NCBI GenBank assembly: GCA_964247055.1
Contig: OZ176060.1
Span: 1,426,001 to 1,490,000, forward strand
From: Paragordius varius
Taxonomy: Eukaryota > Animalia > Nematomorpha
DNA: 64,000 nt
Direction of reading: 5' to 3'
A program made the position numbers and the translations under genes. Position 1 is the first letter of the stretch; each line of letters begins with the position of its first letter. Below are positions 1 through 64,000 of this stretch, piece after piece. Below the pieces are notes generated by a model that saw only the letters and a list, made by a program, of their open reading frames with translations, was not told the DNA's origin and ran no database searches.

Positions 1-2287
1 CCTCATGCAGAAGTTTTCTCGAATTATATTTATATAGAATTGACCTATATCCAAAATCCATGGTTCACTCTGGATTTAAATGCGATTGCTGAAATCTCTG
101 GTGTTTATGTAGATGTGAAAAATCAATATAATTCATGGATTTTTTCAGACTATTTACATGTATTTGTGGGATATTCGGAGGATTATAATCAAAATTTTTT
201 ATGCACTAAAAGCCAGTATAAAAAAATCATATATTAAGATCCCAGTTATTTTTTAGCCAATGTCCTTTTTTAAAAGGCCAATATGTGACAATCGTATTAA
301 TGAGTTACCAAGGATCTGAAACTTTTTTTATCTGTTATTTTAATGTTTATGGGACGATCAAATATAATTATCAAAGTTGTCAAGTTTATAATGTATTAGA
401 CAATATTGCTTATAAAAAATTAGCTTATACCAGATTAAATTATGCGCATCATATAACTGATGGTATTTTAAATAACTGTTTGGGCACATATTCATCTAAT
501 ACATATATTATTGATTTAAATTATCCTCATCTAATATATGCAGCAAATTTAATTTTTAAGAACAGTATTATATTCTCTTACTTTAGAACAAAGTAGTGTA
601 GTGCATATTAGTGTGTCGATGGGTTGGTATACTCTGTCTGCGGCAAATATAATTTGTAATTTATTTACATCCAATCAACAATTATATAAAAACTGTACAA
701 AAGTTATTACTGGGAAATTTGTTACTATGGAATCCAAAACACAAGAAGAATTTTTGTTATGTGAAGCCGAAGTATATGGCAGAGAAATTGCAAGTGCGTA
801 CTTTCTATAATTAAGATGATATTTCAAGAGATATAGGGGATGCATCTCAGTCATACCGTAGCATTTCTGATCCAAATGTGGCTTTAGACGGAAACTATGG
901 CTACATCTATTCACTTTCATGGCTAACATGCACCTTCGTACCTTCAATTATTAAAGACCCATGGTGGATGGTTCATTTACGCTCTATTTATGTCATATCG
1001 GGGATAGAAATATACCGAAAATTGGATAATTGTGATAATGGTAGATCAAACATTAACACTTATAGATAAAAAAGTATACAATTTTCAAATTCGAGTTGGG
1101 TTCGACAAGGATTATTTAATGAATGATATATGCGCCGAATATAAAGGATATATGTATCAAACAAATAATACCATTGTGTTGAATTGTGTAAGCTCTAGTA
1201 TAGGTTTTATCTTTTGTTATTTCAGATATTTTACACAATGATTATTCAATGTATGGCGATACCGTTTCTATCAATATCATAACTGATGCCAAAGACATAA
1301 ATGCAAATTTAATTATTTGTGAGTTAGTGATAACGGGATTAGATATTGGATTTATGGAAAGTTATTACCTTAATAATTTTAGCATCTATCAAAAATATTG
1401 GATGTTTTAACGAAATACAAACTAATTCTCTCTATGATCCAAAATATAATTTAAGTTTATCCAAAGAAGATGATATATTAACAAACATCTTGGCTTTCAA
1501 AGTTGATTGCAACCGAAAATGCCGTACTCTTGGATTAGATTTTTCGGCAATATATGGTTAAATAATGTTTAAAAAATTTAGGCGGAATAAAATGTTTTTG
1601 CGTTAATGAATTAAATAATAAATTTTTAAAAATAAATGATAGGGAGTGTGATCTATGTGAAGAACATTATTTTTGTGGTTTAAATTCCATATTCATATCT
1701 GCAACTCAATTAAGTACATTTAAAACTAATTATTAGTTAATGTCGGTTATAATAAATGGGTGGAAACAGATTCTAAAGCTTTTGAAACAGCCTTAACCGA
1801 TGGGATCACTGATGTTTTTGCAACATACAGCTGTATTACCATAAAAAAATGGTCAAAATTAGAACTAGATTCCGTTTATTCCATTGTTGGCATGTATATA
1901 TTAACCACAATAAGTTATCTGTATTATAACACATAATAGATCAATCATTTGATTTAGAAATATTTTATGGATATGATCATTATGATATGAGAAAAAACAA
2001 ATTATGCATTTCTAATAATAATAACGTGATTATGAACTTAATAGAATGTGTATCAAAACCAGCTTCAATTATATACATAAATTATCTTTCACAGTCAAAT
2101 ATTTGTGAGATAATTCCATTATCAACTAAGAAGTTTGATGGATGTATGTATTTTTTAATTACTTCCATTAAGAAGTTTTACAGATATTTTACTTTTATGC
2201 AAAATGTTAATACAAATAATTATAAGTGTTACTTTTCACAGTGTCCTAAAATGACTGTAAATATCTGGGTAATTTATTTTTCAACTG
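1..2287 (+). CDS. Exon cluster 1: four F-type-lectin/discoidin-like domains, one WSC-like domain and a short Cys segment
   Basis: Exons 1-12, 38-215, 239-564, 587-793, 816-1040, 1066-1203, 1226-1360, 1383-1556, 1582-1713, 1737-1913, 1940-2287. Lectin motifs: QNPWFTLDL; DASQSYRS..NVALDGN..CTF..DPWWMVHLRSIYVISGIEIYR; LLCEAEVYG; LIICELVITG. WSC-like: IGCFNE...CNRKCRTLGLDFSAIYGGIKCFC...CDLCEEHYFCG. Confidence 0.88.
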
Positions 2288-5200
2288 GTTTATTATTCAT
2301 TTACCGTAAAAGCTTCCATAGAACCTAGATTTTTGATTAAGCTATAAATAAAATATAATTGGCGGAAATAGTTGTTGTAACTTATAGAAAAAACCGATTA
2401 TCCTCCGTTTTTTTAAAAATACATTTATTTTATTTTTTTTTCAAAATGGTTACAAGAGGGAAATTTTAAATTTTTAAAAATATTGTATAATTTCAATAAT
2501 AATCTATATAAATTAGATCATTTCATAGAATCTACTTAATATTTATAATTATATATTATCTGTGTCTGTTACGCGTCTTTGTGACTTAGTCTACATCATT
2601 AGTGAAATATATTTTTCGCAATAAACAGAAAAAAATAATATATCAAAGACTATAGTTTAGAGGGGTAGTTTTCATAGACTGTGTCACTAGTTATAGACGA
2701 ATTTAAAAAAGATCTTGACTCGAATTTTGGTCTTTATGGGAAATTTATCAAAATATTATCATATATTTATATAAATTTTTTCGAAAAGTTGTTATGAATC
2801 TAGGGTATTTTAGATAGGGTGAGACCTGCCCTTGATTAATTTCAAAAATGCTGTGCTATAATTTTTGCATTTGCATGGGGAATATTACACATTAGTCTAG
2901 GGCAAAACTGAAAAAAAAATACTTATTTTTATACGGTGGCGTATTCAACAATGGGATCACTGGCTGGGTCATAAGAAAAGCGGTCAGCCAATATTTTCTC
3001 TTTATACATGTAATATCTAAAACCATGATTAATGTATATAGTATAAGCAACAAAATTCTGTTAAACCATGTTAATATTTGTATTTTCCAAATAGTGAATC
3101 CTTAATCAACAGCCTATTAATAAAAGCGCTTGATCAATATTTGTGCTTTTATAAAGAGCTAAAACTCTTAATTTATATCCTCGTCTTAAGCATAACTACT
3201 TGGTAAATTATTCTTTAAGCGATATTTTTTTTTGCTAATGTCATTTTATGAAGAGATAGCTAACAGGGGCCAATTCAAAATATACTGCCCATTATGTTCG
3301 GCCGTTCTAGAGAAAAAATATTAAATTTCAGTAGGCATGGTTTTCCAAAATTATTCAATGATGTTATTCAACTCGTTTAAAAAACTTTGTTACAAGGGGT
3401 GGAGCGCAACTGACAGGCTAATTCCACCCGACTATTATCCGCCTTTTTATAAAGCATAAATATTTTACCCTTTTAAAAGGGCTCACATTTTTCAAATGTT
3501 TTAACATCTTATACATTTTTATGATATATAGAATTTTATAACATAACAGTTCATTATGGTTTTCTAATTTGATATTATTAAAATTTTAAATATTTAAGGT
3601 ATTAGCCAAATTGAAAAGCATGCTTTTAGCTTTTGCACTGCTTTTAATTCTTCCACTTTTTTTCTTTGTACATGCGCTATATTTATAAACATATTATGGT
3701 TAAAATATGTATTAACTTTGAAAATCCAAATCACATTTTACAGCATATTTTTGATATTATTAATATAATCAGATGTTTGTTTCGTGCTTTGGAACTAAAT
3801 CAAATTAATCTAAAAAACTGTAGATTAGAATAAAAGTGAAAACATCAACAAAATTTATATATTTGCTGATGTTTATTCTAAAACCTACTAAAGCCTAAAT
3901 ATAAGTCTATTTAATACAGGTAAAGATTGGAACTTAAAGATTAATAAAAACAACTATCAGAACAGTAGTTTTTTACAAGTTTAAGCTCTTTGTGTATATT
4001 AAGCAAAATGTAATTCCTTAAAAATAAGATAATTAAGTTTTAAACATTTACGTTTTTGGCAATCAGAATATGTTAAAAGGATTATGTATCATTTTTTTGG
4101 CAAAATTATATTTAGTATTTTCAGTGTTTTTAGAAGTAAACAAATTATTTAAAATAAACTGTTTATCGCATCTTCACCAAAAAAAGTATATTTTTAAATT
4201 TTTTATACTTGATTACACAAAGTAGTTTACTTCAGACTTCAGAGTTTAAATTTGTGTTTTCGTTAAAATTTTATTATTAGGCATTGAACTCCTTATTGCA
4301 TAAAAGATATATTTTTTACAGATAACATTCGACGTCCGAAATCGGGATAACAAATCGAAACAAACTGCTGATTGATATTTAATAAATATCAATTTTCTAA
4401 ATAACGATGTTACATTTGTCATCTCATTGTTTTATGTTGTATTATTTTTCAATGAGAAATTTTTTAATGATTAAATCTAAATATATAATGACGCATTTTT
4501 CAGAATAACTTAATTAAAAATTAAAAAATTGCAATGCAATAATACTAAATGTCTAATTTAACATTAATTAAAAGAACATGATGTTTAAAATTCATATCAG
4601 TAGCTGGAACTTTTGCAAAATAGATCAAAAAAGAAATATTAATACAAAAATGAAATGTATATATATAATTCTATTTGCTATTAAATGTAAAATGAGAATT
4701 CTTATTTACATTTTAAAATTCTATATCAAAATGTAGTTAATAATTTATGTTAATTTTATTTAAATTTTATATGTTTCGAATAAGTAAAATTTAGAAAGTT
4801 TAGTGATTATTGAATATTGTAAAGGTAATGAGGATAAATTTGTAAAGATGAATCCGTGAATAATGATATAAACGATAATTAAATTGAAAATGAAAATTAT
4901 ATTGCTTATTAGTTCAATTTTGATACTAAATTGTTAATAATACTTAGACTTAATGCGGCTATTGGCAACTCAGCAAGCTAAAAAGATATTTATAGTGACA
5001 AATTATTAATAATATTAATTTATTTAAGTAATTTAAATTTATTTACGACTTTTAGATAATATGGCATACAAGCAAACAGTAACTTGTTCGTCAGGGTCAA
5101 ATGATTGTAATAATTTAAACGATGGTGATTTTAAAAGTAGCACAAATATTAAACAAGCTATTACTATAATAATTCATTTGGACGAAATTAAACTTATCAA

Positions 5201-8200
5201 CTCAGTTGCAATGTATTATGAAACCAATAGCAGTTTAATTTATCACCATATTTTGTAGATACACAAATTCATATATTGGGATCAACTAAGCCACTAAATG
5301 TGGTTGATAAAAACATTACTTGTTTAAAGACAATTCTGCCAAAAGGAACAACCGAAATTGAGTTTTCATGTAATAAACAAATAACTGCAAAATATTTAAC
5401 CGTTTTTATTGAGACAATCAACTTAAAAATTTATGAGTTTTTAGGAATTGGATATAATCCAGAATCTTATAAAGACATCAAAGGTTTGTGTATTTTAAAT
5501 TAATTATTACAGAAATTTTACAATATATATTATCTATCCCGTTTTAGAAATAATCAATTATAATACATCTTATCTATATTTTAAAAAAATATTATACACA
5601 ATATGTCAAATTCAGATAATAATAAAATTATGGTGTTTGTGATCGTAACATTAGCTTTCATATAAAGTTACGATAGAACATTGAACGGTGGTCGGCAAAA
5701 ATATGATTAATAGATTAATTGATACCAAAAAGCTTCAGGATTAATATCAATGTGATAAATGCGGTTAACTACAAAGTTAAATTTTTTTTATTAGCGAATA
5801 TCAGAATATTGCATTTCGCATATTAGGTCAAATAGCTATTAACAACAGAGGAAAAGTAAACATATTTTATATGTTAAAATGTTCTATAAGGAATGTCCTA
5901 AAACAAAATATTATTATCGAAGATTTTTCAAACTTTTTTAAGACTCCGACATACAGAAATTAAAGGTAAAAATCGCACTTTGGCGTTAAGATCAAATCAA
6001 CTTGATATGCGGATTTCATATTTATTTCAACTATCATATTTACTATTATTTAGAGTTTTAATATAATGCGTTAAACAGATATAAATCTTTTATAATTTTT
6101 TTGATAATTTGCACCAAAGAGGAAGTAGCCTATTGATTTACAAAACAATCAATCAATATATATATATATATATAAGGAATAATTTTCCTATGCAGTTTGG
6201 AGGGAAAAATTTATCGACGCCTTTATTTATTTATGGTTTTATGCACAAATGATCAATAACCAAAATGTCACAAAAATATTCGATCACAATATACGGTTAA
6301 ACAAAATCCTTAAATCTGATATACTTAATGTTTGTTTCCGCATCAAATTGTATGATGAAAATATTTATATAATTTATTATATGTTTTGTAAAAACGTTAC
6401 TTTCGTGGTTCAATTTAAAAATATATTATTTTTATATAAGGCTTTAACTGTGATTATATATTAAATATAAGATTATTTAAATAAAAATTAAACCCACATA
6501 ACAATTAGTTTCTTCGATTCGTTGGAAGCTAAAGGGCGATTTTTTGACCTTAAGTACTTCAAGGAAGCTCCGAATATTTTTAAAATCATTAAAAATACTT
6601 GCTTTAGAATTATCCTTATGGAACATATTAATAAATTAATTTTAGTAATCTACCTCTAAATATTAGAAAAATAAATTAACTTTATAACGGCATTTATCAA
6701 TAATATTCATTATCCTTCTTTTAACTATATAAGATCGATAAATATTTATTTTTTGATTCTCATCTTAGCCATTTATTTCAATATTTTAAATAATTTTCAA
6801 ATTTTGTTTTTAAAGATTAAAGTTTCTATATTTAAATATAACTAAAAAATAAAAAAAAAGTGCATACATCATTTAATATTTCATTTAGTTTGTTCTCTAA
6901 AATGTAGGAAACGATTTCATTTAACGTTTTAAAAATATTATTTACACTTCGATTCAAATTGGGGTAGCCAAATACCCCAAACTAAATTTAAGTTAAGATT
7001 TTAAAAAAATTATTGAAAGAAAAGGTCCCAATTTAAATTTGTGCTTCTATCCTAATAAAAATTATATAATTGCCAAAATATCTAAATAAAATTTTGTTTT
7101 GAAAAAAAGTTCCATATACACTTCGACGCCATTTTTATTTTACGAAATTTTTGCCAAATATCCTTCAATTTTAAGGGTAAAAAAGCTATTTTTTTTAAAT
7201 TACATAGTAATAGAAAAAGCGGTTTATTTTGTATTATTTTTCAATTTTACGATGTGCAAAATTTTGCCATGGTTTTGATTTCTTTCATATCTTTTAAAGA
7301 TTTTAATTTTAAACAGGCGTGGGGTATTAAATACCCCAATTTGAATAGAAGGACTAAAATGAATGTGTTGTATCCAATGTTAATCTAATTTGATGGGATG
7401 TGTTTATTATTTTTTTACTATTTTGTTTATATTTGATTACATTGTTAATCTTTAATATTGCCAAATAGCATATACAGCTAAAGGCATTATTCTAAATAAA
7501 AAAGAGCATTTAAGACAAAAATATTACTTACTCTTTGCTGTATGTGATATAAAGAGGAATTATAATTAGAAATTGCATTGTATACTTATTATACCGTTCA
7601 TAGAGCGAAATTCAAAATTATAAAAGAAAAAATAATTACAAATCAAATTTAGTTTTTTCCTACCATGTTTTTAAACCTTCATATTTTTAACTTATCGTTT
7701 TGGATTGAAAATAGAGATAATTTTATATTCGCAAATTTAAATATTTAACGCTTAAGACTCTCCTTAAAAAGATTAATTGTAACTTCACTACAATATAATT
7801 TGTATGAATGTATTTTTTCACGGGCCTTCAAAGTCCTACTGCTACCTCCCCGCGGTGTTGGTCGGATCACCTTTGGTGAACGAACAGCAGAGGCCAGTTT
7901 TGGATGTTCTGCAAAAACATCTACTTCGCAAGGAGTTTTTTCACAAGAGCAGGCGAAAAGTAAATAATCTTGCCTCAACCTATACACTATGAACACATCT
8001 TATTCAAAAACTGCTAACAACGAAACGATAATAATAATTAATATTACATTTTTAATAACTTCCAGTCTTGAAAAACTAAACAAACATAAACCCTTATATT
8101 AAAGACCATCCAAAATTAACCACAGCAAACTACAAAATCAAACAATTAGGAACAAATACATCAACCAAGCATCCGATTCAAAATGGGATATCCTAAAAAC

Positions 8201-11200
8201 AAGTTCATATTTGTGGGAGATGCAAGCTATACATTGAAAAAACGAAAAATTGGTCGTAGAAAAAAGAATTGAAAGAGGTTACTAAAGAAAAATATGACGC
8301 TTTCAAAGCATGGAAAATGAATAGCAATGATTAAAACAGACAAACATACCTGATCGCAAAACACAAAGCGCAAAAATAAATTAGTAAAACTATAAATAAA
8401 CATTGCCTAAAACTGGCCCCTAAACTTGAGGACCAAGTTAAAAATAAAAAAAAAGATATCATCAAAACTAAATGTATCAAAAACAATATGAATGAGATGA
8501 TAACAAACCCAGAAGGTGTAATTAAGATATGGAAAGAAAGCTTGGAAGAATCAATGAACCAAACCAACAATTTAAAAGTTCCTCTAACACTAACACCACC
8601 CATAAGCGGACTCCACGAAATCACAGAAAACGAAGTATTAAAAGCAATACAAAAATGAAACGAAACAAGTCGTCACGAATCAGTTGATCTTACCAATATC
8701 ATTAAACAACATACCTTACAACTTTTTTTAATGAAATTATTACCAAACGTAAAATTCCCCATGACTGGAATAAAGTATAACAATCCTTATATATAAAAAT
8801 AAGGGAAACCGTCTAGTCTGCTCCTCATACCCTAACTTCTAGAACACACTTTCAAAATATTTGAAAGCAACATTGACAACCGACTTAGACAAACATTAAA
8901 ATAACAAATAATCAGTTTGCATTTTGTAAAGTAAAGCATTACAGATGCCATATTCATCATCAGGCAACTACAGGAAATACCTTTCAAAAAATCAAAAAAT
9001 TTTCCATATCTTTCTAGACGAAACCTTTTGATAATATCCCTAGAGCAACAATCAAACGGGGCCTAAGACAAAATTACATCGAAGAATATTTTATAGAAAT
9101 AATACTACTTCTCTATGATATACAACCACAATGGTGCGCACGCACGCAAGTAGGAGACACGGAACATTAAAAAAAAACACTGGCCTACACCAAGGGTCTG
9201 TACTCAGTCCATTACTATTCATTATAATATTAGACTGTATCACAAAAAACATATCTACTCAACCGCCCTGGGAGTTAATCTTCGCGGATGATATCGTTTT
9301 AACAGATACTTCAATGGAAAATATCTCAAACAAATTCAGAACATGGAAAATCTGTTTAGAGAATCATGGGCTGAAAATAAATATTAATAAAACACAAATA
9401 AGGTTATCAGGAGATCGGGCGCCCCAAATATTCATGCGCTATCTGCGACAAGGAAGTCAAAAGGAATTCAATAAAATACACAATGCAAATTATGGATTCA
9501 CAAACAATGCTCCAAAATTACTGGAAAACTAAACGAACAAGTAAACTTTAAATGTAACAACTGTAAAAACAATAATCCAACTCAAACACGCTCGACATAT
9601 ATGACAATCGATGATGATTCAATAGAAAAAGTAGACCAGTTTACCCATCTAGGAGACGTCACTGGAAACGAATTCAACAGGCGTGGGGTAAAGTTAACTC
9701 TCTAAAATTTGTCCTTAAAAATTAAAATGTATCTAACAATAATAAATAGCAAATATACAAAGCAGGAGTCAGGCCAGCTATTACTTGCGCCACCGAAACA
9801 TGGCCCTTAAACAATACAAATCTTAACAAAATGATAAATTTCGGAAAACATAATACTTAAAGCTTGCTGTTCACACTACAATACTCCTCTTAAACACAAA
9901 AGTGACACAGAAAAGTTTATACAAAGAAGCTCCGACCCTCAACTCCAAACCATTAAGCACATAAAACCCTTTTGGAAACAACTGAAAAGGGCGCTCAACA
10001 CATTCCTGGAACGACAATCGACATAAAAATACTAAACCTCGACATTAGAAAATGTCTAGATAAGGATCTTTGGTATGAGATTGTAAATGGTCACCTAAAA
10101 ATATAAAGGAAAAGCCATCAAGTATCAAGTAATGTATATTTTCACGTACATTCTAACATCTGATTGCTGAAAATTAGTTCGGGTTTACTAATAACTTCCG
10201 TTTTTTCTTGTATAACATAATAACCAATTTCTCAATCTGAATTGGTTTTAAGATTGTTATCAACTTTTTAAGCCTAACTTGTGATGCATACTTATTTTAA
10301 GGTTTTTAAAGATTATATTCGAAAAATCATGGAATCAATGGGCACAAGATACATCCACAATATATAATAAAATTATTTTAATATTTTAATACCTTATGTA
10401 AAGTCATAACCGACCTCCGATAGTGTGTTTTTGGACAAAAGTAATTATCCATTACATAGAAACGGCTTTGGCTAACAATATTAAACATAACCTTAACACT
10501 TTAACATTATAGTTATGACAGAAACTAAATTTAACTAATAAGTTGCATCTATGGTGCTTACAACATTCTGGTAACTAAAACATTGATAAAATAAATAATA
10601 TTTTACTATAACAATTATTTTGTTTATCCTCATAATAATAAAAATTGGATGTTATTTTGTTATCACATTATAGAATTGGTAAGCTATTAACCTTTTACTT
10701 AGGTACCTCATCAAAATATTTATTCTATATTAACAAAAATTCCATGGCTAAATAAGATACTTATTCATTATCACAGCCCCTCAACTTAAATGGTGCATAT
10801 GTATTTTAAAATTTATTTATCAAAAGTGATAAACATTAAAGTGGATATTTGTTGGGCAAGAAATTTGTGTCATTAATTTATAATATCGTATATTAGGTTA
10901 TAATTGAAAAAAGTAAATTCAAGTTATGAATGTGATAGTGACTAAGATTATAAAATACGATTTTGACTCCTTTAACTGACTAAGATCGGCGACCCCAATC
11001 ACCTAAAATAAGATAGTCTTGTTCTTCGATATCAGATATTGCGAGTGATTATTCACCATGGAATAAACAATTATTATTTTTTAAATAGAATTTGATATTT
11101 AGCATTCAAATTTAAATTATATTTAGGTTTAAAATTAAGTTAATATTAAAAATTGATCTATTATTCTAGAATGTGGTTATTGTTCTCAAAAATGTTGGAT

Positions 11201-14200
11201 AGAAAAAAACCAAGAAACATGCATATGTGATTCCGCTTTGAATTTAACTATAAAATTTAATGAATATAATATTGTAAACTCTGGTAATGAAATGTCATGC
11301 TGGAAACATCAATGTAAACTTAAACCTGCATGTTGCAATGAAATTATCTGCAATGATAAAAATTGCACCAGCAAATTCAAATATGTATCGCTTCCAAAAA
11401 GTATTTTTTTTATTGATATAGATGATTTAAAATATTGCATTCGAGATCCTTGTGAATTACTAGCTTGCACTTATAAATGCGTGTTCCGAATATCAAAATA
11501 TGTTTGTATTTGTCCCAAAAATCACAGGCTATTAAATGGAAAATGCTATACTAATCCTTGTAATGATTCAACTTGTATGAACAGTTTATGTAAACCGATT
11601 GGAAACAACGATTACAAGTATTATTATTGCAATTATAATTCAAAAAGTGGATGTATAGAGTAAATTTTTCATTGAATGTTTGTCACTAAAAAATAAATCA
11701 AAATATAAACTAAAAATTGAAGTATAAATAAAAAGTGATTAATGAGAAATAAAATTAAAAAATATTACTTTTTCATTAATAGATTTGAAAATTAAGAGAT
11801 TTTCTTTATTTTTAAAAATTCACACTTAAAATAAATAACTAAATATACCAAACTTTATATTGAATTATTATTTTTTAAAATTCAGACCCAGCTTCTAAGT
11901 AGTTTTATTACCCAAATGTTTAGATTTAAATAGCTTTAAAGTCCTAACCATGAACCAAAAAAATTACAATGGCCTGTTAGGTTGATTATAAAATTTCTTT
12001 ATAAAACTGTATAATCTTATCTTAAAATTGTTGTCGCTAAATTATATAAAATATATCTTTTCCACTCATTGCAAATACCAGATATAGAGTTAATTTGAAT
12101 GTTTGGTTTGTTTATTTGAGGAAGTTATCCATCCAGCGAGTTTTTCTTCCTTTTTTACGAGCATCACTCAGTTTTAGCATCAGTGACTTTTCGAATTAGT
12201 TGGATCTCATAATGTGGTCAAAGTAAGAGAGTTTTTGCCGTTTTCCAACATTTCGGGGTTAATTTTGTTCAAAATTGTAGAGTTGAGCATTTTGTCTGCA
12301 TTTTGGTTTAAAAAATTTTCTCCATACCCATAGTTCAAAGATATTTAAAAATCCTTTGTCAACCAGCTTTCACAACCATATAGTAATGTGGGGATTATTG
12401 CCTGATTAATTTGATTTTGGTTTTTAATTTGATATCATGCGACGATCTAATCTTATTGTATTATGTACCTGCCTTTGCAATGGCGATCCTTCATTTTATT
12501 TAAGGGATAGAGTTGTTGTAATTATTTATTATACTGACCAAATATGTGTAGTTGTTGTCGGTTTTGATCGGATTCCGTTTAGTAATTAGTTTGATTGATA
12601 TGTTTTTTTATAATTTTTTAGTCCGTACTTATTGCAATCGATTGTATTAAGTTGTAGAACTTGCAATAGGGTGTGGATACTGTACGCAAATATAACTGTG
12701 TTATCTGCGACAGATGTAAGCACTATGATGCCAGAAGTTTCCGGCAGATTTCCTAGAAACATCCGAGATATGTATTACAAAAAATTGGGGATAAGACGCA
12801 CCCTTGGTGCAAGCCGATTTTACCTTTCGTGAATCAGTTAAACCCTGAGGTCTAGAACTACAGCCACCGAATTGTATAATGATAAGATGACGTTGATTAG
12901 ATGGGTCAAAAACAAGTTGTTTTATGGATATGTGTAGTTTATTGAGTTGGATGGAATCAAATGCTTTGAAGCGAACAAAAGACCAAGAATCGTATTTAGT
13001 CGAACTTGTCTTTTTAAAAACTTCAGACACCTGGTTAATGCATTGTATGAACAAAAGGGTTAGAAAATTGTTTTCTATAATTGTTATCCTCATTTGCACT
13101 CTTTTGGATTCGTTGTTTAGTAGTATAGCCATTCCAGTAGAACTTAATTTTGGTGGCTTCTCTACGTTATGCGATTATAAAACTTTTTGCTGATAATTTT
13201 ATTTTTAATATAGATGTTATGAAACTTTATAAAATCGTCCTGTATATCTGAAAATGGTGTGGATTGAAATCCAAAAACTAAATGTTTGACAGTTTCGGAA
13301 TTAAGATCGATACATTCGAAATTTTGTAAAGCGTTGCAAAATTGTCGTTGATTTTGCTATAAACTAATTTTGTTCTAAAGAGTTTGGATATTTTGGGAAG
13401 TTATAATTTAATGCAGAGTTTGGTCAGACATTTAACATTATGGAAACTTTTGGCCATACCTAATATGAATTCTATTGTTTTCGATATTTTTGACATGGGC
13501 AACGCTATGTGTATAAACGTCGTTTAGGATGTTCAAAAAAAGTGTTTGAGAGAAGAGACGCAAAACAAAATTCGATTAATCTACGTCCTTACTCGTTTTG
13601 TATTTCCAAGCCCTTAGCATCCGTAACAGGAAATTGTCTTCTCGAACTAGCACAGTGTACAAAATCGCGGGTCAAAAAATTATCTTGAATAAATATATTC
13701 TGATAAAAAAGTGTATCTAGAATCTCCTGATCTTTTGGTTTTGGGGCTTACGAATGTTTTAAGAAAGTTACATACACTTTTGTGACAAACTCTAATTCAG
13801 AAAATGGAAAAATTTGGGCACATTTTCTAATTAAAATTTTTTTGGTGAAAGCTAAATGCTTTTTACAAAAAACATCACTAAAATTTATCAGCAACTACAT
13901 ATAAAAAGCAAAAAAATATTTTGAAAATTAAATTTTTTGATGTGGGCTTCGATAGTCGCAATTTTTTCGCTCTTCTAAAATTGGCTAGTTTTCAAAAAAA
14001 ACGCAAAAATGAAGAGCTTCGCGATAAAAATTTATATATTCAAAACCAACTAAAAAATTTTTAAAAATCTTAAAGCGTTTTTATACCGTTTCCATAATGC
14101 CTCAAAATAGTATAAAGTACGAACAAAATTTTGCAAAAAATAAATTTTTTGAAAAAACACTTCTTTTACATATTCGATAATACTAAACATTTCTTTCACC

Positions 14201-17200
14201 TCAGAAATTTGATTCATTTATTCATCTTCAAAATTATGTCAAACAAAGCTCTAAATTAAAATATGAGGTGATAGGAAACTTCAGCATTATCTAATTATAT
14301 AGAATAATTACAGTAAAAAGTGTTTTTAACCATTTCCATCATTCATAAAAATAGTAGGTGCTTTAAAATTTTGCTAAAAAATACATTTTTTAATAATATG
14401 CTATTTTTTTTATAAAATTTTGAGTTGGTATTCAAATTTAGCATATATTTAAAATTTTTATTGCGTAAGCTTTGCATTTTTTTTATTTAAGAAAATACAA
14501 GTTAAAAATGCGAAAAAAATTGGGACTTTCCGGGACATCAGAAAATTTATTTTTTTAAAAAAATATTGTTTTGCTTTTTATAGGTAGTTTATGAAAGATT
14601 TTTCTGATATGAAATGAACCATTAAGTTGTCGCCATAAAAAAATTATTTCAACAAATGTGCTTAAAGTTTTCCATTTTCTGATATGGAGCAATTATCAAA
14701 AAAGTGTCAATAACTTTCCTTGTAAGCCCTAAAACCAAACGCACCATGAGATTCCTGATACATTTTATCAGAAGATATCTATTTCATCATGATATTTTTT
14801 GCGTACACTGTGGAATGTAAAACACTTAAAATAAATATGATCATTCTCTGATATTTGTCGCCAAGGCGGGATCATAAAAGCTTTTCTTTTCATTTTTACG
14901 GTCACCGTTGTATTTTAACGAGTTATGGCCAGAGAAAATTATATGATTATCAAGTTTTAGAATTCCGGGTGAATGTATTATTAAGAAATTCCGAGAATGC
15001 CAATTTTATGTATGGTCATTTAGTTTATACTAATACTAATTTAATGTTATAAGCACCCAGTTTCCACGTACCTATGTGGGGGCAGAGAATGCTCAATTTT
15101 AATATTTCAAACGTTATTAGAGTATGAGGTGGGAAGGAAAATATGTTAAGGATGTGTAAGGATGGTTGATTAATTTCGACAAGAGTTATTATAGATGCGA
15201 AAAATATCTAGAAAATATGTAGGTCTATAATGTTTGGTAAAAAAATAGATAAAAGGGCGGTATACCGTACCTATCCATCTCGATTAAAACCATGTATTTA
15301 CAATAATGAAAGAGTATATGATAAATAAAATTTATCATCGGGGCTAACTCGGAACAAGTACAGGGAACCGCAATACAATTTCACAAAAAATGTTTTTCAA
15401 CTTGTAAAATTATTGTTATAAAAAAATAACAATCATCGTAGATAAATATATCATAAAATCTTCTGCGAAAAGACTGTTTATGCCAGCATTTTTATCCCGA
15501 TCATTATAATTTATATATTTAAAATGGAAAATGCTGGATTTGTGAGTTTCCAAAAAACCGGTAGATTCATTCAAATCCAAAAGTCAAAGAAATATAATCA
15601 TAAATGAATGCCCCGACAATTGCTTCGCCCTTTTTTTGATTAAGCTCCCAGTTCGGACCCACCCCGTGTAAATAACGGGTTTTTTTGAAAACAGATGTCC
15701 CGAAAAATCTTGTCTTTGATACAATTTTCCTGAAAACGTGTTGGACCAGATTTCTAATATGATTATTTTTACTTTTTTTTGATTGCGCCGAACATAGTCG
15801 GCTTACATTTTTATAGACTCTTTTTTTCCCGTTCCCCCCGTAAAATGCCATTTTTTCAAAAAAACTAAATAATTTTTTGCCCAGGGTATGAAACCGTTAA
15901 AATTCACTGAGGATTTGAATTATTCTCTGTTAAAAGGCAAAAATTTTAGTCTTGCGTTTTTTTAATATTGGCTGCTGGGTAAACAGATAGCCGTTAAAAC
16001 TGCGCCACTATTTAGAAATTGCGTTGTTTTGGAGCTAATTTACAGAAAATTTATGAAGCCATATGAGTTCATCAAAAGCTTAAAATATTACCCGTAATTA
16101 GGTAAAAATTAAGGTAGGGTTTTTTTAGCCGTTAATTTGAAACCTTTATGCCCTAAAACGCCATCATATAACGATTATTTAGTGTTGAAGTATTTTTTCA
16201 ATTTACTCATGAGACGATGGTATCAAAGATGATTCCAAAAGAATTTAACTGAACTCTTTTCCATATAAGTTTAGGGGTAAGGGGTTTACCTGTTTAAAAC
16301 CAAGACGCCACACAAAATAAGCGTTTTTGAGCTAATTTTTAAAAAAGTTAAGAGTCCATACGAGTTCAGTTAACATTTCTGGGGAATTTATATAATATTT
16401 TTTCCTTTAAAAAGAGACCACAAATGATTTACTTTTTATATCCCTTGATCCCAGCTATGTGAACACATTATCAAAATAAAACTTTAAACATAATTTCGTA
16501 AAACCAAAATCTCAAAATAAATCCAATGATAGTTGAATATTAACATTAATAAGGGACAGATTAAATATGGTCAATTTCGGTCAATATTTCAGCCTCTGCG
16601 AAAACCAGTAAAAAAGGCATTCTTTTTATTAAATATGTTGATTATTAATTTTTTATCTCCATTAACTCTATTTATTGTACATTATTAAGAATAATTATCG
16701 GTGAGACTACACCACACCTAAGCGTGACAGGGCCAGCTAGTATCCTGTAAAAATTTACTATAATGTTATAAAAGTTTATAAAAATGTAGATTTATTTTGT
16801 CAATCTCTTAAAACCGAAATAATCCTGATAAATATTATCATCTAAGTTTAATTTTGAAGAAACTATTATTTTACTTTTATATTTGTGGGGGTCGTTAAGA
16901 AATTTGCAATCTTAAATGGGGTCGGGAACTACAAAAGTTCAAGAAGCCCTGCTCTCCCATTTTATAATTTTCTGGAACTAGCTCGTTCGCGGTTTCACCG
17001 TTAATAAGTGGTCCCCAATGTTTTATTTTTTAAAAATAAAATTATTGATTAATAAAGGTATAATTTTTTTCTAATTTCCCATCAAAATGGATTGATCATA
17101 TTAATTTTATTTTTGACAAAATTGATGATTTTTTCATAATCATCATCAGTATATAATTTATATTTAAAAGTTCCAATACATTTTGCTATTTAATTTATAT

Positions 17201-17235
17201 TTGAATTGAACTGAAAATTAATTTCTGTCTATTAA

Positions 17236-17289
<54 letters not shown>

Positions 17290-20200
17290 CATAATTTTGT
17301 AAAAAAATTGGAAATATTTTTTTGTTAATATTTTCATAAAATCCGTTTTTGTTTTATCCCGAATGATATATGAACTTTATACTTTTAATGAACAGATATA
17401 AACTATTCATTAAACATGTAAGAAAATTATATTCGTATTTAATTTTAAAGGGTAATGATATTCTTTTTAAAATATATTTAGGTGCTATTGCCCGTTTAAA
17501 GGATTTCGTTTGATTGGAAACGGTAAAATTTGCTGTAGCGACACTGCTTTGGAAACATATTATTGTTTGTTACCAAATAATTTTGACATAATGCTCAAAT
17601 ATAAGAAATACGATAATCAAAGTTGTAATATACTCCCATGCAGTTCGCAAAATGAATTGGCTCTAGGCCCCTACAATAAATCTTGCAAAAGAGAGGATAG
17701 ATGTTTATGTAGTGGTGCATATATTAAATTAAACAATGGATCCTGTATTTTAGACATATGCTTCATAAATAATGGTAAATGCAGTCATATTTGTGTCTTT
17801 TCTCCTGAAAAAAATGTTGGAGTTATATGCCTTTGCCCGCTGGGAATGCAATTGTCTAACGATTTCATAACTTGTGTATGGAAACGAAATTGCCAAAACT
17901 CTGCGAAAGCCTTGTTGGACACAAGTCTTTATGATCCTTGCGATTTGAATTGCTTATCTGGTATCATTATAAATTACGTTATTTTAAGGTGCCGAGTTAA
18001 ATTGCAATAATTGCACATCAGGAAATGTATCATTCGTTTTTCAGCATATTTTTTTCCAAAATTTCTTTATTCCAATATGCTGCAGGATTGAAAACATAGG
18101 AGAATGGCTAAACACTGAAGTTATAACATGCAATTGTTCACCTGGTAAAATATGTTCCCCTTAAAATAGGCTATCTGAAAATATATTACACTACACTTAA
18201 AGCTTACGTTTGCGTTCCCGATTTATGCAATTATCCACAAAGGCATATATGTGAACACAAATGTAACATTAAACTTGTAGAAGGACTTTTGGAGAAAAGG
18301 TGCTCATGTGACACAGGTATAATACTTATAAATGCGTAAAAACCCTTAGGCAAGTGTGTCGTTATTTAAAATATTTATTAAACAAATAATGATTGAAAAT
18401 CATAATAAGGTATGTTAATTTGAATCAAAAGAATCTAGATTATTATAAAATAAATACATCTTTTTGCCATAATATATATAAAATTCTATCACCGATAAGT
18501 CACGACATTTTACATACCATTTGAACTGATGTTGGTAATTACATTATAAAAAGAAACAATAGCTTTCTACTCTCATTGTGGTTAGGGTTCGATTCCATAA
18601 TCATGTTTTGTCCATATACATATATGAATAATGGTTGAAAAAGTATTTCTGAGCCTTGTGCACTTTCATATCAATTATGTATACCGTGGAATCGTAATCT
18701 TGCTTCGCATTGCCATAAAATTATTTCGCCGAATGCTATTGTATTCTTGCATTAGTTTCTTTATTCTTAATGTAAATTTTGTGAGCAAAACATTGATGAT
18801 ATCGTTTTATCAATGTTACTCACCAAAAAGATTTGACGGGCCAAATAAAATATATTTTTTTTTGAGGGCATGAGCCTTATAATGGCAAATTATGCACATT
18901 TTTATACTCTAAATCAGCACTATGAATTTTTTGGGGATTGCATCTAAATCCAACTAAAAGCTCGTTTTGCACCATTTAGTTTAAAAAATTAAAATATTTT
19001 GATAACAACATTTATTTTAATATTAACCAATAATTTTTAACGAATTTGATTTCGCCTCATGACAGGCCAATCTTAATACGTCGTCTATATGATCATCGGT
19101 TAAGCATTTCTGTATGTATACTTGACATACTTCATTTTTGAATATGCCGTCTCACACGTCTAAGTTGAGAGAAAACAGTTATAACTTGAACACATTTTTT
19201 TATATTTTCATATTTATTTGGCACGCCTTGCCAAAACTCTACATATCTTTCTCCTCTGCTCCTTGTATAGCCTCCAAACTTAAATCATTTTTTAAATCTA
19301 TGAATTCTTCAATATGCGTCTGATTAAAACCGAAATGCTCAAGTTGCTTAATATTGAATATATCCATATTTCATAGATTTCCAACGAGTTTTAAGCAATT
19401 TTTAAATTTCATAATTCTTGAAATCAATTTCATCTCATTAGATAAAAATGTTAAATTAATGTCCATTATTAAATTAATCTCTGCGGTAAATCACATATCC
19501 ATGTATCGTTTTAATTGTTGGAAAATATAGGGTGTTTTATTTATAAAATCCTGTTTATATATTAATTTTTCTTCAAAAGCAAATATTTGATTAGCATGGA
19601 TTATTATTTTGCTTCCTACTTGTATTAAAATTACTAAGTTTATATGTAATATTGCAAAGGTAGGCTAATAATATTCACCGTTTGTCACTATTAATTTCCT
19701 CGTCAAACTTAGTTAACTTTTATAAATAATAGAATTTCATGTCTTAAAAATCTATTAAAACTTTGTTATGGCTTAGCCATCTCATAGAGGTGTATCAAAC
19801 AATATCATCGAATTAACTGCGAATATCTTTCAGAAGATTTTTGAATCTACGGCATTACGGATCCACAACCGTTTTAATAACTTAATTGAGTTATTTACAA
19901 GCGAAACTAAGTTTTGCTGATATAAAGCAGTGAAAGGATATAATATTTTGCAAATTATATTTGTTTTTCAAAAAAGGAATATAACCTTTGTTTATTCCAA
20001 TTATAGAGGGGTAGCCATCTGTGCAGTTCAAAACCAATTTTTTTCATATTTATACCTTTATTATCGAAAAAAAGAAAATCACTTCCTTTGGTATTATTCA
20101 TTGATAAAAATTTAAAATATTCCTCGTTGATTATGTTGTCTTTGCGAAATCTCACGAAGAGCGCACATTGAGGTGTTGAACTAATATCAGTGTTAGAATC

Positions 20201-23200
20201 AATAGCATACTAAAGTTGCAGTTTTTCAGAGCCAATAATGTATTGTTAAAAATATATTTAGACATATCTTCAATGCGTCGAGCACATGTTGAATCAGAAA
20301 GTTGAAATTTTTTAATTTGCCTCATGATTTGATCTTTATTATGGAATTTATCAAATAAAAATGTGCAACCATTTATGACATTTTATTAGTTAAGAATCAG
20401 TAAACTGTATATTTTTTCTAAAATATAGCAAAAACATACAAAGTTAGTGTTACAGCTTTTTCCTGGGAAAAAGCTATGGACATAATTGATTTTAATTTCT
20501 GTATAATTCCTAAATCATTTAATATTTTTCGTTCCTCATGATTTTCTGTCATTTATGAGAAACTTTCAATATTGTATTTTTTATATTTATGTTGTCCCTA
20601 CATATGCAGGTAACAGCATTTTTATTTGAAAAGAAAAAGAATTTTTTTTTAAAAAGGAGCGATTTTATCGGATAATTTACGCTTTTTAGCATTAGATGTC
20701 ATCATTTGGATTTATGTGAAAATATTATGTAAATTTTTTCAAAAAAATAGGAATATAATTATCAAATTTTAACTTTTTTTAACTGCCATTCTTGTAAATT
20801 TAAAATTTATTTCATTAAAGTACATAATTAGTGAATCTAAAAAGAAAATTAATCTAGCATGCAAGAATTTTTTTAATTAGTTTATCGATAATTTTTGGCC
20901 CCGATTTAACATAAAACTCGAAATTTCGAAAATTAAAAGTTTTAGATATGAAGCCATGTATTTTATATCATTCGAAAGAGCGCAAAATACTGCATCTTTT
21001 AAATGGCAGTAAGTCATTTAAATCAATCGGATGTAAAAATTATTTGGATTTAAATGGTCGAAATTTTCAATCCTTAAATAAGTCAAGAATTTTCACAGAC
21101 AAACCAATTTGAAAATCATATAAATTATTTTGATATAATTATTAGGGTTATATTAGTATTTAATTTAAAAAAATGTTTGAAAAAGCTTTTGGTTTGCTTT
21201 TTTAATAAAAATTATTATTATCATAAATATTTTACCTAGTGGATACTAAAATGCATAGTTATAACTGTAAATTTATTACATAATGGCTATAAAGGATCAA
21301 AAATACCTTTAACTTTGTTTTTATCCTTAAAATTTCGAAATTCAGCCTCATAAAGAAAATTAATTAATATTGATGAGATGGTAATTTTTAAAAAACAAAA
21401 AACTTAAAAATGGCTGTTTTGAGTAACATAAAAGCAATAAAAAAATGTTTTAATCAAAAAAAACTTTCTTGTGTTATCTTTTTTGGACATTCATCACCAT
21501 CTAAACAAAGTTTGAGCTATTTTCATCCATTAGTTTTAAAAATATAATAAAAAAATGCTCTCGCTTCGCGCGTTTGTCGCTCTTTGTATCCAATATTAAC
21601 TGTCGATGTAATACATATTAGTATGCAATTTATAGAGTTTTTATTACTCTTTCAAATGATATATTTCAAATGGGCATCACTTGTATATTTTCAAAGGAAA
21701 ACATTTTTGAGTACAATTTTGATAAAGAGGGCGCATAATCAAAATATTATACAAAATTCTTCCTCGAGTTATAATTTTTATTTCAGATTTACTGTTAAAA
21801 TGACACTAAATATCAGAAAATGCAAAAAAACCGAGTGGCAGAAAAATTTGTTGTCCAGTGTTATGCAATAAAAAAACAGGTGGAAATTTAATGATGTTGA
21901 TTTGAAAAATATAGTATGGGAATGAGTTATAAGAAATGATGCAGGATAGCAATGAAAAGAATACGTATATGCAAGTTTGAGTGAGAGGCTTGCTTAAATA
22001 CAAAAAACGAATGCAATAAAAAATTTAAAATAGAAAAGAAAATAGAATACATAAACAGAGACAACGTGTGCCAAAATTTTGTAATCATTTTAATGTAGGG
22101 AATTTTTTCATTTCAAATTGGTTAAAAATAAAAATCCAAAATTAAATCTAAAGAAAATAAATTAATATTAAAATAAGAGAAAATTTGTTTACGTGTATTT
22201 TAATATTCATCAATAAAAAAATAATTTAATTATCAATATGGTTATAGGGCAATTTCAAAGCACTTTTAGTGCGCATGCGGCCCAAGGGCCGCGGCGTGGG
22301 AACCACTAATTTAATAATATTACTAAATTTTTCGGGCTGTGTGATTTTATGGGTAAAATTTTGTCACAGCAATTATGAAACAATCTTTTATTCAGGACAC
22401 AGCATCGGTGAGTGAAATGCACCTCGCCAACCATTTATTAAATCGGATTATCTGTATGCTATTTATTTTAAATATTTGATTAGTATCATTCCTGGAAAAT
22501 TTGAATACTAGTCGTTTGCCACATTTTGATTAACATTTTTTGGTCTAGCTACAATATTCTTATTTTTTAAATAATATTTTTATCCGTCTTGAATTGGTTT
22601 TAAATCATATGGAAAAATTATTTTTATGATATCACATAAGAATGCCAATTTTCAGAATTATGTTTGTGTATTAGCCAACTTTCTCCCTGAAATTTCTAAT
22701 TGATTGTAACATAAAGAAGTTATTTTACACCAAAGCTCCCAAGATATACTATGAATTTGGGATGATTAAACTTTGCCTGGGCATAGTCTTAAAATTAACC
22801 TTACTTGGTAAATGTTGAAAATGATTAAAATTTTTTATGCCATGTCAAAGCCATGTATTTTTATATGAAGCGCAGCCTAGGGGATAATAAAAGCGCTAAA
22901 AAGATTTGTCTTTATGTATAATAAATAATCCATTTGGTCTCATTATGTTTTTAAAAATGAAAGCTGGGTTGCTATTATATGTAACACAGTTTACAGAAGT
23001 GAAGCCTTATTTATCGGCTAATTTAAAAAAGGGTTGGACAAAATTTTCGCTTTTTACCGAAAATAGCTAGAACCATTTATTATTGTATTAAAATAGACAA
23101 ATAACTTCAGCCAAAATTTTAAAAATGTAATTATTTATACATGGTGGCTTAGTCAGCAGTTAGTTTAGGAGGGCTCGGCTAAAATTCATTCCTTCATTCA

Positions 23201-26200
23201 TTTGTATGGGGATTCGCCATTAAATGACGGTACACCCGTTTTTTCCACTCTTCTCTTGATTTGGCTAATTCTAGATTTAAATTGAGCGATTCGAGGTCTT
23301 TAGTTATTGTGTTGAGACATGTGGTATGGGGTCGGCCGGATTTTGCTGGTAGTTCAACCGAGTAATTTTTCATAGTTTCAAGAATGTGAGTATCTTGCGT
23401 CTCTCAACATGTCCAGCCCATTGTAACCGGAGATTTCTGATGACGTTGTTGACGGGGTTGAAGTATATGGTACGGGTTTATGGATTCGGTATAATTAAAT
23501 TTAGAAGGATTGTGTGCGAATAATATTGTTTTCAAAATTTGGATTCAGCGTTTATGAGTTTGGATTCATTTGTTTTTGACATCAGCCATAATTCGGATCC
23601 ATATGTGAGGACGGGACGGATGGCTGTATATAAATTTATAAGTACCGCATTATTATGTGATCTCATAGCTTGGATTCTCACAATTTAAATTTAAAGGCTT
23701 ATTTGGAAGCGATGTTAATTACGAAAAAATAAAAAAATAGAATTTAAATGTGTTTACACATTAATTTTAAGTTGTCTTTAAACTATTTTTTTTATATAAA
23801 TGGTTCCAAACATAGCTGTAATCTAATCGTGTGCTTACATGAGCCGGAATCACAAAGTACATAAATTTACAAAAAAGTTTAAAGTAGTACAACCGAAAAT
23901 CCGTACAAATCCCAGTAAAAATATTAATTTGTGTTAAAACAAACTTTTTACAGGGATTTTAGATTGTTGGTTACTACTTGCCCATTTTGCATAAATTATA
24001 TACATTATAATTCCCCATCATGTAGATTCCAAAATATAACATTTTAATTGACTCATAAACCAGATATAGTTAAGATTTTAATAGCGAAAAAACATATTTT
24101 AATAAATTTTCATAAAAAATTTTTTGTCTTTTAAGTGTTCAGAAAAAAAACGTAATTTTTTGAAAATTTTATAGAAACCCTAACTATATGGTTATAGGCT
24201 ATTTATATATTTAAAATATCTTAAAATGATTATAAACTAAAATACTTTTATAATAATTTTTTGAATTTAATTATACTTAATTTTCACTTTTTTCCCAAAT
24301 TATATTTTCTCTCAATATTTCAAAAACTAGGTCGTCAGCGAATATAATTTTTTAAGGCAAATGAATTCGCTGGTCATAAGCTATCTCATGAAAAAAATTA
24401 ACCCTCTTTTTTTGCACACAATTTGTTACTAAATCATTTTTGACTCACTTTGCTATGACATTGTGGATAGAAATTATTTTAAAATAATTTAAATTTTTGT
24501 TTGGTAAATATAAATATGGAGGTGTTACTAACCAATATTATTAATACCTTGGCTTTCAATCACAAAATTTTTGGTTTCTCTATAAACCTTATTTAAAATT
24601 GGTTTTTGGGCTTATTACACCAAATATATTACTCCATAATTAAGATATCTAAAAAATCTTATATATGTCTCTTTAGGGTACATGCTAAGTGTTGATGGCA
24701 TATCTTGCCAAAAATATTCAATTTCACCAAGCTGTCATAATTTAACGTTTTCATGCTGCCCACAAATTTGCAACAAAAATAATAAATGCACTCATATTTG
24801 TATTCCCGAAATGTCTTTGGGCATTTGTTTACCTAAATGCATTTGTCCCTCTGGTATGTTTCTGTTAACCGATAAAAAGACATGCATTAATGATCCATGT
24901 TATATAAATAATGGTGGGTGTCAACATATTTGCTTAAACATTTATAATGCTAAATCGGTTGATTTAAAATGGAACGATCCGCCTACTATACGATGCGAAT
25001 GCCATGCTGGATACAGCTTAGATATAAATGGAAAATCTTGTGTGAAGAATTACAAAGGTATTGTAGAGGATTATGAATGCGCTGGCGGCCGTAGTAAATA
25101 TATCGCAGGTCACAAACATTGTTTGTGTGACACTTTTAATATAAATGCCTACAACAAAAAAAGTTCGAAGAACCCATTATTTTTTTCGGATAAAAATGTA
25201 TGGAGAATAGCTGGCGATGGAAAATCCTGTTGTAATTACGTAGATAGTGCATGTTATTGTAATATATTATCGTTGGCATCTAACGATGGAAGAACATGTA
25301 TAGAAAATCCTTGTCTAATAGAAAACGGAGGATGCCCACAAGATTGTATATTCAATATAGAAAACCTATATCAAACCTCGCATTGCAAGTGTACAAGGCC
25401 ATATTTTGTTGCTGGGTCAAATAAAAAGTATATCTATTAGCGTTATTTCTAAACTATAAAAAGTTTTTGTAATGTTAAATAAAACAATGAAAACTTAAAT
25501 GTTTATGTAAATCGATTTTCATACTTTATATGTAAATAAGACAATCATATGACAAAAAATTAAAGTGGTTGGTAAAATCTTGTAATATAAAATTAACTCT
25601 TAAGGGCTTTTTTATTAATTGGCATTAAATGGCGTTTCCCTTTGAGAATGTTCTATCAAACAATTCGCATCTTAGTTCCGAATTAATAATTTTATGTTGA
25701 ATATATATATCTTAGATCTTTTGTTACACCAAATATTATAGGGTTTATCGGATATGACTTCCTTGTTTCATAATAGATTAAAGTATGTCTTTTTTTGTAG
25801 CCTAAATATTTTTTTTCCAATCTATACATAAATTTGCCATTTGGTTGTTTTGCCTTTGTGGCGCTTGACTAATGCATGTTAAAGCCATTTAATTAGTATG
25901 AATAAAATATTAAATAGTTATATCAAATAAGCTATATTAATGTGTATTGTTATTTTTCAAATTTTTTACGATCACCCTTTTAACTATTTGTAAACTACTA
26001 CAATTGAGTAAAAACGGGATTTTAAAGCAGTAACGATTATAGGCCATATTAAGAGGTGTTATTTGCACGTATGCCATGTATGTGACATTTTTGTTTATAT
26101 TAGTAAGATTTTTTAAAATTGCGAAAAGATACGGTTTAAAATATGTAAACTAATAAATCAAAATTCAAAAATCCCATACATGGCTATGTAAATTAAATAC

Positions 26201-29200
26201 TCTTTGAGCCATTTAAAATACAGATATGTCCCCAGCTCGTTACGGTCTGCACAGTCAAAAAATATCATGATAATATTAATTTCACTAGATAGATATATCA
26301 TGAATCTTTTGGTCTTATGCTCTACCAGTGAAATAAGAATTACACTTTGATGGTAACTACTCCACTTCAGAAAATGGCGAAATTTGCGCATATTTTGCTG
26401 TAAATAATTGTTTTTGGGATAGCTAAATCCTCCAAAAATGCCACTAAAATATATAATATCATATATAAAGAGTAATATCAGAAAATTTCAATTTTTAAAC
26501 GAGGCGGCAGAAAGTCTTATAATTTTTAGACATCTAAAATAGGCAAGTTATCTTAAACCCTAATTTGCGATAGACTAAATTTTGATAGCTGTTGAGATTT
26601 TACATGTATATAACAAAAACAAAAAGAGGTTTAATTTTTTAAATCATTTATGTAAAGCATACTTAGTTTATTTAATTTAGAATAAAAATGGGACTTTACC
26701 GAAATTTCGTTATAATTTTAATTTTTATGAAATTCCAATATTCAAAAATATTTTGTTTAATGAAAATAAAGTTCTTAAAATTATATTTAATAAAATTAAG
26801 ACAAAAATATCTTGATGAAAACATATTCTGATAGAAAAATGTGTCAGGATTATCACGGTGTTGAATTTCGCCCTTATGAGTGGTATAAGAAAGTTTTTTA
26901 TTGTGGTATGTGCTCCATATCAACATCACTAAATTTGCGCACATTTGTTTAAATAAAATTTTTTTGGTGAAAGCCAAGCGCTTCATTTCAATCACTAAAA
27001 TATATCATAAACTATATATAAAAACAATATTTACAAAAAATTTTAATTTTTAGAGGTGGGCTAAGAAAAGCCCAATTTTTTTTCGCTTCTAAAACACTAG
27101 ACAACAAATTTTAACTTTTTTTAACAGCCATTCTTGTAAATTTAAAATTTATTTCATTAAAGTACATAATTAGTATATCTGAAAAGAAAATTGGTCCTAC
27201 ATGAAAGAATTTTTTTATATTAGAGTTTATCGATAATTTTTGACCCCGATTTAACATTAAACTCGAAATTTCATAAATTTAAAGTTTTAGATATGAAGCC
27301 ATGTATTTTATATCATTCGAAAGAGCGCAAAAAACTGCATCTTTTAAATGGTAGTAAGTCAATTAAATCCACCGGATGTAAAAGTTATTTGGATTTAAAT
27401 GGTCAAAATTTTCAACCCTTAAATAAGTCAGGAATTTTCACAGACAAACTAATTTTTAAATCATTTAAATTATTTTAATATTATTATTAGGGTTATATTA
27501 GTATTTAATTTAAAAAAAATGTTTGGAAAAGCTTTTGGTTTGCTTTTTTAATAAAAATTATAATTATCATAAATATTTTACCTAGTGGATACTAAAATGC
27601 ATAGTTATAACTGTAAATTTATTACATAATGGCTATAAAAGATCAAAAATACCTTAAACTTTGTTTTTATTTTTAATTTTCGAAATTATCAGCCTTGTAT
27701 AGATAATAAATTAATATTGATGAGATGGTAATTTTTAAAAAACAAAAAACTTAAAAATGGCTGTTTTGAGTGACATAAAAGCAATAAAAAATGTTTTAAT
27801 CAAAAAAAACTTTCTTGTGTTATCTTTTTTGGACATTCATCTCCATCTAAACAAAGTTTGAGCTATTTTCATCTATTAGTTTTAAAAATATTATAATTAA
27901 AAAAAATGCTCTCGCTTCGCGCGTTTGTCGCTCTTTGTGTCCAATATTAACTGTCGATGTAATACATATTAGTATACATTTTATAGAGTTTTTATTACTC
28001 TTTCGAATGATATATTACAAATGGGCATTACTTGTATACTTTTAAAGAAAAACATTTTTTAGTAAAATTTTGATAAAGAGGGCGCATAATCTAAAAAATC
28101 AAATTATACAAAATTCTTCCAACGAGTTATAATTTTTATTTCAGATTTACTGTTAAAATGATATTAAATATCAAAAAATACAAAAAACTCGAGTGGAGAA
28201 AAAATTTGTTGTCTAGTGAAATGAGCCCCTTTTAAAATAATCGGGAAAATCCAGATATTGCTCGATGAAAACTTTAAATATGTGCTAAATTTATATATAA
28301 AGCAAAAATATTTTTTAAAAACTGCATATTCAAAAATTTAACTTTTACAAAATCTTTGTTGAAGCGTCACAATATTTTAAGTCATGATGAAAACGGATAA
28401 AAACGCTTTAAGATATTATAACACTTTTTCAATATAATTCGATTATAAATATTTCTATCGCTTAGTAATTTTTAAAGGTTCGTTTGCTTAAAAAATTTGC
28501 TGAATTTCTGTAAAAATACAATATTGATTTAATATAAATTTCATATTTATAAAATATTTATCGCGCAACAAAATTTTTGCGTTTATTTAAAGAAGGTAGA
28601 GCAACAAATAAATTTGGGACTCCCATTTAAACATTTTTTAAAATATTGTTTTGCTTTTTATAAGTAGTTTATGATTTTAGTACTATTTTTTGAAGCATTT
28701 AACTTTCATCAAAATATTTTATTGCAAAAAATGTGGTCAAATTTAGACATTTTTTGATATGGAGCACTTACCACAAAAGTGTAAATAACTTTTTTATATC
28801 ACTCATAAGCCTTAAAACCAAAACCACCATTATTCCTGATACATTTTTCTATCGAAATATATATATTCATCATAATATTTTTTGTGTACTATGTGTAAAT
28901 AAATAGTAACAATTAAGTTATGGGCAAAATCATAACACTAGTCGACAAATTTGGACATTTTTATGCACCACCAATCAAACTTTTTAAATTATGACTAATT
29001 TCAGTGTTTTAAAACCCAATTTGAAAAAAATTTTGATCCCGCCGATCAGAATTTTGAAATTTTATAGGTTTTTCAATTTTTCAAAAACAAGAGAAAATTA
29101 AATATAACTTTATAACAAAATGTTATAATATTATAAACTTAATATCATTTAATAAGCGTTTTAAACTCTATCTTTTGAATATAAATATGTCATTTAAATA

Positions 29201-32200
29201 TCAGAGAGAAAAAAATAGTACGGTTTTAAACGTCAAAATTTAGTCTTTTTTTTCAAGTGAATTTTTAACACATATAAAATTTTTTAAAAAAAATACTAAA
29301 AAAGCTATGGTTTAAACCTTCGGCTTTCAGATAGGCTATATTTTTTTGTTAGATTTCGTTCTTTCGAGTACTTATTAGACTTTTTCTCTTGAGTTGGTTC
29401 TTATAAAAAATCCTTTATTTATACCTAGTGGATATACCTTATTTTTTTATGATTATTGGTTGTTTTGTATTTTGAATTTCAGATGGATGTTGTGTAGCTA
29501 CTTTTAATCGAATATACTGTTATGGGGTTGGACCATTTGTATTACCTAATTTATATTCAATTTAATTGTAGAATTTATCTAACTTTATTCTGTGAATTGG
29601 TTAATTTGACATGTCAATTTGACTGGATTTTGCTTGCAAGTCTCTCTTATCGGACATTACGATTACTTATTGTTATCTTTGCCATATCTGGCATAATTAT
29701 AGGATCGCTTGGGGGATATGCAGAGCTTGTGCAGCCGCCCATATCTATCACATTATACATAAGCCCCTTTTAAATTTTTAATACTTTGGCTCTTAGCTTG
29801 TTTAGTATCTTATTTAATGCCTAGAATTTGTTATCCATGCATGGAATATTACTTGTATCGACTTGCTTGTTTGAATATTTAAACATATGTTCACGAGGAA
29901 TGATTGTTATTTTTGAATTTAATTGAAATTTAAAAATTAAATTTTGGAAAAATCCTATTGGTGGCCTCAATTTTCTTTTTTGTTTTGCCCTTTCCATTAG
30001 GTATCAGAAAATGCACAAATAATGGGGTGGTGCAAAACCTTGTTGAGCAGTATAATCGAAAATTAATTTAGCATCCAACATCGATAACAAATAAAAATCA
30101 TAATTATGCGCTAACTAATCATTAACCTAAAATTAAAGTAATAATAAATTGTTATGAGATAAAAAAATTGTCTTGAATTAAAAAAATTGCTTTTACTTGA
30201 AAGTTGTTTTGAAAATTTGGTTGAAAAAATTTTTCTCTTGACTTGAATAAATGTTGTCTATGGTTGAAAAATGTTGCGTTTGTTTGAAAAAAATATTATT
30301 TTTGACTAAAAATATTATATGTGCAAATTTATTCTGTTATATTGTTAATACAATCTTGTTATTATTGATGTGCATTTTGATGCCAAAACTTTTTGAATGT
30401 GTGGCCGGCTTGGTTTCATTACAGAATATATATATTTGTCAATTGGTTCCTTTAAACGTTTCCTTTGATCTTTTTAGAATGTGAAACTTTGCATCATTAA
30501 ATTTGTTATTCATTAAAATTACTTGCCCATTAAAGTTTTTATAGCTGTCTTACCGGCTCCGTTTACCCAGGAGACCTTGTTTTTATTTTAGCATCAGTAT
30601 AATGTTTTGAGTGTAATGATACATCTATTTAAAAGCTCAACGTATTTTTAGAATAGTCTCTTTATTTAATGCTTTTGTCTCCCTTCACTATCTATTAAAT
30701 AAATATTTAATAATGTATTTTTTTTTAAATAAATTTTTACGACATTTGTAGTATCGAATTGATTTATAAAAAATAATAAAAATAAATTATTGATATTGAC
30801 AACAATATTGAAACTTGGTTTATTTTCCTTTTTATTTTAAATGAGACTGTTTAAGAACTTGAATGACGGCAGCAATAAGCGATCAAACCGGTTTGATCAA
30901 ACCCACCGAACCTATTATATATATAATACATGAATATAAGTTAATTACACTTTACAAATAATTGTCATGGTAAATGGGTGGAATTATTTTAACCTAAAAA
31001 TAAGGATTCAAATATTTTGATAGATCATGTTGTGTTATAACAAATAATGGTTTCAATTGTATATGTGGATATGGATATAAATGGATTACTAATTCTTTGG
31101 AATGCGTCAAGGATGTATGCCAAGTAGATAATGGTGGATGTGGACAAGTTACTTTTTATTTTACATTCAGATTTGCCGAGTATACGGGGATCGTACTGAA
31201 TGTCATTGTAAAAAAAATTATTTCTTGTTAGAAGACAAAAAATCTTGTTGTCCAAAGTTTACCTCTATTAATTTAAATAAATGCGATTGTGGTGTTGGGA
31301 TGAAACAAAAAGATAATGACACCACCTGTTTTTCTTATGAGAATGATATTCAAGTTTTTAATTTATAGATTTTTAGAAAATTTTTCAAAGCATTTCAATA
31401 ACCACAAATGTTTATTTGGATATGCCTCTCTTTTTATTGCCATTTAGCGAATGTGCTATTCAAAATCACCCATGTTCACAGATATGTCGTACTAATACAA
31501 ATTCAATAGATACATATACATGTTCGTGTATAAATGGATTTGTTCTGCAAAATGATAATAAAAGTTGTTGCAATAATATTGGTGAATGTTATTGCACATA
31601 CCCGACACAATTTGATAAAAAAAGTAAAACATGTATAGACACCACTGGTTGTGACAAAAATCCTTGCTCCCAAGTTTGTATAGAAAATAAAGGTTTTATA
31701 ATCAAATTTTTATAACAAAATCAAACATAATGAGCTTTGGAAATTACCTATAATTCAATTTTTAAACTATGATAAAAATAATCAATTTTAAATATGAGAA
31801 ATAGCGTATACACCGTAAACTATATTTTATAAAACCTTTTAAAATATTCTTAGTTATTTGGCCAAGTTTTCGTGAGCAAATTAGTATTAAACTGAGAGAC
31901 TTATTCAATACATATGCCTTGTAGAATTTCACTTTATAGAATTCTTTATATTATAGCAAATCGTTTGAAATGAATTGAACCATTGTAAGATTCATTTGTC
32001 GTTAAGCCAATCGGCCAAGGCAACTCCAATGTTAATAATAAAATATGATAGAGTTATTGGTATTTCTACGATGTCATTTAGTAAGTATAACACCCCATCA
32101 GCTTGTAAAATAATTTATTGTATGTGCTTGCGGATTATGGAATTTTAGTTTAATGAAAACATGTAATATTATTAACTCCACTTAAAATTTAGTTTTTTGT

Positions 32201-35200
32201 GGCATATTATAAAACTTTTCTTTTACCCAATAAAAGGTTATTACTTTTTGTGGTTATTGTGCCGTAGATTTAAGTATTTGGACCTGCTAAATGCAAATCT
32301 TTTAAACATGCAGTACCGATATTGCGGGATAAAATTGTGTTCTAAATTGTAAAGAGTTTTCTTTCGAAAAAAGGATTTTGCTTTAAATTTTAATTTATAG
32401 CAAAATTTTGGAGTAAGTTTATGATATTTTGATGCATAAACGATATAAACAACTAATTAAATAAAAACTTTTATATAATTCGATGAAGCTTAACTTTTCC
32501 ATTAACAATATGCTTGACTTCAAGTAAATATATTAGTGTAAAAACAACTTATTTTCATATGGATTTGTCAAACTCAAAGCATAATTTTAAATAATCAGGA
32601 AGTTGATTAAAAACTTTTTTCACATAAAATTGGCCATAAGATTGCAGCATATAATTTGTTGCCCATTTTGGCTAAATGAACAGAGGGTTGTAAGTCACAA
32701 ATAATAAAAAAACATGTGACATAGAAGTATTTTATGTCTATTATAATAATCATTAAATTAAAATGTTTAGTCATTTAGGCGTATTTATATAGGCTATACA
32801 ATATAAATTTTAGAATTATTATAAGAATCATAATATCTTTAACGAGATTAAAAAATTTGAAACGACATGGATTTTTATGATTGCAAGAAATTCAGAAATT
32901 CCATATTATATATTTTAAATATATTTTTTGAAAGAGTAGGGTTGACCGAGGTATTAAAAAATAATATTAAGTATATTACCAATTAAATGCCTTATTTCAG
33001 TTAATTATTTTATAATTTGGTTTAATTGGGTGCATGTTTTGTGTAAGCATAAATATACTTATTTTTAGTATAGATTATATTATGGTTTATTGAAAAGGGC
33101 TATTAGTTTTAAAACCAGCCAGTGGGACTGTAGGTAAGGCGTGAGTAAGGTTCAATTATACACTAGACACATATAACTCAAAATTTAAATATTTTTTAAA
33201 AAAAAATATTATTGTTATTTAAAATAATAATAAAATTCCTTTATTTACTGCTTATTATACCATTTGCGCTTCAAGAGTGTCCTTGAACACTTTAAGATGG
33301 TCCTTGTACATTTCAAGTTGGTCCTTTGACTTTTTTGTTTTGTTTTTAACTTTTATCAATTAAGTCGTATATCATTCATCTATTTGATCGTTTTTATCCC
33401 ATTTTCTATTATTTGCCATAAATTTTAAATTATCAACTTTCAATCATTGAGAAACCGAATATATTTATTAAATTAAAATTATTTTGGATATTTATAAGAT
33501 TTTAACGCGTAATAAAAAAATTTATAAGTTTTCTGGGTTATTATTTACAATTTTTGATTAAAAACATTTAAAAGTTAATAATTTTGTTAAATTGGAAAAA
33601 AATTAGTACAAAACACAAAAGTGGTTTTTTGATAAAAAATTTTATTTTTAAATGAATAAATATATAATAAATAAAGAAAATTAGGTTAAAAAATAATATT
33701 AAAAAATACATGCAAAAATTATGGTTAAATGAGTATTTAAAAATTTGACCAACTTGAAGTGTTCAAGGACCAAATTGAAGTGTTCAAGAACCAACTTGAA
33801 ATGTTCAAGGACCAACTTGAGAGTTTAAGGACACTCTTGAAGTGCAAATAATATATCAAGTAAGCATATTTTTAAATTTTTGATATAATAGTTTGTGGGC
33901 TAATTATTTAATAAGGAAAAGAAACCCATAATATCTTTTTATGTTTTAAGCCATTTAAATGATGGCATGCAAAAGAATTTTTACTTTTGGGCGCAAAAAA
34001 ATTATAATATATATTTTTAGGCGTCAAATGTAATTGCGATTCCGGATTTAATCTACATCAAGACGGTCGTTCCTGTTGTTATAATGACAAGAATATAACA
34101 ATTTGTGAATGTCCATTTGGATTTTTTTATGATCCTCATGAAAAAGTTTGTGTCAAAAATAGGTGTTTTCAAAATAATGAAAATTGGACTGATTGTCCTA
34201 ATCTCGAATGTATTTTAAATAATTAATTATAGATAATTCCTTAAAAAATATTAAACTATTGTTGAAGAATTATTGCAACATCAAAAATAATTGCCTTAAG
34301 TGTTTATGCGATACCAATAAACAAGATTCTTTGGTGGGTAAAATATGTCCCTTAAATAACACTGATATCTGCAAAAAAAACAGAAACTGTTGTCCTTCCA
34401 ACGAGCTTTTACATTACGACGGTGTTTCATGTTGCAAATATTTAGACGAAGAATACAAAGATTGCACATGTATTACGGATGAACGAAATGTAAAACATTT
34501 AATCAATTATTAAAATTTTATAATTTTTAATTTTAGGGCTATTATTAGGGGATATTTTTCTTGATTTATTATTTTGACTTGTATAGATAAGAAAATATAT
34601 ACTATTATAACATTAAATATTTTGTCCAACACTGGAGTAATAATCATAATATATTAATGAATTTTATTCAAATTATTATGACCAGATTAATATATGATTA
34701 TTCAAATAGTGCTAAATTAAGATTTCTTTTCCTAGTTCCTACCCATAAAACCTTGAATTTAGACTAAGATATACGAATAATAAACGTGTTTGTATTATAA
34801 TTTATTGAATAAAACAAAATTTATTTTATAAAATACTAAGAAGTATTTGACTTAAATATGAAAATCCCATAAACCTATAATAGATTATAGGTTTTACATT
34901 TTTACGTTGCAGAGACAGACGCGTATATAGGCGGGAAAGGGGCTAAGAAGCAGAGTGCTGATGCATCGGGCTAGTTGAAGGGGCGCCGGATTTTAATATA
35001 CTTAATCTTATTTAAAAAAATAGGTATTTAAAGTTATTATTTTAAATAATACATAAAATCACCCCTTTATGAGTGGTCATGATCTTCAATCTTGATCGAA
35101 ATTCTCCTCCAAAATTATCAATATTTAATAACCAACTATTGGAATGGGCTTGAATGAATGTGCATGTTTTTCATATTTATGTTTATGACGGGCTGCATTT

Positions 35201-38200
35201 CATCCCGCTCACGGTTTGAAATTAAATATATTTTAAAATACAAGGGGTTGCATTGGGGAGGGGGTGCAATCTCGAATTTATGCACCAGGCGCCAGAAATG
35301 CAGACTATACCTCTCTGTAAAGAGGTGGTACCCAAACCACGGACCTAAGCCTTCTTACTGCCTGTATTCTTATTTATTCTTAGAATTATTTAATGCTGAC
35401 ATTTTTAAACTGGTTTCGGTATTTTTCATAGGTATTTTATCCATTATAAAATAATTTTATTTGAGGCCTTTTCTTCGAAAGTATAACAACTATACTACAC
35501 ATTTTTAAAAGTAAGATTTTGTAATGAGAGCATGACCAAGGAATATAAAAAATTATGTCCGATGAACAATATGGTATTTACTAAAATTTTATTCTTTAAT
35601 TTTTATCCATCAGCTGCACCTAGTTTCGCTTAAAAAATGTTGATTTGCCAGGATATTTTGATAGAATGTCACCGCGAAATCAGTTTGCACCATTGCCATA
35701 AAGGGTTCCACGTGATAAAATCTTACCAATAGGTCGATTAATTGAATAATACGGTAATACTCACTCAATAATTATAGGGGTTGAATAAAATATTTTTTTT
35801 GTATCAAGGGCCGGGTACCATATATATCGACATTTTTTAGCTATTTGACACATATAAAGATATTTATACTGAACAGTGCCCCTAGATTTTTTTGCGGAGC
35901 GCATATGCATTGCAGCTCTGTTTTTTGGTTTTAGTCGAATGTACAAAAATTTGTGTTTCTTTGTTCCAGCTAACATTAATCTAATCATATTACAAATTTT
36001 TAACTCGATTTCTGTAGCGCCAATTCCCTGCATATTATTGATCATCATAAATAATGATTGTGTTAATACAAAAAAATCTATTTATAACTCTATCCGTGCT
36101 TAAGCATCTTACAACGCAAAGCATCTTCGAACCCCATATGGATTCTGACAGAATTTAGAATTATATTTTTGCAACATTTATGGTAATCTTATATAAAAAC
36201 TTTTGATAAGCAGGAAATACGATTCGGGATATATTAAAAACGATTTATGTTATAGCCATATAAGTGTCTTGAATAAATATTTAGGTTTTAAAATGAATTT
36301 TTAGAAAATAATAATATAAAGGATAGAAAATGTTTTAAATGGAAGTTTGGGGAAGAGATTGTTATAAAATACTAATATGGAATATCAATTCAAAAAACAA
36401 ATTACAGATACAAAGAAGGTATGCCATTTATAGTATATATTGGAAGATAAACCCGGATATTCTTTACATTAAAAATCTAAAATTTTTATATACAATTACA
36501 TCCAAATAATCAGTTGAAATTTATCCGTTATATGTATTTCTAAAACAGGGCCGTATCTGGCTCATGGAGCGTGGTGTATTAACATAATTGGTTAAATATT
36601 TGCCCATCTTTTCAGGACTAGGATATTACCTTACAATAGAATATAAAATCCAACATATATATTGATATTCCTAGGGCTGCACAAGTCTATGTAATAAAAA
36701 TAAAGTGTGTCCGTTTGAATGTTTACAATCTTTGCAAGGATTTTTATGTGTATGTCCTACTAATCATTTGTTGAATACTGAGCGAAAAATGTGCCATTAT
36801 AATCGCTGTAAATCTGAAATTAATTTATGCAATGAATGTTTGGCAATTAATGATCAAGCAATATGCACTTGTCCCAAAGGATACATCTTAGGCTCTGATA
36901 GACGAATTTGTTGTAATAAAAAAATATGTATTTGCCCCACAGATTTTTTCGTATGTGAAAACAATTCAATGTGTTGTATTAATCCATGCAAAGTATTATT
37001 TATTTCAATAAATTTTTTATTATAATATTTGTTGATTTCTAATTAAAATTATAAATGTAGCTCATTAAGGATGTATTAATTTAAACAAATAAAATATTGA
37101 TGGCTTTTTAGATTAATAATGGCGATTGCTCAGACATATGCCAATTCATAAACAATAAAAAAGTTTGTTTATGTCGGAAAGGATTAAGTCTACTATCAGA
37201 TTTAAAGACATGCAATTGTAAACAGCAACAAGTCTGTCGGCCGAAATGTAGTAATAGTGTTTGCACATGCGAAAAACCTTTTTATCTAAAAAATAATGCT
37301 TGTGTTATAAATACATGTTTAACAAATATATTACAATGTGGATATAAATGCTCGAACGAATATCCTGTTTGTCAATGCAATAATAATTCAAAAAATAATT
37401 TAGAACTTTATCTTGCGGACGATCAACTGAATTGTATTCCAAATTATTGTGATGTGAGAAAATGTGCACATCAATGTGCTATGATAAATGGTTTACTTAT
37501 TTTAATAATTAGGTATCCCAAAGTGTTTATGCCCAGATGATCAATTTTTAGATGATGATGGTTTGACATGTATTCCGAATCCATGTACTCTAAATCGATG
37601 CAAGAACGGTAACTGTCGATTAAAAAACGACCGTCCCTATTGCCATTGTCCAACGGGGTATTTTTTTTGGCAAAATAGATGCTTAAAAGATTACTGTCAT
37701 GATGAAAAAACCCTTTGCAATCAGAAATGTTCTATGAATATTTTAACTAGTATTTCTCATAATTTAATTTTAGATAAAACATTTTGTGATTGTTATGATA
37801 ACTATAATGCAATAACTGTTGCAGGAAAAAATTATTGTGTTCGGCCGAATGAATGTAAAATTCAAGGAAAAGAATGTCAAGGAGGTTTATGTGTATTAGT
37901 TGAAAACAAAATTAATTGTTTTTGTAAACAAACTACCGGGATCAAATTGAATAGCCAAAAAAATAATTGTTTTGAAAACGCATGCGACATTTATAGTGGG
38001 GGATGTTCATCACAAAAATGCAGCGTAGACTCAAATGGAAACGTTATGTGTGATTGCGGTAAAAAGAAATATTTCCCACCTTTTGCATGCTGCGATACAG
38101 ATTCTAACAATTGTGACTGTAATACATATTACTCTAGAGATAAACGTAACCATTTGATTTAATAGTGTAGAAGATCGTTGTACTATTAATTTATGCAGGT

Positions 38201-41200
38201 TTCTTGATAAAGATGAACAATGTAGTCACGAATGTGTGGCAGATGACTCAGAAGTGTTTAAATGTTTATGTCCAAATAATTATGTTTTGGGAAGAGATAA
38301 TCGAACATGTTACAAAAACATTTGTGAAAATAACGGTATTAAAATGACCTTTAATTATGTCTAAATCAGGGATCTAACAGATATGGCTTAACGGGCCGCA
38401 TTTTTAGCCTAGAAAATCCGGCCAGCCACATTTAATATTTATATTGGCGTTATTTATATTGCATAAATAAAACCTGTAAAATGCAAAGGCAACATAACAA
38501 TTTTCTCTGGTTTTTGCCAAAAGAATGGAAATTTAATAATAATTCAAATATCAAATATGTACGCATATTTTTGCGAATTGGATTTCTAAATTTTTCGCGG
38601 GTCGCCTGTTGGACACCCCTGGGCTAAACAAATAATTCATCAAAAATATTACATAATAATATTTTTACGTTGTTTGAAAAATTTTTTTTAGTAAATATAA
38701 CAAGTTTGAGATATTACTCATATTTGTTTATTATTACTTTTTAATTTTAGACTCGCTTTATATTCATATAAAAAAAGTTATATAAAAATATTTTTCCGGG
38801 TTTTTTATCTCATTTTAATCTATATTTGAGTTAATTTTTTTAAAATATGTTTATCAAACTCTATAGCTTTTCAACCAAAATCATTTTTGCATTTAATACT
38901 TCTACATGTATATAACTTTATAAATAGATAGATAGATATTAGATATTAATACTTCTACATATATAACTTTATAATAGATAGATAGATAGATATAAGATAG
39001 ATACACCATTTTCACTTCAGGAGTGTCCCGGAAAAAAAAGTCATTGAACATTTCAAGTCGGTCTTTAAACACTTTAAGTTAATCCTTGTACACTTGAAGT
39101 TGGTCCTTAAAATTTTTAAATTTTTATTTAACCATAATTTTTGCATGTATTTTTTTATTATTTTTTTACTTAATTTTCTCTATTAATTATATATTTATTT
39201 ATTAAAAATAAAATTTTTTATTCCAAAACTTTGTTTCAAACTAATTTTTTCCAATAACAAAGTTCTTACCTTTAGTTTACAATGAAAAATTGTAAATAAA
39301 CCCAAAAAGCTTATATATTTTTTAATTACGTATTTAATTATAAATATCTAAAATAATTTAATAATAAAAAACGGTTTCTCAATGATTAAAGTTGTTATTG
39401 ATTTATGGTAAATAATAGAAAAAATCGATAAAATAGTTGAATGATTACGATTTGATTGATAAAAACAACAAAAAGGTTAAAGGGCCAACTTGAAGTGAAA
39501 TAGATAGATGGCTGGGAATTATTCGACCAACGGTCGTTACTTGGCTTTTTTCCGTAATTAAGGCATCAAAAAATCATTTGTTCAATCAGCGACTTTTATG
39601 TTTTTAGTGTAGGTCTTGATTAATATTATTATCATAAGCTATTGCTGGACGACCAACTCTATTTTCCTTAATTGTAATCTTTGTGTAGGACCGTAGTAGT
39701 CGAGTCTACCGATCTGGATGTATTTTAATTTTGTAGGACATTTGTTTTATTAGTATGGCACAGTTCGTTTGAATATAGCATTGGTTTTAGGCTCACAATA
39801 ACACATACGTGTCAAACATGGCAAATGAGGAAGACTCAAGAAATATGTTGGACAATATAAAACTTCATTATCTAAAAGATAATTTTCTACAATAGACGAT
39901 TTAAATAAATAATACTTAAGATATATATTGGTTTTACCATAAGACGATTTAAATAAATAATTTTATTTATATTGGCTAAATATAAAAGTATGCATTTGTA
40001 ATACATGTATTCTGCATATTGTCGAGTTTGAGTTGAGTCAATATCCAAAAACTCTCGCAAGTGATCGACTTTGCAGTTATGCGCACCAGAGCGCCCACCT
40101 TCTTTTAATTGAAATGATAAGTAAACAAGTAAAGGGTGTAGCGTGGAAAGACAGTCGGCCACCTGCCGTCAAGGCATTCCCTACCCACCCGTAATACATG
40201 GGATTCAGAGCGTATAGACACAGGAGGTTGGGTTAGAGAGTATCTACATATATAATTAAATGACTTTATGATAACTGTATGTAAGCTAGTATGGTTAATA
40301 AGATATATATATCATTTTCGTTTCAAGAGTGTCCTTAACTACCTCGAATTGATCTTTTAACATTTCAAGAAAGGACTTAAGCACTTCATGTTTGTCCTTG
40401 AACACTTCAAGTTGGTTCTTTAACATTTCAAGTTGGGCCTTAATTTCTTAGTTTTTCTTTAACCATAAATTTTTGTATTTTTTTATTTTACATTCAACAA
40501 TAATTGATATTACTTATACAGGGGTAAAACCGAAAGGTAAAAATTTGCCCAGACATATATGTATAGGCAAAATACAAAAGTAATGCAAAATACACCACTT
40601 TTTCTGTAAAGATGTTAAATTATATGTTAATAAAAACGTAAACCTAGGCATAGAATCAAAACACGATTTGCAAAAATGTTATAAAATAAATGGCGTTCAA
40701 GTAGTTTGATGCGGACTTTTTAGGATAGAAGCATAGATTTAAATTGGAACCGTTTCTTTCAGTAGTTTTTTAAAAATATCAATTTAAATATTGTCTAGGG
40801 TATCTAGATACCCCAATTTTAATCGAAGTATTAAATATTTATTCATCTAAAAAAGATTTATTCAAAAGCACTTTACTATTTTTTTTAAGTTTTTAATGAA
40901 AAAATGTAAATAATAAACGATAATATATATTTATTAATTACGTGTATCATAAATATTTAAAATAAATATTAAGAAATTAATAAAGATATACGGTGTCAAG
41001 ATTAAAAGTTAATATTATTTAAAGTTTATAAATTTTGAAAATAGGTTAAAAATGATAAAATAGATGAATAATATACGATTTGTTTGATAAGCTTAAAACA
41101 AAAAAGTTAAAGGACCAACTTGTTTCGCCGTGTTAGGTATTTAAAAGCAATATTTGATTTAAATAACCGTACAAACAGCGTTATGGTCCCTACTCCTCAA

Positions 41201-44200
41201 CGTAATGTCAAAGGTTTCTATCGAGTCAAATGTACAGTTTATTTTAAGATTTTATCTTTGGTGCAAAGGGTTGTCCTTATTTTCTTCTAAATGAGTGGCC
41301 TTTGAGACCAATTTTGAACATATTAGACATCACAAGAGTCAGCGGTTGTACCCCTTCGTGCGACCATGTTGCAGCTGTACCTTCAACTAGGGGTTAACCC
41401 GGGATAAATAATCATTTAACCTGCTCTGAACTTAGTACCAACTTCAGCAAAAGAGATGCCGAAGATTGGTAACTAGCCCTTCTTAAATATCAGCGGCTTT
41501 GAAATTGCTTCCCGGGATGTCATTGTCCCACAATTATTAGCAAGCAGGTTCATAATTGAGTTTTTCATGGTATAAGTGTGCAATGATACATATAGAAAGC
41601 AATCCAAAATATAAACCTTAGTAATTTATTCGCTTACCATTAATAACAAATGTAAATGTTTATTATTAAATACTAACTCATTTCCAAGGAGCGATAAAAA
41701 AATAAAAATTCATATACCTGATATGATGTTATATAATATGCAACAAAACATAAATATATTTTATATATTACGTTGCTATTCAATGCATACTTATAATACT
41801 TTTCTGTTATTAATATTTTACGTGACATGTTATATACTACGTGACAAGTTTTAGACTACATGACTGTTTTATAAATGCACACTCATCATTCTCAGAAATT
41901 TGTATATGTTAATGCACGATAAAAATATATAATAAGATCCGTATACATTTCTCGGAATTAAATATAACTATAAACAACAACCTCTTTCCATTGCTTTACT
42001 GTGTTTTCCCATTATTGTGTTATAATAAATTATACCCAACTGATATTAATACCTTATTCCAGCAGATATGGGAATAAATATTAAAAACTACCGACTGTGC
42101 AATCAAACCATTTTATCTGTCAGAGCATATATCCGGCTCAAATAAAATGTCAAGGATTGTTAATCAGCCTTGCGCAACTATCAGCGGCTCCGTTGTCATC
42201 GTCTTAAAATAATTGGCAAGTGGTCTTGTCAGAGTGGGGCTACCGTAGCTTGAGTTTGAGCGCATTAGAGATTGACTGTGGCATGCATGAGATCTATACA
42301 AAATATAAAACAGAGTATATGTATTTAACGTTAATAATTTTAAAAAATGGATTTAAATTTAACGATAGATACTCATTCCCAAAAATTGATTTAAAAGTAA
42401 AAATATAGCATCAGTAGATTTCAAGAATTAAAATTTAAAATAAACTACCAACTTAACAAAGCCATTCTACTTGCTAGGTCGTCTATCTTTCTTTTTAAAC
42501 CTTTTACAGAATCTAAATTTGAGCCGCGATAAAGAGTCTACATTCTTGTATGAGTATCTTTTAAATAATACGAGAGCATTCCAGCGATTTAGAGATGTTC
42601 TTTGGCATGTCGATCACTTCATGAATATCCATATTCTGAAACTACTTATGATATCTTATAATCGATAGAGCTTTTCACCATGTGTTTTTTACCTGAAACG
42701 ATAAGTTTGCCTTTTTTGAAATAACAAAAATGCGTGCCAGTGTTCTTTTTCAGACAAATTCGATTTACTGAATGATAAAAATAAAACGTTAGTTTTTGGC
42801 AGACTGGCGTCTGTGTTACATTGATTGGCTTATTAGTCAAACCGGCAATTAAATGACCTCTGATTTATTTGAAAAATATTATTGTACCAAATTTAAGGTT
42901 TAAAATGTATTTTTATGAATAACGAAACTCTCCTGCTTTCAGAAGCAAAAAACTTGGAGGTTCGTTTAATGCAAAATACTGATTCAAAAATTAGCTGCAT
43001 TAAAAAATTTTTTTATTTGTTATGTAATATATGAAATTATTACATGAAATCATATGATGAAGTAGCCCCGAAGCGATATTATAGATAATTACTTTTATTT
43101 TGTTATTGAGTAACTTTTATTTATATATTATAAAGTGCAAATATTTTTACAAATATTGATGTCTTTATTTGTTTTATTTTTAGCTTACTCTGAATATTTA
43201 AAGAATAATAATGTATTATTTTATAATTCAAAAGTTGGTAATAAATTTATAAGTCTGAGTTTAATAAGGGACATGGCAAGCTTCCAAACTGCGAGCTCAA
43301 TTTGAAAAAATTGAAAGATTACTATATAATTAAATTGGTTAATATGTGAAAACTTTGAAAGCTAATAATATGTAATTACCCCGTTTGATCCCTGAGATAA
43401 AAAAAATTTGATGTGAATTTTACTATAATTATATTTTATTTTATCTCAAATTACAATGAATTTATATGTATAAACAGTGCAGATGCTCAGAAACTAAGAT
43501 ATGACAAAACTGATTCGTTTTAAATTTAATTTGCATAATATTACCCACATAACATTCATTAGGAATTATAACATACTTTTGATATATTTAAAGAAATATT
43601 TTAGCCATTTTGTTTCATTCATAAAATTTTTCCAATAACTACAAATCATTTATTAAAAGTTTGAGTTTATTTACCTAATATACAACTTAACCCTAAAATT
43701 TTTTTCGCTGAAAAAATATAAGAAAATCACATTGACAATATATATCAGTCAATCACATTACTTGGTTATAAATTATTATAATACCATAAATCAAATTGTT
43801 AAAAATCTTATTATATGAAAATCATGGTGAAACAAGTAGCTTCTAATCAAACACATTCCTTGTTTGCATAATATGTTATAACAGTAAATGTTTTATCTAT
43901 TACGCAAATATTACATTGATCAATAAGTCTTATTATCAAAAGATACTTATTTTAATCATTTAGGCAGAAATAGTATATTATTGGACAATATGTGATATTT
44001 CTGACTAGATAAGCATTCGTGCAGCATGAAAATAATTGAAAAAAACTTAATCTTTCGTATTTTGTTTGTTCATTTACAGAATAACCTTACTATTAATATT
44101 TAGGAGGCTGTGAGTACAGATGTTTTTTGGATCTTGAAACAGGCTACAAAAAATGTTTATGTCCTGAAAATAAAATACTTGCTCGGAATGGCTTAAAATG

Positions 44201-47200
44201 CATTATTGATCCATGCTTTAGAGAAGATGAAACTAAGGTTATTTAATTACTTTTAAACAATCCTTGAAATAATATATTATTATGGAGTATTACCTTAATT
44301 TTTACTAACGCGATTGCTGAATCGCATTATAAAGTAAAATAATGGTAATTAGGAAACATAAAAAGTAAAAGATTGTTGTTTAATATACTATGTTATTTTA
44401 GAGATACACCACCCCGTAAAATTTGGATGATATCATTTCTATCATTACCTTGATAAGCATTATAAAAAAATATGGTTTGACAGTATTTTGCTTAATGTTC
44501 GATATTATTAACAACTGACATAGTCATTGCTATTATAATAATTACACCATTTATGGACTAAATATAAATACAATAATTGCTAAAAATTGATATTAAGAAT
44601 ATTTTTTTAATTTGTGTGGCATTTTTTATCCTTTTAAATGTTGTTTTACAAGTATAAAAAAATAACATTTACATATATATTTAAATGTACATACTTCCTT
44701 TTCGGTAGAGAGATAAAATAACATTGCAATATGTCCCCCTTACATATCTTATTAGAGAACTGGTAACATTGCATATGTTTTGTGCCTAATTCGATAATTA
44801 ATTTTTTTGATATATATTTTTTTAAGAATTAAGTTTTTATCAATTTATTAAGATATTTCAGAAAATTATAACAAAACAATAAAATATATTTGGAATTAGC
44901 ATAGATCGCTAATCAATAAAACTTGTACTATACCAATTTAAATATTATTTTGATATTGCTTACTTTTTTATGATATATTTCATCTAAAATTTGTTAAAGT
45001 GGGAAATGTCACGAAAAATGGTAAAATAATATCATATACACTAGACAACAATTTTTCCCTTTTTTTAATTGCCATTCTTGTAAAATTAAAATTTATTTCA
45101 TTAAAGTACATAATTAGTATATCTGAAAAGAAAATTGGTCTAGCATGAAAGATTTTTTTTATATTAGAGTTTATTGATAATTTTTGGCCCCGATTTAACA
45201 TTAAACTCGAAATTTCAAAATTTAAAAGTTTTAAATATGAAGCCATGTATTTTATATCATTCGAAAGAGCTCAAAAAGCTGCCTCTTTTAAATGGTAGTA
45301 AGTCATTTAAGTCAATCGTATGTAAAAGTTATTTGAATTTAAATGGTCCAAATTTTTAATACTTAATTAAGTCAAGAATTTTCACAGACAAACTAATTTG
45401 AAAATCATATAATTTATTTTAATATAATTATTAGGGTTATATTAGTATTTAATTTAAAAAAAATGTTTGAAAAAGCTTTTGGTTTGCTTTTTTAATAAAA
45501 ATTATTATTAATATAAATATTTTGCCTAGTGGATACTAAAATGCATAGTTATAACTGTAAATTTTTTACATAATGGCTATAAAAGATCATAAATACCTTA
45601 AACCTTGTTATTATCTTTAAAATTTCGAAATTATCAGCCTCGCAAAGAAAATAAATTAATATTGATGAGATGGTAATTTTTAAAAACAAAAAACTTAAAA
45701 ATGGCTGTTTTGAGTGACATAAAAGCAATAAATTATTTTCATCCATTAGTTTCAAAAATATAATAATTAAAAAAAGTGCCCTCGCTTCGCGCGTTCGCTG
45801 CTCTTTGTGTTCAATAATAACTGTCGATGTAATACATATTAGTATGCATTTTAAAGATTTTTATTACTCTTTCGAATGATATATTACAAAAGGGCATTAC
45901 TTGTGTATTTTCAAAAAAAATCATTTTTTTAGTAAATTTTTGATAAAGAGGGCGCATAATTAAAAAAATCAAATTATACAAAATTCTTCCAACGGGTTAT
46001 AATTTTTATTTCGGATTTACTGTTAGAATGATACTAAATATCAGAAAATGCAAAAAACTCGAGTGGCAAAAAAATTTGTTGTCCAGTGATATTTATTTAA
46101 AATTATTTTATGGTTCTAGTGAATCATATTTCCTGTTTCGGCCCTGTTTAGTGATGATCATTGACTTTTCTCGCATAAACATTTGTCGTAATTTATTTAT
46201 GCTTGATTTTGACATATCTAAGAAATCACAGAACCATCGACTTGGTTTTTCATTGTGTTATGGAAAAAAGTGGATGGCTTTCTTACACCAATACTTTCCT
46301 AAAATGACGATTAAAAAATTCTTTTTTTGATCTCTGGAGTCTGGGTTATTAATGTGTTCCCATAGTTTGAATCTGATGTTGATGGCAAACTTTCATCTAT
46401 ACTATCTTCTTCAAAAAGGCTATACATTAATTCTAAATAAATTCTTAATAATTTGATAAAAACTTAATATTTTATAAAAAAAACTAGCGTAAATCTCGTG
46501 CTACGCAGCCCGAGGAAGTCCTTTGGACTTCTGGGGAGGGGGGGGGGCATTTTTGAATTTATAAGCAATGGTATGCGGCACGAAGTTTTAAAATGATTCA
46601 CATAGTCTCATATTCTAAAATTTGGCTCCAAAGGCATGCTATATCGATATGATGGCGCAGTTATAGGCGGGCCCCCTACCCAGAGGCCATTATAATAATG
46701 TAGTTAGATAAAATATTTTGTCTTTATACCTGGAATAATCGTTCATTCATGGAAGAATGGCTTCAAAACTAAATAATAGTTCAATGATAGCGCATTTTTT
46801 TGGGCGTAAAAGGCCTATTTAACGGCTAATTCAAAATCCGCTCGACTAAAATTTTTGACTTTTTAGGGTAATACTTTAAGCAGCTATTGAACTCCTATGG
46901 CCTGATAGGTTTTCTGAAATTTAGCCCCAAAAGCACGCCATTTCGATATGATGGGTCAATTTTCCGCGGGTAGCTTTTTACTCAGCAGCTATCATCAAAG
47001 AAATGCTTGACTAAAATTTTTGACTTTTATCAGGAAATACGTGGAACCAATTAAATTTTTACGGTTTCATACCTAGGGCCAAAAATAGATGTAAATAATT
47101 ATTTTTGTGGACTTTAAAAAAATGGCATTTCACGGGGGGAGCGGGTAAAAAGAGGACCTAAATTAAAAAAGCAAGACGACTATGTTCGGCGCAATCGAAA

Positions 47201-50200
47201 ATAAGAAAACAAAAATCATATTTGAAATTGAATGATCCAACACGTTCTCCAGAAAATTGTCTCAAAGACACGATTTTTGTGAACTTCTATTTTCAAAAAA
47301 AAACCGTTTACACGAGGTGGGCCCGAACTGGGGGCCTATTTCAAAAAAAGGGAGAAGCTATTGTCGGGGCATTCATTAATGATTATATATTTTCGATGTT
47401 TGGATTTGAATGGGTCTACCGGTTTTCCGGTACCAGATTACAAAGCCAGCATTTTCCATTTTTATAAATGTGTAGATTATATATCAAACTTATAAATTAA
47501 TTATCAAAGTATGCACAACACATAAGATATCGATTAATACCTAATTTTATAAAAAAAATGTTATATCAAACCTAAAAAATTAATTATCGAAGTAGGCAAA
47601 ACACATATGCGATGTTACCAGTTCTCTAATGAGATATGTAGCGAGAAGGGGAACATATTGCAAGGTTAATATTGTATCTTTCATATATGTGTACCGAAAA
47701 GGGACATGTATGTACATTTAAATATATATATAAATGTTATTTTTTATATGCTTGTAAAACAACTTTTTAAAGGATAAAAAAATGCCACACAAATTGAAAA
47801 AAAATAGTTTTAATATTAATTTTTAGCTACTGTAATTAGCGCTAATGCTTATTTAATTTTTAAGGATCATTTAACCATTTTTTATAAAATTAAAAAATAT
47901 TGGTGAACTTTTCTGTAGCAATATGCATATACTGCTTTGAACAATTATACAAAAATATAGTAGTATGTTAAATTATTAATAAACATGTACTATAAAAAAC
48001 ATTATAAATAAAATTTAGAGAATCAGGCATATGTTAAGAAACTTATTATTAAGCTTTATAAACAATCTTAAGGACAAATTTGCTTAATCAAATGTATTAA
48101 GGTAAATAATTTCATGCACTAATAAAATGGCAAATACAACAATTTGTAAAAAGAAAGCGAGGTAAACAGGATGTTAAAAAGCTGTGCTAAGAGGCACAAC
48201 ACTATTTATATACATAATACTATAGTGTTAAATACTCTCTATTTTTTATTATACTGCATGACATTTTTTATTTTATTTAGTTGCCTCAGTGGTATATCAA
48301 TAATTACTTGTACATATATATACAGTATGTACAGTAATTGTTATAATTTAATATTAAAAATATTTTAATCCATGTGCATTTTTTTATCCTTTTAAAAGAT
48401 GTTTTACAAGCATATAAAAAATAACATTTACATATATATTTAAATGTACATACATGTCCCTTTTCGGTACACATATATGAAAGATACAATATTAACCTTG
48501 CAATATGTTCCCCTTCTCGCTACATATCTCATTAGAGAAATGGTAACATTGCATATGTGTTGTGCCTACATCATTAAATAATTTTTTAGGTTTTATATAT
48601 ATAATTTTTTTATCAAAAATTAAGAAGATATTTCACATCACTGATATAGACTATAAAAAAATATTTGAAATAACATATAAATCGCTTATGTGCGTAATAA
48701 ATCTTGTATTATACATTAAATATTGATTTGATTTTGCTGACTTTTTTATCATTTTAGGAATATTTTCAATATATAAATAGCCCAAACTCATATAGTTAGG
48801 GTTTCTATAAAATTTCAAGTCAAAAGATGGCGTTTTCTTTTATCAAACTTAACAGACAAAATAAATTTGAAACTATATTAAAATAATTTATTATTTACTA
48901 TCTAAACTCACTATTAAAAACTTAACATTCATATTTTATTGAGTAAAAAATACTTATATATCAAAATAAAACCAAAAATATTGTTTTTTATTTTTGCATT
49001 TTTTTGTCATCTGGTTTATGAGTATATAAAAAATTTATACTGTTTTATTTTGGATTCCTACATGATTAAGAATTATTAAGTATATAATTTATGATAGGAT
49101 TCAAAAGTAATGGAATATCAACCAACAATCATTACAATTTCCTGTAACAAATCTGTTTTATGATAAATTATACGTTTAATATAACCCTATTAAATGTTTT
49201 TTTTGAAAAAAATAACCAAAATATATTTATTAGGAGATATTCATATCGTACTGTGCGATCAAAAAAACCAAATCGTTTCTGGCTTACAGTAAAAAATGGT
49301 TAAATTGTTTTCATTGTCCAGCCTTAGTTTTTTTTAATTTTTTGAAAAATTATAATAATTTTGAAGAGATTTTGTGTTTCTTTCATCGCACAAACTTTTG
49401 ATACTGCAATATTGTTCCCAAAATGTAGTGCATCTTTGTTTTTTTTAATAACAAAATTTAATTTGTGAAAAAAACATTCAATAGGATTTAGTTGGGGCGA
49501 ATAAGGTGGTAACTATATAAGTTTGTTCATTAAATACCCAAAATAGAACATTTATGTATGGGTGCGTTGTCGCAAATGACAAACGCATCTTGTGCTAACA
49601 TGGGTAAAGACTCCAAAAATGGCTTAAAAGTCTCCCCATTGAACTCTGTCTGTTTTATGCTATAATTAACGACACCCTGTATTCCAATCATACACAACAA
49701 AGAGACGTTTTTACCTATAATAAAATAAAGATATACCTTTATTAAAGCCCTTTACGATAGGTGCCTGTCCTGACGGTGCCCGACCGAATATATTTTTTGC
49801 TATCAAGGAAAACCCCGACTCATCTAAATAATAAATTTTGTCCAAGGGTATACCGTTCACAAGACAGGCATACTCAAATCGTTTTTGAATTACCAACGAG
49901 GAATTGCGCTGTTGAGGTTCCATACACCTTTTGCGCGTGTAGTTTAATATATATTTTATTTAAGGTGTTTTTGGATATTTTGCATTCTGTTGGTAATTTA
50001 TTTAAAATCTCGACAGTTGATATAAAATTATCAAAAATGTTTTTACTTTTTCTTCTACCGTTTAATGAATTTGTCATATTTTCCTCCCCGTTAATTTCAT
50101 TAATATCTAAAGTTTAAATGAAAAAAACCATCGTTGCCAGGGACAATACAATTTTGCGTGTGTCTTATATCTTCGTCAACATTTTAACATTATAGAAATA

Positions 50201-53200
50201 AATACCCGCAATACCAGGGTTACATCCTAACAATATCGGATCCGAATAATTATTTAATCTAGCATTAATTGTGAATATCCTTTTCCATAGCAAAACAACA
50301 AATTTATAATTAAGATAAAAATTACGATTTTATTTTTTTTCAATTCAATTCCCAACCCTTTTGTACAATAATCAATGAAGGGTTAGTTGTTAGCGGATTT
50401 TCATTATACTTAAACACATTTTTACCATATAAGATTTTCGATGCCCTTCCCCCACACTTCTTTTTTTTGATGAATATGATATTGTTAATACCATGGTTTC
50501 TTTAACAAATAAAAATATCCAATTAACACTTCGATTTAAATTAGTGTACTCAGACAATATTAAATGATATTTTTAAAAAAAACTACTGAAAGAAACGGTT
50601 CCAATTTAAATCTATGCTTCTATCCTAATAAAAATTGTATGAATATGCCAAAATATCTAAATTAAATTTAGTTTTGGAAAAAAAGTCCCGTATTATTGGA
50701 CGCCAATTTTAATTTACGACATTTTTGCATTATATGTCTTTATTTGATTCTAAGCCTAAAATTAAGTTTACTTTTTTATTAACACTTGGACAACAAACTC
50801 ATTTTAGTCCTTCGATTCAAATTGGGGTAGTTGTATACCCCAGGCCTGTTTATAATCAAATACTTAAAGAAGTATGGAAGGAATCAAAACCATGACAAAA
50901 TTTTGCACTTATATAACATTAATAAACCGAATTATATAAAAAATTTAATTCTTTATATTACTTTTTTTAAGCTAAAACCGAAAGGTAAAAATTTCGTCAA
51001 CTTGACATGTGTCAAATTGTAAAATTAAAAAATAATACAAAATAAACCGCTTTTTCTATTTCTATCAATGTTAAATGTAATTTATAAAAAAATTAGTTTT
51101 AGTTTTACCCTTAAAATTAAATGAAGACGATATTTTGTAAAAATTTTGTAAAATAAAAATGGCGTCCAAGTAGTTTGAGATGGAACTTTTTTTTCAAAAC
51201 AAAATTTTATCAAGCTATTTTGGCATATTTATATAGTTTTTATTAGGATAGAAGCATAAATTTAAATTAAGACCGTTTTCTTCAATACCTTTTCAAAAAT
51301 ATTAATTTAAATTTAGTCTGGGGTATTTAGATACCCCAATTTGAATCGAAGTGTTAAAATCACATTTAACATTTATACAGAAAAAGTGGTATATTTTGCA
51401 TTATTTTTGTATTTTGCTTATGCATACATGTCTTGGATTAATTTTTACCTCTCGGTTTTATTCCTGTATAAATAATATCAAGTATTTCTGAATGATTTTT
51501 TTATTATATTTCGGTTAATTAATGTTATATAAATGCAATTTGCCATGGTTTAAATTAATTCCATATTATTTGAAATATTTATATTTACAAGCCTGGAGCA
51601 TCTAACTTCTCCGATTTGAATCGAAAGACTGAAATGAATGTGTTGTATACAAGTGTTAACAAAAAAAATTTTTGTTAAAAAAAATATTAATGACAACTTT
51701 AATATATTTAAAATAAATCGCATATAGGGACAAAAAGAATTTTGTGAAAAAAAATATTATACAATAAATATTGTTGTAATGTTGACTTTTTTATAAAAAC
51801 ATTATATTTCATTTAAAATTAGTTAAATTGAGAATCATTATAAAAAATGGTAATCTAATATCATTTATTAATTTATAATTATGTTAAAATTCCAATGGAA
51901 GTTTTGCTAAACATATATACAATTTTTTGATGCGCTCACATTTAAAAAGATGAATGTGCTGAATATTTTCAAGAATGTCTATTAGTTTTCAACAATTTTT
52001 TCACATTTAAAATGGCATCTTTTCTGTTTATTAATGTTGGCAAAGATTCAATTGGTTTTAATTGGGGACTATAAGGAGGCATAAATAATAAATTTGTTTT
52101 GAATTCGCATATAATTTAATTTTTTAAAATAGCTATACATAAATAAAATTGTAAATTCTCTTTTTTAAATAGATGGCCACACATTGATTAAATCCTAACT
52201 ATTTCACATTTAGGTGATTTCGAAAATAAAAAACTATATATTAAGCTTAGATAATTATCGAAATATGCACATATGTGTACCGAAAAGGGACATATAGATG
52301 TACATGTAATTATTGTCGAGGCAACTTTCAAATAATAAAACATGTCATCTAGAAAAATATAAAATAATGAGTATTTAATTCTATAAATTACTGTAAAACG
52401 CATTGTGCCTAAGAAGCACTAAAGTAGGATTATAACGATGAATAAATAATTAAAATATCGACACATCGTATTAAAAAATAAAAATATTTAATTGGTTACT
52501 ATGTATACCGTGCCAGGGCCACATGCGCCCATAAAAGGCTTTTTTATAACCCTAAATTATATATCAATTTTTTCATGTGATAGTATATATATCTACAAAT
52601 ATCTACGACAGCTAAGTTTATAAAGTATTATGGCCGACTAGACAAGAAAAATATTTTTTCGGTCTTTTAAAATTTTTGGTGAGTAGTACCGCTATCCATA
52701 AAAAGAAGAATATCATAACAACATAATGAGAACCAAATGAATGGAAATTGAATCAATATATGACAATCATCGTATATTATCTCCAATAAAAGAAACTACA
52801 ATAAAACGCGTGAACTAAATTTTGGTAATATGGTCATCGTATATATATATGAGATTTTACAATTTTCAGAAAGTTTTTCAATTTTTTTCATAAATAAATC
52901 CATAATCGCACTTTGTCATCGAATTCAAAAAAAAACTTGCGTTTATGTGATAAATCATTTAAATTTTTTTAACTATTCACGCAAGAATCTTAATTAAAAC
53001 TAAGAGAAACGTAGACGAAAGGTACGCAGACGAGATAACCCTATTTTGTTCATATATTAGAATTAGACTGCTTTAAGAAAAACTAGTGCATCATACAATT
53101 TTATATAGAATTTTGTGCCTGAAGAACATATGCCTCACGTAACCAGCAAAAGTAAAAGGATGTTGAAAGTTATCGTTTATTGGCATAATCACATGGGGAA

Positions 53201-56200
53201 TCGGCTCCATCCATTAATACATGTAAAACATGGTTTTGAAATATTAAAAATATTATAATGGAAACCGCACAACTGCAAAGACATCAAGTGCAAGAGTTAT
53301 TAGATAAAGACCTAACTCATACGACAAAACATTCAATAGATGTCTAAGAGTAATGATGGTGACAAATCTACTCTGGATTCTACACTGTTTGAATGAACGT
53401 ACGTTAAATCAAAAATTGGAATGCAACTTGTAAAATCGTCATGAAAGGACATTTCATTAGCAAGATGGACAAGTAATGATAAGCAACTTTTGCTTAAGTC
53501 CTAGCGAGAACGTAGTTACCTTGCGGTCCATCAAGAGCATGGCCAAATTCTTTGGCGAAAAAAATATGCTCTGTGTCTGGCGGGACCAGATCATTGTATA
53601 TATTTTTTAGTTAAACTTTTATTCACATCAACAAATGAATACTTTAAACGAGCCTTATTGGAAAAACGACCAGAATTGGCCAGAAAACATGGCAAAATGC
53701 CCCACACTAAAACAAAGACCACGCTAAACTTCTGTGACCTTTGAATCAAAAGGGCACACCCAGAGCAGCAATAATTCCGACGTTGGTAATAGCTAATGCT
53801 CTTTCGCAAAAGACCAACAATTTTCTGGCATTGATTCATAACTAAGTGCGCTAAATACTTAGAGGGCGATATACAATAATAACACTAGACAAAATTTTTT
53901 TACTTTTTTAATAGCCATTCTTGTTTATCAATTTATTTCACTAAAGTAACTAAATAGTATATCTGAAAAAAATTGGTCTAACACCAAAAAATTATTAGGG
54001 TTTATCGATAATTTTTGGCCCGGAATTAACATTAAACACGGAAGTTTCAAGATTAAAAGTTTTAGTAGAGCCATGTATTTTTTATCATACGAAAGAGCGC
54101 GAAAAACTGTAACCTTCGAATGGTAGTATTGGTCATTCAAATCAATCTGATGTAAAGATATTTGGGTTATAATAAAATTTTCAACCCTTAAATAAGTTAA
54201 AAATTTTCACAGACAAATTAATTTTAAAATCATATAAATTATTTTAATATAAATAGGGTTAGATTAGTAAATTAAAATCTTTGAAAATTTGGTTTGCTTT
54301 TTCAATAAAAATTATTTATCAAAATTATTTTGGGTAATGGATATATAGTTATAATCGTAAACTTATTACTTAACCTTAAAAAAGTTAAAAATACCTTAAA
54401 CATTTTTAATTTGTGAAATTTGGAAGTTATAAGCCTTTTTAAAAAACATTACATATTGATAAAATGGTAATTTTGTAAAAACAAATAATTTAAAAATAGT
54501 TTTAAATGACATAGAAGCAATAAAGTGTATTAATCAAAAAATCTTGTGTTATCTTTTTTGGACATTCATTGCCATCTAGACAAAGTTTCATCCATTAGTT
54601 TTAAAAATATATTAATCTCTTGCTTCGCGCGTTTGTCTTCCTATGTCCATTATTAACTGTCGATGTAAAACACATTAGTATGCATTTTATAGAGTTTTCA
54701 CTATGTTAAATAATATATTATAAATGGGCATTTGTTGTATATTTTAAAAGAAAAACATTTTTCAGTAAAATTTTGATAAAGAGGGCGCATAATCATAAAA
54801 AATCAAATTAAATTCTTAAGTGGAATTATAATTTAGGTTTAATAAAAAAATGAGAGTAAATATCAAAATGGCAAAAAACTCGGGTGGCATAAAAGATGTG
54901 ATTACATATATTTGACGCCATTTTGTTGATACCGGCTTTCGGTAAACTGAGTAAAAAACTTTTATTGAATTGTATAGAAAAAGTATTTAAAAAAAATATA
55001 TATATATATATATAATTAATATATAGGTTTGGATATTTGGCAATATTATACACCACTTCCACTTTTGTGCAAATTATCTAATTTTATATTAGGCTTAAAT
55101 ATTTTTTTTCGCGACATATGGGTAAATGTTATATATATAATAATTATATGGTTATATAGTTTCAGCATGATTGGAAGTGTTTTTCGTGACGCCAAAGTGC
55201 GATTTTGCTTATATATGTATTTCCAAATCAATCCTAATAATTAAAATTTTGGGTTTAGGATTATGTTTGTCCATATATACATACAATATTTAAATGAACA
55301 GTTTTATTGTGTAAATGGTAATAACAACGGTGTCATTTTGAATCTTGCTTAATGCTAAAATTCATACTTTTTCAAATTATTAATCAGATCATGCTTTTTA
55401 ACATTTAACTTTTGCCCATCTTTGCCGCACATTTCATAATAATATAATTTATTATGAAAATTACTTTCCTACACATATTTACAGTATGCATTTTATTGTA
55501 TGTTAAATAATTTTATTGCCAGTTAAATAAAAGAAAACGTTTATCAAATACGTAAAATACTGCTCCACAAAATTATTTAGTACTGCACATATGAAATAGG
55601 ATCGTTAGAATTTACATAGGCTTAATTTGATGGATATTTTGGTATGTTAAATTTTGATGAGAATATTACAGCAATTTAGGTTAACATTTGAATTTATTAT
55701 TGATACGTATTTAGCGGAATTTTGTGGGTTATTATCTTTAATAAATTAATAATTAGTAAAATAGGTATTTAAAGATTGTTCATGTTAATTGTTCCCAACC
55801 AAATTCAATAATTATATTTTTTAACATGATAAATACCTGTATTTATCAAAATAGGTATTTTTATTATTTTATATAGTTATTACTAATTAAAAACACAGGT
55901 ATATATATATAGGTTTGTGAAATTTTATGTAGATTTTACATAATTTTTGCTTTTAGGTTTTGCTGGTTAATTAATTATAATTTTCAAATATTGACATATT
56001 AATAAATACATAAAAATATTTGGATTTAAGTAAATTCATGTAGATTTTATTTTGTTTTTTATGTTTTGCATTGTTAATTATATATAATTTTTAAGTATTT
56101 CGGACATTATAATAAATACAGGTAAAAATTGCAGTTTTTTATAAATTTAGTCGAATTTTAATTTTTTTTGTTTTTTTATTTAACATTGTTAATTGTATTT

Positions 56201-59200
56201 AATTACTACATATTTTGGACATTTAAATAAATACAGTTAAAAATTCCGGTTTTTAATAAATTTAGTATATTTTTAATCTTTGTTCTTGCTAATTGTTATT
56301 ACTATATATTGTTGATACATTAATATATACAGGTAAATTACTATGGTTTGCGGTTTTTATTTTTACCTGTATGCTTAGATGTTAATTATATCTAAAATAT
56401 TAGTTTTCAATGTAACAAAAAAAATAATTTATTTAAAAATTTAAAAAACCGCAAATCCCAGTAATTTTTACCTGATATATCAACAAAATATATAGTAAAT
56501 GATAAATTAGCAAGGTTGAGAAATGAATTAAAAAATTTTACTAATTTATTAAAAACCGCAACTGTATTTATAGGTCCAAAATATGTAGTTAATTTAAGTT
56601 AACAATGTTAAAAAAACCAAAAAATTAAAATTTTACTAAAATTATTAAAAACCGCAATTATCTTATTTATTAAAATGTCCAAAATATGCAGTAATTAATA
56701 TTTACGATGTTAAATAAAAAAACAAAAAAAACCAAGTTAATTTATTAAAACTCCAATTTTTACCTGTTTTTATTAAAATGTCCAAATATTTAATAATTAA
56801 TTACAATTAACAACGTTAAATAAAACAAAAAATTTAAAATTTGACTAAATTTATTAAACACCACAATATTTTATTTATTAAAATGTCCAAAATACTCAAA
56901 AATTTTATATAATTAACAATGCAAAACATAAAAAACTAAATAAAATCTACATAAATTTTCTTAAACCTATATAATTTTACCTGTGTTTTAAATTAATAAT
57001 CAAACTATATAAAATAATATAAATAACAATTTTGCATAATACAGGTATTTATCAATAAAAAATATTTATGATTAAATTTAATTAAGAATAATTAACACAA
57101 ATAATCTTAAAATACCTATTTGACTATTTATTAATTAATAAAGAAAACCCACTTCCGCATCTAAATACCTAACATATTTAATTGTTAACATAATTTGCTA
57201 TAATATGCAAAATTTAACATTACAAAATATCCATTAAATTAAGCCTGTTAATTCTCACGTTAATCCTATTTCATATGTGCAGTACTAAATAATTTTGTGG
57301 AGCAGTATTTTACGCATTTAAACCATTTTTTTATTTAATTGGCAATAAAATTATTTAACATACAATAAAATGCATAGATGCCATTAATCAGTTGGATAAA
57401 AATTGAATCTTTTATTTTATTCATATTTGCACAATTGATGTTAAATTATATTTTCACATAGATTTGCTCGCAAATGTGTTTACCAAATTTTGAAACGTGG
57501 AGTTGTGCTTGTTTCCCCGGTTTTTTTTTATCTGATGATAATACCACATGTTGTAGTTTGGAAACCGGTATTTGTGTTTGTAACGACTTAACAATCAAAT
57601 CATCAGATAAAAAAAATTGTTTTCCTGACGAATGTCAAAAGCATAATTGTTCTTATTCTTGTACCACTAGTATAATTGATGGGACCGCCTCCTGCTCATG
57701 TCCCGATCTCTTTAGATTAGATGTTGCAGATAATAAAACTTGTTTTGAGGTTGGTATTTTATAAATATTTAGGATCCGTGCTTATTGCGGAATGGAGGAT
57801 GTCAACAAATATGTTCTGTAGGTATTAAACATCTAATATTTAGACATGTTTCGGAACATTATATGCACCTGTTTTTCAGGCTTTCTTCTCAACACTGATA
57901 GGTAAATTCTAATTATGAATATCGCTTTTTATTTATTCACATAAATATTTTTATACACAAATATAAACTATTTTTATAACACTTCGATTCAAATTCCCAA
58001 CTGGCTAGCTCAGGCAAGCAAGCGACCCCAATATAAATTTGCTAAAATAAATATTGAACCACGCTAAAATGAGATAAATTTTTGTTTTAAAAGGTTTCAT
58101 ACCCTATCTTGTTGCATTTTTAATTAAATCTTTTCAAAAATGAACGACTAATATTTAAATTTTTCTTTTAGTTGAGCATGATTAAATATAAGGAAGTGGT
58201 AGCAATATTTTTTATATAAGCTCATTCATTCATTTTTCAATTTTGTCAGTTTAAAAAATTCATAACATAATTAATTAATTCTGAAAGCTTTAATTTATTA
58301 AATTTCATAAAATATTTGATTATTCATGCCACTGGTCCACCCCTATTTGGATTGAATGAGATAACATGACTTGTTTTCAAGTGTCAAATCACTATTAAAT
58401 AATAAACGTTTCTTTACCATTCAGTTGGTAAATCGCGAAATACGTGTGAACTCACAGAATGACAATTTAGATTATATGTAAAAATTGGTTTAGCTTTGTA
58501 ATGCACACAAGGGGCCCGCAACATTTTGGCCCATATCGAAATAGCGTGCCTTTGGGGCTAAATTTCAGAAAACCCATCAGGCCATATGAGTTTAATAGCT
58601 GCTTAAAGTATTACCCGTAACAAGGCAAAAATTTAAGTCGTGTGGTTTTTTTTAAATTAGCCGTTTATTAGGCCCTTCACGACCTGAAAAACGCGCCACC
58701 ATAGAATTTTTTAATTTTAAGGCAATTTTTCCAAAAACTATTGAGAGCATATAGAATCAATCATGATTCCAGGTAATAACTGTAAAATGGCAAATTTTTT
58801 TATCAGGCGCTTTTTTTGTATCAGCTTCTGGGTAGGGAGCTACCCGCCAAAAACTGCGCCACTATATAGAAATTACGTTGTTTTGGAACTAATTTAAAGA
58901 AAACCTATCAGGCGAGTTCAATAGGGGCTTAAAATATTACCCGTAACAAGGCAAAAATTTAGGCTGTGCGGTTTTTTAAAATTGCTATTATGTATGCTAT
59001 TTGGAAATAATGACTTTCTAGCAATGTATACTTATTCATACTGTGCTATCTAATATTTATAAAAATGGAAAGTGGTGGCTTTGTGATCTGTTTCCGGAAA
59101 ACCGGTAGACCCATTCTAATCCAAATGTCGAAAAAATATAATCATAAATGAATGCATACGAGTTCAATAAAGGCACCCATAAAAAGAAGTTATAGTATAG

Positions 59201-61586
59201 CAGTTTTATCCGTTAGCCATCGATTTGGGGCTTTACACCAATAACAATTTAGTATGAATGCACCGTTTAGATAATCCTAGGGGATCGTAGCTATTAAATA
59301 ATGTTTCAAAATAATTCACATATATGGATCATTTTAATCCCTTTTTTCGACAAGCCCCCCGAGATTTACGCTAGTAACGTATAAAAATGCATGTGAAATT
59401 GCAATCATTAAATTCAAAAATTTATGTTAAAATGCCTTCTATTTTATATTAACAGAATTGATATAAAGTGAATATCTGGTTTTAAATAAATTTAAATTTA
59501 CAGTTGGCATTTATGTGGGCCAATTCACATTGCCCAATTTTCAACACAGTAGCATATGGATAAAAAACAACAAATAATTAAAATTAGGGTTTGGACACAA
59601 CACATTTATTCAGTCCTTTTATTCGAATTGGGGTAATAAGTGATCCACCTGTTAAAAATTATTTTTTTAAAAAATGGGTTATTAAAAACATTGCAAAAGT
59701 TTGCACTATTAAATTGATGAACCAAAATTATAAGCAGAAAATACGTGGCTTTTACCTTGCCCAACAGATCCATCACCACCAAAAACAAATTGCTTCAGCC
59801 AGAGGACCATGCACTATTTCTGCGGGATCATAGTGGCATTGTGCATTATAAACTTTTGGGTTAAATTGTTATTACACAATTCACTGACATAAAAATTATT
59901 GCAGATCATACTTTAATCGAAAAACAACTAAAATCGTCTAAAAAGGATGGCAGTGATTTTGCTGCATGACAATGCTCGTTTCACACAGAAAAACTAGCGA
60001 AGGTTTAACTGCTCTATGGGTAATTCTCTCGCACTCGCTGAATTTCCCTGACCTAGCGACCCCCTTCTTATTGAACTTCTTATCAATGGGACCAAAAAAT
60101 ATATCGACTTAATTTAAACCGCAAAACTATATCCATATTAATTCTAGATGTTAGGCTTAAAAATCGAACATTCACTATAAAATATGCTAGTATACTTCAT
60201 TAACGCATAAACGAGATAATAAGAATTTTTCGGACATTGAAAAATAATCATTTAAAAACATATAATATTCTTTATAACTTAAATTTTGAAAAAAACTAAA
60301 GTTATTTATAATATTTTAAAGTAAAAGTATTGTTGGAGTATTATTAGAAGAACACTATAAATCAATCAAAAATTACGTGACCAACGCAAATGTAGTTACT
60401 CCATACCGACCCCGGTAATTACTTATTTTAGAGCAAAACTTTTTGAATAGGAAAATAGCTGTTGCCACAAACGGATAATCATTTTAACTGGTTGTTACAT
60501 TGTGTATTTCATCGAAAAGATTTTTCAAATAACCATTGAGTTTGAATGCGAGTGTTGGGATTTCATGGTTAAATAAGATTGGATCACATATATTGTAAGG
60601 TCGTTTGGTTAATGGTGGTTAATGATCGCAGTTGTGTTCAAATAAAGATTATATGGGGTCAAAAGGTATAGTTAAATTGATCATTAGATAGGTCACCAAC
60701 GTTTCAAGAAAATATACAACCGTGGTTTCATTCTAAAAACCACCTATTCCTAATTTTAAAATAAAATCACTCTGCTTCTATTTTTTAAATTTCAATTACT
60801 ACGGCCCTCGCCCAACTGTTGGAAATTATCCTGGTTCCGATTTATTTGTGACTGATTTAAAAAAGGCGATGCTTAAACTAAATTTTTTAATTTTAGGAAA
60901 AGTTGTTACATAGATCATTGTGTAGAGAATAAAAATGGCTGTGCTCACTTTTGTAAGACGGTTAATAACCAAGGTGTGTGCAATTGTGATACAACAAACA
61001 ATTGGTTTGTCGCAAAAGATGATTTAAAAAAATGCTGTAAAGCGTCTTCCACGGGATTAACTTGCGATTGTAATAATGAAACATCAATTCTATCATATGA
61101 TAAAAATAAATGTTGGCCCAATGTTTGCAAATATCCGACTGTAAATGGAGGGTGTCAACATATCTGTGAGATAGATATCAATAATGGTGATAAAATATGC
61201 AAATGTCGTTCCGGATTTATTTTAAATTTAGATACATATACATGTAGTTGCAAAAAGGGATTTACTGGCTATGATTGTAATATAGGTATATTTTTAAATT
61301 TTATATTTAGATAAAAACGAATGCCTCTCTGTGGCCGATAATAATTGTGATCCAATAAGAGCAGATTGTGTCAATACTTTCGGAGATTATTATTGCAAAT
61401 GTAAACCAGGATATAGAAAATTTGAAAAATTTTGTAAAGGTAGTTTAATATTTACTTATACAGACATTGACGAATGTGCTAAAATTACTTGTAAGCCATC
61501 TGAATATTGTCAGAATTATGAGGGGGGATACCGAGATTGCACTTGTGAAGCGGGATATTTCAAAAACGTAGGGAAATGTACAAGGG
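1..61586 (+). CDS. Giant multi-exon extracellular lectin/EGF protein (tandem F-type-lectin/discoidin-like domains + WSC-like + long EGF stalk + cbEGF); partial at both ends
   Basis: About 34 exons joined at GT-AG sites with matching phases give a continuous stop-free frame of about 2,736 codons. Each long-intron junction rebuilds a motif: YKDIK|ECGYC, GCI|ECYCP, CDT|GYMLS, SNK|KSCC, ENK|GVKCNC, ERN|GCTSLC, NPCK|INNGDC, ENN|GGCEYRC, ETK|ICSQMC, NTD|RKSC. The last donor, GTTAGT at 61587, is phase 1. Confidence 0.92.
5056..5483 (+). CDS. Exon cluster 2: fifth discoidin/F-lectin-like domain
   Basis: Exons 5056-5232 and 5259-5483 (26-nt intron). DNMAYKQTVTCSSG..NLNDGDF..IIIHLDEIKLINSVAM..C..FSCNKQITAKYLTV..LKIYEF. 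Confidence 0.85.
6945..7379. mobile_element. piggyBac-like MITE, copy 1
   Basis: Starts (T)TTA-CACTTCGATTCAAATTGGGGTA and ends TACCCCAATTTGAATAGAAGGACTAAAATGAATGTGTTGTATCCAATG-TTAA. Opposite orientation to the copy at 50783-51353. Confidence 0.65.
7850..10130 (+). pseudogene. Degenerate RTE-clade non-LTR retrotransposon (RT plus PHD-like Zn finger)
   Basis: Interrupted frames: KIPHDWNK..IYKNKGN; GLHQGSVLSPLLFIIILD..PPWELIFADDIV..GLKININKT; then C-x2-C..LWIHKQC..FKCNNC at about 9420-9570. Confidence 0.85.
11170..11659 (+). CDS. Exon: first EGF-like modules
   Basis: Phase-1 acceptor at 11169 and phase-2 donor at 11660. ECGYCSQKC..CIC, DPCELLACTYKC..CICPKNHRLLNGKC, NPCNDSTCMNSLC. Possible hidden 21-nt intron 11401-11421. 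Confidence 0.88.
12050..13620 (-). pseudogene. Degenerate non-LTR retrotransposon RT (clade uncertain)
   Basis: Minus-strand KAFDSI, a decayed QG..SP..F..ISDV block, and IIPTLLYGCESW downstream. Many stops and frameshifts. Confidence 0.75.
13651..14812. mobile_element. Non-autonomous DNA transposon with CACAGTGTAC termini and long imperfect inverted arms (family E)
   Basis: CACAGTGTAC at 13651 and GTACACTGTG ending at 14812, with about 250 bp of imperfect inverted arms inside. No TSD seen (ACTAG vs GAATG). Confidence 0.7.
15060..15400 (+). pseudogene. RTE-like LINE 3' fragment
   Basis: Decayed TYVGAENA and ENMLRMCKDG, resembling the TYGAETW / EMKMLRW block. Confidence 0.45.
15501..16380 (+). 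mobile_element. Non-autonomous Helitron-like element (family D)
   Basis: Reverse-complement match to 46484-47476. A|TC AT-rich start. A candidate 3' end, CAGGGCCAGCTAG|T, lies further on at 16740 and may belong to another element. Confidence 0.6.
17239..17286. repeat. (TA)24 microsatellite
   Basis: Direct reading. Confidence 0.97.
17482..18316 (+). CDS. Exon cluster: EGF-like modules
   Basis: Exons 17482-17960, 17989-18144, 18170-18316. DICFINNGKCSHIC..CLCPLGMQLSNDFITC; DLCNYPQRHICEHKC..CSCDTG. Confidence 0.85.
18900..20702 (-). pseudogene. Degenerate hAT (Buster/GTF2IRD2-like) transposase
   Basis: Minus-strand fragments: MTSNAKKRKL, NAVTCIC (BED-like), FTDS*LIKC, LSDSTCARRIEDMS, AIDSNTDISSTPQCALFVR, CTDGYPSIIG..FHCFI, HTSMRWL. 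Confidence 0.8.
20761..21860. mobile_element. CACTA/CMC-type MITE (family A), left TIR truncated
   Basis: Collinear with 27095-28218. Ends AAATTTGTTGTCCAGTG. Confidence 0.85.
23180..23720 (-). pseudogene. RTE LINE 3' end fragment with (AATG)-like tail
   Basis: Minus-strand AIRPVLTYGSELW, IRNLRLQWAGHVERR and GRP, followed by AATGAATGAAGGAATGAAT. Confidence 0.75.
23820..24500. repeat. Unclassified dispersed repeat (family F)
   Basis: Pieces recur at about 61720-61830 (inverted), 62100-62270 (direct) and 48740-48830 (inverted). Confidence 0.55.
24677..25427 (+). CDS. Exon: EGF-like modules
   Basis: 751-nt exon, phase 1 in and phase 2 out. DPCYINNGGCQHIC..CECHAGYSLDINGKSC; NPCLIENGGCPQDC. Confidence 0.92.
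26795..28895. mobile_element. Family E element interrupted by a nested CACTA MITE
   Basis: Arms homologous to 13651-14812. Right end ..GTACTATGTG at 28895. A decayed left-arm copy also lies at about 26250-26560. Confidence 0.7.
27095..28218. mobile_element. CACTA/CMC-type MITE (family A), intact
   Basis: 17-bp TIR CACTAGACAACAAATTT / AAATTTGTTGTCTAGTG with AAA on both flanks. The empty site is visible in the paralogous element at about 13975. Confidence 0.92.
31024..31692 (+). CDS. Exon cluster: EGF-like modules
   Basis: Exons 31024-31147, 31171-31353, 31377-31692 (two 23-nt introns). DVCQVDNGGCGQ|ICRV..; ECAIQNHPCSQIC..CSCINGFVLQNDNKSCC. Confidence 0.88.
33249..33866. mobile_element. MITE with inverted arms built of 21-bp palindromic subrepeats (family C)
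   Basis: The arms are reverse complements. Unit CCAACTTGAAGTGTTCAAGGA is repeated 4-5 times at 33749-33844 and contains the CTTGAA/TTCAAG stem. Confidence 0.8.
34021..34489 (+). CDS. Exon cluster: EGF-like/Cys-rich modules
   Basis: Exons 34021-34209 and 34233-34489 (23-nt intron). VKCNCDSGFNLHQDGRSCC. Confidence 0.88.
36675..38335 (+). CDS. Exon cluster: EGF-like modules
   Basis: Exons 36675-36992, 37112-37490, 37513-38145, 38171-38335 (introns of 119, 22 and 25 nt). Probable hidden 24-nt intron 37750-37773. Confidence 0.9.
38367..38621. mobile_element. hAT-Buster/Charlie-type MITE
   Basis: Ends CAGGGATCTAAC..GGGCCGCA and GCGGGTCGCCTGTTGGACACCCCTG. The 8-bp flanks GTCTAAAT / GGCTAAAC match 6/8 with a central TA. 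Starts 31 nt after the donor at 38336. Confidence 0.75.
39004..39500. mobile_element. Family C MITE copy, opposite orientation to 33249-33866
   Basis: Interior is the reverse complement of the 33249 copy; decayed 21-bp subrepeats. Confidence 0.7.
39510..39830 (-). pseudogene. RTE-like LINE 3' fragment
   Basis: Minus-strand ..ENRVGRPAIAYDNNINQDL. Confidence 0.4.
40312..41122. mobile_element. Family C MITE copy with nested insertions, including a piggyBac-like MITE end at about 40690-40833
   Basis: 21-bp subrepeats at 40330-40440. Insert ends TACCCCAATTTTAATCGAAGTA-TTAA. Family C sequence resumes to ..GGACCAACTTG at 41122. Confidence 0.65.
44104..44237 (+). CDS. Isolated 134-nt EGF exon
   Basis: GGCEYRCFLDLETGYKKCLCPENKILARNGLKCIIDPC. 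Phase-1 acceptor at 44103 and phase-0 donor at 44238. Not in the ORF track. Confidence 0.88.
44580..44980. repeat. Family G repeat, copy 1 (direct)
   Basis: Homologous to 47543-47830 (inverted) and 48355-48760 (direct). Confidence 0.8.
45039..46088. mobile_element. CACTA/CMC-type MITE (family A), intact
   Basis: CACTAGACAACAATTTT .. AAAATTTGTTGTCCAGTG with a 3-bp TSD ATA/ATA. Confidence 0.92.
46484..47476 (-). mobile_element. Non-autonomous Helitron-like element (family D) with both termini
   Basis: Minus strand: A|TCTACACATTTATAAAAAATGG .. CGGGCTGCGTAGCACGAGATTTACGCTAG|T, with a subterminal GC-rich stem and no TSD. Confidence 0.75.
47543..48620. repeat. Family G inverted repeat pair (about 280-bp arms, about 520-bp loop)
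   Basis: 47580-47830 is the near-perfect reverse complement of 48355-48600. Confidence 0.85.
49430..50330 (-). pseudogene. Degenerate Tc1/IS630-type DDE transposase containing 22-nt spliceosomal introns
   Basis: YLDESGF, GKNVSLLCMIG, CDNAPIH, LPPYSPQLNPIE. Introns at 49715-49736 and probably 50107-50128. Frameshift near 49950 and later disruptions. Confidence 0.85.
50527..50745. mobile_element. Partial piggyBac-like MITE, inverted relative to the adjacent full copy
   Basis: TTAA-CACTTCGATTTAAATT start; reverse complement of about 51110-51353. Confidence 0.65.
50783..51353. mobile_element. piggyBac-like MITE, intact, TTAA on both sides
   Basis: TTAA-CACTT-(25 nt)-CGATTCAAATTGGGGTA .. TACCCCAATTTGAATCG-AAGTG-TTAA. 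Confidence 0.8.
53130..53750 (+). pseudogene. Degenerate mariner transposase
   Basis: QVQELLDKDLTHT (cf. Mos1 ELQALLDEDDAQT), KNMLCVWRDQ (cf. K.MLCVWWDQ), LKRALLEKRPELARKHGK. Confidence 0.75.
53883..54890. mobile_element. CACTA/CMC-type MITE (family A), older copy with right TIR lost
   Basis: Starts CACTAGACAAAATTTT; collinear with the other copies but more diverged. Confidence 0.8.
55488..57374. mobile_element. 1.9-kb foldback-type palindrome with internal 110-120-bp tandem subrepeats
   Basis: Arms 55488-56358 and 56445-57374 are reverse complements around an approximately 85-bp spacer, with TA on both flanks. Related subrepeats occur at about 62890-63570. Confidence 0.85.
57462..57901 (+). 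CDS. Exon cluster: EGF-like modules
   Basis: Exons 57462-57749, 57773-57821, 57844-57901 (23- and 22-nt introns). DPCLLRNGGCQQICSV|DMFRNIICTCFSGF. Confidence 0.88.
58510..58990 (+). repeat. Family D (Helitron-like) internal fragment with an approximately 330-bp direct duplication
   Basis: GAAAACC(C/T)ATCAGGC..TATTACCCGTAACAAGGCAAAAATTT occurs at about 58570 and 58900. Confidence 0.65.
59049..59374 (+). mobile_element. Short Helitron-like derivative (family D) with both termini
   Basis: A|TCTAATATTTATAAAAATGG .. CGAGATTTACGCTAG|T; same terminal sequences as 46484-47476. Confidence 0.7.
59690..60080 (+). pseudogene. Degenerate mariner transposase (catalytic half)
   Basis: RDHSGIVHYKLL, VILLHDNAR, and SHSLNFPDLA (cf. 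HPPYSPDLAP). Confidence 0.75.
60897..61586 (+). CDS. Exon cluster: EGF and calcium-binding EGF modules
   Basis: Exons 60897-61285, 61311-61439, 61464-61586. DKNEC..CVNTFGDYYCKC and DIDEC..CQNYEGGYRDCTC match the cbEGF consensus D-x-D/N-E-C and C-x-N-x-x-G-x-Y/F-x-C. Confidence 0.9.
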
Positions 61587-63639
61587 GTTAGTGTTTTATA
61601 TCATTTATTATTAAATATAAATATATGAAATTTAGTAGATTCGATATAACATAAAATCTACTAATGTAAAAGAGCTGCTAATATGGTAAGGATTTAATAG
61701 GGTATATATATCATTTACAATCCAAACCTAATATTTTTACTGGGATTGTACGGATTTTGGGTTGATATTCCACAACTTGTAAATCCTATTTTGATTATAT
61801 AATTTATAAATGCCACTCATATAAGATTGCAAAAAAACAACAGTATACATTTTTTATTCACTCACAAACCAGATGACAGAAAAATAAAAAAAATAAATAT
61901 CTTTTAGTTTTATTTTGATATATGAGTTTTTTTAATGTATAAATTATCAATGTTATGATTTAATAGTGATTTGCTACTTTTAAACTGAGATTATATACAA
62001 TACCTAACTATATGATTTTTGGATATTAATATATTGAAAATATCTCTTAAAATATTAAACCATATCTCAACTTTTATAATTATTTTTGAATTATCCTTAA
62101 TTTTAACTTTTTGCCCGATTTCGATTTTCTCTTAATATTTTAAAAACTATGTCAACAAAATCAAAGTTTTTGGGACAAATAAATTCGCTGGTCATATATC
62201 TCATAAATTAACCTTTTTTCGCATACAGTGTTATAAATTCTTTTTCCACGCAATTCGATGCAGAAAAAAGATTTATCAAATTTATTCTAAATTTAGGGAG
62301 CTGCTACTAAAAGCCAAAATGGCCCTTAAAATATATCAAGAATTTCGAGAATTCCCTAAATCAAAAATTTGAGATTATAGATCTTTTTTTCAAGAAAAAA
62401 GTATTTATAACATATATATTGGATATTTTGTAAAAATTATCCATAGCTTCCGCTTTGGTGCAAATCATCGTAAAATTTTCTTTTTTATATAAGCTTTAAT
62501 TTTTTAAAGAATACATTAGATTATCACTATATATAGAGTTAATATATGATGTTCTTAAAATTAAAAGCTATTACCTCATATTAACAAGTTTTTATGATTC
62601 AATTTTAACGCCAAATTAAGATTTACTTATAATCTTGAAATCTTTGTGGGACTCTGGAAAAAATGTAAAGGTTTTCTTGATATTGCGTTTACATATGCTA
62701 TATTAAAACAAATAAAATTTATTTGACACGTTTTTATCTATTGCATTAATTTTCTTTGGCCTAATATGGGATAAAAATGCGATTTTTTATTTTTGTAAAT
62801 TACAAAAAATTTGAATAACATAGTATTTAAACCGCATATATCATTTCTATATTTCATTATGGAGCTTTGAATGATATATTTTTTTGTTGCGCACCGTGGT
62901 AAAAAAAAATAAATATAAAATCTACATAAATGTTATCATACCACTACCGGTATTTATAAATATGTTAAAAGTATTTATTAGTTAATTAATTAATGTAAAA
63001 CAAATACTACATAAATGCTTAAAAACCTTAATATTACCCATTTATTGGTTTATGACTTCTAAATAAAATTGAACAGCTTCAAAACACGATTGAAACGAAT
63101 AACTTATATTAAAATCAAAATATAAGTTTTTGTTATTCAAATGTAGCCTGGAAGCAAATTCATTACATTTTTTAACCAAAATAATTTGTTTGCCCGTTGC
63201 ATCAGCGATTTATTTATAGAAAAAAGTGGTGGCAAAAAAGTTTGAGATGAGGATTTTTTAACTATTTTACATTTGTATAATGCGCCTAAAAGGCTAAAGT
63301 AAGCATATTTTCAAATTCGGCTTAATACTCTAACTTTTTAGGATATAATTTCAAATCGGTCTGTGATATAAAACTACCCCAAATGTAATGGAGTGTTATA
63401 ATTGATATTGTAACAAAAATATATAAAAACTACATAAATGCTCACAAACCGTAATGTTTTTACCTGTTTTTATTAATATGTTAAAATATTTATTAGTTAA
63501 TAATAATTAACAATGTAAAACAAAAAATATAAAATATACATATATATCACAACCTTTATTTTACCTGTCCTTATCAAAAAATTTTTTATTCTGCTTTCTA
63601 AAAACTAATTCTTTTTATTAAAAAAAGAGCTCTTTCTAT

Positions 63640-64000
63640 ATTTTTTTTCATCGTGACATTAGGAATACCATCGAACAAGTTGACTAAATTATGGAAAAGT
63701 AAAGATAACACTATGAAACTGTCAGAGTTATGAAATACATGTTTTTTCGGGTAGCGACTTATGCTGCAAAAAGTTGGATATTGAAATTTAATGATAATAA
63801 AAATTAAAGCTTTTGAAATTTGGTATTGGAGGAGTATAATATAGAGTGGTACAGAGTAATGGCTATAATAAAAAATTTACGTTCTAGGGCATATTTTAAG
63901 GAGTACATCCCTGATTTTTTGGGAATTGAAAGGGAAGGAAAAGATATTTTGTAAGATGGCTGAACACTGTAGTTAGGGTGTATGAGTGAATTAAAATGGA
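63640..64000 (+). pseudogene. RTE-clade LINE C-terminal fragment
   Basis: YAAKSWIL and IKAFEIWYWRS (cf. YGCESWTL, AFEMWCWRR). Confidence 0.65.

What the first reader, a model, noticed from the sequence alone, without database searches (positions are those of the whole stretch)
13..61586. Two-regime intron system: 22-28-nt mini-introns alongside 2-13-kb introns in one gene
Seen: 20 introns are required to keep the frame, with lengths 22 (x6), 23 (x6), 25 (x5), 26 (x2) and 28 (x1). Four more (21, 24, 24 and 25 nt) restore motifs. One intron is 119 nt and ten are 2185-13224 nt, with nothing in between. Mini-introns have only GT..AG and an AT-rich interior, with no room for a normal branch point plus polypyrimidine tract. 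Established: 20-30-nt introns are known in Paramecium and dicyemids. Inference: one spliceosome here handles both minimal introns and kb-scale introns, so the long ones may be mini-introns inflated by transposon pile-up and need a separate recognition route.
Basis: partly seen in the sequence, partly recalled or inferred. Interest (0 to 1): 0.75.

Follow-up and report, generated by a model that had tools for sequence, protein, structure and literature searches.

The report
Tiny and giant introns, one gene
A horsehair-worm gene for a large EGF-repeat protein is cut by 23 introns of only 22-29 bases and by ten of 2-13 kb; introns this short are published for only two other animal groups, but the "nothing in between" gap belongs to this gene, not to the genome.

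Summary
Removing them opens 2,718 codons ending at TAG 61589.

The best-matching proteins are "fibrillin-1-like" models from the hairworm Gordionus. They align collinearly (34-38% identity) across 8 long introns, the 119-nt intron and 13 mini-introns. That part is therefore one gene. The lectin/WSC front end is joined only by matching intron phase.

The organism is a nematomorph: its PSMB6 is 76% identical to Gordionus and at most 57% to anything else. It is not a dicyemid or myxozoan, the only animals published with introns under 30 nt.

Interspersed repeats fill much of several long introns. Mini and long introns share the same weak signals, and U2 snRNA and SF1 are canonical, so nothing points to a separate recognition route. 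In 84 inferred introns of conserved genes, 4 are about 25-32 nt, one about 52 nt, and the rest run from 67 nt to 3.3 kb.

No RNA evidence could be reached. The scan has already noted this mini-intron class many times elsewhere in this genome.

The parts
1..2287 (+). Exon cluster A: galactose-binding-like (F5/8C-like) lectin modules with a WSC-like insert. It holds 11 exons and 10 mini-introns. The gene continues upstream of the window.
   Evidence: The frame is open after the minis are removed. There is a weak F5_F8_type_C hit. An upstream exon hits WSC at E=5.6e-11.
13..37 (+). Mini-intron, 25 nt, phase 1
   Evidence: GT..AG; joins the upstream exon to 38-215 in frame.
216..238 (+). Mini-intron, 23 nt, phase 2
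565..586 (+). Mini-intron, 22 nt, phase 1
794..815 (+). Mini-intron, 22 nt, phase 1
1041..1065 (+). Mini-intron, 25 nt, phase 1
1198..1225 (+). Mini-intron, 28 nt, phase 1
1361..1382 (+). Mini-intron, 22 nt, phase 1
1557..1581 (+). Mini-intron, 25 nt, phase 1 (inside the WSC-like part)
1714..1736 (+). Mini-intron, 23 nt, phase 1
1914..1939 (+). Mini-intron, 26 nt, phase 1
2288..5079 (+). Long intron, 2,792 nt, phase 1. No support from the related protein; an acceptor at 5055 is also possible.
   Evidence: Only phase-1 sites fit both sides. The DNA is almost unique in the genome.
5080..5483 (+). Exon cluster B: one further lectin-like module
5205..5233 (+). Mini-intron, 29 nt (or 26 nt, 5205-5230), phase 0. 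Atypical, with 34% GC.
5484..11169 (+). Long intron, 5,686 nt, phase 1. Links the lectin part to the EGF part. No support from the related protein. Contains a reverse-transcriptase fragment at 9119-9529.
   Evidence: Phase match at both ends. RVT_1 E=3.6e-13.
11170..11659 (+). Exon cluster C: first EGF-like modules
   Evidence: Aligns to Gordionus P0336 from residue 215.
11660..17481 (+). Long intron, 5,822 nt, phase 2; splits an EGF module just before its CxC motif
17482..18316 (+). Exon cluster D (3 exons, 2 minis)
   Evidence: FXa_inhibition E=8e-10; Gordionus alignment.
17961..17988 (+). Mini-intron, 28 nt, phase 1
18145..18169 (+). Mini-intron, 25 nt, phase 1, in the Gly codon of CxCxxG[Y]
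   Evidence: Same module position and phase as the long intron that starts at 18317.
18317..24676 (+). Long intron, 6,360 nt, phase 1, in the Gly codon of CxCxxG[Y]. Holds a 1.1-kb repeat at 20763-21860.
   Evidence: The EGF module and the Gordionus alignment run straight across it. Repeat.
24677..25427 (+). Exon E, 751 nt, the largest exon
   Evidence: FXa_inhibition and cEGF hits. 36.5% identity to P0336 over 260 columns.
25428..31023 (+). Long intron, 5,596 nt, phase 2. Holds a 1.1-kb repeat at 27093-28218.
31024..31692 (+). Exon cluster G (3 exons, 2 minis)
31148..31170 (+). Mini-intron, 23 nt, phase 0
31354..31376 (+). Mini-intron, 23 nt, phase 0
31693..34020 (+). Long intron, 2,328 nt, phase 1, in the conserved Gly before the CxC motif
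34021..34489 (+). Exon cluster H (2 exons, 1 mini)
34210..34232 (+). Mini-intron, 23 nt, phase 1
34490..36674 (+). Long intron, 2,185 nt, phase 0
   Evidence: Only about 16% is an old repeat.
36675..36992 (+). Exon (EGF modules)
   Evidence: 43% identity to P0336 residues 1152-1255.
36993..37111 (+). The single middle-sized intron, 119 nt, phase 0
   Evidence: P0336 residue 1255 is reached on both sides of it.
37112..38335 (+). Exon cluster I (4 exons, 3 minis)
37491..37512 (+). Mini-intron, 22 nt, phase 1, in the conserved Gly before the CxC motif
   Evidence: The Gordionus alignment (GIPKCLCP) runs straight across it.
37750..37773 (+). In-frame mini-intron, 24 nt, phase 1
   Evidence: Matches an 8-residue gap in both Gordionus proteins.
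38146..38170 (+). Mini-intron, 25 nt, phase 1
   Evidence: P0336 residues 1576 and 1578 flank it.
38336..44103 (+). Long intron, 5,768 nt, phase 1, inside the NNGGC motif
44104..44237 (+). Exon J, 134 nt, alone between introns of 5.8 and 13.2 kb
44238..57461 (+). Longest intron, 13,224 nt, phase 0. At least 57% is repeats, including 1.1-kb copies at 45038-46092 and 53881-54900.
57462..57901 (+). Exon cluster L (3 exons, 2 minis)
57750..57772 (+). Mini-intron, 23 nt, phase 0, at an EGF module boundary
57822..57843 (+). Mini-intron, 22 nt, phase 1
   Evidence: Restores an EGF module that aligns with Gordionus.
57902..60896 (+). Long intron, 2,995 nt, phase 2
60897..61591 (+). Exon cluster M (3 exons, 2 minis), ending in the stop codon TAG at 61589-61591
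   Evidence: 54% and 46% identity to P0246, whose alignment ends 3 residues before that protein's own end. EGF_CA x2.
61286..61310 (+). Mini-intron, 25 nt, phase 1, at the usual calcium-binding EGF domain boundary
   Evidence: P0246 residue 1107 is reached on both sides of it.
61440..61463 (+). In-frame mini-intron, 24 nt, phase 1, between two EGF_CA domains
   Evidence: Matches an 8-residue gap in P0246. Each flanking exon is one EGF_CA domain.

Best explanation
The window holds most of one large gene of a horsehair worm (Nematomorpha). It encodes a secreted-type protein with lectin-like and WSC modules followed by about 45 EGF-like modules. The closest relative found is the Gordionus protein that RefSeq names 'fibrillin-1-like'.

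The primary transcript carries ordinary U2-type GT-AG introns of two size classes:
- Twenty-three micro-introns of 22-29 nt. They are T-rich and G-poor, with a GTW donor, an A-rich patch 6-8 nt before the end that is probably the branch site, then about three T and AG.
- Eleven conventional introns. Ten of these are unusually long (2.2-13.2 kb), largely because interspersed repeats have inserted into them.

Shown: the segments exist with these properties. Removing them gives one open frame. That frame is collinear with the Gordionus protein from exon cluster C to the stop codon.

Inferred: one canonical spliceosome removes both classes. The tiny ones would be paired across the intron, and the long ones across exons or across already-spliced exon clusters.

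The pattern reflects a genome-wide property: a micro class plus a broad ordinary class starting at about 52-67 nt. The absence of middle-sized introns here is a feature of this repeat-laden gene.
For: Gene model
- The frame is open for 2,718 codons after the introns are removed.
- The longest control chains are 239 codons or fewer, against 705 on the + strand.
- 21 of 23 mini-introns have lengths that are not multiples of three (p=0.007).

One gene
- Exon-by-exon tblastn places P0336 and P0246 in collinear order across the exon clusters.
- A local alignment gives single HSPs of 977 and 885 bits at 34% and 38% identity.
- Every crossed junction is continuous in that alignment. 8-residue gaps fall exactly at the two 24-nt introns.
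- The last two exons are each one EGF_CA domain.

Splice signals and machinery
- Signals are tabulated.
- U2 snRNA scores 177.7 bits and keeps its GUAGUA box.
- An SF1-HH domain scores 74.9 bits.

Other evidence
- A 22-nt intron sits in the 14-3-3 epsilon gene at L005:1494-1515.
- Repeats in the long introns.
- Organism: PSMB6 is 76% identical to Gordionus and at most 57% to anything else.
- Genome sample of 84 inferred introns.
Against: - No RNA evidence was available.
- The two long introns that join the lectin/WSC part to the EGF part (2288-5079 and 5484-11169) rest only on matching phase. Exon cluster B could instead end at the in-frame TAA at 5501-5503.
- The Gordionus models are computer predictions. 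P0336 starts in a transposon integrase fragment.
- The branch-site reading comes from 23 introns and modest p-values of about 0.005 per position, not corrected for the roughly 14 positions examined.
- The genome sample uses approximate gap lengths taken from profile hits.
Confidence: 0.8

Rival explanations
1. The window holds two neighbouring genes. A lectin/WSC gene would end at the TAA at 5501-5503. A separate EGF-repeat gene would have its first exon hidden somewhere in 5504-11169. The two-size intron pattern would still hold within each gene.
For: - The Gordionus models cover only exon clusters C to M.
- Exon cluster B runs into an in-frame stop 6 codons past the proposed donor.
- No outside evidence links cluster B to cluster C.
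Against: - Cluster C starts at an acceptor, in phase 1, with no ATG in its open stretch.
- Cluster B offers a phase-1 GT donor, and the join reads as a normal EGF start.
- P0336 is clearly cut short at its 5' end by a transposon fragment, so its silence about the lectin part means little.
Confidence: 0.25
2. One reading: mini and kb-scale introns need different recognition routes, for example a dedicated factor for the tiny ones. The long introns would be former mini-introns blown up by transposons.
For: - There are two discrete size classes. In 84 sampled introns only one falls between about 33 and 66 nt, at an estimated 52 nt.
- The same EGF module position and phase holds a 25-nt intron (18145) in one repeat and a 6.4-kb intron (18317) in the next. 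A near-equivalent pair is 37491 (mini) and 31693 (long).
- Repeats fill much of several long introns.
Against: - Donor and acceptor motifs do not differ between the classes.
- U2 and SF1 look canonical.
- Two long introns have little recognisable repeat.
- The known difference between pairing splice sites across introns and across exons already explains one spliceosome handling both (established knowledge).
- For myxozoans, the published comparison found no extra features in longer introns (PMC13644364).
Confidence: 0.15
3. The 22-29-nt segments are not removed. The locus would be a frameshifted pseudogene, or the interruptions would be assembly errors.
For: No RNA was examined.
Against: - All 23 segments start with GT and end with AG. 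They fall in a 22-29-nt band, are G-poor (4.7%) and share position-specific A and T signals.
- Outside the segments, 8.2 kb of coding sequence has no stop codon.
- Cysteine spacing and the Gordionus alignment are kept across them.
- The same class interrupts the conserved 14-3-3 epsilon gene.
Confidence: 0.02
4. The segments are removed from the DNA, like ciliate internal eliminated sequences, rather than from the RNA.
For: None beyond their small size.
Against: - The ends are GT..AG, not TA..TA.
- The organism is an animal with the standard genetic code.
- Phases and positions match classic EGF intron sites.
Confidence: 0.02

Closest known systems
Ultra-short introns of myxobolid Myxozoa (Henneguya, Thelohanellus, Myxobolus; Mol Biol Evol 2026, PMC13644364)
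   Same: GT-AG introns with medians of 22-27 nt. The donor is reduced to 'GTa'. A few weakly conserved A residues lie upstream of the AG. U2 snRNA is canonical, and longer introns occur in the same genomes.
   Different: Those are fast-evolving parasitic cnidarians in which short introns are the majority. Here the host is an ecdysozoan worm. In my sample of conserved genes most introns are 67-1,900 nt and only about 5% are tiny. That paper reports introns under 30 nt only for myxobolids and Dicyema among 51 animal genomes. Its main text does not mention nematomorphs.
Dicyemid (Dicyema japonicum) short introns
   Same: An animal lineage with introns of about 26 nt and reduced splice signals (as summarised in PMC13644364).
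   Different: A different phylum. Dicyemid genomes are compact. This genome combines micro-introns with kb-scale, repeat-filled introns in the same gene.
Ciliate 15-30-nt introns (Paramecium, Stentor)
   Same: Minimal GT..AG introns in a narrow length band, mostly not multiples of three.
   Different: These are protists, many with altered stop codons. Here the standard code applies and the gene is animal-type (EGF, WSC).
Pairing of splice sites across introns versus across exons (established model)
   Same: It explains how one spliceosome can pair sites across very short introns and also across exons flanked by long introns.
   Different: The exon clusters between long introns reach 1.2-2.3 kb before their minis are removed, well above the usual limit for exon-based pairing. 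An order of removal (minis first) would be needed. This is inference and was not tested.
Gordionus sp. m RMFG-2023 'fibrillin-1-like' protein (XP_065314783.1 and CAK9291516-18)
   Same: Collinear with exon clusters C to M at 34-38% identity. Both have FXa_inhibition, cEGF and EGF_CA modules, and the alignment reaches within three residues of the relative's C-terminus.
   Different: No TB domain was found in either protein, so neither is a true fibrillin. The Gordionus model lacks the lectin/WSC part and starts in a transposon fragment. Its intron structure could not be fetched.

Membership tests
U2-type GT-AG spliceosomal introns | GT at the 5' end and AG at the 3' end | tested here: met
   All 34 introns.
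U2-type GT-AG spliceosomal introns | Removal restores a continuous, conserved coding sequence | tested here: met
   2,718 open codons, with a collinear alignment to the Gordionus proteins.
U2-type GT-AG spliceosomal introns | Branch-point adenosine upstream of a pyrimidine run | tested here: inconclusive
   A in 15 of 23 introns at -8, and T in 18 of 23 at -5. No lariat data.
U2-type GT-AG spliceosomal introns | Machinery present: U2 snRNA with the GUAGUA box, and SF1 | tested here: met
   U2 at 177.7 bits with an intact box. SF1-HH at 74.9 bits.
U2-type GT-AG spliceosomal introns | Absence from the mature mRNA | not testable with these tools
Animal ultra-short (<30 nt) intron class (as in PMC13644364) | Length below 30 nt, forming a discrete peak | tested here: met
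   23 introns of 22-29 nt in this gene. In the genome sample, four fall at about 25-32 nt and the next are about 52 and 67 nt.
Animal ultra-short (<30 nt) intron class (as in PMC13644364) | Reduced donor ('GTa') and a minimal acceptor | tested here: met
   Position +3 is A in 13 and T in 9 of 23. There is no GTAAGT consensus.
Animal ultra-short (<30 nt) intron class (as in PMC13644364) | Sits at intron positions conserved in other animals | tested here: inconclusive
   Two minis lie at the classic phase-1 boundary between calcium-binding EGF domains. A direct comparison with a relative's gene structure was not possible.
Fibrillin family | TB (TGF-beta-binding, 8-Cys) domains among calcium-binding EGF repeats | tested here: not met
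   Pfam scans of the window exons and of P0336 and P0246 gave only EGF-type families. 'Fibrillin-1-like' is an automatic name.
Multi-EGF extracellular proteins | Tandem six-cysteine EGF modules | tested here: met
   269 Cys and 46 CxC motifs in residues 807-2718. FXa_inhibition, cEGF and EGF_CA hits.

The most novel reading that the evidence does not exclude
Hairworms would be a third, independent animal lineage with introns under 30 nt, and the first that is neither a dicyemid nor a myxozoan. Their introns would fall into two truly separate regimes, with a forbidden zone at roughly 30-55 nt. The micro class would be handled by a modified early recognition step and removed first. That would turn multi-exon clusters into large 'super-exons', which are then paired across kb-scale introns. 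Single intron positions could switch between the two regimes, as at the paired sites 18145 and 18317.
Probability: 0.2. Interest if true: 0.85.

Novelty: new member of a known kind. Interest (0 to 1): 0.6.

Why it matters
The library I searched holds reports of introns under 30 nt for only two animal groups, and a September 2026 paper states this explicitly. A nematomorph with such introns would be a third origin, in an animal that also keeps many ordinary and very long introns. That offers a natural within-genome, even within-gene, contrast for asking how short an intron a spliceosome can handle and how site pairing is chosen.

It also matters in practice. Gene finders with minimum intron lengths of about 30-40 nt would frameshift through such genes. 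This could distort gene counts and apparent gene losses reported for this phylum. I did not test this.

Tried and rejected
- Ciliate origin or genetic code: rejected. The coding stretches are free of TAA and TAG under the standard code.
- LRP-type receptor: rejected. No Ldl_recept_b hit falls in the window.
- Myxozoan or dicyemid origin (suggested by PMC13644364): rejected by the PSMB6 best hit to Gordionus. The 14-3-3 search was uninformative, at 70-78% identity to everything.
- Word search with the largest exon: no hits.
- Library-wide phmmer search with the same exon: only EGF-level hits. One of these clusters turned out to hold the Gordionus proteins.
- The 3,402-aa Logan protein P0258: not a relative of this gene. 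All exons hit the same EGF stretch of it.
- Paralogues in the same genome: none found for two exons.
- Pfam on 20 ORFs inside introns: nothing. The only transposon domain found inside an intron is the RT fragment at 9119-9529.
- Terminal inverted repeats on the 1.1-kb element: none convincing.
No Gordionus gene structure or RNA contigs could be read.
- The joined (spliced) protein was not sent to any database or folding tool. Database searches were done exon by exon, by reference. The joined model was used only inside scripts, for pairwise alignment with two proteins the tools had returned. The exon-by-exon tblastn gives the same collinear order.
Full report
**Organism and setting**

The window is 26% GC. 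It is C11:1426001-1490000 of a 110.6-Mb assembly in 44 contigs. Long stop-free stretches occur under the standard genetic code on the + strand.

A single-exon proteasome beta-1 (PSMB6) gene of the same genome is 76% identical (368 bits) to Gordionus sp. m RMFG-2023. Its identity to every other hit is 57% or less. The genome is therefore a nematomorph (horsehair worm), related to Gordionus but not close to it. This rules out the two animal groups published with introns under 30 nt, dicyemids and myxobolid myxozoans (PMC13644364). A 14-3-3 search was too conserved to help.

**Checking the observation**

A simple dynamic-programming gene finder, followed by hand curation, gave 34 GT..AG introns:
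- 23 of 22-29 nt (22 x5, 23 x6, 24 x2, 25 x6, 26, 28 x2, 29);
- one of 119 nt;
- ten of 2,185-13,224 nt.

With the introns removed, the frame is open for 2,718 codons and ends at TAG 61589. The gene also continues at least 9.7 kb upstream of the window, with more lectin-like exons and a WSC exon (WSC E=5.6e-11).

As a control, I allowed only mini-intron removal. The + strand then gives a 705-codon chain. The minus strand and eight shuffles reach at most 239 codons.

Both 24-nt in-frame introns are confirmed. The 21-nt and 25-nt extras were not found.

**Is it one gene?**

The word search with the largest exon found nothing. The library-wide phmmer search found only EGF-level matches. One of those clusters holds four Gordionus models, including XP_065314783.1 'fibrillin-1-like'.

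Exon-by-exon tblastn places these proteins in collinear order on exon clusters D, E, G, H, I, L and M. In P0246 the alignment ends 3 residues before that protein's own end, at the window's stop codon.

Inside a script only, the joined model aligns in single HSPs:
- residues 916-2512 to P0336 215-1816 (34% identity, 977 bits);
- residues 1542-2734 to P0246 1-1192 (38% identity, 885 bits).

The alignment is continuous across eight long introns, the 119-nt intron and 13 mini-introns (11 frame-shifting ones plus the two 24-nt in-frame ones). EGF modules are split by several of the long introns, for example CSCDT|G|YMLSVDGISC across 6.4 kb.

The two long introns that join the lectin/WSC part to the EGF part (2288-5079 and 5484-11169) have only matching phase in their favour. 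The Gordionus model starts in an integrase fragment and is cut short there.

The joined protein was not submitted to any database or folding tool.

**The mini-introns**

- The interior is 49.5% T and only 4.7% G. Long introns have 13% G and exons 17%.
- The donor is GTA or GTT with no extended consensus.
- A peaks at -8 to -6 (15 of 23 at -8). T dominates -5 to -3 (18 of 23 at -5).
- Eighteen of 23 are phase 1.
- The last two sit at the classic phase-1 boundary between calcium-binding EGF domains, and each flanking exon is one EGF_CA domain.

The same class interrupts conserved genes elsewhere. I verified a 22-nt intron in the 14-3-3 epsilon gene at L005:1494-1515.

This layout matches what PMC13644364 describes for myxobolids and Dicyema. 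The statement that they have 'only GT..AG' is therefore slightly too strong.

**The long introns**

- A 1.1-kb element occurs four times in three introns, all in the same orientation.
- At least 39 copies of it elsewhere in the genome are 89-95% identical. The first look gave 7,796 candidates, of which only 39 were scored.
- Repeats shared within the window alone cover 19-57% of seven long introns and 0% of the exons.
- A reverse-transcriptase fragment lies at 9119-9529.
- Intron 34490-36674 is only about 16% old repeat, and 2288-5079 is nearly unique.

Repeat insertion therefore explains much of the length, but not all of it that can be recognised.

The non-mini introns of this gene have a median of 5.6 kb. 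Those in a sample of conserved genes have a median of 435 nt (Mann-Whitney p=1e-5).

**Genome context**

I paired consecutive profile hits for the HSP70, 14-3-3, proteasome, CCT and myosin families. This gave 84 inferred introns:
- four at about 25-32 nt;
- one at about 52 nt;
- twelve at 67-89 nt;
- 64 at 101-1,600 nt;
- three between 1.6 and 3.3 kb, and none longer.

These lengths are approximate. A trough between about 30 and 55 nt does seem real. Earlier notes of this scan report the same (23-32 nt, or more than about 55 nt).

**Mechanism**

Mini and long introns share donor and acceptor motifs. U2 snRNA genes score up to 177.7 bits and keep the GUAGUA branch-site box. An SF1 helix-hairpin domain is present.

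Nothing therefore points to a second recognition route. The established contrast between pairing splice sites across introns and across exons is sufficient, although exon clusters of 1.2-2.3 kb suggest the minis go first. That last point is inference.

One observation favours movement between the size classes. The 25-nt intron at 18145 and the 6.4-kb intron at 18317 lie in the same Gly codon, in the same phase, in successive EGF repeats. The pair 37491 (mini) and 31693 (long) is nearly equivalent.

**Novelty**

The papers I could search hold no report of such introns in nematomorphs. The Gordionus genome paper does not mention introns at all.

This is a new lineage for a known kind of intron. 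The scan has already flagged it many times in other windows of this genome.

RNA proof is still missing.

Noticed in passing
window 20763-21860, 27093-28218, 45038-46092, 53881-54900: An unclassified interspersed repeat of about 1.1 kb. It occurs four times in this gene's introns, always in the same orientation. At least 39 copies elsewhere in the genome are 89-95% identical (7,796 first-look candidates). No convincing terminal inverted repeats and no Pfam domain were found.
   Followed up: partly
window 12589-13356, minus strand: Allowing two mini-intron-like removals gives a 239-codon open chain on the minus strand, inside a long intron. It includes the 157-aa ORF at 12704-13174. It has no Pfam hit. 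It may be a transposon gene that carries host-type mini-introns, or chance.
   Followed up: no
window 9119-9529: A reverse-transcriptase (RVT_1, E=3.6e-13) fragment on the + strand, inside the intron 5484-11169.
   Followed up: partly
window 55485-57376: A large inverted and tandem repeat structure near the 3' end of the 13.2-kb intron. It includes tandem arrays of 115-nt and 106-nt units at 56044-56966, and arms at 55485-56281 and 56620-57376 that are 79% identical.
   Followed up: no
L016 (G000:C11:1416001-1426000), upstream of the window: The gene continues at least 9.7 kb upstream. There are further lectin-like exons, a WSC exon (L016:6456-6755) and more kb-scale introns. Its 5' end was not found.
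   Followed up: partly
Gordionus protein P0336 (XP_065314783.1), residues 1-210: This RefSeq model of the related protein begins with an integrase (rve) fragment. The public annotation is therefore a chimera with a transposon and is cut short at its 5' end.
   Followed up: partly
G000:C3:257000-530000 and other contig ends: Dozens of full-length and partial U2 snRNA matches cluster in a few regions: C3 0.26-0.53 Mb, C2 11.95-11.99 Mb, C5 12.73-12.79 Mb, and the first 7-13 kb of C4, C6 and C8. Many score low, which suggests arrays of decaying copies.
   Followed up: no
G000:C1:14860511-14865843 (CCT subunit gene): Mini-introns are very unevenly spread among genes. Seven consecutive introns of this chaperonin gene are all about 390-700 nt (estimated from profile-hit gaps) with no mini, whereas 23 of 34 are minis in the window's gene.
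   Followed up: partly
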